Shown here: piece after piece, positions 1 to 64,000 of the stretch
Numbering within the stretch: the first letter of the stretch is position 1
Layout of the letters: the number at the start of each line of letters is the position of its first letter
Origin: Phaeosaccion multiseriatum
Taxonomy: Eukaryota; Protista; Ochrophyta, other classes
NCBI GenBank assembly: GCA_965112735.1
Contig: OZ218963.1
Span: 992,001-1,056,000 of the forward strand
DNA: 64,000 bases
Direction of reading: 5' to 3'
Notes under the pieces: generated by a model
What the model was told of the DNA's origin: nothing
Seen by the model: the letters and a program-made list of their open reading frames with translations, nothing else
Databases searched by the model: none
Program-made: the position numbers and the translations under genes

Positions 1-3000
1 GCATTCACTCACTCACTCACAAACGCACTCACTCACTCACTCACTCACTCACTCACTCACTCACTCACTCACTCACTCACTCACTCACTCACTCACTCAC
101 TCACTCACTCAGCCCCTCACTCACTCACTCACTCACTCACTCACTCACTCACTCACCCACTCACTCACTCACTCACTCACTCACTCACTCACTCACTCAC
201 TCACTCAGCCCCTCACTCAATAGCTCAATCCCTCAGGGAAAAGAAGAAAATCAAACACTCCCTCTCTCCCTTCCTCACTCACTCACACACTCACTCACTC
301 ACTCACACACTCACTCACCCACTCACTCACTTACTCACTCACTAGCTCACTCACTCACTCACTCGCTCGCTCACTCTATCCCACACTCACTTACACATTC
401 ACTCCCTCCCTCGCTCCCTCACTCACTCCCTCCCTCCCTCCCTCACTCACTCACTCACTCACGCACTCACTCACTCACTCACTCCCTCCCTCACTCGGCC
501 CCTCACTCATTAGCTCAATACCCACTACTAGTCACTCACTCACTCCCTCACTCACTCCCTCACTCGCTCCCTCCCTCCATCCCCCCTCAATCACACACTC
601 ACTCACACACTCCCTCCCTCCCTCCCTCACTCACTCACTCACTCACTCACTCACACACTCACTCACTTACTCCCTCACTCAGCCCCTCGCTCACTTTCTC
701 AATCACTCACTCACTCGCTCACTCACTCTATCCCACACTCACTCACACACTCACTCACTCACGCACTCACTCACACACTCAATTAATCCCTCACTCACAC
801 ACTCGCTCACTCGCTCACTCCCTCACGCGCTCCCTCACTCCCCCCCCTCTCTCACACACTCACTAAATCACTCCATCATAGTCATACGCAACCGATCTAA
901 GTACCGTCCTACACTCACTCTTACTCAGCCCCTCACTCACTAGATCAATCACTCACTCATTAGCTCGCTCACTCTCTCCATCCCACACACACTCACACAC
1001 TCACTCACTCACTCCCTCACTCACTAAAATAATCCCTCACTCACTCACTCACTCACTCAGGCACTCACTCACACACTCACTCACTCACTCACTAAGTCAG
1101 TCACTCACGCGCTCGCTCACTCACTCCCTCACTCACTCACTCACTCACTCCCTCACTCACTCACTCACTCACTCACTCACTCACTCACTCACTCACAAAA
1201 AAAAAGAACAATTACTCAGTCACTGGCTCGCTCACACTCTCCATCCCATACACACTCACTTACTCACTCACTCACCCACTCACTCACTCAATTATTCCCT
1301 CACTCACTCACTCACTCACTCACTCACTCACTCAATCACTCACTCACACACTCACTCACCCACTCACCCACTCACTCCGTCACTCCCTTACTCACTCACC
1401 CACTCACTTACTCCCTCCCTTCCTCCCTCCCTCCCTCACTCGATCACTCACTCACTCACTCCCTCCCTCCCTCCCTCACTCACTCACTCACTTACTCACT
1501 CACTCACTCACTCAATCACTCACTCACTCACTAATTCACTCACTCATTCACTCACTCACTCACTCACTCACCCACTCACTCACTCACCCACTCCCTCACT
1601 CACTCACTCACTCACTCACTCACTCACTCACTCCCTCACTCGGCCCCTCACTCATTAGCTCAATACCCACTACTAGTCACTCACTCACTCCCTCACTCAC
1701 TCCCTCACTCGCTCCCTCCCTCCATCCCCCCTCAATCACACACTCACTCACACACTCCCTCCCTCCCTCACTCACTCACTCACTCACTCACTCACACACT
1801 CACTCACTTACTCCCTCACTCAGCCCCTCGCTCACTTTCTCAATCACTCACTCACTCGCTCGCTCACTCTATCCCACACTCACTCACACACTCACTCACT
1901 CACGCACTCACTCACACACTCAATTAATCCCTCACTCACACACTCGCTCACTCGCTCACTCCCTCACGCGCTCCCTCACTCCCCCCCCTCTCTCACACAC
2001 TCACTAAATCACTCCATCATAGTCATAAGCAACCGATCTAAGTACCGTCCTACACTCACTCTTACTCAGCCCCTCACTCACTAGATCAATCACTCACTCA
2101 TTAGCTCGCTCACTCTCTCCATCCCACACACACTCACACACTCACTCACTCACTCACTCCCTCACTCACTAAAATAATCCCTCACTCACTCACTCACTCA
2201 CTCAGGCACTCACTCACACACTCACTCACTCACTCACTAAGTCAGTCACTCACTCACTCACTCACTCACTCCCTCACTCACTCACTCACTCACTCACTCA
2301 CTCACTCACAAAAAAAAAGAACAATTACTCAGTCACTGGCTCGCTCACACTCTCCATCCCATACACACTCACTTACTCACTCACTCACTCACTCACTCAA
2401 TTATTCCCTCACTCACTCACTCACTCACTCACTCACTCACTCAATCACTCACTCACACACTCACTCACCCACTCACCCACTCACTCCGTCACTCCCTTAC
2501 TCACTCACCCACTCACATACTCCCTCCCTTCCTCCCTCCCTCCCTCACTCGATCACTCACTCACTCACTCCCTCCCTCCCTCCCTCACTCACTCACTCAT
2601 TTACTCACTCACTCACTCACTCACTCACTCACTCACTCACTCATTCACTCACTCATTCACTCACTCACTCACTCACTCACCCACTCACTCACTCACCCAC
2701 TCACTCACTCACTCACTCACTCACTCACTCACTCACTCACTCACTCACTCACTCACTCACCCACTCACTCACTCACTCATTCACTCACTCACTCACTCAC
2801 TCACTCACTCACTCACTCACTCACTCACTCACTCACTCACTCACTCACTCACTCACTCACTCACTCACTCACGCACTCACTCAGTCACTCACACGCTCAC
2901 TCAATCAATCCCTCACTCGGCCCCTCACTCATTAGCGCCACCCCTCCCTCCCTCCCACCCTCTCTCATCCACTCACTCACACACTCACTCACTCACTTAC

Positions 3001-6000
3001 TCCCTTACTCAGCCCCTCGTTCACTAGCTCAATCGCTCACAATTTAATCACTCACTCACTCACTCACTCACTCACTCACTCACTCACTCGCTCACTCACT
3101 CACTCACTCACTCACTCACTCACTCACTCACTCACTCACCCACTCACTCACTCACTCACTCACTCACTCACTCACTCACTCACTCCCTCTCTCACTCACT
3201 CACTCACTTACTCACTCACTCACTCACTCACTCACTCACTCACTCACCCACTCACTCACTCACTCACTCACTCACTCACTCACTCACTCCCTCTCTCACT
3301 CACTCACTCACTTACTCACTCATTCACTCACTCACTCACTCACTCACTCACGCACTCACTCACTCACTCACACGCTCACTCAATCAATCCCTCACTCAGC
3401 CCCTCACTCATTAGCTCCATCCCTCCCTCCCAATATACTCACACACTCACTCACTCACTTACTCCCTTACTCAGCCCCTCGTTCACTAGCTCAATCACTT
3501 TTTCCATATTCACTCACTCACTCACTTACTCACTCGCATACTCACTCACTCACCCACTCACTCACTCACTCACTCACTCACTCACTCACTCACTCACTCA
3601 CTCACTCACTCACTAAGTCAGTCACTCACACGCTCGCTCACTCACCCCCATACTCAGCCCCTCACTCATAAGTTCAATCCCCCCCTCCCCCCCCCCCTCT
3701 CACCCACTCACTCACACACACACTCATTCATTTACTTCCATACTCAGCCCCTCACTCACTAGATCAATCACTCACTCACTGGCTCCCTCACTCTCTCTAT
3801 CCCACACACACTCACTCACTCACTCACTCACTCACTCACTCACTCACTCACTCACTCACTCACTCACTCACACACTCACTCACTCACTCACTCACTCACT
3901 CACTCACTCACTCACTCACTCACCCACTCACTCACTCACTCACTCACGCACTCACTCACTCACTCACTTACTCGCTCACTCACTCACTCGCTCACTCACT
4001 CACTCGCTCACTCACTCACTCGCTCACTCACTCACTCACTCACACACTCACTCACCCACTCACTCACCCACTCACTCGTCATTCCCTTACTCACTCACCC
4101 ACTCACTTACTCCCTCCCTTCCTCCCTCCCTCCCTCACTCACTCACTCACTCACTCAATCACGCACTCACTCACTCACTCAATCACTCACTCACTCACTC
4201 ACTCACTCACTCCCTCCCTCCCTCCCTCCCTCACTCACTCACTCACTCACTCGTTCGCTCACTCACTCACTCACTCACTCACACGCTCACTCGGTCACTC
4301 CCTCACTCAGCCCCTCACTCCTCACTCACCAGCTAAATCACTCACTCCCTCGCTCGCTCACTCCCTCCATTCCACACTCACTCACACACTCACATACTCA
4401 CTCACTCACTCACTCGCTCAACTAATCCCTCCCTCCCTCACTCACTCACTCACTCACTCGCTCAACTAATCCCTCCCTCCCTCACTCACTCACTCACTCA
4501 CTCACTCACCCACTCGCTCCCTCACACACTCACTCACCCACTCACTCACTTACTCACTCACTCACTCACTTATTTCCTCCCTTCCTCCCTCGCTCCCTCC
4601 CTCACTCACTCACTCACACACTCACTCACTCACTCACTCCATCACTCACCCACTCACCCCCTCACTCAGCCCCTCACTCCCTACCTCAGCCCCTCACTCA
4701 CTCACTCACTCACTCAAACACACACTCACTCACTCACTCACTCACTCACTCACTCACTCACTCACTAAGTCACTCACACGCTCACTCACTCACTCACTCA
4801 CTCACACGCTCACTCACTCACTCACTCACACGCTCACTCACTCACTCACTTATTCCCTCCCTGCTCCCTCACTCACTTACTCAATGACTCACTCACTCAC
4901 ACACTCACTTAATCACTCAGCCCCTCACTCAATAGCTCAATCGCTCACGAAGAAAGGAAGAGATGAACAGTCAGTGACCCACACGCTCATTCACTCACTC
5001 CCTCACTCACTCACTCACTCACTCACTCACTCACTCACTCACTCACTCACTCACTCACTCACTCACTCACTCACTCACTTACTCACTCACTCACTCACTC
5101 ACTCACTCACTCACTCACGCACCTACTCACTCACTCACTCACTCACTCACTCACTCCCCCACTCAGCCCCTCATCCAGTAGCTCAATACCTCCCTCCCTC
5201 CCTCGCTCCCTCTCTCACCCACTCACTCACTAAGTCAGTCACTCACTTACTCCCGTACTCAGCCCCTCACTCACTAGCTCACTCGCTCACTCACTCACCC
5301 ACTCACTCTCTCCTTCCCAAACTCACTCCATCACTCACTCACTCACTCACTCACTCACTCACTCACTCACTCACTCACTCATTCACTCACTCACTCACTC
5401 ACTCACTCACTCCCTCCCTCACTCACTCACTCACTCACTCACTCACTCACCCACTCACTTACCCACTCACTCCGTCACTCCCTCACTCACTCACTCACTT
5501 ACTCACATATTTCCTCCCTTCCCACCTCGCTCCCTCCCTCACTCACTCACTGACTCACTGAATCACACACTCACTCACTCACTCCCTCACTCCCTCACTC
5601 AGCCCCTCACTCATTAGCTCAGCCCCTCACTCACTCACTCACTCACTCACATACTCACCCACTCACTCAGTCAGTCAGTCACTCACTCACTCACTCACTC
5701 ACTCACTCCCTTACTCACTCAATCACTCACTCACTCGCTCGCTCACTTTCTCAATCCCACACTCACTTACACACTCACACACTCGCTCACTCAATCCCTC
5801 ACTCACTCACTCACTCACTCACTCACTCACTCACTCACTCACCCACTTACTAGCTCGGTCGCATACTCCATCCCACACTCACTTACACACTCACTTACTC
5901 ACGGACTCACTGACTCACTCACTCAATCCCTCACTCAGTCACTCACTCATTCACTCACTCACCCACTTACTCATCCACTCACTCACTCACTCCACTCACT

Positions 6001-8887
6001 CACCCACTCACCCACTTACTCATCCACTCACTCACTCACCCACTCACTTACCCACTCACTCCGTCACTCCGTCACTCACTCACTCACTCACTTATTCCCT
6101 CCCTTCCTCCCTCGCTCCCTCCCTCCCTCACTCACTAATTCACTCACTCACACACTCACTCCCTCACTCCCTCACTCCCTCACTCCCTCACTCACTCACT
6201 CACTCACTCACTCACTCACTCACTCACTCACTCACTCACTCACTCACTCACTCACTCACTCACTCACTCACTCACTCACTCACTCACTCACTCACTCACT
6301 CACTAGCTCGGTCGCATACTCCAACCCACACTCACTTACACACTCACTTACTCACTGACTCACTGACTCACTCACTCAATCCCTCACTCAGTCACTCACT
6401 CATTCACTCACTCACCCACTTACTCATCCACCCACTCACTCACTCCACTCACTCACTCACTCACTCACTCACTCACTCACTCACTCACTCACTCACTCAC
6501 TCACTCACTCATTCACTCACTCACCCACTTACTCATCCACTCACTCACTCACTCACTCACTCACTCACTCACTCACTCACTCACTCACTCACATGCTTCC
6601 TCCCTTCCTTCCTCGCTCCCTCTCTCACTCACTTACACACTCACTCACTCTCTCACTCACTCACTCACTCCCTCACTCAGCCCCTCACACAGCCCCTCAC
6701 TCATTAGCTCAGCCCCTCACTCACTCACTCACACACACACTCACTCACTCACTCACTCACTCACACGCTCACTCACTCACTCCCTCACTCAGCCCCTCAC
6801 CCATTAGCTCTATCCCTCTCTCACTCACTCACTTACTCACTCACACACTCGCTCACTCACTCACTCACTCACTCACTCACTCACTCACTCACTTACTCAA
6901 CCATTCAGTCACTCACTCACACGCTCACTCCCTAACTCCCTCACTCCGCCCCTCACTCATTAGCTTAATCCCTCACTCACTCACTCACTCACTCACTCAC
7001 TCACTCACTCACTCACTCACTCACTCACTCACTCACTCACTCACTCACTCACTCACTCACTCACTCACTCACTCACTCACTCACTCTCTCACTCACTCAC
7101 TCACTCACTCACTCACTCACTCGATCACTCACTTACTTACTCATTCACTCACTCACTCACACGCTCACTCACTAACTCCCTCACTCAGCCCCTCACTCAT
7201 TACCTCCCTCCCTCCCTCCCTCCCTCCCTCCCTCCCTCTCTCACCCACTCACTCACCAAGTCAGTCACTCACTTACTCCCTTACTCAGCCCCTCACTCAC
7301 TAGCTCAATCGCTCACTCACTTGCTCGCTCACTCTCTCCTTCCCAAACTCACTCAATCACTCACTCACTCACTCAGTCACTCACTCAATTAATCCCTCAC
7401 TCACTAATTCACTCACTCACTCACTCACACATTCAATCACACACTCACTCACCCACTCACTCACCCACTCACTCCGTCACTCCCTCCCTCACTCACTCAC
7501 TCACTTATTCCCTCCCTTCCTCACTCGCTCGCTCCCTCACTCACTCACTGACTCACTCACTCGCACACTCACTTACTCACTCCCTTACTCCCTCACTCAG
7601 CCCCTCACTCAGCCCCTCACTCAGTAGCTCAGCCCCTCACTCACACACTCACTCACTCACTCACTCACTCACTCAATCACTCACTCACTCACTCACTCAC
7701 TCACTCACTCACTCACTCACTCACTCACACACTCAATCACACACTCACTCCCTCACTACCTCACTCACTCACTCACTCACTCACTCACTCACTCAGTCAC
7801 TCACACGCTCACTCACTCACTCTCTCACCCAGCCCCTCACTCCTCACTCACTAGCTCAATCACTCACTCACTCGCTCGCTCACTCTCTCCTTCCCACACT
7901 CACTCACACACTCACTCACTCACTCACTCACTCAATTTATCCCTCACTCGCTCATTCACTCACTCACTCACTCACTCACTCAATTTATCCCTCACTCGCT
8001 CATTCACTCACTCACTCACTCACACACTCACTCACACACTCACTCACACACTCACTCACACACTCACTCACCCATTCACTCCGCCACTCCCTCACTCACT
8101 CACTCACTCACTCACTCACTCACTTACTTATTCCCTCCCCTCCTTCCTCGCTCCCTCGCTCCCTCCCTCTCTCACTCACACACTCACTCACTCACTCACT
8201 CACTCACTCATTCCCTCACTCACTCACTCACTCACTCATTAGCTCAGCCCCTCACTCACTCACTCACTCACTCACTCACTCACTCACTCACTCACTCACT
8301 CACTCACTCACTCACTCACACACTCGCTCACTCACTCACTCACTTACACACTCACTCAGTCAGTCACTCACACACTCACTCACCCATTCACTCCGCCACT
8401 CCCTCACTCACTCACTCACTCACTCACTTACTTATTCCCTCCCCTCCTTCCTCGCTCCCTCGCTCCCTCCCTCTCTCACTCACACACTCACTCACTCACT
8501 CACTCACTCACTCACTCATTCCCTCACTCAGCCCCTCACTCATTAGATCAATCCCTCACTCACTCACTCACTCACTCACTCACTCACTCACTCACTCACT
8601 CACGCACTCACTCACACACTCACTCACACACTCGCTCACTCACTCACTCACTCACTCACTCAATCACGCACTCACTCAAACACTCACTCATTCGCTCACT
8701 CTCTCTCTATCGATGTTGACACTGGATATCGATCTCTACATCGCTGGTACATGTCCGTTCACTTGGTACTCCTTTATTAAACCTTACGACTCTTATGTAG
8801 CTAATAAGACGCTTTTCCATAACCCGTGCAAGTACGGCATTGATCTCTGGGAGAGAGATATCCCAACACACTCACTCACTCATTAAC

Positions 8888-8945
8888 TGTGCTAGGCGCA
8901 ATACTAGAGGTTCAGGATAATTTGACGTTATCTGAGCCTAGCACA
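8888..8945. mobile_element. 58-bp TGT...ACA foldback mini-element with 4-bp TSD (TAAC)
   Basis: 10-bp TIR TGTGCTAGGC/GCCTAGCACA; TAAC at 8884-8887 and 8946-8949. Confidence 0.6.
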
Positions 8946-9326
8946 TAACTCACTCACTCTCACTCACTCCCTCACCCACTCACTCGCTCGCTCACTCACT
9001 CACTCACACATTCACTCGCTCGCTCACTCACTCACTCACACACTCCCCCACTCCCCCACTCACTCACTGACAAACTCACTCACACACTCACGCACTCACT
9101 CACTCACGCACTCACTCACTCACTCACTCGCTCACTAACTCCCGCTCACTCACTCACTAAATCACTCCCTCATAGTCATAAGCAACCGATCTAAGTATAC
9201 CGTCCTACACTCACTTACTCACTCAGTCACGCACGCATGCCCAAACGCAATCGCTCACTCATTCAATCACCACTTACTCACTCACTCACTCACTCACTCA
9301 CTCACTAACTCGCTAACTCACTCACT

Positions 9327-9414
9327 TGTTAGAAGTCGTGCTTTTGTTAGACTGAACCTACCCTCTGAATTCAGACCGGGAGGTATCAGTCTAGCAAAAG
9401 CACGACTTTTAACA
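9327..9414. mobile_element. 88-bp TGT...ACA foldback element/hairpin with 4-bp TSD (CACT)
   Basis: 29-bp inverted arms with 2 mismatches (9327-9355 / 9386-9414); CACT on both flanks, which is weak evidence in an ACTC context. Confidence 0.6.
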
Positions 9415-9752
9415 CACTAACTCACTCACTCACACACTCACTCACTCACTCACTCACTCACTCACTCACTCACTCGCTCGCTCACTCACACACACACTCA
9501 CACACTCACTCACTCACTCGCCCACTCCCTCTATCTCATACTCACTCACAGACTCACGCACTCACTCACCCACTGACTCCCTCCCTCGCTAACTCACACG
9601 CCCACTCACTTACTGACTCACTCACTGAACGACTCCCTCATAGTGTCATTAGATACCGATCCAAAAACCGTCCTCAGCACACTTACTCACTCAGTAACCA
9701 CGCATGTCCGCTGCTTCAGCAGCGAAGCCACGGAAGTTCTGTTCTCGCGGCA

Positions 9753-9860
9753 TGGAAGCCTAGACTTGAGTTGGCTCGGGATTATAGCTCAAGGGTACAG
9801 TTTCTATCTAAACCTGAAAGATGAGATATAATCCCGAGCCAACTCAAGTCTAGGCTCCCA
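9753..9860 (-). other. Long hairpin (about 39-bp stem, 30-bp perfect core)
   Basis: AGCCTAGACTTGAGTTGGCTCGGGATTATA at 9757-9786 and its reverse complement at 9827-9856. Confidence 0.9.
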
Positions 9861-10545
9861 CGTTCTCCTTCTCCTCCTCGACTCCGCTGTCGTTGTGGGT
9901 GTCGTCGGAGGGGTTGCTGTTGTTGTGTTGTCGCTCGATGCGCGGTGGATTTCCCCGTCGGAATAGGTGTACGAATACACGCTGGGTGTAGAGGGGGTCG
10001 GCGAGTCCGGGCGGTTGATGAGCGGGCGGGTGATGCCGTTAGCGACGTCGGTGTCGGTGTCGTAGGCGAATGTGTAAGCTTGACCCAAGGGTGGTGTTGG
10101 TGCTCGACGGCGCGGGTGCCGGCGGACGCGCTGTGTCAATGCCAAATCGTCCGAGTCGGGGTCTTCGTCGTCACTGGTCGCTTCCAGGCGTCGTTTGTTG
10201 TCCGACTCGATGTTTGTGTTCCGGGTGGTATGTGAGTACCGGTGGTTATCGGTCTCCAGTATCGAGCGGCAGTGGAGGCCGCGTACTCGCGAAAGGCAAT
10301 TAAGCAGTACTTGTCCTGCTCGCTGTGCCTTATTGTTAGCGGAAACGCAGGCGTTGCTTGCACGTTCCGCGTCTGATATGGCCGAGTCGAGGTCCTCGTT
10401 AATGAGGCGGGCTTCGGCGTGATGCGTCTCCTCAGCCGCTTTCTGGTGAGACTCGACTTCAATGATGCGTAACGCTTGTTGGATGGTGGTAACTGTTGCC
10501 GCCAGAGCGTGGGCCTCGCCGTGATAAGGTGTGCCGATCTCAATG
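9804..10545 (-). pseudogene. ORF of about 250 codons (coiled-coil-like N-part, Ser/Thr/Pro-rich C-part) interrupted by a transposon
   Basis: The frame of ORF 9804..10145 stays open upstream (IEIGTPYHGEAHALAATVTTIQQALRIIEVESHQKAAEE...) to the insertion site and for about 9 more codons beyond 13129. No ATG and no recognisable domain. Confidence 0.45.
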
Positions 10546-13123
10546 TCGGCCCCAGACTGGCCTAGACGCCTAGGCCTATTTTTGGCGCAGCCCCCCCGGC
10601 CTAGGCCTATCGACCCTGGACAAGATTACGGTGTGCGCCGGGACCGCAATCAGTAATCAGCCCCAAGCTGGCGCATAATCAGTACTCAGGCCGGCTGATC
10701 ACCCGCTGTAAGCAACCAGGCCGGCTGTCTACGGCTGGTGCCGGTCATAATCAGTAACAAGGCCGGCTGCGACGGCCGTAATCAGTACTCAGATAATCTT
10801 GTCCAGGGTCGACTCCCTCCCTTCCTCCCTTCCTCCCTTCCTCCCTCCCTCCCTCCCTCCCTCCCTCCCTCCCTCCCTCCCTCCCTCCCTCCCTCCCTCC
10901 CTCCCTCCCTCCCTCCCTCCCTCCCTCCCTCCCTCCCTCCCTCCCTCCCTCCCTCCCTCCCTCCCTCCCTCCCTCCCTCCCTCCCTCCCTCCCTCCCTCC
11001 CTCCCTCCCTCCCTCCCTCCCTCCCTCCCTCCCTCCCTCCCTCCCTCCCTCCCTCCCTCCCTCCCTCCCTCCCTCCCTCCCTCCCTCCCTCCCTCCCTCC
11101 CTCCCTCCCTCCCTCCCTCCCTCCCTCCCTCCCTCCCTCCCTCCCTCCCTCCCTCCCTCCCTCCCTCCCTCCCTCCCTCCCTCCCTCCCTCCCTCCCTCC
11201 CTCCCTCCCTCCCTCCCTCCCTCCCTCCCTCCCTCCCTCCCTCCCTCCCTCCCTCCCTCCCTCCCTCCCTCCCTCCCTCCCTCCCTCCCTCCCTCCCTCC
11301 CTCCCTCCCTCCCTCCCTCCCTCCCTCCCTCCCTCTATCCCTCCTCCCTCCCTCCCTCCCTCCCTCCCTCCCCTCCCTCCGCCCTCCCTCCCTCCCTATC
11401 CCTCCCGCCCTCCCTCCCTCCCTCCCTCCCTCCCTCCCTCCCTCCCTCCCTCCCTCCCTCCCTCCCTCCCTCCCTCCCTCCCTCCCTCCCTCCCTCCCTC
11501 CCTCCCTCCCTCCCTCCCTCCCTCCCTCCCTCCCTCCCTCCCTCCCTCCCTCCCTCCCTCCCTCCCTCCCTCCCTCCCTCCCTCCCTCCCTCCCTCCCTC
11601 CCTCCCTCCCTCCCTCCCTCCCTCCCTCCCTCCCTCCCTCCCTCCCTCCCTCCCTCCCTCCCTCCCTCCCTCCCTCCCTCCCTCCCTCCCTCCCTCCCTC
11701 CCTCCCTCCCTCCCTCCCTCCCTCCCTCCCTCCCTCCCTCCCTCCCTCCCTCCCTCCCTCCCTCCCTCCGTCCCTCCCTCGCTCCCTCCCTCCCTCCCTC
11801 CCTCCCTCCCTCCCTCCCTCCCTCCCTCCCTCCCTCCCTCCCTCCCTCCCTCCCTCCCTCCCTCCCTCCCTCCCTCCCTCCCTCTATCCCACTATCCCTC
11901 CGCCCTCCCTCCCTCCCACCCTCCCGCCCTCCCTCCCTCCCTCCCTCCCTCCCTCCCTCCCTCCCTCTCTCCCTCCCTCCTTCCCTCCCTCCCTCCCTCG
12001 CTGCCTCCCTCCCTCCCTCCCTCCCTCCCTCCCTCCCTCCCTCCCTCCCTCCCTCCCTCCCTCCCTCCCTCCCTCCTCGTATCCGTCTATTGTTATTGGG
12101 ATGCCTTATATCGTAACATCTATCCCACTGTCCCTCCCTCCCTCCCTCGCTCCCTCCCTCCCTCCCTCCCTCCGCCCCTCCCTCCGCCCCTCCCTCTATC
12201 CCTCCCTCCCTCCCTCTATCCCGCTATTCCTCCCTGTGGAAAGTCGATTCGTAAGTCAATGGCCCAGGCCCAGGCAGATACGGTGAGAACGAGTGGCGTG
12301 GCTCTCACTATCCTATGTGCGTAGGTGGTCGTTCAGGACTAGCATGCGATAAGTTAATAGAGGCAAGACTGGCTGCTAGGCTGGCTTTGGGGTTGCTGTT
12401 ACCTTGTCCGTGTGTCTAGTTCTATCCTATCTGTAGGCGACAGCGCATGTCGTTTTACACTATCTGTAGGCGACAGCGCTTGTCGTTTTACATCCCTCCC
12501 TACCTCCTTCTATCCCTCTACCCCTCTGTCCCTCCCTTCCTCCCTCCCTCTACACCTCCCACCCTCCCTCCCACCCTCCCTTCCTCCCTCCCTCTCTCCC
12601 TCCCTCCCTCCCTCCCTCCCTCCCTCCCTCCCTCCCTCCCTCCCTCCCTCCCTCCCTCCCTCCCTCCCTCCCTCCCTCCCTCCCTCCCTCCCTCCCTCCC
12701 TCCCTCCCTCCCTCCCTCCCTCCCTCCCTCCCTCCCTCCCTCCCTCCCTCCCTCCCTCCCTCCCTCCCTCCCTCCCTCCCTCCCTCCCTCCCTCCCTCCC
12801 TCCCTCCCTCCCTCCCTCCCTCCCTCCCTCCCTCCCTCCCTCCCTCCCTCCCGCGCTCGCTCCCTCCCTCCCTCCCTCCCTCCCTCCCTCCCTGCCTCGC
12901 TCCCTCCCTCCCTCCCTCCCTCCCTTCGACCCTGGACAAGGTTACGGTGTGCGCCGGCCGTAATCAGTAATCAGCCCCCGGCTGGCGCATAATCAGTAAT
13001 CAGGCCGGCTGCGCCGGCCGTAATCAGTAATCAGATAGGTCGAGGCCTAGGCCTAGAACCGCCGGCCTAGGGAGAAAAAATGGCCGGCCTAGAGCATAGG
13101 CTTCTAGGCCAGTCTGGGGCCGA
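10546..13123 (+). mobile_element. Non-autonomous TIR transposon (outer element), 6-bp TSD TCAATG
   Basis: 27-bp TIRs with 1 mismatch (TCGGCCCCAGACTGGCCTAGA(C/A)GCCTA at 10546-10572 and 13097-13123); TCAATG at 10540-10545 and 13124-13129. Confidence 0.9.
10610..13043 (+). mobile_element. Nested composite element: two direct MITE modules (10610-10812, 12926-13043) flanking (CCCT)n cargo, 6-bp TSD GGCCTA
   Basis: Module 1 has 19-bp TIRs TCGACCCTGGACAAGATTA and internal TAATCAGTAATCAG repeats. Module 2 is a shortened direct copy with an internally deleted right TIR. GGCCTA at 10604-10609 and 13044-13049. Confidence 0.8.
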
Positions 13124-13968
13124 TCAATGGAGGATTCCGAAGTGGATGGTGAGCACTAGTTGTGCTCCTATTCCCCGACGGGGGAGGATAAGCGTGGCAT
13201 GATTGACTGCAAGTTGCGGGCCATGTCATCACAGTGTGGTAGCAGAAGGCGCGTCCACAGAACATGACTCTACGATACGCTCGCTCCCCCTTCCTTCCCT
13301 TCCTGTAGTTCACAGTTGGCTTGGTATTTCCAACAATGGAGTGGAAGGAGAAACAGGGTCCGAGGGGGTGGGATGGGGCGTGGGCGCGTGTGTTGCCCCC
13401 AAGTTAGTACTTCGTAGTACTTCGTAGTACATGGCAGCAGATGGTTTCGGAACGCAGTTGCTCTGCGGCTCGAGCTCAGAAGAGGAAGAGCTCTGCTGTG
13501 CGCACTCCCCTACCGTGATTGAAGGAGATTGAGAGCAGATACAGGGGTGTGTACGAGCAGGGAGGGGAGTAGAGACTGATGGTGTAGGAAAGCTAGGATC
13601 GCAGTTGGGCCAGACTGCTTCCCTTGTGAGGGTGAAGCAAGGTGCTGCTGTGCATACTTGTGTCATGCTAGCTGTTACAAACACAAAAGGTGCCCCGAAT
13701 GCTCTACCGGTTGCAAGGGTTTGCGCTACGCACAAGCATCTGGTAGAAATTTGAGACCCTTGGCCGCGGACTTGCTAGCAAGATTGTGGTCTCGCCTAGA
13801 CTAAGGCTTTTTCTTCCTTTCTCTCGCCGGTGACGTGCCTTCCGCTAGCTCATCGCCCTTTCCTCTCAGTCAGCGTCGTGGGGTCCGTCTACCCTAATCT
13901 CTCCGTCTCCTCCCTTTCATCCCCCGGCCGGCGCATGTAGGAGATTGGCCGTCACGTGTTTGGTCGAC

Positions 13969-14609
13969 ACTCATTAGCTCAATCACTCACTAAGGAATTC
14001 CTCCATAATTGATTCATCCCCGCCTCCCTCTCTTCCTCCCCCTTTCCCTCCTTCCCTCCCTCCCTCCCTCCCTCCCTCCCTCCCTCCCTCCCTCCCTCCC
14101 TCCCTCCCTCCCTCCCTCCCTCCCTCCCTCCCTCCCTCCCTCCCTCCCTCCCTCCCTCCCTCCCTCCCTCCCTCCCTCCTCCCTCCCTCCCTCCCTCCCT
14201 CCCTCCCTCCCTCCCTCCCTCCCTCCCTCCCTCCCTCCCTCCCTCCCTCCCTCCCTCCCTCCCTCCCTCCCTCCCTCCCTCCCTCCCTCCCTCCCTCCCT
14301 CCCTCCCTCCCTCCCTCCCTCCCTCCCTCCCTCCCTCCCTCCCTCCCTCCCTCCCTCCCTCCCTCCCTCCCTCCCTCCCTCCCTCCCTCCCTCCCTCCCT
14401 CCCTCCCTCCCTCCCTCCTTCCCTCCCTGCCCCACTCACTCACTCACTCACTCACTCACTCACTCACTCCCTCACTCACTCACTCACTCACTCACTCACT
14501 CACTCACTCACTCAAATATTGCTGCGAGAAAATTATTGTAGTTCCATCCTATCTGTAGGCGACAGCGCATGTCGTTTTACATGCGCATGTCCTTTTACAG
14601 CATACTGAG
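13969..14609. repeat. (CCCT)n/(ACTC)n tract with a fragment of the composite-element cargo
   Basis: Pure CCCT run at about 14050-14420. CTATCTGTAGGCGACAGCGCATGTCGTTTTACA at about 14549-14581 matches about 12427-12492 and about 51042-51107. Confidence 0.85.
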
Positions 14610-17586
14610 GCCGGTCATCGGCTCGGCACAGCGGGCCCAACTGAGATACTACATTGCCACAACAGCGTCAAGTCGGGCTTCAAATGGGCTCAAAAAGGCC
14701 TAAAGCCCGCATCTGTGGACCACGCACAGCCCGAACGACACGGTTGCTGGCCACAACAAACCCGCGTTGCGCATCGGCTCAGCACAGCGGGCCCAACTGA
14801 GATACTCCATGGCCACAATAGCGTCAAGTCGGGCCTCCGATGGGCCCAAAGTGCCAAACCTGGCTCTTCGCTGGGCTCAAGAGACCCAAAGCCGGCATTT
14901 GTGGGCCAAACGCAGCCCGAACGACGCGACTGCTGGCACAAACCTACCCGTACCGGTCATCGGCTCGGCACATCAGGCCCAACTGAGATACTACATTGCC
15001 ACAACAGCGTCAAGTCGGGCTTCAAATGGGCTCAAAAAGGCCTAAAGCCCGCATCTGTGGACCACGCACAGCCCGAACGACACGGTTGCTGGCCACAACA
15101 AACCCGCGTTGCGCATCGGCTCATCACAGCAGGCCCAACTGAGATACTGCATGGCCACAACAGCGTCAAGTCGGGCCTCCGATGGGCCCAACGTGCCAAA
15201 CCTGGCTCTTCGCTGGGCTCAAGAGACCCAAAGCCGGCATTTGTGGGCAAAACGCAGCCCGAACGACGCGACTGCTGGCACCAACCTACCCGTGCCGGTC
15301 AACAGCTCGGCACAACAGGCCCAACTGAGATACTACATTGCCACAACAGCGTCAAGTCGGGCTTCAAATGGGCTCAAAAAGGCCTAAAGCCCGCATCTGT
15401 GGACCACGCACAGCCCGAACGACACGGTTGCTGGCCACAACAAACACGCGTTGCGCATCGGCTCATCACAGCAGGCCCAACTGAGATACTCCATGGCCAC
15501 AACAGCGTCAAGTCGGGCCTCCGATGGGCCCAAAGTGCCCAACCTGGCTCTTCGCTGGGCTCAAGAGGCCCAAAGCCGGCATTTGTGGGCCAAACGCAGC
15601 CCGAACGACGCGACTGCTGGCACCAACCTACCCGTGCCGTCCTTCGGCTCGGCACAACAGGCCCAACTGAGATACTACATCGCCACAACAGCGTCAAGTC
15701 GGGCTTCAAATGGGCTCAAAAAGGCCTAAAGCCCGCATCTGTGGACCACGCACAGCCCGAACGACACGGTTGCTGGCCACAACAAACCCGCGTTGCGCAT
15801 CGGCTCATCACAGCAGGCCCAACTGAGATACTGCATGGCCACAACAGCGTCAAGTCGGGCCTCCGATGGGCCCAACGTGCCAAACCTGGCTCTTCGCTGG
15901 GCTCAAGAGACCCAAAGCCGGCATTTGTGGGCCAAACGCAGCCCGAACGACGCGACTGCTGGCACAAACCTACCCGTACCGGTCATCGGCTCGGCACATC
16001 AGGCCCAACTGAGATACTACATTGCCACAACAGCGTCAAGTCGGGCTTCAAATGGGCTCAAAAAGGCCTAAAGCCCGCATCTGTGGACCACGCACAGCCC
16101 GAACGACACGGTTGCTGGCCACAACAAACCCGCGTTGCGCATCGGCTCATCACAGCAGGCCCAACTGAGATACTGCATGGCCACAACAGCGTCAAGTCGG
16201 GCCTCCGATGGGCCCAACGTGCCAAACCTGGCTCTTCGCTGGGCTCAAGAGACCCAAAGCCGGCATTTGTGGGCCAAACGCAGCCCGAACGACGCGACTG
16301 CTGGCACAAACCTACCCGTACCGGTCATCGGCTCGGCACATCAGGCCCAACTGAGATACTACATTGCCACAACAGCGTCAAGTCGGGCTTCAAATGGGCT
16401 CAAAAAGGCCTAAAGCCCGCATCTGTGGACCACGCACAGCCCGAACGACACGGTTGCTGGCCACAACAAACCCGCGTTGCGCATCGGCTCATCACAGCAG
16501 GCCCAACTGAGATACTGCATGGCCACAACAGCGTCAAGTCGGGCCTCCGATGGGCCCAACGTGCCAAACCTGGCTCTTCGCTGGGCTCAAGAGACCCAAA
16601 GCCGGCATTTGTGGGCAAAACGCAGCCCGAACGACGCGACTGCTGGCACCAACCTACCCGTGCCGGTCAACAGCTCGGCACAACAGGCCCAACTGAGATA
16701 CTACATCGCCACAACAGCGTCAAGTCGGGCTTCAAATGGGCTCAAAAAGGCCTAAAGCCCGCATCTGTGGACCACGCACAGCCCGAACGACACGGTTGCT
16801 GGCCACAACAAACCCGCGTTGCGCATCGGCTCATCACAGCAGGCCCAACTGAGATACTGCATGGCCACAACAGCGTCAAGTCGGGCCTCCGATGGGCCCA
16901 ACGTGCCAAACCTGGCTCTTCGCTGGGCTCAAGAGACCCAAAGCCGGCATTTGTGGGCCAAACGCAGCCCGAACGACGCGACTGCTGGCACAAACCTACC
17001 CATGCCGTCCATCGGCTCGGCACAACAGGCCCAACTGAGATACTACATCGCCACAACAGCGTCAAGTCGGGCTTCAAATGGGCTCAAAAAGGCCTGAAGC
17101 CCGCATCTGTGGACCACGCACAGCCCGAACGACACGGTTGCTGGCCACAACAAACCCGCGTTGCGCATCGGCTCATCACAGCAGGCCCAACTGAGATACT
17201 GCATGGCCACAACAGCGTCAAGTCGGGCCTCCGATGGGCCCAACGTGCCAAACCTGGCTCTTCGCTGGGCTCAAGAGACCCAAAGCCGGCATTTGTGGGC
17301 AAAACGCAGCCCGAACGACGCGACTGCTGGCACCAACCTACCCGTGCCGGTCATCGGCTCGGCACAACAGGCCCAACTGAGATACTACATTGCCACAACA
17401 GCGTCAAGTCGGGCTTCAAATGGGCTCAAAAAGGCCTAAAGCCCGCATCTGTGGACCACGCACAGCCCGAACGACACGGTTGCTGGCCACAACAAACCCG
17501 CGTTGCGCATCGGCTCAGCACAGCAGGCCCAACTGAGATACTCCATGGCCACAATAGCGTCAAGTCGGGCCTCCGATGGGCCCAAC

Positions 17587-19120
17587 TTGCCGCTCCACAC
17601 GCAAACTCGAGGCGCCAACCACGATCAAAGGGCTCTCCGGTTCCTTCCAACAGCCCGAATAGCTGCCTTCGCATCCATGCTGCCACCTTTGACGCTCGTA
17701 CTATTTGCTTTGCGGTTGCTGTTTGTCCTGAGAGCTGAGCCTCCATCGGACCCCCCCCCTCCCCCTCCCATGCGTTCGAGATGGTGAGGGAGGTACAGCT
17801 GTAGTCCGTCTCCTTCCCTTCGCCGCTCCTCGGCCCGATATGTCTCTCGGATGTAGCTGCCGGAGGTGAGCCGTGCGAGCTCCCGTATCGAAGGTCAGCT
17901 ACGCCCCCACCCATCCAGAGAGACTGCAGGCAAGCTCAGTGGCGACCACGTACGCCTCTTTCTGGCCATACTGCTGTTGTAGGTGGGAGACACTCCAACA
18001 ACAAGGGAGGTACACTTAAACACGCAGACGTACACAAACATTCGCAGGCACACAGATATAGACAAAGGCACAATACAGGGACACCAGCACCCACAAACGC
18101 ACACTAGCACACACAGACGCAGACCAGCACACACAGATACAAACACACATCGTGTGTAGGGGCAGTGACCACGGCTGCTGTTGCCTAGGACTGCCCCGCC
18201 CGCCGTTGAGGGCCGGAATGGCGAGGGATGAGCCGCTGTTGTCACCGCGCGCAGAGCCAGCCTCCTTTGCGGAGGAGGCGCATATTCGCACGCCAAACAC
18301 AGGAAATACGCACCCTACACACAGAAACACCGTCTGGACATACACACACAAACATACAGACAAACACCTGGAAGAGCTAAGGGGCCTGCCGTCACCCGGG
18401 AGCCCCTTTCGTCTCGTAAAAAGACAAAAAATGCCGTGGACCACACCCCCCAAACCTTGGGCCACGGGAGAGAGGAGAGGGCGGAGAGATGAGTAGGGCG
18501 TCGGCCTCAACACCGGACGCGGATCCTACGGCGATACCAGCAAGGAAGAAAGGGCGAAGAGGGCAAAAGGCGCCGGCACTCAACACCGGGGAGGCGGTCG
18601 GCACTCAACACCAGACACCGCTCCTAAGCCGTAGAGCCCCACAACACCGGCAAAGGGAAAGAAAAGAAGAGTTCCGGCACTCAACACCGTGGACACTGTC
18701 GGCACTCAACACCAGACACAGTCTCCCTATCTCTCCTTCCCTCGCCCACGAGGACCCCGGCACTCAACACCAGGCGGGTCCCCTTGGCCGACACAAGCGC
18801 TCTGTCCGGGCCCAGGACAAGAGGCTCGCTTTCCACCACACCAGTATCTACTCTCCTCCTTGACAGTGTGCTCCACTCTTCCTGGGCTCTGTCTCCGCCG
18901 CCTCAGTAAGTGACAGCACACGCCAAGGTCTCTCCTCTTCTGAAAAATCTAAAATCCCTGCTTCACTGACATACTGTACATCTCCCCAGAGGGGACCCCC
19001 CCCCTTGGGGCGGTACCAAGCACCTACGCTGACGCTTCGCCCTGCTGGCTCCCATGTCTCCCACCTCTTCCTCGTCTCTGTTCCGCGAGAAACACAGTTC
19101 CGTTGCTGCGCTGCTGAACA
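17587..19120. repeat. 1534-bp spacer element in satellite, copy 1
   Basis: Near-identical to 26259-27792 and 29118-30651 with identical junctions; mosaic homology to 31655-35566. Confidence 0.9.
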
Positions 19121-22100
19121 GGCTTTTGTGGGCCAAACGCAGCCCGAACGACGCGACTGCTGGCACCAACCTACCCGTGCCGGTCATCGGCTCGGCACAA
19201 CAGGCCCAACTGAGATACTACATTGCCACAACAGCGTCAAGTCGGGCTTCAAATGGGCTCAAAAAGGCCTAAAGCCCGCATCTGTGGACCACGCACAGCC
19301 CGAACGACACGGTTGCTGGCCACAACAAACCCGCGTTGCGCATCGGCTCAGCACAGCAGGCCCAACTGAGATACTCCATGGCCACAATAGCGTCAAGTCG
19401 GGCCTCCGATGGGCCCAACGTGCCAAACCTGGCTCTTCGCTGGGCTCAAGAGGCCCAAAGCCGGCATTTGTGGGCCAAACGCAGCCCGAACGACGCGACT
19501 GCTGGCACAAACCTACCCGTACCGGTCATCGGCTCGGCACATCAGGCCCAACTGAGATACTACATTGCCACAACAGCGTCAAGTCGGGCTTCAAATGGGC
19601 TCAAAAAGGCCTAAAGCCCGCATCTGTGGACCACGCACAGCCCGAACGACACGGTTGCTGGCCACAACAAACCCGCGTTGCGCATCGGCTCATCACAGCA
19701 GGCCCAACTGAGATACTGCATGGCCACAACAGCGTCAAGTCGGGCCTCCGATGGGCCCAACGTGCCAAACCTGGCTCTTCGCTGGGCTCAAGAGACCCAA
19801 AGCCGGCATTTGTGGGCAAAACGCAGCCCGAACGACGCGACTGCTGGCACCAACCTACCCGTGCCGGTCAACAGCTCGGCACAACAGGCCCAACTGAGAT
19901 ACTACATTGCCACAACAGCGTCAAGTCGGGCTTCAAATGGGCTCAAAAAGGCCTAAAGCCCGCATCTGTGGACCACGCACAGCCCGAACGACACGGTTGC
20001 TGGCCACAACAAACCCGCGTTGCGCATCGGCTCATCACAGCAGGCCCAACTGAGATACTCCATGGCCACTACAGCGTCAAGTCGGGCCTCCGATGGGCCC
20101 AAAGTGCCCAACCTGGCTCTTCGCTGGGCTCAAGAGGCCCAAAGCCGGCATTTGTGGGCCAAACGCAGCCCGAACGACGCGACTGCTGGCACCAACCTAC
20201 CCGTGCCGTCCTTCGGCTCGGCACAACAGGCCCAACTGAGATACTACATCGCCACAACAGCGTCAAGTCGGGCTTCAAATGGGCTCAAAAAGGCCTAAAG
20301 CCCGCATCTGTGGACCACGCACAGCCCGAACGACACGGTTGCTGGCCACAACAAACCCGCGTTGCGCATCGGCTCATCACAGCAGGCCCAACTGAGATAC
20401 TGCATGGCCACAACAGCGTCAAGTCGGGCCTCCGATGGGCCCAACGTGCCAAACCTGGCTCTTCGCTGGGCTCAAGAGACCCAAAGCCGGCATTTGTGGG
20501 CCAAACGCAGCCCGAACGACGCGACTGCTGGCACAAACCTACCCGTACCGGTCATCGGCTCGGCACATCAGGCCCAACTGAGATACTACATTGCCACAAC
20601 AGCGTCAAGTCGGGCTTCAAATGGGCTCAAAAAGGCCTAAAGCCCGCATCTGTGGACCACGCACAGCCCGAACGACACGGTTGCTGGCCACAACAAACCC
20701 GCGTTGCGCATCGGCTCATCACAGCAGGCCCAACTGAGATACTGCATGGCCACAACAGCGTCAAGTCGGGCCTCCGATGGGCCCAACGTGCCAAACCTGG
20801 CTCTTCGCTGGGCTCAAGAGACCCAAAGCCGGCATTTGTGGGCCAAACGCAGCCCGAACGACGCGACTGCTGGCACAAACCTACCCGTACCGGTCATCGG
20901 CTCGGCACATCAGGCCCAACTGAGATACTACATTGCCACAACAGCGTCAAGTCGGGCTTCAAATGGGCTCAAAAAGGCCTAAAGCCCGCATCTGTGGACC
21001 ACGCACAGCCCGAACGACACGGTTGCTGGCCACAACAAACCCGCGTTGCGCATCGGCTCATCACAGCAGGCCCAACTGAGATACTGCATGGCCACAACAG
21101 CGTCAAGTCGGGCCTCCGATGGGCCCAACGTGCCAAACCTGGCTCTTCGCTGGGCTCAAGAGACCCAAAGCCGGCATTTGTGGGCCAAACGCAGCCCGAA
21201 CGACGCGACTGCTGGCACAAACCTACCCATGCCGTCCATCGGCTCGGCACAATAGGCCCAACTGAGATACTACATCGCCACAACAGCGTCAAGTCGGGCT
21301 TCAAATGGGCTCAAAAAGGCCTGAAGCCCGCATCTGTGGACCACGCACAGCCCGAACGACACGGTTGCTGGCCACAACAAACCCGCGTTGCGCATCGGCT
21401 CATCACAGCAGGCCCAACTGAGATACTGCATGGCCACAACAGCGTCAAGTCGGGCCTCCGATGGGCCCAACGTGCCAAACCTGGCTCTTCGCTGGGCTCA
21501 AGAGACCCAAAGCCGGCATTTGTGGGCCAAACGCAGCCCGAACGACGCGACTGCTGGCACCAACCTACCCGTGCCGGTCATCGGCTCGGCACAACAGGCC
21601 CAACTGAGATACTACATTGCCACAACAGCGTCAAGTCGGGCTTCAAATGGGCTCAAAAAGGCCTAAAGCCCGCATCTGTGGACCACGCACAGCCCGAACG
21701 ACACGGTTGCTGGCCACAACAAACCCGCGTTGCGCATCGGCTCAGCACAGCAGGCCCAACTGAGATACTCCATGGCCACAATAGCGTCAAGTCGGGCCTC
21801 CGATGGGCCCAACGTGCCAAACCTGGCTCTTCGCTGGGCTCAAGAGGCCCAAAGCCGGCATTTGTGGGCCAAACGCAGCCCGAACGACGCGACTGCTGGC
21901 ACAAACCTACCCGTACCGGTCATCGGCTCGGCACATCAGGCCCAACTGAGATACTACATTGCCACAACAGCGTCAAGTCGGGCTTCAAATGGGCTCAAAA
22001 AGGCCTAAAGCCCGCATCTGTGGACCACGCACAGCCCGAACGACACGGTTGCTGGCCACAACAAACCCGCGTTGCGCATCGGCTCATCACAGCAGGCCCA

Positions 22101-25100
22101 ACTGAGATACTGCATGGCCACAACAGCGTCAAGTCGGGCCTCCGATGGGCCCAACGTGCCAAACCTGGCTCTTCGCTGGGCTCAAGAGACCCAAAGCCGG
22201 CATTTGTGGGCAAAACGCAGCCCGAACGACGCGACTGCTGGCACCAACCTACCCGTGCCGGTCAACAGCTCGGCACAACAGGCCCAACTGAGATACTACA
22301 TTGCCACAACAGCGTCAAGTCGGGCTTCAAATGGGCTCAAAAAGGCCTAAAGCCCGCATCTGTGGACCACGCACAGCCCGAACGACACGGTTGCTGGCCA
22401 CAACAAACCCGCGTTGCGCATCGGCTCATCACAGCAGGCCCAACTGAGATACTCCATGGCCACAACAGCGTCAAGTCGGGCCTCCGATGGGCCCAAAGTG
22501 CCCAACCTGGCTCTTCGCTGGGCTCAAGAGGCCCAAAGCCGGCATTTGTGGGCCAAACGCAGCCCGAACGACGCGACTGCTGGCACCAACCTACCCGTGC
22601 CGTCCTTCGGCTCGGCACAACAGGCCCAACTGAGATACTACATCGCCACAACAGCGTCAAGTCGGGCTTCAAATGGGCTCAAAAAGGCCTAAAGCCCGCA
22701 TCTGTGGACCACGCACAGCCCGAACGACACGGTTGCTGGCCACAACAAACCCGCGTTGCGCATCGGCTCATCACAGCAGGCCCAACTGAGATACTGCATG
22801 GCCACAACAGCGTCAAGTCGGGCCTCCGATGGGCCCAACGTGCCAAACCTGGCTCTTCGCTGGGCTCAAGAGACCCAAAGCCGGCATTTGTGGGCCAAAC
22901 GCAGCCCGAACGACGCGACTGCTGGCACAAACCTACCCGTACCGGTCATCGGCTCGGCACATCAGGCCCAACTGAGATACTACATTGCCACAACAGCGTC
23001 AAGTCGGGCTTCAAATGGGCTCAAAAGGCCTAAAGCCCGCATCTGTGGACCACGCACAGCCCGAACGACACGGTTGCTGGCCACAACAAACCCGCGTTGC
23101 GCATCGGCTCATCACAGCAGGCCCAACTGAGATACTGCATGGCCACAACAGCGTCAAGTCGGGCCTCCGATGGGCCCAACGTGCCAAACCTGGCTCTTCG
23201 CTGGGCTCAAGAGACCCAAAGCCGGCATTTGTGGGCCAAACGCAGCCCGAACGACGCGACTGCTGGCACAAACCTACCCGTACCGGTCATCGGCTCGGCA
23301 CATCAGGCCCAACTGAGATACTACATTGCCACAACAGCGTCAAGTCGGGCTTCAAATGGGCTCAAAAAGGCCTAAAGCCCGCATCTGTGGACCACGCACA
23401 GCCCGAACGACACGGTTGCTGGCCACAACAAACCCGCGTTGCGCATCGGCTCATCACAGCAGGCCCAACTGAGATACTGCATGGCCACAACAGCGTCAAG
23501 TCGGGCCTCCGATGGGCCCAACGTGCCAAACCTGGCTCTTCGCTGGGCTCAAGAGACCCAAAGCCGGCATTTGTGGGCAAAACGCAGCCCGAACGACGCG
23601 ACTGCTGGCACCAACCTACCCGTGCCGGTCAACAGCTCGGCACAACAGGCCCAACTGAGATACTACATTGCCACAACAGCGTCAAGTCGGGCTTCAAATG
23701 GGCTCAAAAAGGCCTAAAGCCCGCATCTGTGGACCACGCACAGCCCGAACGACACGGTTGCTGGCCACAACAAACCCGCGTTGCGCATCGGCTCATCACA
23801 GCAGGCCCAACTGAGATACTCCATGGCCACAACAGCGTCAAGTCGGGCCTCCGATGGGCCCAAAGTGCCCAACCTGGCTCTTCGCTGGGCTCAAGAGGCC
23901 CAAAGCCGGCATTTGTGGGCCAAACGCAGCCCGAACGACGCGACTGCTGGCACCAACCTACCCGTGCCGTCCTTCGGCTCGGCACAACAGGCCCAACTGA
24001 GATACTACATCGCCACAACAGCGTCAAGTCGGGCTTCAAATGGGCTCAAAAAGGCCTAAAGCCCGCATCTGTGGACCACGCACAGCCCGAACGACACGGT
24101 TGCTGGCCACAACAAACCCGCGTTGCGCATCGGCTCATCACAGCAGGCCCAACTGAGATACTGCATGGCCACAACAGCGTCAAGTCGGGCCTCCGATGGG
24201 CCCAACGTGCCAAACCTGGCTCTTCGCTGGGCTCAAGAGACCCAAAGCCGGCATTTGTGGGCCAAACGCAGCCCGAACGACGCGACTGCTGGCACAAACC
24301 TACCCGTACCGGTCATCGGCTCGGCACATCAGGCCCAACTGAGATACTACATTGCCACAACAGCGTCAAGTCGGGCTTCAAATGGGCTCAAAAAGGCCTA
24401 AAGCCCGCATCTGTGGACCACGCACAGCCCGAACGACACGGTTGCTGGCCACAACAAACCCGCGTTGCGCATCGGCTCATCACAGCAGGCCCAACTGAGA
24501 TACTGCATGGCCACAACAGCGTCAAGTCGGGCCTCCGATGGGCCCAACGTGCCAAACCTGGCTCTTCGCTGGGCTCAAGAGACCCAAAGCCGGCATTTGT
24601 GGGCCAAACGCAGCCCGAACGACGCGACTGCTGGCACAAACCTACCCGTACCGGTCATCGGCTCGGCACATCAGGCCCAACTGAGATACTACATTGCCAC
24701 AACAGCGTCAAGTCGGGCTTCAAATGGGCTCAAAAAGGCCTAAAGCCCGCATCTGTGGACCACGCACAGCCCGAACGACACGGTTGCTGGCCACAACAAA
24801 CCCGCGTTGCGCATCGGCTCATCACAGCAGGCCCAACTGAGATACTGCATGGCCACAACAGCGTCAAGTCGGGCCTCCGATGGGCCCAACGTGCCAAACC
24901 TGGCTCTTCGCTGGGCTCAAGAGACCCAAAGCCGGCATTTGTGGGCAAAACGCAGCCCGAACGACGCGACTGCTGGCACCAACCTACCCGTGCCGGTCAA
25001 CAGCTCGGCACAACAGGCCCAACTGAGATACTACATCGCCACAACAGCGTCAAGTCGGGCTTCAAATGGGCTCAAAAAGGCCTAAAGCCCGCATCTGTGG

Positions 25101-26258
25101 ACCACGCACAGCCCGAACGACACGGTTGCTGGCCACAACAAACCCGCGTTGCGCATCGGCTCATCACAGCAGGCCCAACTGAGATACTGCATGGCCACAA
25201 CAGCGTCAAGTCGGGCCTCCGATGGGCCCAACGTGCCAAACCTGGCTCTTCGCTGGGCTCAAGAGACCCAAAGCCGGCATTTGTGGGCCAAACGCAGCCC
25301 GAACGACGCGACTGCTGGCACAAACCTACCCATGCCGTCCATCGGCTCGGCACAACAGGCCCAACTGAGATACTACATCGCCACAACAGCGTCAAGTCGG
25401 GCTTCAAATGGGCTCAAAAAGGCCTGAAGCCCGCATCTGTGGACCACGCACAGCCCGAACGACACGGTTGCTGGCCACAACAAACCCGCGTTGCGCATCG
25501 GCTCATCACAGCAGGCCCAACTGAGATACTGCATGGCCACAACAGCGTCAAGTCGGGCCTCCGATGGGCCCAACGTGCCAAACCTGGCTCTTCGCTGGGC
25601 TCAAGAGACCCAAAGCCGGCATTTGTGGGCCAAACGCAGCCCGAACGACGCGACTGCTGGCACAAACCTACCCATGCCGTCCATCGGCTCGGCACAACAG
25701 GCCCAACTGAGATACTACATCGCCACAACAGCGTCAAGTCGGGCTTCAAATGGGCTCAAAAAGGCCTGAAGCCCGCATCTGTGGACCACGCACAGCCCGA
25801 ACGACACGGTTGCTGGCCACAACAAACCCGCGTTGCGCATCGGCTCATCACAGCAGGCCCAACTGAGATACTGCATGGCCACAACAGCGTCAAGTCGGGC
25901 CTCCGATGGGCCCAACGTGCCAAACCTGGCTCTTCGCTGGGCTCAAGAGACCCAAAGCCGGCATTTGTGGGCCAAACGCAGCCCGAACGACGCGACTGCT
26001 GGCACCAACCTACCCGTGCCGGTCATCGGCTCGGCACATCAGGCCCAACTGAGATACTACATTGCCACAACAGCGTCAAGTCGGGCTTCAAATGGGCTCA
26101 AAAAGGCCTAAAGCCCGCATCTGTGGACCACGCACAGCCCGAACGACACGGTTGCTGGCCACAACAAACCCGCGTTGCGCATCGGCTCAGCACAGCAGGC
26201 CCAACTGAGATACTCCATGGCCACAATAGCGTCAAGTCGGGCCTCCGATGGGCCCAAC

Positions 26259-27792
26259 TTGCCGCTCCACACGCAAACTCGAGGCGCCAACCACGATCAA
26301 AGGGCTCTCCGGTTCCTTCCAACAGCCCGAATAGCTGCCTTCGCATCCATGCTGCCACCTTTGACGCTCGTACTATTTGCTTTGCGGTTGCTGTTTGTCC
26401 TGAGAGCTGAGCCTCCATCGGACCCCCCCCCTCCCCCTCCCATGCGTTCGAGATGGTGAGGGAGGTACAGCTGTAGTCCGTCTCCTTCCCTTCGCCGCTC
26501 CTCGGCCCGATATGTCTCTCGGATGTAGCTGCCGGAGGTGAGCGGTGCGAGCTCCCGTATCGAAGGTCAGCTACGCCCCCACCCATCCAGAGAGACTGCA
26601 GGCAAGCTCAGTGGCGACCACGTACGCCTCTTTCTGGCCATACTGCTGTTGTAGGTGGGAGACACTCCAACAACAAGGGAGGTACACTTAAACACGCAGA
26701 CGTACACAAACATTCGCAGGCACACAGATATAGACAAAGGCACAATACAGGGACACCAGCACCCACAAACGCACACTAGCACACACAGACGCAGACCAGC
26801 ACACACAGATACAAACACACATCGTGTGTAGGGGCAGTGACCACGGCTGCTGTTGCCTAGGACTGCCCCGCCCGCCGTTGAGGGCCGGAATGGCGAGGGA
26901 TGAGCCGCTGTTGTCACCGCGCGCAGAGCCAGCCTCCTTTGCGGAGGAGGCGCATATTCGCACGCCAAACACAGGAAATACGCACCCTACACACAGAAAC
27001 ACCGTCTGGACATACACACACAAACATACAGACAAACACCTGGAAGAGCTAAGGGGCCTGCCGTCACCCGGGAGCCCCTTTCGTCTCGTAAAAAGACAAA
27101 AAATGCCGTGGACCACACCCCCCAAACCTTGGGCCACGGGAGAGAGGAGAGGGCGGAGAGATGAGTAGGGCGTCGGCCTCAACACCGGACGCGGATCCTA
27201 CGGCGATACCAGCAAGGAAGAAAGGGCGAAGAGGGCAAAAGGCGCCGGCACTCAACACCGGGGAGGCGGTCGGCACTCAACACCAGACACCGCTCCTAAG
27301 CCGTAGAGCCCCACAACACCGGCAAAGGGAAAGAAAAGAAGAGTTCCGGCACTCAACACCGTGGACACTGTCGGCACTCAACACCAGACACAGTCTCCCT
27401 ATCTCTCCTTCCCTCGCCCACGAGGACCCCGGCACTCAACACCAGGCGGGTCCCCTTGGCCGACACAAGCGCTCTGTCCGGGCCCAGGACAAGAGGCTCG
27501 CTTTCCACCACACCAGTATCTACTCTCCTCCTTGACAGTGTGCTCCACTCTTCCTGGGCTCTGTCTCCGCCGCCTCAGTAAGTGACAGCACACGCCAAGG
27601 TCTCTCCTCTTCTGAAAAATCTAAATTCCCTGCTTCACTGACATACTGTACATCTCCCCAGAGGGGACCCCCCCCCTTGGGGCGGTACCAAGCACCTACG
27701 CTGACGCTTCGCCCTGCTGGCTCCCATGTCTCCCACCTCTTCCTCGTCTCTGTTCCGCGAGAAACACAGTTCCGTTGCTGCGCTGCTGAACA
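26259..27792. repeat. 1534-bp spacer element in satellite, copy 2
   Basis: Offset 8672 bp from copy 1; only scattered substitutions seen. Confidence 0.9.
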
Positions 27793-29117
27793 GGCTTTTG
27801 TGGGCCAAACGCAGCCCGAACGACGCGACTGCTGGCACCAACCTACCCGTGCCGGTCATCGGCTCGGCACAACAGGCCCAACTGAGATACTACATTGCCA
27901 CAACAGCGTCAAGTCGGGCTTCAAATGGGCTCAAAAAGGCCTAAAGCCCGCATCTGTGGACCACGCACAGCCCGAACGACACGGTTGCTGGCCACAACAA
28001 ACCCGCGTTGCGCATCGGCTCAGCACAGCAGGCCCAACTGAGATACTCCATGGCCACAATAGCGTCAAGTCGGGCCTCCGATGGGCCCAACGTGCCAAAC
28101 CTGGCTCTTCGCTGGGCTCAAGAGGCCCAAAGCCGGCATTTGTGGGCCAAACGCAGCCCGAACGACGCGACTGCTGGCACCAACCTACCCGTGCCGTCCT
28201 TCGGCTCGGCACAACAGGCCAAACTGAGATACTACATCGCCACAACAGCGTCAAGTCGGGCTTCAAATGGGCTCAAAAAGGCCTAAAGCCCGCATCTGTG
28301 GACCACGCACAGCCCGAACGACACGGTTGCTGGCCACAACAAACCCGCGTTGCGCATCGGCTCATCACAGCAGGCCCAACTGAGATACTCCATGGCCACA
28401 ACAGCGTCAAGTCGGGCCTCCGATGGGCCCAACGTGCCAAACCTGGCTCTTCGCTGGGCTCAAGAGACCCAAAGCCGGCATTTGTGGGCCAAACGCAGCC
28501 CGAACGACGCGACTGCTGGCACAAACCTACCCGTACCGGTCATCGGCTCGGCACATCAGGCCCAACTGAGATACTACATTGCCACAACAGCGTCAAGTCG
28601 GGCTTCAAATGGGCTCAAAAAGGCCTAAAGCCCGCATCTGTGGACCACGCACAGCCCGAACGACACGGTTGCTGGCCACAACAAACCCGCGTTGCGCATC
28701 GGCTCATCACAGCAGGCCCAACTGAGATACTGCATGGCCACAACAGCGTCAAGTCGGGCCTCCGATGGGCCCAACGTGCCAAACCTGGCTCTTCGCTGGG
28801 CTCAAGAGACCCAAAGCCGGCATTTGTGGGCAAAACGCAGCCCGAACGACGCGACTGCTGGCACCAACCTACCCGTGCCGGTCAACAGCTCGGCACAACA
28901 GGCCCAACTGAGATACTACATTGCCACAACAGCGTCAAGTCGGGCTTCAAATGGGCTCAAAAAGGCCTAAAGCCCGCATCTGTGGACCACGCACAGCCCG
29001 AACGACACGGTTGCTGGCCACAACAAACCCGCGTTGCGCATCGGCTCAGCACAGCAGGCCCAACTGAGATACTCCATGGCCACTACAGCGTCAAGTCGGG
29101 CCTCCGATGGGCCCAAC

Positions 29118-30651
29118 TTGCCGCTCCACACGCAAACTCGAGGCGCCAACCACGATCAAAGGGCTCTCCGGTTCCTTCCAACAGCCCGAATAGCTGCCTT
29201 CGCATCCATGCTGCCACCTTTGACGCTCGTACTATTTGCTTTGCGGTTGCTGTTTGTCCTGAGAGCTGAGCCTCCATCGGACCCCCCCCCTCCCCCTCCC
29301 ATGCGTTCGAGATGGTGAGGGAGGTACAGCTGTAGTCCGTCTCCTTCCCTTCGCCGCTCCTCGGCCCGATATGTCTCTCGGATGTAGCTGCCGGAGGTGA
29401 GCCGTGCGAGCTCCCGTATCGAAGGTCAGCTACGCCCCCACCCATCCAGAGAGACTGCAGGCAAGCTCAGTGGCGACCACGTACGCCTCTTTCTGGCCAT
29501 ACTGCTGTTGTAGGTGGGAGACACTCCAACAACAAGGGAGGTACACTTAAACACGCAGACGTACACAAACATTCGCAGGCACACAGATATAGACAAAGGC
29601 ACAATACAGGGACACCAGCACCCACAAACGCACACTAGCACACACAGACGCAGACCAGCACACACAGATACAAACACACATCGTGTGTAGGGGCAGTGAC
29701 CACGGCTGCTGTTGCCTAGGACTGCCCCGCCCGCCGTTGAGGGCCGGAATGGCGAGGGATGAGCCGCTGTTGTCACCGCGCGCAGAGCCAGCCTCCTTTG
29801 CGGAGGAGGCGCATATTCGCACGCCAAACACAGGAAATACGCACCCTACACACAGAAACACCGTCTGGACATACACACACAAACATACAGACAAACACCT
29901 GGAAGAGCTAAGGGGCCTGCCGTCACCCGGGAGCCCCTTTCGTCTCGTAAAAAGACAAAAAATGCCGTAGACCACACCCCCCAAACCTTGGGCCACGGGA
30001 GAGAGGAGAGGGCGGAGAGATGAGTAGGGCGTCGGCCTCAACACCGGACGCGGATCCTACGGCGATACCAGCAAGGAAGAAAGGGCGAAGAGGGCAAAAG
30101 GCGCCGGCACTCAACACCGGGGAGGCGGTCGGCACTCAACACCAGACACCGCTCCTAAGCCGTAGAGCCCCACAACACCGGCAAAGGGAAAGAAAAGAAG
30201 AGTTCCGGCACTCAACACCGTGGACACTGTCGGCACTCAACACCAGACACAGTCTCCCTATCTCTCCTTCCCTCGCCCACGAGGACCCCGGCACTCAACA
30301 CCAGGCGGGTCCCCTTGGCCGACACAAGCGCTCTGTCCGGGCCCAGGACAAGAGGCTCGCTTTCCACCACACCAGTATCTACTCTCCTCCTTGACAGTGT
30401 GCTCCACTCTTCCTGGGCTCTGTCTCCGCCGCCTCAGTAAGTGACAGCACACGCCAAGGTCTCTCCTCTTCTGAAAAATCTAAATTCCCTGCTTCACTGA
30501 CATACTGTACATCTCCCCAGAGGGGACCCCCCCCCTTGGGGCGGTACCAAGCACCTACGCTGACGCTTCGCCCTGCTGGCTCCCATGTCTCCCACCTCTT
30601 CCTCGTCTCTGTTCCGCGAGAAACACAGTTCCGTTGCTGCGCTGCTGAACA
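29118..30651. repeat. 1534-bp spacer element in satellite, copy 3
   Basis: Offset 2859 bp from copy 2; only scattered substitutions seen. Confidence 0.9.
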
Positions 30652-31654
30652 GGCTTTTGTGGGCCAAACGCAGCCCGAACGACGCGACTGCTGGCACCAA
30701 CCTACCCGTGCCGGTCATCGGCTCGGCACAACAGGCCCAACTGAGATACTACATTGCCACAACAGCGTCAAGTCGGGCTTCAAATGGGCTCAAAAAGGCC
30801 TAAAGCCCGCATCTGTGGACCACGCACAGCCCGAACGACACGGTTGCTGGCCACAACAAACCCGCGTTGCGCATCGGCTCAGCACAGCAGGCCCAACTGA
30901 GATACTCCATGGCCACTACAGCGTCAAGTCGGGCCTCCGATGGGCCCAAAGTGCCCAACCTGGCTCTTCGCTGGGCTCAAGAGGCCCAAAGCCGGCATTT
31001 GTGGGCCAAACGCAGCCCGAACGACGCGACTGCTGGCACCAACCTACCCGTGCCGTCCTTCGGCTCGGCACAACAGGCCCAACTGAGATACTACATCGCC
31101 ACAACAGCGTCAAGTCGGGCTTCAAATGGGCTCAAAAAGGCCTAAAGCCCGCATCTGTGGACCACGCACAGCCCGAACGACACGGTTGCTGGCCACAACA
31201 AACCCGCGTTGCGCATCGGCTCATCACAGCAGGCCCAACTGAGATACTGCATGGCCACAACAGCGTCAAGTCGGGCCTCCGATGGGCCCAACGTGCCAAA
31301 CCTGGCTCTTCGCTGGGCTCAAGAGACCCAAAGCCGGCATTTGTGGGCCAAACGCAGCCCGAACGACGCGACTGCTGGCACAAACCTACCCGTACCGGTC
31401 ATCGGCTCGGCACTTCAGGCCCAACTGAGATACTACATTGCCACAACAGCGTCAAGTCGGGCTTCAAATGGGCTCAAAAAGGCCTAAAGCCCGCATCTGT
31501 GGACCACGCACAGCCCGAACGACACGGTTGCTGGCCACAACAAACCCGCGTTGCGCATCGGCTCAGCACAGCAGGCCCAACTGAGATACTGCATGGCCAC
31601 AATAGCGTCAAGTCGGGCCTCCGATGGGCCCAAAGTGCCCAACCTGGCTCTTCG

Positions 31655-34600
31655 TTATTTTCTTTTGTTTGCTGAACTAGTTGGTGATAATGATTTGCTG
31701 CTTTGCTTGCTGATGGATGCCTGGGGTTTTGGACTTTGTTTCTTTCCCCATTGTTTTGCTATAGTTCTATTAGAGGTTTGTGTGTGAGCTGCTCCTTTTC
31801 GCCCCACAGTTTTCTCAGTCCTTGGCTGGTTGGCCTCGGTCTTGGGGGGGGGAAGTTGTGGAGTCTCAAAGGTGTTTGGTATGTTCGAATCCGGATTGTC
31901 GCCAGTTGGGGAACGTACGCCTCATATGAACGGCATGTCGCAGGAGGAGGATAGATAGGAAAGTGAGATACAGGAAGGAAAGTTAATACACGCTCAGCAT
32001 AGGATACGAACCCCTTGCTTGTTGGTTGTCTGGGGTGTGTGGTCTATCCCACATACCAGGTGGCTCACTTGCCCAAGACCGTGCCCTCTCCGCCAAGGAA
32101 TCTGATGTCGCCCTCCGTCGCGCTTCCCGTGACGCCGAGGCCCTTGCCCTCTCGGAGGCGACCTGCACTGAATCCAAAGGTAAAGAAATTCCCACTGCTG
32201 CCCTCCTATCTGCTCAACAGAGGCACCGCCAGAGGGCAGCAGTGGGAATTTCTTTACCTTTGGTTTCAGTGCAGGTCGCCTCCGAGAGGGCAAGGGCCTC
32301 GGCGTCACGGGAAGCGCGACGGAGGGCGACAGCAGATTCCTTGGCGGAGAGGGCACGGTCTTGGGCAAGCTTGTCGAGGTCGAGTTGGGACGCCAACTCC
32401 CGATGACGCTGGCGGTCTCGGGTGGCAGCCATGCGCTCTTCCAACTCCATGCGGTGGGCGGCGAGTTCCACGTCGCGGAGCTCCTGAGTCGCAGTGGCTT
32501 GGGGCCTCGTCGCAGAGCAGTGAGCACCCCCAGTCCCGCTTCACCCCCACCCATCCGAGTACCCACCAGTGCGCTGTGGCCGCAGCAGCACTTGCCCCAG
32601 CCTCGTCATGAGCCCACTCTCCCGATCGTAGTCGGCCTCAAAGTACCTGCATGTAATCCGCCTCCTTCCTTGACCGCTCCTCGGTCCAGGGTGCCTCTCG
32701 GGTGTAGCCACCGGCGGAGAATTGTACGAGCCCTTATTGTATCGCAGGCCAGCCACGTCCCCACCCGCCCAGGGACAACGTGGTGCCGTACGGTGGTGAG
32801 GCTCGCCTGTTCCTAGCCGAACCCCGCGGCCGCGACGTACGCCTCCATCTGGGCCTCCATCACATCCCCTCCCCTCCTCCTACGCGCCCGAGAAGCGGTG
32901 AGGGAGGTGCAGCTGGGACCTGTCTTCTTCCCTCGACCGCTCCCCGGCCCAATGTGTCTCTCGGATATAGCTGTCACGTGAGGGCTGTGCGAGCTCTCGT
33001 ATCGAAGGCCAGCTACGCCCCCACCCATCCAGAGACAAACCACATGGTATCACATGGTGGTGTGGCTTGCCTTCAACCGGTCGAGCCCCGCAGCCGCCAC
33101 GAACGCCTCAAGCTGGCCCTCTGTCGGACCCTCCCTCGTCCGGTGTAGGGCTGCCGCTGCTGTTGCCAAGGGCTGCCCTCGCCGCTGCTGGGGGAGGAAT
33201 GATGGCGAGGGAGGAGCCGCTGTTGTCGCCACGGGCAGAGTCAGTATCCTTTGAAGAGGTCCCTTCGCACGCCCCCTGCTGACCATCACACACACCCCAC
33301 TCGCTTGGGATGGTGTGCTGGGGGGGGAGGCGAGCCACTGAGCCAATTACACTGCGCGGTCCACTGGCAATTAGCAAGGCTAGCATAAGCAGCAAAGCGC
33401 GCCCCAACCAGCAAATTCAAATTGTTTTCGGAATGACAGATCCAAAAATGTCCATATAACCAACCCCTGTAGAAAAGCCGAAAATGCCCTCACAGAAGCA
33501 CTCATGTTTTCCACTCCAAGCTCCTCGAACATCAACTCGTAGAAGCTACCCTTCTGCATACGCCGTACCAACACCACTCCGCTGCGATTCCAATCGTGCG
33601 CCGCGAACTTCCGCTGTACCAGCTGAACAATACAACAAATGCAAAACACCGCGGTGCTGCGGTCCCGAAAAACGAACAAGTCCAATATCTCAAGCGCTGC
33701 TGCACCAATCCGTCGACCACCGAGCACGATAGCCAGAGGGCAATCCATCCATACTGCCGCAAGTAAGTCGCGCAAGCACAGCGAACTACAAGCCCTGTTC
33801 TCTCCCATTCCCCCCGTTCACACCGCTCACGAACCCCAACGCCGAAAAATCCATCACCGCTTCTCTGCATCACAGGCAGGCCCCAAATTCCGCTCCATAG
33901 CTGTTGTGAACGACCAAACGTCATGCCTCCGCCGTCGATTACAGATAAGTGGCCACATTGCATAATGCCCCAATTTCCTTCAGCACCGGTCGGTACATCT
34001 GTGCCCACTCCGTAGATGGGCACCAAAGGCTGCTGTGCTTCCCGAATTGCAAGTGCCGTACACTTCCAATGCCGCCTTCCAAATTCCAATGCCTCCCTTG
34101 CATGCTGCGCCCCTCCTGTCGCCCATCGCCTCACTGTTATGGCCACAGGTTCAATATCCGCTCCACACGCAAACTCGAGACGCTAACCACCATCGAAGTG
34201 CTCCCCGGATCCTTCCAACAGCCCGAATAGCTGCCTTCGTATCCATGCTGCCACCGTTGACGCTCGTACTAACTGCCTTGCTGTTGCTGCTTGTCCTGAG
34301 AGCCCAGTTGCACCACTGCCGCCGTCCTTCTCCTCCGTGTGCCCCCCCGCACCCCCCCAACACGAAAAACAGCAGAGCTCCGAGCGATTTGGAGCAGGAA
34401 TGCTGACCGCCACGCGTACCAAGCGGAATACCCCCACATGTAGGGGGGCTGGGGCCCCAACAAATACATGGTCTCTGTTGCTGTTGCCGTAATCGGTACC
34501 TGGCGCCTTGTTTCTCGAAAAGGTGAAAAATCAGGGGAGGTCGTGTGGGGCCATAGTACAGCCGCTACACCGGCCCGCCTGCCGCCTTGAAGCCAAGAGG

Positions 34601-35566
34601 AGAAGTCTCTGCTGATCTTGAAAGGGCTGTGGGAGCCGGGTGCCGAAGAAGCTGGGGCGGCGTGTGGCTGTTCCAAAAGTCGTAAATACAAAAAATGCCG
34701 TGCCACCCCCCACACCTTGGGCCACGGGAGAGAGGAGAGAGCGGAGAGATGAGTAGGGCGTCGGCCTCAACACCGAAAACGTATCCTACGGCGATACCAG
34801 CAAGGAAGAAAGGGCGAAGAGGGCAAAAGGCGCCGGCACGCAACACTGTGAAGGCGGTCGGCACGCACCAACACCAGACACCGCTTGTCCCAAGCCATAG
34901 AGCCCCGCAACACCGGCAAGGGAAAGAAAAGAAGAGTTCGGCACGCAACACCGTGGAGACTGTCGGCACGCAACACCAGACACAGTCTTCCTAGCTCTTC
35001 CTCCCTCTTAAAGAGGAACACGGCTCGCAACACCAGGCGGATCCCCTTAGCCAACACAAGCGCTCTGTCCGGGCCCAGGACAAGAGGCTCGCTTTCCACC
35101 ACACCAGTATCTACTCTCCTCCATGGCAGTGTGCTCCACTCTTCCTGGGCTCTGTCTCCGCCGCCTCAGTAAGTGACAGCACACGCCAAGGTCCATTAAA
35201 AAATTTAAATTCCTTCACTGACATACTGTACATCTCCCCACGGGGACCAGGGGACCCCTGCCATTAACACACCATCGGTCTCTACTCTCCTCCCTGCTTG
35301 TACACGCTCCCGCACCTGCTCTCTATATCTCCTTCAATCACGGTAGGGTGGCGAGTACAGCAGGGCTCCTCCTCTTCTGAGCTCCAGCGGAAAATCCAAA
35401 TCCGTTGTTTTCCATCTGCTGCCATAAATATATTCTATCCTACCAGCTCCCTCGGGGTCCACACACGCGCTCACGCTCCACCCCCCCTCGGCTCTCAATA
35501 CCCTGTTTCTCCGTCGACTCCACTCCGCGAGAACAGAACTTCCGTGGCTTCGCTGCTGAAGCAGCG
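31655..35566. mobile_element. 3.9-kb degenerate element related to the 1.53-kb spacer
   Basis: Interrupts the satellite. About 34158-34300, 32860-33035, 33140-33260 and 34690-35245 align by eye with parts of 17587-19120. Short coiled-coil-like ORF remnant at 32214-32471 (-). No intact transposase or RT seen. Confidence 0.55.
32068..32369. repeat. 138-bp inverted repeat with 26-nt loop
   Basis: 32068-32205 is the reverse complement of 32232-32369 with 2 mismatches. Confidence 0.95.
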
Positions 35567-37140
35567 AAGTCGGGCTTCAAATGGGCTCCAAAAGGCCTAA
35601 AGCACGCATCTGTGGGCCACACACAGCCCGAACGACGCGACTGCTGGCACCAGCATACCCGTGCCGGTCATCGGCTCGGCAAACAGGCCCAACTGCGATA
35701 CCACACTGCCACAACAGCGCCAAATCGGGCATCCAATGGGCTGAAAAAGCCCAAAGCCCGCATCTGTGGGACAAACACAGCCCGAACGACACGGTTGCTG
35801 GGCACAACAAACCCGCGCAGCGCATCGGCTCAGCACAGCGGGCCCAACTGAGATACTCCATGGCCACAATAGCGTCAAGTCGGGCCTCCGATGGGCCCAA
35901 CGTGCCAAACCTGGCTCTTCGCTGGACTCAACAGGGCCAAAGCCGGCATTTGTTGGCCACACACAGCCCGAACGACACGGTTGCTGGCCACAACAAACCC
36001 GCGCCGCGCATCGGCTCAGCACAGCGGGCATAACTGAGATACTTCATTCCCACAACAGCGCCAAGTCGGGCTTCAAGTGGGCTCAAAAAGGCCTAAAGCC
36101 CGCATCTGTGGGCCACACACAGCCCGAACGACACGGTTGCTGGCCACAACAAACCCGCGCCGCGCATCGGCTCAGCACAGCAGGCCCAACTGAGATACTA
36201 CATTGCCACAATAGCGTCAAGTCGGGCCTCCGATGGGCCCAACGTGCCAAACCTGGCTCTTCGCTGGGCTCAAAAGGCCCAAAGCCGGCATTTTTGGGCC
36301 ACACGCAGCCCGAACGACACGACTGCTGCCACCAGCATACCCGTGCCGGTCATCGGCTCAGCACAGCAGGCATAACTGAGATACTACATTGCCACAACAG
36401 CGTCAAGTCGGGCCTGTGATGGGCCCAAAGTGCGCAACCTGTCTCGTCGCTGGGCTCAACAGGACCAAAGCTGGCGTTTGTGGGCCACACGCAGCCCGAA
36501 CGACGCGACTGCTGGCACCAGTATATCCGGGCCGGTCATAGGCTCAGCACAGCAGGGATAACTGAGATACTACAATGCCACAACAGCGTCAAGTCGGGCC
36601 TCCGATGGGCCCAAAGTGCCCAACCTGGCTCTTCGCTGGACTCAACAGGCCCAAAGCCGGCATTTGTGGGCCACACAGAGCCCGAACGACACGGTTGCTG
36701 GCCACAACAAACCCGCATCGCGCATCGGCCCAGCACAACAGGCCCAACTGAGATACTACATTGCCACAACAGCGCCAAGTCGGGCTTCAAATGGGCTCAA
36801 AAAGGCCTAAAGCCCGCATCTGTGGGCCACACGCAGCCCGAACGACACGGTTGCTGGCCACAACAAACCCGCGTTGCGCATCGGCTCATCACAGCAGGCC
36901 CAACTGAGATACTGCATCGCCACAACGACGCCAAGTGGGGCCTTCAATATGCTCAAATGGCTCAAATTGGCACTTTGCTGGGTCCAAAGCCTGCATTTGC
37001 GGGGCACAAACAGCGTGAACGAGGCACTTCTAGCCTCACAGTACCCGTACCCGCAATGGTCCAGCATGTTACGTCCAAACAAGGCAATCGTTGGGCACAA
37101 GGGCTCTTTGTTGGGCCCAAGCCAGCGTTTGCAGGCTATG
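35567..37140. repeat. Diverged, older copies of the satellite monomers
   Basis: Same motifs with many substitutions, indels, an in-frame TGA (36417-36419) and irregular A/B order; decays beyond about 36930. Confidence 0.9.
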
Positions 37141-37340
37141 CGACAGGCTATGGATAGCCTGGACGAGGCACTCACTAGCCATGAAATACCTGCGCAGGGC
37201 ACTGGCGCAGCACGAAGCCACTCGGGGGGGGGGGGCGGGAAAAAGCGACAAAGCGAAAAAGCCGAAAACGGCCAACTGTGAGGATTGAAGTACCACCTTT
37301 TTTTCTCCATTTTCCTTCCTCTCTACAGTTAGTACACTGT

Positions 37341-38304
37341 ATGACTTCTTTGCGTGCGTTGGCTCATGTTCGTAACCCAGAGAGGTGAGGTGTTTGGCTG
37401 AATATAGGTTTCCTTCGTTGTCTTATTTCCGCATCCTCGTGCAATGCCCCCTTTCCTCCTCGAAGGATCGTTCTCTGTGTGGACATCGGCCACGAGATGG
37501 GCCTCCCATGGGAAGTGAAGGGTGGTGATTCATCGCTGCCGGGGGATGCTGCTCGCAGCCGACTTGATGTGGCAACGACTGCACTGAAGGGATTTCTGAG
37601 GAGGAAGGGGGAGTTTGACCAGCACCAGGTAAGAGAGGGGGGGGGGGGTGTGGTAGAGAAGTCGGTATGCCATGCAAGGCGTATGTCGACCCAATGCGAT
37701 GCGTGTCCTTCTCTCACAAAGAACACCTCCTCATTCCGCCATACTACTTGCTCACTTGCGTCAGTTTGCGCTGGTAACATTCGGAGACCGTGCGAGATGG
37801 GTGTCAAACTTTACCTCGGATGTGAAGCGGGTTGTGTCTGAGGTGGACGCTCTTCAGGTGGAGGCCGAGTCGGGTCTTGGCTTTGACTTCAGCAAGATGT
37901 TTCGCGTTTTGGAAGAGAATTTGAAGCTCCCCGATGCTCTCGATGCTGAGCAATGCCGTGGTGTGACGAGAGCTCTGGTGCTGTATGGTCGGTCTCAAAT
38001 GGTCCCGATCATGACGTCGCACTTCAGCTGCCTGGAGCATCCTGACTTCTTCTTGGACTGCCTGTATATGCATGACAAGAAGACAAGAGCAGACTGCATG
38101 GCGCAGGACATTTATGATTTTCTTACTCAGTTGGAGCCCAAGTCGCCCCAAAAACAATCCTACTTTATTGATTTCTCCAGCGGAGCGATGCGCCGATTCA
38201 ATGTGGCCATTGCCCTCATGCTAACACATCCGGCGCAGAGGGACTTGCAGGAAGACGTGGAACAGAAGATGGACAAGGATCTAGATTTCATCGCGGCGAC
38301 TTAG
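37341..38304 (+). CDS. BABAM1: BRISC/BRCA1-A complex member 1 (MERIT40/NBA1)-like vWA protein; exons 37341-37384, 37466-37628, 37765-38304
   Basis: The spliced product has PERIVLCVD..EM, SRLDV, FALV....A.W.S.FTSD, R.LVLYGRS, P.FF.D.LY.H and L.HP.QR, matching recalled MERIT40 motifs. GT-AG introns are in phase. The start codon is uncertain. Confidence 0.85.
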
Positions 38305-38358
38305 GAGAGAGGTGGCGGTGAAGCCTGCAAAAGAGTCTTCTCTATTCGGTATGCTTCG

Positions 38359-40076
38359 CTACAACTGCCACTTTCCCCTACTGCTGGCGGCCTGAGGCCC
38401 TTTGCTGCTGCTGCAGCCAAGCTGCTGCGGACGATGTGTACTAGTGCCAGCACTGCTGGCCGGCGGGACTTGACACCGCGTGCCTGGATCGGTATCGAAG
38501 GAAGCCGATTCCGCGGTCTCTGAGACGGAAGGGGCTTTCGTGGGCGCACGGGCTGCCTTCTCCTTTACTTTGATCTCCTCCACAACGGCCCGACAGCATT
38601 GTTGGATCTTGATGGCGTCGGGCTTTTTGCTGGACGCGGACTCACTGAGAAGCTGGGCCTGCTGCGCTGTTGCACTGTTGAAGGGGAATATCTTCTGGAA
38701 GCCGCTCTTGCACTTGATCTCCCTGGCATCATCCCCCTGGGGACCTGGATCCCCGCCGTGTCCGCTGCTGGGTGCAGGTACGCTTGGTGCTCTCCGGTCT
38801 GTGCTGCTGTCCTTCAATCCACCCTCATGTGGACTGGGTGCTGAGTCTCTCGCTGCACACGATGATCTCCTGCTGGTCCGTTTGCCTCCAAGGGTGCTTT
38901 GCTCCAAGGGAAAGCCGAGGAGGTCGATCACGTCGGCGATAAGTGGAGCCTTGACCTGGCGGTCTACAGGCCCATCCAGACCCAGGGCAGGAGAGCAATT
39001 CACCTCCAGTAGCCACGGTCTGAGAGACGAATCAAGCATGATGTCAAAGCCGAAGAGCTCGAAACTGCTTGCCGAAGCTGCTTTAGGCACGACAGGCGCC
39101 AGGGGAAGCAGGGTCAAGTTGATGATATTGACTATCCTCGCCCACGTGGCATCCCACTGCTCTCTTCCATCCGCGAAAGATTCGAAGAACCAGTTTTGCA
39201 GCTGCTTGAGGGTCCACTTGCAGCCCCCCCCAATCACATCCTTTTGCATATGCATGTCAGGCGCATGCTTGTTAATGGAGCTGTTTGTCAAGTGGGAGTA
39301 CAAGTCGCCCAGGTCACTCCCGTGGTACTTTGATGTGGCGAAGCGTACCAAGGCATCGTGGTACAGCCACACTGTCATCGGGTGAAACGAGGTGACAAGG
39401 ATATAGAGCCGCAGGTCGAACTTGTATCCACCCAAAGTGAAGGGATGACGAATGTACTGTATGTGTTTTTAGGAGAGAAGGGAGACACAGAGCACAAGGT
39501 TAGTCAAGTTGCTAGACTCATCAGCAACAGCAACAACAACAACAACAAGAGAGTGAATGATATCAACCCCTCCCCGGCTGCCGTGGCCACAAAGACCTTG
39601 CCTTTTGGATGATAGACTGCTGGTCATAGGCCAAATCGTCGAGGTTGCGAATGATGAATATTTTGCGGCCCCGGCTGGAATCGTGAGGTTTGACTATCCA
39701 CAGATTCGCCATGTCGTCCCCCCCCTCCACCACCGCCTCCTTCGTGTACTCTGCAATAAACTTTGTGTATTCGCTGGGCAAGATAAAGCTGGTAGGATGA
39801 AAGCCGTAGAGCGTTCCGTGAGCAGACCGCATACTCCTCATCGTTCGCAAGAGTGCGTCCTTCATGGTGATGAGCGATGACTTCGGAAAGTGGTTGACGC
39901 GCTGGAGAAGTCGGGCGCTGCGGTGATACTCGGAGGGCTTGAATCTAGCCGAGCGCCACTGCAGGTCCCAGGCGTCTTCCTCGTCCTTGTCTTCATCCCA
40001 CTGGCGCCACCCTTTCCCATCCAAAATTTCCTTGAGGACCGGAGGACTCTGCTCAGGCACTCGATAGACAACGCGG

Positions 40077-40121
<45 letters not shown>

Positions 40122-40195
40122 AACGTTCGAATTTGCTCCTCGTCCTTGTCATCCTTCGTCTCCTCCTGCTGCTCCCGCTCCTCCCCATTCTCCAT
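38359..40195 (-). CDS. TTLL2: Tubulin polyglutamylase, TTLL2-like; exons 40195-39602, 39456-38359 (GC-AG intron)
   Basis: TTL motifs WIVKP..SSRGRKI, QKYI..P....GYKFDLRLYILVTSF.P, HLTNSSINK, VIG.GCKWTL and FELFGFDIMLD..L.PWLLEVN.SPAL; N-terminal polyQ from (CAG)n. Confidence 0.9.
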
Positions 40196-40321
40196 CGGAT
40201 TGTGCCACTAGCGCACAACCCGCAAAAATATTCTGTAACGATACGTAACGGTTTTGACCGCGTATCTTTTCTGTAGCCGGAGACCCGCTCCTCGCCAAGA
40301 GGAGTGTAACACTTGCTCCTG

Positions 40322-41667
40322 ATGGTGCTCGTGGAGGTCCATCGGGAACCTTTGTTCAGGAAGTATCATGCGTCGCCTTTCTCGTGCGCCTTCCTCTTCC
40401 TGCTGGGTGCGACGCTGAGTGTGCTTCTCCTGCCCTTCTTCATGGCCTATGGCCCTTACGGTGCGTAGAGGGTACTCGTACGTTTGGCTGGGACGCTGTT
40501 TACTCTGTTTCTAACAGTAGGAGCTCTTGTGCGCCGTCGCAGGTCTGTGGCTGAAGACCAGCTCCTACCTGGAGCGGCCGAGGGTGGACTTCACACACAA
40601 AGTAGTCCTGTTCGCTGAGGGGTACAAGGCCAGCGGAGAGAGCTTCGACGCCTTTTTCAGTAGTGTGAGCAGCATCAATGCTCTGTTTGAGGGCAACCTC
40701 AGAGTTCCAGTTCTGCGGGTGAGTGAGTGAGAGCGGCTATCGCAGCTGCTGTGTACCGTGAGCGATCACCAAACCCCAGCCCCCCGCCTGTCGCGTTGTT
40801 GCTCGTTCCACCGAAAGGCCATGGAAGTGGACAGCGATATGGATGGTCTGAAGGAGCGCTTTGAGATCAACGCGCTGCTCCCGCTCGAAGAAGGCGAGCA
40901 AATACACACAGTGACCATGTTGGTGTTTCTTCGGACGCGGCTCCAGGTACGAGGCTGGCTGCTGCCCTCTTTGCCCTGATATATGCCTCTCTGTTGAGAG
41001 CTGCAAGCAATTGCTGTAACCCTTGGGATTCGTGCACCTACTTGGCTCTTGCAGGAACGAGCGAAGGTGGAGATGGACTCTTTGGCCTACTTTCAGAAGA
41101 GTAGTGGCCTTCCTGGTCGGGCTCTACATGTTGACGGATGCTTTGAGCTTCAGCAGGAGGGACCCATCAGTGTCTACGGCGGCTTCACGTACCCGTACAG
41201 CGGCGATCAGCTACTTGATGTCCACTCCACCGTGTCGAGCGGGCAGGTTCTTGTGCAGCGCATTCTGGAGAGCTACGCCTCTCGAAATCGTGAGTCTTGG
41301 GTGAGGCTGGCATTCACCGTCCCCAAGGCAAGGCAAGGCAACGCACCCACATCCCACTCACGTACTTTGCAAACCCGTTTCCTCCGCAGTTACTATGGCC
41401 CTTCATGAAAGGCACAGCTCGTGGGAAAGAATGTCCGTGGGCGCAGAAGGGAACGCTTTCAATATCACTGCGACGCTTCGGGTGAATGCTCAAGCAGTCC
41501 TCTACACGCCATCCGTCTCTGAAGTACTTCAAGACGGTTGGATAAAGTACTTGTCTATGTTCATCGTCGTCATGTACGTGGTCGACAAGCTGTCCAGTTT
41601 CGTTTTCTTCCATCAACTAGTAGAAGCATGGATGACGCAAACAGATTCCTGCAGGAGCTGTCAATGA
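40322..41667 (+). CDS. TMEM231: Ciliary transition-zone protein TMEM231; exons 40322-40460, 40543-40718, 40818-40946, 41055-41289, 41390-41667
   Basis: N-terminal TM segment followed by GLWLKTSSYLERPRVDF, DSDMDG, and C-terminal YTP...E.L...WIKYLS plus TM segment; four in-phase GT-AG introns. Confidence 0.88.
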
Positions 41668-42106
41668 CACAACGCCAGGGAGGGCTTTGGGTTGACTCTC
41701 TCCTACCTTCTCTATGTACTTACATACGATTATAATAGGGAACAACGAACCCGTCATATTTTTGGTCTTGTCTCGCCAGTAATCTAGACCGCCTTCCTCC
41801 AACCACACACCGTCCTCCACCACGTCCTCGGCTCTCAGCACTGAATGGGCTTTGGCTCTCGCCACAAGTCTGAGTCTGCTGCTCTTGTGCAAGCCGTTCG
41901 ACTGGCCTGCATTTCAGTATGCACGCTGCATGGCACTTTTTGCCAGGGGTGAAAAGCCCTTCCCCACCGTCTTTGCGAGCGCTTCTCCACCATAGACGCA
42001 GAAGAAGCACTTTGGGGGAATCAAACGACAAACTCACTCACTCAATCACGCACTGACTGACTCACAACCTCACTCACTTATGCCCTAACTCGCTTATTCG
42101 CGACAA

Positions 42107-45100
42107 AGGAGGGAGGGAGGGAGGGAGGGAGGGAGGGAGGGAGGGAGGGAGGGAGGGAGGGAGGGAGGGAGGGAGGGAGGGAGGGAGGGAGGGAGGGAGG
42201 GAGGGAGGGAGGGAGGGAGGGAGGGAGGGAGGGAGGGAGGGAGGGAGGGAGGGAGGGAGGGAGGGAGGGAGGGAGGGAGGGAGGGAGGGAGGGAGGGAGG
42301 GAGGGAGGGAGGGAGGGAGGGAGGGAGGGAGGGAGGGAGGGAGGGAGGGAGGGAGGGAGGGAGGGAGGGTGGGACAGAGGGATGGAGGGATAGAAGGAGG
42401 TCGGGATAGCGGTATAAAGGTAAGGAGCGGCAGAGGGAGAAAGGGATAGAAAGAGGGGGGAAGGGAGGGGTGGAGGGAGGGTGGGACAGAGGGAGGAAGA
42501 AATACAGAGAGGTTGGGAGGGAGGGAGGGTGGGAGGGAGGGATAGAGGAAGGGAGGGAGGGAGGGAGGGAGAGCGGGAGGGAGAGCGGGAGGGAAGGAGG
42601 AAGGGAGAGAGGGAGGGAGGCAGGGAGGGGGAGATGGAGGGAGGGAGGGAGGGAGGGAGGGAGGGAGGGAGGGAGGGAGGGAGGGAGGGAGGGAGGGAGG
42701 GAGGGAGGGAGGGAGGGAGGGAGGGAGGGAGGGAGGGAGGGAGGGAGGGAGGAGGGAGGGAGGGAGGAAGGAAGGAGGGAGGGACAGAGGGACAGAGGGA
42801 TAGAGGGATAGAATGAGGTAGGGAGGGAGGGAGTGAGGGAAGGAGGGACGGAGAGAGAGGGAGGGAGGGAGGGAGGGAGGGAGGGAGGGAGGGAGGGAGG
42901 GAGGGAGGGAGGGAGGGAGGGAGGGAGGGAGGGAGGGAGGGAGGGAGGGAGGGAGGGAGGGAGGGAGGGAGGGAGGGAGGGAGGGAGGGAGGGAGGGAGG
43001 GAGGGAGGGAGGGAGGGAGGGAGGGAGGGAGGGAGGGAGGGAGGGAGGGAGGGAGGGAGGGAGGGAGGGAGGGAGGGAGGGAGGGAGGGAGGGAGGGAGG
43101 GAGGGAGGGAGGGAGGGAGGGAGGGAGGGAGGGAGGGAGGGAGGGAGGGAGGGAGGGAGGGAGGGAGGGAGGGAGGGAGGGAGGGAGGGAGGGAGGGAGG
43201 GAGGGAGGGAAGGAAGGAAGGAGGGAGGGAGGGTGGGACAGAGGGATTGAGGGATAGAAGGAGGTCGGGATAGTGGTATGAAGGTAAGGAGCGGCAGAGG
43301 GAGAAAGGGATAGAAAGAGGGAGGAAGGGAGGGGTGGAGGGAGGGTGGGACAGAGGGAGGAAGAAATATAGAGAGGTTGGGAGGGACGGAGGGAGGGTGG
43401 GAGGGAGGGATAGAGGAAGGGAGGGAGGGAGGGAGGGAGGGAGGGAGGGAGGGAGGGAGGGAGGGAGGGAGGGAGGGAGGGAGGGAGGGAGGGAGGGAGG
43501 GAGGGAGGGAGGGAGGGAGGGAGGGAGGGAGGGAGGGAGGGAGGGAGGGAGGGAGGGAGGGAGGGAGGGAGGGAGGGAGGGAGGGAGGGAGGGAGGGAGG
43601 GAGGGAGGGAGGGAGGGAGGGAGGGAGGGAGGGAGGGAGGGAGGGAGGGAGGGAGGGAGGGAGGGACAGAGGGTTAGAGGGATAGAATGAGGCAGGGAGG
43701 GAGGGAGGGAGGGAGGGGGAGAGGGAGGGAGGGAGGGACGGACGGAGGGAAGGAGGGAGGGAGGGAGGGAGGGACAGAGGGATAGAGGGATAGAAGGAGG
43801 TAGGGAGGTAGGGAGGGACGGAGGGAGGGTGGAAGGGGTAGAGGGAGGATGGGAGGTAGGGAGGGAGGGAGGGAGGGAGGGAGGGACAGAGGAACAGAGG
43901 GAGGGAGGGAGGGAGGGAGGGAGGGAGGGAGGGAGGGAGGGAGGGAGGGAGGGAGGGAGAGAGGGAGGGAGGGTGGGACAGAGGGATGGAGGGATAGAAG
44001 GAGGTCGGGATAGCGGTATAAAGGTAAGGAGCGGCAGAGGGAGAAAGGGATAGAAAGAGGGGGGAAGGGAGGGGTGGAGGGAGGGTGGGACAGAGGGAGG
44101 AAGAAATACAGAGAGGTTGGGAGGGAGGGTGGGAGGGAGGGATAGAGGAAGGGAGGGAGGGAGGGAGGGAGAGCGGGAGGGAGAGCGGGAGGGAGAGCGG
44201 GAGGGAAGGAGGAAGGGAGAGAGGGAGGGAGGCAGGGAGGGGGAGAGGGAGGGAGGGAGGGAGGGAGGGAGGGAGGGAGGGAGGGAGGGAGGGAGGGAGG
44301 GAGGGAGGGAGGGAGGGAGGGAGGGAGGGAGGGAGGGAGGGAGGGAGGGAGGGAGGGAGGGAGGGAGGGAGGGAGGGAGGGAGGGAGGGAGGGAAGGAGG
44401 GAGGGAAGGAAGGAAGGAGGGAGGGACAGAGGGACAGAGGGATAGAGGGATAGAATGAGGTAGGGAGGGAGGGAGTGAGGGAAGGAGGGACGGAGAGAGA
44501 GGGAGAGGGAGGGAGGGAGGGAGGGAGGGAGGGAGGGAGGGAGGGAGGGAGGGAGGGAGGGAGGGAGGGAGGGAGGGAGGGAGGGAGGGAGGGAGGGAGG
44601 GAGGGAGGGAGGGAGGGAGGGAGGGAAGGAAGGAAGGAGGGAGGGAGGGTGGGACAGAGGGATTGAGGGATAGAAGGAGGTCGGGATAGTGGTATAAAGG
44701 TAAGGAGCGGCAGAGGGAGAAAGGGATAGAAAGAGGGAGGAAGGGAGGGGTGGAGGGAGGGTGGGACAGAGGGAGGAAGAAATATAGAGAGGTTGGGAGG
44801 GACGGAGGGAGGGTGGGAGGGAGGGATAGAGGAAGGGAGGGAGGGAGGGAGGGAGAGCGGGAGGGAGAGCGGGAGGGAGGGAGGAAGGGAGAGAGGGAGG
44901 GAGGGAGGGAGGGAGGGAGGGAGGGAGGGAGGAAGGGAGGGAGGGAGGGAGGGAGGGAGGGAGGAAGGGAGAGAGGGAGGGAGGGGGAGAGGGAGGGAGG
45001 GAGGGATGGACGGAGGGAAGGAGGGAGGTTGGAGGGAGGGAGGGACAGAGGGATAGAGGGATAGAATGAGGTAGGGAGGGAGGGAGGGACGGAGGGAGGG

Positions 45101-48100
45101 TGGAAGGGTAGAGGGAGGATGGGAGGGAGGGAGGGAGGGAGGGAGGGAGGGAGGGAGGGACGGAGGGATAGAGGGATAGAATGAGGTTAGGAGGGAGGGA
45201 GGGACGGAGGGAGGGTGGAAGGGGTAGAGAGAGGATGGGAGGGAGGGATAGAGGGATAGAGGTATGGAAGGAGGAACGGATAGGGGGATATAGGGAGGGA
45301 GAGCGGGAGGGAGGGAGGGAGGGAGGGAGGGGAGGGAGGGAGGGACGGAGGGAGGGAGAGATAGAAGGAGGGAGGGATAGAAAGAGGGAGGGAGGGTGGG
45401 ACGAAGGAATTGAGGGATATAAGGAGGTAGGGATAGCGTTACAAAGGGAAGGAGCGGGAGAGGGAGAAAGGGATAGAAAGAGGGAGGAAGGGAGAGGGTG
45501 AGGGAGGGAGGGACAGAGGGAGGAAGAAATACAGAGGTAGGGAGGGAGAGAGGGTGGGAGGGAGGGATAGAGGAAGGAACGGAGGGAGGGGGAGAGGGAG
45601 GGAGGGAGGGAGGGAGGGAGGGAGGGAGGGAGGGAGGGAGGGAGGGAGGGAGGGAAGGAGGGAGGGAGGGAGGGAGGGAGGGACGGGGGGAGGGAGGGAG
45701 GGAGGGAGGGAGGGAGGGAGGGAGGGAGGGAGGGAGGGAGGGAGGGAGGTGGGAAGCGAGGGAGGAGGGGAGCGAGGGAGGGAGGGAGGGATGTAGGGAG
45801 GGACAGAGAGAAGGAGGGAGGGAGGGTGGGAGGGGGGGAGGGGGGAAGGGAGGGAGGGAGGGAGGGAGGGAGGGAGGGTGGGAGGGAGGGAGGGAGGGAG
45901 AGAGGGAGGGAGGGAGGGAGGGAGGGATAGAAAGAGGGAGGGAGGGTGGGACAGAGGGATTGAGGGATAGAAGGAGGTCGGGATAGCAATATAAAGGTAA
46001 GGAGCGGCAGAGGGAGAAAAGGATAGAAAGAGGGAGGAAGGGAGGGGTGGAGGGAGGGTGGGACAGAGGGAGGAAGAAATACAGAGAGGTTGGGAGGGAG
46101 GGAGGTTGGGATAGAAAGAGGGAGGGAGGGTGGGACAGAGGGATAGAGGGATATAAGGAGGTAGGGATAGCGGTACAAAGGGAAGGAGCGGGAGAAGGAG
46201 AAGGGGATAGAAAGAGGGAGGAAGGGAGAGGGTGAGGGAGGGAGGGACAGAGGGAGGAAGAAATACAGAGGTAGGGTGGGAGAGAGGGTGGGAGGGAGGG
46301 AGGGAGGAAGGAACGGAGGGAGGGGGAGAGGGAGGGAGGGAGGGAGGGAGGGAGGGAGGGAGGGAGGGAGGGAGGGAGGGAGGGAGGGAGGGAGGGAGGG
46401 AGGGAGGGAGGGAGGGAGGGAGGGAGGGAGGGAGGGAGGGAGGGAGGGAGGGAGGGAGGGAGGGAGGGAGGGAGGGAGGGAGGGAGGGAGGGAGGGAGGG
46501 AGGGAGGGAGGGAGGGAGGGAGGGAGGGAGGGAGGGAGGGAGGGAGGGAGGGAGGGAGGGAGGGAGGGAGGGAGGGAGGGAGGTGGGAAGCGAGGGAGGA
46601 GGGAAGCGAGGGAGGGAGGGAGGGATGGAGGGAGGGACAGAGAGAAGGAGGGAGGGAGGGTGGGAGGGAGGGAGGGAGGGAGGGAGAGAGGGAGGGAGGG
46701 AGGGATGGAGGGATAGAAAGAGGGAGGGAGGGTGGGACAGAGGGATTGAGGGATAGAAGGAGGTCGGGATAGTGGTATAAAGTTAAGGATCGGCAGAGGG
46801 AGAAAAGGATAGAAAGAGGGAGGAAGGGAGGGGTGGAGGGAGGGTGGGACAGAGGGAGGAAGAAATACAGAGAGGTTGGGAGGGAGGGAGGGAGGGTGGG
46901 AGGGAGGGATAGAGGAAGGGAGGGAGGGAGGGAGGGAGAGCGGGAGGGAGAGCGGGAGAGAGGGAGGAAGGGAGAGAGGGAGGGAGGCAGGGAGGGGAAG
47001 AGGGAGGGAGTGAGGGAGGGAGGGAAGGAGGGAGGGAAGGAAGGAAGGAGGGAGGGACAGAGGGACAGAGGGATAGAGGGATAGAAGGAGGTAGGTAGGG
47101 AGGGAGGGAGGGAAGGAGGGACGAAGAGAGAGGGGGAGGGAGGGAGGGAGGGAGGGAGGGAGGGAGGGAGGGGGAGAGGGAGGGAGGAACAGATGGATAC
47201 AGTGATAGAAGGAGGTAGGTAAGGACGAAGGGAGGGGGAGAGGGAGGTAGGGAGGGAGGGACGGACGGAGGGACGGAGGGAGGGAGGGAGGGAGGGAGGG
47301 AGGGAGGGAGGGAGGGAGGGAGGGAGGGAGGGAGGGAGGGAGGGAGGGAGGGAGGGAGGGAGGGAGGGAGGGAGGGAGGGAGGGAGGGAGGGAGGGAGGG
47401 AGGGAGGGAGGGAGGGAGGGAGGGAGGGAGGGAGGGAGGGAGGGAGGGAGGGAGGGAGGGAGGGAGGGAGGGAGGGAGGGAGGGAGGGAGGGAGGGAGGG
47501 AGGGAGGGAGGGAGGGAGGGAGGGAGGGAGGGAGGGAGGGAGGGAGGGAGGGAGGGAGGGAGGGAGGGAGGGAGGGAGGGAGGGAGGGAGGGAGGGAGGG
47601 AGGGAGGGAAGGAAGGAAGGAGAGAGGGAGGGCGAGACAGAGGGATTGAGATATAGAAGGAGGTAGGGAGGGAGGGAGGGACGGAGGGAGGGTGGAAGGG
47701 GTAGAGGGAGGATGGGAGGGAGGGACAGAGGGATAGAGGGATAGAAGGAGGTAGGGAGGGAGGAAGCGAGGGAAGGAGGGACGGAGAGAGAGGGGGAGGG
47801 AGGGAGGGAGGGAGGGAGGGAGGGGGAGAGGGAGGGAGGAACAGACGGATACAGTGATAGAAGGAGGGAGGGAGGGAAGAAGGGAGGGGGAGAGGGAGGG
47901 AGGGAGGGACGGACGGAGGGACGGAGGGAGGGAGGGAGGGAGGGAGGGAGGGGGGGAGGGAGAGGGAGAGGGAGGGAGGGAGGGAGGGAGGGAGGGAGGG
48001 AGGGAGGGAGGGAGGGAGGGAGGGAGGGAGGGAGGGAGGGAGGGAGGGAGGGAGGGAGGGAGGGAGGGAGGGAGGGAGGGAGGGAGGGAGGGAGGGAGGG

Positions 48101-49333
48101 AGGGAGGGAAGGAAGGAAGGAGGGAGGGAGGGCGAGACAGAGGGATTGGGAGATAGAAGGAGGTAGGGAGGGAGGAAGTGAGGGGGGGTTGGGGGAGAGG
48201 GAGGGAGGGAGGGATGGACGGAGGTAAGGAGGGAGGTTGGAGGGAGGGAGGGACAGAGGGATAGAGGGATAGAATGAGGTAGGGAGGGAGGGAGGGACAG
48301 AGGGAGGGTGGAAGGGTAGTGGGAGGATGGGAGGGAGGGAGGGAGGGAGGGAGGGAGGGAAGGAGGGATGTAGGGAGGGAGGGAGGGACAGAGGGATAGA
48401 GGGATAGAATGAGGTAGGGAGGGAGGGAGGGGCGGAGGGAGGGTGGAAGGGGTGGAGGGAGGATGGGAGGGAGGGATAGAGGGGTAGAGGTATGGAAGGA
48501 GGAACGGATAGGGGGATATAGGGAGGGAGAGCGGGAGGGAGGGAGGGAGGGAGGGAGGGAGGGAGGGGAGGGAGGGAGGGAGGGAGGGAGGGAGGGAGGG
48601 AGGGAGGGAGGGATAGAAAGAGGGAGGGAGGGTGGGACAGAGGGATTGAGGGATAATAGGAGGTAGGGATAGCGGTACAAAGGGAAGGAGCGGGAGAGGG
48701 AGAAAGGGATAGAAAGAGGGAGGAAGGGAGAAGGTGAGGGAGAGAGGGACAGAGGGAGGAAGAAAAACAGAGAGGTAGGGAGGGAGGGAGGGAGGGTGGG
48801 AGGGAGAGAGGGAGGGAGGGAGAGAGGGAGGGAGGGAGGGAGGGAGGAGGGGAATGGAGGGAGGGAGAGAGGAACGGAGGGAGGGAGGGAGGGAGGGAGG
48901 GAGGGAGGGAGGGAGGAGGGGAATGGAGGGAGGGAGAGAGGAACGGAGGGAGGGAGGGAGGGAGGGAGGAAGGGAAGGACGGAAGGAAGGAAGGAGGGGG
49001 GGAGGGAGGGAAGGACGGAAGCAAGGGAGGGAGGGAGGGAGGGAGGGAAGGAGGGAGGGAGGGAGGGAGGGAGGGAGGGAGGGAGGGAGGGAGGGAGGGA
49101 GGGAGGGAGGGAGGGAGGGAGGGAGGGAGGGAGGGAGGGAGGGAGGGAGGGAGGGAGGGAGGGAGGGAGGGAGGGAGGGAGGGAGGGAGGGAGGGAGGGA
49201 GGGAGGGAGGGAGGGAGGGAGGGAGGGAGGGAAGGAGGGAAGGAGGGAAGGAGGGAAGGAGGGAAGGAGGAAGGGAGGGAGGGAGGGAGGGAGGGAGGGA
49301 GGGAGGGAGGGAGGGAGGGAGGGAGGGAGGGAG
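42107..49333. repeat. 7.2-kb polypurine (GGGA)n complex repeat with duplicated variant modules
   Basis: Pure GGGA runs alternate with recurrent units, e.g. GGTCGGGATAGCGGTATAAAGGTAAGGAGCGGCAGAGGG at about 42400, 43263, 44003, 44680, 45976 and 46761. Confidence 0.95.
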
Positions 49334-49499
49334 CCGACCCTGGACAAGATTATCTGATTACAGGTCCCTGACATGCTTCTGAGAGAGGCCAGCCCAGAAG
49401 CAGGAAGCAGGCCGACTGGCGTCGGCCAGAATCAGGAAGCAGGGTCGCCTCAGAAGCATGTCAGGGGCCGACTAGGCTTCTAGGCCAGTCTGGAGGCGA
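49334..49499 (-). mobile_element. Left end of an inverted, internally deleted copy of the nested element
   Basis: 49472-49499 is a degenerate outer TIR and 49334-49361 is the end of module 1 (CGACCCTGGACAAGATTATCTGATTAC), both on the minus strand, leading into the GGGA tract. Confidence 0.7.
49361..49471 (-). mobile_element. 111-bp MITE, inverted diverged copy of 58532-58642
   Basis: TIR CCCTGACATGCTTCTGAG / CTCAGAAGCATGTCAGGGGCCGA; left tip mutated; no TSD. Confidence 0.8.
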
Positions 49500-49703
49500 A
49501 CCCCCCCTCCCCCTTCTTCATTCACTGCCATCCACTGCCAGCCCCCACCGATCACCTTCGGTCTATTGCCGTCCACCTGTTAATCCACCCCCCTCTTTCT
49601 CCCTCCTTCTCTTCTTGACGTGCTACCTGCTACTTGCTGCCGCCGGCGTGAGCCGGCCTTGACTTGCTACTGGCCGACCGGCCGGCCGGCCACTACATTA
49701 GCT

Positions 49704-51637
49704 TCGGCCCCAGACTGGCCTAGAAGCCTAGGCCTAGAGTCGAAATTTGGCCGGCTTAGGGGGGCCGCAGGCCCCCGGCCTAGGCCTATTTTTGGCGCAG
49801 CCCCCCCGGCCTAGGCCTATTGACCCTGGACAAGATTACGGTGTGCGCCGGGACCGCAATCAGTAATCAGCCCTCAGCTGGAGCATAATCAGTACTAAGG
49901 CCGGCTGGTCACTGGCTGTAAGCAACCAGGCCGGCTGGCACCGGTCATAATCAGTAATCAGGCCGGCTGCGCCGGCCGTAATCAGTAATCAGATAGTCTT
50001 GTCCAGGGTCGACTCCCTCCCTCTCTCCCTCCCTTCCTCCCTCCCTCCCTCCCTCCCTCCCCCCCTCCCTCCCTTCCTCCCTCCCTCCCTCCTTCCCTCC
50101 CTCCCTCCCTTCCTCCCTCCCTCCTTCCCTCCCTCCCTCCCTCCCTCCCTCCCTCCCTCCCTCCCTCCCTCCCTCCCTCCCTCCCTCCCTCCCTCCCTCC
50201 CTCCCTCCCTCCCTCCGTCCCTCCCTCCCTCCCTCCCTCCCTCCCTCCCTCCCTCCCTCCCTCCCTCCCTCCCTCCCTCCCTCCCTCCCTCCCTCCCTCC
50301 CTCCCTCCCTCCCTCCCTCCCTCCCTCCCTCCCTCCCTCCCTCCCTCCCTCCCTCCCTCCCTCCCTCCCTCCCTCCCTCCCTCCCTCCCTCCCTCCCTCC
50401 CTCCCTCCCTCCCTCCCTCCCTCCCTCCCTCCCTCCCTCCCTCCCTCCCTCCCTCCCTCCCTCCCTCCCTCCCTCCCTCCCTCCCTCCCTCCCTCCCTCC
50501 CTCCCTCCCTCCCTCCCTCCCTCCCTCCCTCCCTCCCTCCCTCCCTCCCTCCCTCCCTCTCTCCCTCCCTCCCTCCCTCCCTCCCTCCCTCCCTCTATCC
50601 CGCTATCCCTCCGCCCTCCCTACCTCCTCGTATCCGTCTATTGTTATTGGGATGCCTTACATCGTAACATCTATCCCACTGTCCCTCCCTCCCTCCCTCC
50701 CTCCCTCCCTCCCTCCCTCCCTCCCTCCCTCCCTCCCTCCCTCCCTCCCTCCCTCCCTCCCTCCCTCCCTCCCTCTCTCCTTCCCTCCGCCCCTCCCTCC
50801 GCCCCTCCCTCCATCCCTCCCTCCCTCCCTCTATCCCGCTATTCCTCCCTGTGGAAAGTCGATTCGTAAGTCATTGGCCCAGGCCCAGGCAGATACGGTG
50901 AGAACGAGTGGCGTGGCTCTCACTATCCTATGTGCGTAGGTGGTCGTTTAGGACTAGAATGCGATATGTTAATAGAGGCAAGACTGGCTGCTAGGCTGGC
51001 TTTGGGGTTGCTGTTACCTCGTGTGTATGTCTAGTTCTATCCTATCTGTAGGCGACAGCTTACGTCGTTTTATACTATCTGTAGGAGACAGCGCTTGTCG
51101 TTTTACATCCCTCCCTACCTCCTTCTATCCCTCTACCCCTCTGTCCCTCGCTTCCTCCCTCCCTCCCTCCCACCCTCCCTCTACACCTCCCACCCTCCCT
51201 CCCTCCCTCCCTCCCTCCCTCCCTCCCTCCCTCCCTCCCTCCCTCCCTCCCTCCCTCCCTCCCTCCCTCCCTCCCTCCCTCCCTCCCTCCCTCCCTCCCT
51301 CCCTCCCTCCCTCCCTCCCTCCCTCCCTCCCTCCCTCCCTCCCTCCCTCCCTCCCTCCCTCCCTCTCTCCCTCCCTCCCTCCCTCCCTCCCTGCCTCCCT
51401 CCCTCCCTTCGACCCTGGACAAGGTTACGGTGTGCGCCGGCCGTAATCAGTAATCAGCCCCCGGCTGGCGCATAATCAGTAATCAGGCCGGGGAATGGAG
51501 GTAATCAGCAACCAGGCCGGCTGGCGCCATAATCAGTAATCAGGCCGGCTGCGCCGGCCGTAATCAGTAATCAGATAGGTCGAGGCCTAGGCCTAGAACC
51601 GCCGGCCTAGGGAGAAAAAATGGCCGGCCTAGAGCAT
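49704..51637 (+). mobile_element. Second copy of the nested TIR/composite element, right outer TIR missing
   Basis: Left TIR at 49704; modules at 49820-50012 and 51409-51583 flanked by GGCCTA; same cargo islands as 12075-12500 with shorter CCCT runs. Confidence 0.88.
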
Positions 51638-51675
51638 TAAAGCATAGGGGGGATTAGGTGGATTAGGTGCTACCA

Positions 51676-51985
51676 TCGACCCCTGACACGCTATCGCTCA
51701 CATTCTCGATAGCGCGCTATCGCGCCCCGGCGGGCCCGATAGCGCGCTATCGGCCGCCGGCCAATAGCGGATAGCGTGCCGGCTGGCGCCGGCCGATAGC
51801 GGATAGCGTGCCGGCTGGCGCCGGCCGATAGCGGATAGCGCGCCGGCTGGCGTCAGCTCTCCCCCCCCCCCCCCCCGGTGCGGTAGCAGCTGACGCTGGC
51901 GATAGCGGATAGCGCGCCGGAGATAGCGGATAGCGTGCCGGCTGGCGCCGGCGATAGCGTTAGCGGATAGCGTGTCAGGGGTCGA
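51676..51985. mobile_element. 310-bp MITE, 20-bp TIR, 6-bp TSD CTACCA
   Basis: TCGACCCCTGACACGCTATC ... GATAGCGTGTCAGGGGTCGA; CTACCA at 51670-51675 and 51986-51991; many internal GATAGCG motifs. Confidence 0.92.
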
Positions 51986-52320
51986 CTACCAAAGCAAATC
52001 GAACACCCCTAATAAAGTAATTCGATCGATATTTGTATCGACCCTCGCCTCAAATTTTTTCAACACAATCTCCGACCGGACCCCCACCACGCCAAAAGGG
52101 GAGAAAGAGAATCGAAGACATCATCGAGAGAGACAGCAATAAAGAGCGGAAGGGGGGGAGAGAGTGAGGCATACACATACAGAGATATAGGAGACAAAAG
52201 GACGAACAGACTACTAGGATCCAGCGAGCAGCGAAGGCTTCTGTGCTTTTTTGAGCTCCGTCGAGACGCGCGGGAGCTCCGCGGACCCTCTGGGGGGGGG
52301 GGCTGGTAGCCCCAACAGGA

Positions 52321-53523
52321 ATGGCCAGACGTCTCAAGAAGGTGCGCGCGAAAATTGCAGTGGTCTACCTCCCTCGCTCTCTCGCTCTCTCCCTCTCTCC
52401 CCCCCTTCTTCCCCCGCGTCTCTCTCTCTCGCTATAAAAACATCTCCCCCCCCTCCCCTTTCTCACGCCATGGTGCCTGTAGGAAGAGGACTTTCTTTCC
52501 TCCATATGTACTCACTCGTTTCGCTTCAGGTTTTGGTAGACCAGCGGGGGCTTGTCTAACGTTATCATGGCGGAACTAGTGTGGAGACAGGGAGATGTGG
52601 AAGGCTCTTAACCCGGGTTCCGATGGCATCTTTCCCTACTCAGGAACTGGGGGAGCTGCAAAACAATCCTCTGGAGTTCTGTACAGTGTCACCGGTGGAT
52701 GATGACATTATGCATTGGGGCGCTATGATGATAGGGCCGGAGGACTCCCCATATAAAGTAAGTTGGGAGGAGGGAGGAGCAGGTGCTTAGTATACACGAA
52801 TCTGCCGAGCTAGCACACATTACTTGCTCGTATACACTACAGAGTTGGGTTCCATGAAGGTCTCTGTGCCCATGTGTGTCCCAACACCTCGAAGAGACTT
52901 GATGCCGAGGTTTGGGTCAGGGTGAAGGGTAAGGAGCTTAGATGCTTTCCCCCCCGTATCAACCAAGACTTTGAGCCAAACCTCCTCCATACTGCCGTGC
53001 TGCCGCAGACCTTGCGAGTTGCGTCCCTATCACCTGACGCCGTTTCGCCACTGCTCTGTTTCCCCACTCCTCGTCTCCTGGCCCAACCCACACGGTATGG
53101 CGTCCACCTTGAAACACCAGGGTGGAGTATTCGATGTGGACTTGGTCTTTCCACAAGAGTACCCGTTCAAAGCACCAAAAGTAAAGTTTTTGACACGCAT
53201 CTACCACCCCAACGTCAAGAGTGACACAGGGGAGATCTGCTCGGATGTAATTAACGACAATTGGGGCCCGACGCTTAACGTCACTTATGTGCTCTCCACG
53301 ATTCGGCAGGTGAGTTGTGAGCTGCGGGGCGGGGGGGGGGCGGGGGCCGGAGGAAGAGCGCCCAGGCAGACTGTCCTGACTCGAGACTGGAATTGTCTAC
53401 TGCTGGTTCTTCCTTGAGACGTCTTGCTGATTCTCTCTGTCTCTCTCTCTCTGTCTCTCTCCCTCTCTCTCTCTCCCTCTGTCTCTCTCTCACTCTCTCT
53501 CTGTCTCTCTCTCTCTGTCTCTC

Positions 53524-53568
<45 letters not shown>

Positions 53569-53849
53569 GTCTCTCTCTCTCTCTCTGTCTCTCTCTCTGT
53601 CTCTCTCTCTGTCTCTCTCTCTGTCTCTCTCTGTCTCTCTCTCTCACTCTCTCTCTGCCTCTCTCTCTCTGCCTCTCTCTCTCTGTCTCTCTCTCTCTCT
53701 CTCTCTGTCTCTCTCCCTGTCTCTCTCTCTCTGTCTCTCTCTCTCTTTCTCTCTGTCTCTCTCTCACTCTCTCTGTCTCCCTCTCTCTCTCTCTCTCGCT
53801 CTGTCTCTCTCTCTCTGTCTCTCTCTCTGTCTCTCTCTCTCTGTCTCTC

Positions 53850-53897
<48 letters not shown>

Positions 53898-53927
53898 TCT
53901 TTCTCTCTCACTCTCTCTCTGTCTCTC

Positions 53928-53967
<40 letters not shown>

Positions 53968-54071
53968 CCTGTCTCTCTCTCTGTCTCTCTCTGTCTCTCT
54001 CTGTCTCTCTCTCTCTCTGTCTCTCTCTCACTCTCTCTCTGTCTCCCTCTCTCTCTCTCTCTCTCGCTCTG

Positions 54072-54103
<32 letters not shown>

Positions 54104-54246
54104 TGTCTCTGACTTGCTTGCCTCAGCTGCTGAGCGAACCTCACGCGGACCAGCCACTGGAGGCGGAAATTGCACGGGAGCTGGCAGATAATAAAGAGAA
54201 ATTCAACGAGACGGCCGCAAAGTGGACGCAGCAATATGCGGCATGA
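52321..54246 (+). CDS. Ubiquitin-conjugating enzyme E2 (Ubc4/UBE2D-like, 147 aa); exons 52321-52341, 52644-52757, 53121-53309, 54127-54246
   Basis: MARRLKKEL, W.A...GPEDSPYKGGVF, FP.EYPFK.PKVKF.TRIYHPNV, GEIC (catalytic Cys), LL.EP..D.PL..EIA and W.QQYA; all introns are GT-AG, phase 0. Confidence 0.93.
53432..54110. repeat. (CT)n/(CTGT) microsatellite inside E2 intron 3
   Basis: About 680 bp of interrupted CT dinucleotide between donor 53310 and acceptor 54126. Confidence 0.95.
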
Positions 54247-54526
54247 TCCACACGTAACAATACATATACAACACAATCACACTCTGCCGGCAAGGCTTCC
54301 GCGTGGAGCGATGGAGGGAGGTACAGACAGGCCCGCAGGCCGGAACTTCGGCCCCCACACGCACACTTCCACCACGCGGTCCAGCTCCGGCATCGCAATC
54401 CACGCCGGGGGTGCGCGGCTGGTGAGAGGGGCTCTGTGAGAGATTAGTGTTCGTTTCTTCGGGAAATAGCTCTCCAGCCCTTAGGCGAGATAGCGTGCTG
54501 CTGGCACTGCTGTTGGTAGTCTGTGG

Positions 54527-54945
54527 TCGGCTCCAGAACACACCTAGCTAGGCCTCTTTTGGACAATTGAGAATTGTTCGGCCTAGAGAGGGCTGCGGAC
54601 CGTTGGCCTTGACGAAGGTTGCCGAGGGTCCGAGGGGGGGAATTTGCCCCTCAGCTGGCCCGGAGCCCACCCGGTGTCTCTCTCTCGTGTTGAAGTCGGC
54701 TTATTTCGCGTTGTCTCTTGCACTCCTTGCCTGTCCTGCGAGGAGTGTCAGCCTACCGGCCGGTGTGCTGCCATTGGTGGCCCCAGGCACACTCGCGCGC
54801 TCGCGACGAGGTGGCATAGAGGCGGCCTACAAGCGCCCAACAAGCGGCCAACGAGCGGCCAACGAGCGGCCTGCGGCCTAGGGCTGGGAGCGACCTGGGG
54901 CGGCCGGAGGTCACCGGTTTAGTACGAAGGCCGAGCGGCCTACAA
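54527..54945 (-). mobile_element. Degenerate inverted relative of the 58021-58515 MITE
   Basis: The reverse complement shares AAGAGACAACRCGAA, GCAGCACACC...GTAGGC..CACTCC, CAGCCCTAGGC and GGCCTAG motifs; ends are eroded. Confidence 0.5.
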
Positions 54946-55113
54946 CCCCCCCAGGGTTGGCTGGCTGTGCGTGAGACAGTCAGTGGACCAATGAACTGAA
55001 ACTGTCACCTCCCTTGCCCGACTTCTCTTCTTCCTTGGTTCCCCGCCTCCTCTCTGGAGCAGCCCGCTCCTCCTAGACCAATTAAGATCATATAACCTCC
55101 TTCTAGGTTTCCA

Positions 55114-56066
55114 ATGGTGTCTTCCACTTTCTGGACGGCCTTTGGGAACTCCATTGGCATGATAATAGCCACGGAGATTGGGGACAAGACTTTTTTCATT
55201 GCTGCTATCATGGTAAGAGGGGGGGCGGGGTCTGCTCTGCTGGTCTCCTGGTAAAGCAAACATACTAAAAGCCCCTCCCCCTCCACGCTTTCTATCCTCT
55301 GCGTGCTACCACCAGGCCATGACCCACCCGCGGCTTGTCGTGTTTTCGGGCGCGTTGAGTGCCCTCGCAGTGATGACCGTGCTCAGCGCAGCGTTGGGCT
55401 TTGCTCTTCCCAGCATCCTTCCACGCGAGTACACGCATATCCTCTCCGCTCTACTGTTCCTATATTTTGGGGTTAGAATGATTAAGGAAGGGCTGGATGC
55501 GAAGGGTGGAGGTGAGTACGGAAGACGGGAGGAGGGCAACAAACCCCACCCGGTTGGTCTTCAGCAACACCCACTCTTTCTTTGTTTGTTGCCTCCACAG
55601 GACCGTCAGAAGAGCTGGCGGAAGTAGAGGAGGAGCTAGTTCACAAGAAGGAGGGGGGCGGCGCAGATGTCGAGTCAGGAGGGGGCCTTCGCGCGCAGGA
55701 AGAAGACAGCACGAGGGTTTTCACACAATCCTTTACCATGTGAGTGAGTTGCACACGCATTGCATTCCTCCACTACTGTTGTACTCGCGACACGGTCTCA
55801 CGAAATCCATCCCCCCTTGTTCTGCCCTTCTAAGGACGTTCCTCGCCGAGTGGGGGGACCGCTCGCAGATCGCCACAATAGCGCTGGCTTCAGCAAAGGA
55901 CGTGTTCGGCGTCACTTTGGGAGGGGTGATTGGGCACGCGATGTGTACAGGCTTGGCAGTAATAGGAGGTCGGATGTTGGCTGCTCAAATATCGGAAAAG
56001 ACGGTGCATTTGGCTGGCGGGGCCGTCTTCCTTGGGTTTGGTGCATTTTCATTGATTGGCGGATAG
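55114..56066 (+). CDS. GDT1: GDT1/TMEM165 (UPF0016) Ca2+/Mn2+ transporter; exons 55114-55212, 55316-55511, 55601-55739, 55835-56066
   Basis: Both family motifs EIGDKTFFIAA and FLAEWGDRSQ are present, with an acidic central loop and in-phase introns. Confidence 0.93.
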
Positions 56067-56165
56067 GTGTTGTTGAGTATACAGTGTATCAATCTACATA
56101 CTACAGCCAAAATGTTAGCTCCTGGGGTGGAGAGCTGGGCCCGTCGTGTCGGCATATGTCGCCGC

Positions 56166-57625
56166 TCAGGAGAGGTCGAGCTTCCGCAAAGTGTGGTGCA
56201 GCGTTGCGTTCTCCTGCGCCACCTTTTGGTGGAAGGCGGCCAGGGCGGCCTCCCACGTGGCCCACAAGGCCTGCTCTGCTGCTTCAATACTAGCGGCGTG
56301 GGCTTGCATTGCCGACGCCCTCGGTTCGACAGCTAACAGAAGAGGGGCCTTACCTTTACCTTCAAGTACAGACCCGCCGTCGGGGTCCCCACACTCCCTC
56401 CCTCCCTCCGTGTCCTCAAGCCTCCCCTCCTGGTGCTCTGGTGCACTGCTGCTAGCCCTACGGCGTCTTGCCTCTACCTCGGTTATTAAGCGCTTGGCCA
56501 ATGCTCTCTTTTGCTCGATGAACGTCATGTAGCGGTACCTGAACATTCCAATCTCGCACTGCTCGTCGGTTGCTGTACAAACGTACGTGAATTCTCCTCC
56601 CCCTCTCTTCTTCACGGTGCGCAGCCCGAGGGCACTCTCCATCTCCGCCTTCTCTGCTCTGCCCACATCTTCCATCATCTGAAAAACGGGCTGTATGAAA
56701 GAAAGGGGTAAAGCAGAGTCAGAGGTGAATTTCAGTCATACGAGTACACAAGGGGTTTTCCAAGGGGCTCATCTCTCACCTTTAGTCTGAGCACAAGGTC
56801 TCGCTTCTGGTCCTTCTTCTGGCAGAGCTCGGGCTTACCGCCCAGCAGAGGCTCGTCGCTATCGACAGGCCAACTCATATCACCCCCCGCAGCCTCCACA
56901 AGTGCTGCTGCGTCGCTGGCAGCCTCCGCCACGAGAGGGTACCCCGTGAGGCAAAACACTCGAGCAGCTATTCGCCTTGCCCGTGGTGTGCCAGGCTGGG
57001 CCGCCTGGAAGGCCCTGACCAGTAGCGCAACATCGTCCCCATCCGCCATTCTCCACCCATGCAGGTCGGCAGGGGCCTGCAAATATCCGTCTGTGGCACT
57101 CACCATCGGCTTCGCTTCGCTGGCGGCTGATTCTTGCGAGGACTCCTCCTCCTCCTCCTCCATGTGCCGCTTTGCCCTCTCTGGCATGACCATGCTTCTT
57201 CTCCTATTAGTGCTGCGGGCGCGCTCTCTGCTCACGCTGTTTTCCTTCCCTTTCCAGTGCAATGCTTTGGCGTTGTTGTCTCCCTTGAAGCAGCCTCCAG
57301 GGCTCTTGCGCCCCCCTCTCCCTCCCGTAAGGATGTTGCTGTCAGCAGCGCTCAACGCACCCAAACTTCTTCTACCTCCTTTTAAAGCTGGCGAGCGCGA
57401 TAGGCCTGCACAAGATATCCACGGAGACTCTACCGCTGCTGCTGCCGGCATTCTTGGATTGCTGGGAGGGTCGGGCAGCAGCATGGGGTCTGCGGTGTCG
57501 ACGTCATCGAGGTCCTCGAGGAAGTTCTTCATCCGACTCGGAGAGAGCGTTTTCCTGCGGCGAGTCGTAGGGGCCACATCATTCACCTCATTCTCCGCAA
57601 AGTCCAGCTCATCTAGGAAGTCCAT
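56166..57625 (-). CDS. Hypothetical protein; exons about 57625-56780 and 56690 (or 56678)-56166
   Basis: Two long minus-strand ORFs join through an in-phase GT-AG intron; low-complexity N-part and helical C-part; no family recognised. Confidence 0.7.
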
Positions 57626-58020
57626 TTCGCCCAGGGAAGGGAGTGGAACTCTGTCTCCGTCAAGGCCCCTGCTGGATGAACCAAGCTTTGCTCCCCCTCC
57701 CTCTACACCCCTCCACTCCCGCCCCGACTTCCTTGACCGTTTCTGTCCTCCTCGCCACTCTTCCACCTACCACCGCCAGCTCTTCTCGCTTCAGGGTAAA
57801 GGTTTATCGAACACAAATCGCAACCATTTATCACTGCAGCACGACCACACTCCTCCTACCCGGGGCGCGATTTAGGCTCAATTCAAACAGGTAGCGAGTC
57901 GGTACCACATTCCCCTTTCTCTTTTTTTTTCAAACACTTGTCCACACACACCAACGGTATTTATTGAAGCGCGCAAGGTGGTTCTTCGGCCTGTGATACG
58001 TCCCTTTTGTTACTTTTAAA

Positions 58021-58515
58021 TCGCCCCCGTGCACGCCTAGCGGCCTCGGCTCTAGGCCGCTAGGCCGCTCGGCCTTCGGCCGAAATAGGCCTAGGCCGGC
58101 GGCCTCCGTCCGCTCTAGGCCGCTCACTTTTCAGCCCTAGGCGGCCTATAGCCCGCCTCTAGGCAGCCTCCCAGTGACCGTGGGCGCGTGCGTGGTTCGT
58201 GGTGCCGCCCAGCCAGTGGGTAGCAGCACACCTGTAGGCCTGCACTCCCCGTAGGACCAGCGAGGCGGAAAGAGACAACACGAACCAAGTCTAGCTACTC
58301 CTCACTTATCCCATGCAATACATTTGCTTAAAACTGACGACACTTGGTCGGGTTCCGGGCCAGCCCAAGGGCACATGAGCATATTCCCGCCCTGGACCTG
58401 CGCCTAGTTGGCGTCTGCCCTAGGCGGCCTATAAATAGGCCGAGGGCCTACGGCCCTCGCTAGGCCGGGCAATTTTCCAAAATAGGCCTAGGCCGCTAGG
58501 CGTGCACGGGGGCGA
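58021..58515. mobile_element. 495-bp MITE, 26-bp TIR, 6-bp TSD TTTAAA
   Basis: TCGCCCCCGTGCACGCCTAGCGGCCT ... AGGCCGCTAGGCGTGCACGGGGGCGA; TTTAAA at 58015-58020 and 58516-58521; subterminal CTAGGCC motifs. Confidence 0.9.
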
Positions 58516-58531
58516 TTTAAAGGACTTGAAA

Positions 58532-58642
58532 TCGGCCCCTGACATGCTTCTGAGGCGACCCTGCTTCCTGCTTCTGGCCGGCGCCAGCCGGCCTGCTTCC
58601 TGCTTCTGGGCTGGCCTGTCTCAGAAGCATGTCAGGGGCCGA
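58532..58642. mobile_element. 111-bp MITE, 23-bp perfect TIR, 6-bp TSD TTGAAA
   Basis: TCGGCCCCTGACATGCTTCTGAG and its reverse complement; TTGAAA at 58526-58531 and 58643-58648. Confidence 0.92.
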
Positions 58643-58741
58643 TTGAAAACCAAACCGTAGATGGCACTTAAGGGTGTAATAGACCTGGACGTCCCTTTGC
58701 TTCCCTCGGAGGAGACTGACTTCAAATTTAAGTAAGACATG

Positions 58742-61700
58742 TCAGCCGGCCTCTTGGGCCTGTGGCCTCCAGGCCCATGGGCGCTCGTAGCCTCGTATCT
58801 TGGGCACTCGGAGGCGATGTCGGGTTGCGCCTCTGCTTTGGCACAAGTACTTCTCGTGATGCTTAATGCGGACCATGGGCAGCGCCATTGTGCAGCCCTT
58901 CCATTTGCAAGACACCGGTCGGAAGTCGCAGTGCTTTTCGTGCCTTGACAAGTCGGCGTTTCGCATTTTCTCGCCACACAAGGAACAGGAAGCAGTTGAG
59001 CGATTCTCTTCTCCACGAGCGGCCATCTCCAGGTGTCTCCGCCGCACTTTGCAGTGGTCCCGCAGGTGCTGCGCCATTTGAGAGAGCGGCAGTCGATCCG
59101 CGCAGCCCGCCTCGTGCAACACGCAGGCCACGGTGCGCATTGGGCACGCGTACAGGGTGTGCAGCCTGAGCTGTTTCTTCATCATCTCCTGCTGGCAGAG
59201 AGGACAGGACACCACCGTCAAGTTACTTGCGCGGCTTTTCATGGCCAGACGCGCCCTTCGCAGCTCCACCTTGCACACATTCTTCTCCAGAAAAGACGGC
59301 GTGGGGGGCTCTGCTCGGAACTCGGGGAGGGTGGGCTGCGGTTCGCTACTCATCCACTTGACCATGCCTCCACGAAGGGGCATGCGATAAAGCTGCTCTG
59401 TCACGTCATACACAAACTTCCCCTTGCCCTCCTCCAAGGTCAGGTAGGCGAGCAAGCCGTCTTGCACCGCCTCTTGGGTGGAAAGGCACTTGTGCATCGT
59501 GTCCATAACCTCCATGTTGCTCCTCTGGCAGCCCCAGTACCTCACCTCCTGAACAAGGCAATGCGCTGCTAGACCATCCGGACTTCCAATCATGTCCATG
59601 GGGAGCGGGAGCTGTTCCACGTCTACTGAGCTCCTGGGGAGGCCATTCTCCAGCAGTGTGACCCCTTTGGAGGTGGCTACAAAGGCGAGGTGCACCCACT
59701 GCATGCGGGGAAGGCGGTACTTGAAAGGAAACTCTTCCACGCCTTTCAGGCAGAAGCCGACTTGTTCCTCCTCACCCAGTTCGAGTTGCAGGAGACAATC
59801 GTGGCTGCTGGCAAGCGTGCCCATTCCGCCCTGTTTGTGCACACTTTGGCCCACCCTCTTCTCTAGCCGCATACCGAACTGTTTGGCGTGCTGCTGTTGT
59901 CGCTTCGCCTTCCTATTCTTCTTTCCCGAACGTCTGAAACGGCCTTTTTTCTTGTCCACCGCGCCATTGTTGTTCTGTGAAAGGGTTTGTCGCTTTTTCC
60001 CCGGCCCTTCTTCCCCCCCCCCCTCCAGTAAAGAACCTTGGATGCTGAAGCCCACAATATCCTCCACCTGTCTTTCGTGTTTCGGCAGCACATCTCTCAA
60101 CAAGCCTTGCACTCTTTCAATCAAAGCGTCACCCTGCAGCGCATTCCACTCGGCCCAGCGGTCGCTTGCCGCGGCCTCCTCTGCGTTAAGGCCAGCAGAC
60201 TCTGGCGCGAGCTTGTCCGTCTCAATGTCATTCGTGCCGCCGGAAGGGCTGGGGTGCACCTCCACCTTCTGTTGCTCTCGCTGTTGCCCCTCTACCTCAA
60301 CCACCACAGGTGGCTCAGACCCTTCCACCTTGGGCTCGTCGGCTGCAGCGGCTGAGTCTCCGGCAGGAGGCGGCAAGTCTACCTCTTCAATGGCCTTTGT
60401 CTCTGAAGCGGGTGTGTCAATTTCAGTGTTGCGAACCTCATTACTGGCGCCGGGGATTCCTGCAGTGCTGCTGCTGCTGCTGTCTTTGCCGTGGAAGTGT
60501 GCGTACCAGGGCTGGGCTACGAGCGATAGTTTGTCCGGCCCATATCGAAATCCCTCCCCTGACATTCGAGTTTTGACCACGTCGATCCCCTTGAGTGCAC
60601 TCCTGAGCACTCTTTGCGCTCGGAAGAGGCTCCTTACCAGCGCCACTCTGCTCTCGTCTCGAATCGAGGCCGCAGATATCATCTCGTCCATCAACGAGTC
60701 ACGCGTTTTCGCCGCTGCTTCCTGGTGGTGACACCCACACACACACGTCAGGGAAAGTAAAGTTGTCGTTAGAGCCCCAACAAAAACGGTTCCAAACAAC
60801 AAAAGAGTTGCCAACCCCCCCCCAATCTCACCTCCTTACTAACACCCTTCTTCAGCTTCTCCTCCAAGAGCTGCAACTTCTCACTGGCGCTCATTTCGGT
60901 GTCCTTCGCGTCCAAGAAGCAAAAGAAGTCCTCGAGGCCCATGCGAATCTTCGCTCTCGTCGTCTCCACTTCGTCCGGCCGCCACAACCAGAATTCCACG
61001 GTCCAAGGCGGCTTCTTGCTGCCTTCCCCAACAACCACGGTAGCGTCGCCGCCTTCCAGGCTCAGACAGGGCCTTGGCTGGAGCATCCTCTGAACCCTTT
61101 CGTGCTTGTCCCTCTCGAAAATGCGGACCAAGACGGGGCAGCCTAGCTCCCAGTTCTTGCACGGCACGCGTCTATTCGGGCATTCGTCTCTTTGGTGCAC
61201 GCCCAACCTCTCCAGCTTCACGAGAGCACCACAGCCCCCACACTGAGTCTGCTTCCTCCTTGCCTCCGACCGCTGCGCCATCTCTTGACGGGAAAACGTC
61301 ACTTGGCATTCCTCCTATTGAAATCAAATGAAATGAATCGTTTCAGACAAGGTAAGATACCCCCCAACAGGTCAGCTGTGGCTGTGGCAGCACAAGCCCC
61401 CTCCCCCTCACCTGCAAGTGCTGGCCGACAAGACATGCGGTTAGGTGCTGTGTGCAGCCCAACTCTGCATTGGGGCAGGGCACCTTTCGGTGCGGGCACT
61501 CCTCCTGCATGTGTCGCTGAAGCGTGCGGGCCTCGACTCGGTTATGGCAGCCGCTGCACTCAACAAAGCGCTCTCGCTTCGCGGCAATCTGTAAATGTTG
61601 GCAGGGAAGGGCAGATGAGAGAGGGGGAGGGGAGAAAGGCCCATTTCCACTTATGTCTCACCATCGCAAGCTCCGCTGTTCGTTTCAGCACCTCGCACTC

Positions 61701-62654
61701 TTCGGCCTGATGCTGCTTAAGCTTTGCGGCTTCCAGCAGGACCCCGCAGCCCTGCACAGGGCACATTATAATCCTCTTCACGCAGCTATCCGTTATATGA
61801 CTGTGCATATCACGCAGGCGCACGGCTTCCCCGCACATGGCGCATGGCCCCTCTTGCGTCAACTCTGCACCAGCGATAGCCAAAGTCCTGCGCATCAAAG
61901 CCACTCGGCAAGCGCTATCCAAGTGCCGCCGCACAGCTGCCTTTTGCATCAGGCTGCCACAGTCGGGCATAGGGCACGGTACAACCCTCAGCTCACACTC
62001 GTGCTCCAAATGCTTGGCCATTCTAGAGGTAGGCAGCAGCACGCCACACGCGTTGGTGCAGTCAGTGGTATTCTCCTCCTCGAGCTGCTCGACTGCTGCC
62101 GTCATGGGCCCTCTGGGAGGGGGGCGGCGACTTTGACGCAGCCTGGTCGGTGTCTTTCGCCCGTCCTGTTCGCTTCGCTTCATGATTGAGGACAGGAGCG
62201 CCGCCTTCTCCGTGTCCGCCTGTCGCAACTCGGCGTGCAGAAGCTGGAGCTGATCCTCCCACGCCAACCCCTCCTCCTCCGCCTGCTGCTGCTGCTGCTC
62301 CTCCTCCTCCTGCTCTTGCGGTGCCGCAGGGGCGGGCACGGAGAGCAGGGCTGGCACGAGACTCAGCGTCGGTGCTGGCGGTGCCGCCGAAAGTGAGGGG
62401 GCCGAGCCCGAGGCCGGCGAGAGTCGGTGGTTGTGCTGGCGCATGACATACGGCCAAAGCCGAATGTGGCCACTCCTGTGAAGTTCATCAGTATGCTCCG
62501 AAAACGTTCTGCTCTTGCCCCTCTGCCGATCCAGAATTGTGGTGAAAGAGCTCAACTCCCGAGTGCGAAGGAGCTCTTCGCCTTCGCTCTCGCTGCTGCT
62601 GCTCCTTGGGCTTCTGCTTCCATCCTCTCCCTCCCCGTCCAGTCCCATCGCCAT
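58742..62654 (-). CDS. Multi TRAF-type zinc-finger protein with a LamG/ConA-like region; exons 62654-61662, 61588-61412, 61314-60832, 60721-58742
   Basis: Repeated C-x2/3-C-x11-H-x3-C..R.V.C fingers at both ends; PWTVEFWL, WVHLAFV and VQEVRYW resemble a LamG-like beta sandwich; three phase-0 GT-AG introns. Confidence 0.8.
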
Positions 62655-62813
62655 TGGGACGAGAGGGGGAAGGGCAGAAGTCTCACCACCTAGCAAACTA
62701 TGCCATCAGAGAGGTGGTGAGTGATCATTTCACCGTTTCGGATTTCGAAAGGTGCGGATGGCATCCGATGGTGCACATCAAAGCACGGAGAATCTTCAAA
62801 AACAAAAACAACA

Positions 62814-62858
62814 ATGAGCGCGCGAAGGCCGACATTGAGAAGGAGGAGGCCCGGGCAA

Positions 62859-62889
<31 letters not shown>

Positions 62890-63975
62890 CGGCCAGCGCT
62901 GGCTTTCTCTGCTCTGCAGCTGCTGCCGCCTCTCAACATCAACACCATCGGTACCTCATGAGGCCAGCGTTTGCCACTCACAGCTGCGCAAGTATGCGTC
63001 CAGCACCGCGTCTGCGAAACCCCCGAATGAGGGCGGGCTCCTCTTCGACAGACACCAATTCCCCAGAAGCGCCGGGAGCAGGAGGGGAAGTCGTTGTAGA
63101 CGATGAAGCGGAGGGGCAGACGTACGCCGAGAGACAGCAGGCGATTTTCAAGCTCATCCGGGAAGGGAATGCTGCGGGTGGGAGTCTCTCCTGGATGGAT
63201 CCAAGCCAGGTCACGGCCGGCCTCCCCAGGACTAGGGCAAAGAGGCCGGCGAGGTCTGGCAACGCGGCGGCTGGTGTCCCGCTGACCGACAAGGACAGAG
63301 AGGACATGGCCATGCGGGCGCAGCTGGTGAGTCGGCCCGATTGCTTTCTCCCTGTCTTAAGCTTGTGTTGCTGAGACTCATGCTCCGCTGCTTTTTGTTT
63401 TGTCTTCTCTTTCAGCGCCAAGACAAGGTCGCGGCAAGCTACAGGAAGAGGCAGCTGCGCCTTGTCGGCGACCACGTGTTCCTGTCCCTGCTCGGAGTGG
63501 GCGCGTGCTGGGGCTTCTTCTCCGTCACAGCGGCGCAGAGGTGAGTGAGCTTGGGACAGGCACGCGAGCAACCCCCCGTCCCCTGGTGTGTTGGGTGCTA
63601 ACAGTGTTGTTACGTATCCCTCGCTGGTGCTGTGCAGCTACGCGCTGGGAGCCTTCTTCGCTACTCTGTACTTGTACCTTCTGAGCCGATACGTGGAGAC
63701 CCTGGGCAAGGAGGGCGGCGGCGGTGGCGGGGGAAGCTCTCGGCTTGTTCTCTCGGGAGCTCTGATTTGGATCTGCGGCAAGAACCCAAACTTCAGTGTG
63801 GCGCCAGCGGTCCTAGGTGGGTAGTGGTCGAGTGCACTTTTCTTGTGAATCCTCTTATCTCACTCGTTGCCCCCCCCGCTTTATGGATGTACACATGCAC
63901 ACACCAGGCTTCTTTTCTTATCAGGTCGCCACTCTGCTTCAGGCGCTGTACTATGACGCAGATGACAGTGACTAA
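62814..63975 (+). CDS. ATP synthase I (AtpI/CGL160)-like membrane protein, probably plastid-targeted; exons 62814-63326, 63416-63540, 63638-63816, 63908-63975
   Basis: C-terminal four-TM pattern SY.LGA....LYL.LL.R.VE.LG...SRL...PAVLGFFSYQ.A; long Ala-rich N-terminal extension; in-phase introns. Confidence 0.75.
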
Positions 63976-64000
63976 CAACTCCTCGGTTCAGCTCAGCTCC

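Follow-up and report, generated by a model that had tools for sequence, protein, structure and literature searches.

TCGNCCC-ended, gene-less DNA transposon families with 6-bp target site duplications in a stramenopile alga

In the 64,000-nucleotide stretch of DNA analysed here (the window) lie elements that very probably represent five related, gene-less, MITE-like families (E1 to E5) of a stramenopile alga nuclear genome, most likely mobilised in trans by a DDE-type transposase. The elements are real and look recently inserted. They combine terminal inverted repeats (TIRs), target site duplications (TSDs) of fixed length and differing sequence, small size (111-495 bp, E1 being counted as its 64- and 74-bp arms without the insert) and an absence of coding capacity. 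When a DNA transposon has no gene, its classification depends mainly on TSD length and terminal bases; the combination found here matches no group checked, and the mobile elements of this lineage have hardly been catalogued. The first-pass annotation had described related, non-autonomous DNA transposons with TIR ends and 6-bp TSDs, a description borne out by re-reading the sequence and by scans of the window; the five coordinate pairs, five 6-bp direct repeats and TCGNCCC termini that it listed were all exact. The elements and their parts are as follows:

10540-10545 and 13124-13129: TCAATG, TSD of E1
10546-13123, + strand: E1, intact copy, 21-bp perfect TIRs, carrying the nested E2 composite
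10546-10609 (left) and 13050-13123 (right), + strand: arms of E1, 64 and 74 bp
10604-10609 and 13044-13049: GGCCTA, flanks of the E2 composite
10610-13043, + strand: E2 composite nested in E1, made of E2A, cargo and E2B
10610-10812, + strand: E2A, complete, 203 bp, ends matching at 19 of 20 positions, inner flank CTCCCT
10813-12925, + strand: cargo of the composite, (CTCC)n, then a 266-bp unique piece (12230-12495), then (TCCC)n
12926-13043, + strand: E2B, 118 bp, left end intact, right TIR with one internal deletion, inner flank CTCCCT
51670-51675 and 51986-51991: CTACCA, TSD of E3
51676-51985, + strand: E3, 310 bp, 20-bp perfect TIRs
58015-58020 and 58516-58521: TTTAAA, TSD of E4
58021-58515, + strand: E4, 495 bp, 26-bp perfect TIRs
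58526-58531 and 58643-58648: TTGAAA, TSD of E5a
58532-58642, + strand: E5a, 111 bp, 23-bp perfect TIRs, CTGCTTC doublets

Four of these elements (E1, E3, E4 and E5a) have perfect TIRs of 20-26 bp that begin with TCGNCCC, each with its own exact 6-bp TSD. All five exact 6-bp TSDs differ in sequence. Over 15 ends from the five families, 8 of the first 15 positions are invariant (T1, C2, G3, C5, C6, C7, C12 and G15), and TC..GA are the outermost bases in every one. The 8-mer TCGNCCCC by itself is not enriched in the window (17 found, 16.96 expected); the signal is the pairing of ends, not the frequency of the 8-mer. Among 653 TCGNCC...GGNCGA pairs lying up to 15 kb apart, the flanks match at six of six positions only in the five claimed pairs. 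A sequence-blind scan gave 91 perfect inverted-repeat pairs, in which a flanking repeat of at least 5 bp occurs only in E1, E3, E4 and E5a and is always exactly 6 bp long, where about 0.2 such cases would be expected by chance (our own estimate from the scan).

Could the pairs nevertheless have arisen by chance, by recombination or through faulty assembly? Microsatellites, satellites and local duplications predominate in the region around the elements, and three copies of the E1/E2 structure are clearly related through local duplication, all of which would suit such a reading. It does not account for four independent perfect TIR pairs that share one terminal pattern and carry exact, differing 6-bp repeats against that chance expectation, nor for the two of them that sit in ordinary non-array DNA beside genes. 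We consider this reading close to refuted and give it hardly any weight. Counted within the window, E5 has two independent copies, E1 and E2 are partly local duplicates, and E3 and E4 are single. The five independent target sites that the window offers are unrelated in sequence; T is the first base in three of the five TSDs, and A the last base in four.

The elements contain no open reading frame (ORF) of note, and E4 none over 65 codons. A domain search of 150 stop-to-stop ORFs from the non-array DNA of the window returned host domains only and no transposase domain, in agreement with the earlier claim that the transposase is not encoded here. The host genes recognised are those for TTL, TMEM231, an E2 ubiquitin-conjugating enzyme, GDT1 and TRAF zinc fingers; judged by this gene content the host is a eukaryote, and the TTL (tubulin-ligase) product finds its best matches in brown algae, at 60-63% identity. 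A 690-residue ORF of the window has no homologue at an E-value of 1e-5 or better. Neither tRNA genes nor Rfam matches were found in the window, and no DNA relatives of the elements were found in IMG/VR or the JGI metagenomes.

The families would most likely be moved in trans by a DDE-type transposase whose gene lies elsewhere in the genome. Judging from the duplications, this enzyme would cut the two target strands 6 bp apart, and repair of the gaps would produce the exact 6-bp duplication. Which enzyme might this be? Eukaryotic groups with 6-bp TSDs had been said in the first-pass annotation to have other terminal bases; this stands for the groups whose reported ends were compared, IS3EU/GingerRoot (TA..TA or TG..CA), Polinton (AG..) and Ginger2 (TG..CA) (PMC10045372, PMC6839031). 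An integrase-type DDE enzyme, of the IS3EU/GingerRoot kind or otherwise retroviral-integrase-like, is nonetheless conceivable, if short of probable, and would make the elements divergent members of a known superfamily. A 6-bp TSD is characteristic of IS3EU/GingerRoot and Polinton, and retroviral-type integrases, with their range of 4-6 bp, include this length as well (PMC10045372, PMC6839031). The outermost T...A is shared with TA..TA and TG..CA ends, and IS3EU/GingerRoot has non-autonomous derivatives as well. The second base, however, is C rather than A or G, so that TA..TA or TG..CA occurs at none of the 15 ends. IS3EU ends read TA..TA, or TAYGG..CCRTA in rust fungi (PMC12730594), and IS3EU/GingerRoot TIRs exceed 30 bp or reach 100-150 bp, the latter in GingerRoot, whereas the elements here have TCGNCCC..GGGNCGA ends of 19-26 bp. 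The window holds no integrase domain, and the Ectocarpus list includes no IS3EU family (PMC12477816, Table 1). Polinton/Maverick elements likewise make 6-bp TSDs but were rejected, being large, self-synthesising elements with AG-type ends and long TIRs, as against TCG ends and 19-26 bp TIRs here; polymerase and integrase domains are absent from the window.

A stramenopile hAT lineage whose transposase makes TSDs of 6 rather than 8 bp is an unlikely source but has several points in its favour. Like hAT elements in general, the present ones have short TIRs and, close to their ends, short motifs in reiteration, and the T and A at the borders of the TSDs would mirror the preference of hAT elements for T and A in their targets. 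In the classical hAT terminal pattern position 2 is A and position 5 is G; the TCGNC of the present elements departs from it. The TTGGC..GCCAA ends of Ectocarpus hAT-1/hAT-N1, with 23-bp TIRs similar in length to those of about 20 bp here, depart from it too and are one base off the TCGGC..GCCGA of E1 and E5, a likeness that rests on five bases (PMC12477816, supplement 3). The 6-bp TSD breaks the usual 8-bp rule, which the Ectocarpus hAT families follow; exceptions with TSDs of 5, 6 and 7 bp are recorded as the groups hAT5, hAT6 and hAT7, and hAT6 would suit the length found here (PMC12730594). No hAT domain was found in the window. A known superfamily as the source of the partner enzyme is thus quite possible, because the outermost T...A is that of integrase-type elements and the Ectocarpus hAT ends are one base off.

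Dada elements have 6- or 7-bp TSDs (PMC8869645), and Dada, with one curated family, is the only superfamily on the Ectocarpus list with TSDs of 6-7 bp (PMC12477816, Table 1). Yet Dada inserts into multicopy small-RNA genes (tRNA, snRNA or 5S), in contrast to the five unrelated targets here, in a window with neither a tRNA gene nor an Rfam match; a Dada-type partner is accordingly very improbable. KDZ/Zisupton was rejected on its expected 8-bp TSD, as no duplication in any element extends to 7 or 8 bp. The PIF/Harbinger MITEs of Ectocarpus, with GACCC..GGGTC or GGCCC-type ends, resemble the present ends once the outer TC/GA is removed (GACCC, GGCCC or GCCCC), both being GC-rich with a 5' run of C. 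A 3-bp TwA/TnA TSD would be expected, but 6 bp are duplicated outside TC/GA, and the triplet beside GACCC or GGCCC is neither repeated nor TwA/TnA. The one consensus compared, Ectocarpus Harbinger-N4, has no similarity to the elements beyond GACCC.

A transposase group so far unclassified, put forward in the first-pass annotation as a possibility, is a rather doubtful reading but can be entertained. The 6-bp TSD together with TC..GA ends is unlike the groups compared by their ends (PMC10045372, PMC6839031, PMC12730594), no curated Ectocarpus family has the ends of E1-E5 (PMC12477816, supplement 3), the viral and metagenome collections yielded no DNA relatives, and the host lineage is poorly sampled, as the 690-residue ORF illustrates. 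Absence of a match is weak evidence, however, the DNA searches having covered viral and metagenome collections, and in general experience most unusual MITEs join known superfamilies once long copies are seen. A new or strongly divergent group, if borne out by long copies, would call for its own entry in the repeat libraries of stramenopile algae.

Irrespective of class, the five families form an unusually clear natural series that shows how end specificity diversifies: the outer end and the spacer are shared, and the inner motif is particular to the family. The outer part of each end, about 13 bp starting with TCG-N-CCC, is common to all families, and a family-specific 7-8-mer abuts it at both ends of every family. 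The outer stretch may be what the enzyme recognises when it cleaves, and the inner 7-8-mer a putative sequence-specific binding site that chooses the transposase variant for each family. We infer from the sequence that the elements move by cut-and-paste, that their enzyme is of the DDE type and that the motifs serve in binding. The end 7-8-mers recur through the interior as doubled motifs: TAATCAG doublets in a single orientation in E2A, GATAGCG doublets within 32-bp units in E3, and GGCCTAG/CTAGGCG-type motifs in E4, whose subterminal regions are about 80% similar to the arms of E1. That every family reiterates a motif of its own, as first annotated, agrees with the window counts, by which the motifs are nearly restricted to the elements (TAATCAG, 26 of 26 occurrences inside elements; GGCCTAG, 31 of 34; GCCGGCTG, 14 of 15). 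Their description as subterminal was right in that they lie next to the ends, but they also occupy the interior, in a tandem array of one orientation. All interior motifs point in one direction with no mirroring between the two ends, and a tandem minisatellite fits this array as well as an array of binding sites does. The GC-rich spacer between doublets is common to E2, E3 and E5 while the doublet differs, so the families evidently diverged by motif replacement throughout the array; one doublet of a second E5 copy (E5b) reads as a mixture of the E2 motif with that of E5. It is possible, if rather doubtful, that TCGNCCC ends with a 6-bp TSD mark an unclassified eukaryotic DDE superfamily of ochrophyte algae, whose families would split by swapping a 7-8-bp binding motif beside a conserved cleavage-proximal stretch and keep the rest of the repeat unit.

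The 10610-13043 interval had been taken for a single element with an internally deleted right TIR. Instead, two E2 copies enclose the cargo at 10813-12925, the unique piece of which contains a 33-bp repeat. This is the structure of composite transposons and Ac/Ds-type macrotransposons, in which two copies act through their outer ends, carry the enclosed DNA to a new site and produce a single TSD; in the unit of E2A, cargo and E2B, the cargo is microsatellite and a short unique piece. From the structure alone it is deduced that E2A, the (CTCC)n cargo and E2B entered E1 as one unit, producing a single 6-bp duplication. With the composite on board, E1 evidently underwent a further insertion, at 10546, marked by a separate 6-bp duplication. 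Two more, damaged copies of the nested structure and the second E5 copy, absent from the earlier annotation, lie at 42108-51637:

42108-49333, - strand: (GGAG)n array, 7.2 kb, the reverse complement of the (CTCC)n of the composite
49334-49361, - strand: 28-bp end fragment of an E2A-type copy, adjoining the (GGAG)n array
49366-49471, - strand: E5b, second E5-family copy, 96% identical to E5a, sitting in an E1 arm
49472-49499, - strand: 28-bp fragment of an inverted E1 left arm, terminus mutated
49704-51637, + strand: further E1 with nested E2 composite, outer right end of E1 lost
49704-49819, + strand: E1 left arm of that copy
49820-50012, + strand: E2A' of that copy
50013-51408, + strand: cargo of that copy
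51409-51583, + strand: E2B' of that copy
51590-51637, + strand: partial E1 right arm of that copy
49814-49819 and 51584-51589: GGCCTA flanks in that copy

The E2 composite occupies the same site in E1 in two copies, and their cargo is about 90% identical. The (GGAG)n array is read as the probable expanded cargo of an inverted, truncated nested copy (42108-49499). The composite also shows how a microsatellite can be captured, multiplied and later enlarged to kilobases, which bears on the origin of the large arrays of the region. E5b has one end intact and the other 5 bp short, and retains no TSD. It starts exactly at its TCG inside the E1 arm, at a point where other E1 arms continue uninterrupted; compared with these, the E1 fragment at 49472-49499 serves as a one-sided occupied site for E5b.

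Five related families of small DNA transposons (E1 to E5) occur in the window. Their members carry inverted-repeat ends, are flanked by duplications fixed at 6 bp and differing in sequence, nest within one another and have no coding capacity. The elements recorded in the first-pass annotation are the following.

10546-13123: E1; duplication TCAATG; perfect terminal inverted repeat of 21 bp
10610-13043: E2 composite, two E2 copies around a microsatellite cargo, nested in E1; duplication GGCCTA
51676-51985: E3; duplication CTACCA; perfect terminal inverted repeat of 20 bp
58021-58515: E4; duplication TTTAAA; perfect terminal inverted repeat of 26 bp
58532-58642: E5a, one of two E5 copies; duplication TTGAAA; perfect terminal inverted repeat of 23 bp

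At these coordinates all five elements start with TCG-N-CCC and carry its reverse complement at the other end, and the flanking 6-bp direct repeats are exact in 5/5, with extension to 7 bp in none. Re-reading of the window thus bore out the coordinates, the TCGNCCC ends and the exact, differing duplications of the first-pass annotation in all five cases, and its observation is confirmed and extended here. Boundaries with shifted ends and a 3-bp or 8-bp duplication were ruled out, since the flanks are then no longer direct repeats.

The duplications begin with T in three of the five and end with A in four. Only 16 bp separate E4 from E5a, whose targets, TTTAAA and TTGAAA, belong to the same AT-rich spot. 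The duplication bases and these two sites hint at a weak target preference, five sites being too few to judge. The pair (58015-58648) follows the stop codon of a TRAF-zinc-finger ORF (58742-60814, minus strand) at a distance of about 100 bp, and its site is probably within or close to the 3' untranslated region of that gene.

The signal is the pairing of ends and not the bare motif. The 8-mer TCGNCCCC alone is present 17 times in the window against 16.96 expected, and its enrichment was rejected as a signal because the count equals the chance prediction; occurrences within the (TCAC)n array and within genes are not element ends. Among 653 TCGNCC...GGNCGA pairs within 15 kb, a 6/6 flank match is confined to the five claimed pairs, four of which also have a 20/20 end match. 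A motif-blind scan covered perfect inverted-repeat pairs of at least 14 bp, no more than 6 kb apart, with low-complexity seeds excluded and nine boundary offsets. In its 91 pairs, a flanking repeat of at least 5 bp was seen only in E1, E3, E4 and E5a, always of 6 bp and with the boundary always at the T of TCG; our own estimate of the chance expectation is about 0.2. The sole further 20/20 pair with a TCGCCC start, at 32108-32329, is not a member, being part of a palindrome that continues beyond the motif and has no duplication. This near-perfect palindrome (32068-32369) consists of two 138-bp arms, 99% complementary and 26 bp apart, with mirror-image ORFs on both strands.

An ungapped alignment of the ends of the five families gives T1, C2, G3, C5, C6, C7, C12 and G15 as invariant in 15/15. 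The outer ~13 bp are alike in all families, and a family-specific 7-8-mer adjoins this stretch on its inner side: GGCCTAG-type in E1 and E4 (which are ~80% similar just inside the ends), TAATCAG in E2, GATAGCG in E3 and GAAGCAG in E5 (CTGCTTC on the other strand). The interior is filled with doublets of the element's own 7-8-mer, which in E2, E3 and E5 alternate with an identical GC-rich spacer to give a unit of 31-32 bp. The doublets run in the same direction throughout an element, so that the interior forms a tandem array rather than two mirrored sets of end-near sites. Each element had been credited with its own reiterated subterminal motif; the family-specific reiteration stands, but the subterminal confinement does not, since the doublets fill the interior. 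Occurrences within elements account for 26/26 of all TAATCAG, 31/34 of all GGCCTAG and 14/15 of all spacer cores in the window. In E5b, the second E5 copy, one doublet reads as a mixture of the motifs of E2 and E5. The spacer stays constant while the doublets change, which shows that a new motif replaced the old one across entire arrays. A short run of GAGCGGCC-type repeats at 54820-54945, with GGCCTAG close by and no recognised ends, may be a degraded remnant linked to the motifs of E1 and E4.

The stretch 10610-13043 had been described as one element with an internally deleted right inverted repeat. The span, the duplication and the deletion hold, but the single element resolves into two E2 copies (E2A and E2B), and their arrangement is the anatomy of a composite.

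10610-10812: E2A; two ends present, 19/20 matching
between E2A and E2B: cargo of (CTCC)n, then a 266-bp unique piece with a 33-bp repeat, then (TCCC)n
12926-13043: E2B; left end intact, one internal deletion in the right inverted repeat

GGCCTA flanks the composite on both outer sides, and CTCCCT borders the cargo-facing side of each E2 copy. The two E2 copies would have resided within a (CTCC)n array, possibly as descendants of one insertion there, and their outer ends would then have moved together, bringing the array into E1 and leaving one 6-bp duplication. The E1 copy at 10546 holds this insert and is flanked by a separate duplication, TCAATG, so E1 must have moved, at a length of 2.6 kb, once the composite was in place; both the composite and the 2.6-kb unit have been mobile. 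A (CCTC)n array followed by part of the 33-bp repeat of the cargo, at 14023-14582, may be a remnant of this cargo or a source for it.

Further copies were missed in the first pass: a second nested E1/E2 structure (49704-51637), a third that is inverted and truncated, and E5b.

49704-49819: E1 left arm, second nested copy
49820-50012: E2A', counterpart of E2A
50013-51408: cargo
51409-51583: E2B', counterpart of E2B
51590-51637: partial E1 right arm
42108-49333: (GGAG)n array of 7.2 kb, third nested copy
49334-49361: E2A end, 28 bp, third nested copy
49366-49471: E5b, 96% identity to E5a, with 5 bp missing from one end, between the E2A-end and E1-arm fragments
49472-49499: E1 arm fragment, 28 bp, third nested copy

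Junctions in the second nested copy are again GGCCTA and CTCCCT, as in 10546-13123, and its cargo is ~90% identical; its outer right E1 end is missing. E5b starts exactly at its TCG, and the other two E1 arms are uninterrupted at that point; this is a one-sided check of the element boundary. The E1 left arms at 49472-49499 and 49704-49819 stand head to head over 204 bp, with (GGAG)n and (CTCC)n outward and inverted, a layout that suggests a rearrangement involving element ends. In damaged copies the terminal TCG is altered, to TTG at one E2A-type end and to CCG at another (49820-49822, 49334-49336). C-to-T change at CpG, as in the TTG end, is often linked to cytosine methylation. A search with each flank separately found no paralogous empty site in the window.

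How are these elements moved? They are very probably non-autonomous transposons mobilized in trans. No transposase, integrase or related domain was detected in the window among 150 stop-to-stop ORFs (minimum 83 codons) and 20 ORFs scanned singly, as the first-pass annotation had anticipated. A DDE-type transposase encoded elsewhere would bind the family motif beside the shared outer stretch and join the ends to target DNA opened by cuts staggered by 6 bp, with repair giving rise to the duplication. The bipartite structure of the ends points to a set of related transposase variants, each specific for one motif, and this specificity would keep the families separate.

An integrase-type transposase is a tentative candidate for this partner, since the outermost T...A of the ends follows the integrase-type pattern. 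However, the TC..GA ends of E1-E5 are absent from the reported ends of IS3EU/GingerRoot (TA..TA or TG..CA, and TAYGG..CCRTA in rust fungi; PMC10045372, PMC6839031, PMC12730594), Polinton (AG-type) and Ginger2 (TG..CA) (PMC6839031). Dada elements have 6-7 bp duplications and target small-RNA genes (PMC8869645); no tRNA gene or Rfam family match was found in the window. A hAT transposase seems unlikely: the hAT6 group has 6-bp duplications (PMC12730594), and the ends of Ectocarpus hAT-1 and hAT-N1 (TTGGC..GCCAA, 23-bp repeats; PMC12477816, supplement 3) are one base off E1 and E5 over the five bases compared, but their duplications are 8 bp against 6 bp. The curated Ectocarpus library holds no family with 6-bp duplications (PMC12477816, supplement 3), and none of its consensuses, in the part of the library available to us, starts with TCGNCCC-type termini. 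Harbinger MITEs of Ectocarpus have GACCC or GGCCC ends and 3-bp duplications (PMC12477816, supplement 3); Harbinger-N4 was rejected as a relative, its likeness to the E-family ends stopping at GACCC in the part of the source available. A transposase of a new, unclassified group is rather doubtful, placed between the integrase-type and hAT candidates, and the remaining probability falls to some other known group.

IMG/VR and JGI metagenomes yielded only chance matches to the ends. The end shared by E3 and E5 gave 9 single matches in IMG/VR, about chance level, and the paired E5 pattern gave none in JGI metagenomes. The E5 20-mer had one match, which reads like protein-coding sequence, the E2 end had one, in an AT-rich viral contig without repeat structure, and the E1 and E4 ends had none.

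The window is dominated by repeats. One array, (TCAC)n, extends over 8.7 kb (5-8705) and another, TC-rich, over 0.7 kb (53432-54110); the very long microsatellite arrays, including the 7.2-kb (GGAG)n, have extreme strand composition (GC skew near -0.9 and +0.93). A 342-bp satellite with sub-units of 156 and 186 bp occupies 14610-31654 and 35567-36947. It is interrupted by a 1.6-kb unit (17500-19100, 26172-27772 and 29031-30631, at least 99.75% identity; partial copy at 34684-35248), whose ORFs (162 and 165 codons) have no Pfam match. The non-array DNA encodes a tubulin-tyrosine-ligase family gene:

38359-39435, minus strand: ligase ORF
39563-40195, minus strand: ligase ORF

With its exons searched separately, the ligase finds its nearest relatives in brown algae, at a domain identity of 63% for Ectocarpus and 60% for Choristocarpus, well short of a 100% match. 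Other eukaryotic proteins there are TMEM231, a ubiquitin-conjugating enzyme, GDT1 and two TRAF-zinc-finger ORFs; a 690-residue ORF had no homologue in the protein search, and ten ORF products looked up exactly had no entry in the protein collection. The host is accordingly a sparsely sampled stramenopile close to the brown algae; the contig is not human. Finally, a 94-bp hairpin-like inverted repeat at ~9760-9853, with arms of ~30 bp and palindromic CTAG at its edges, may be a miniature element of another family.
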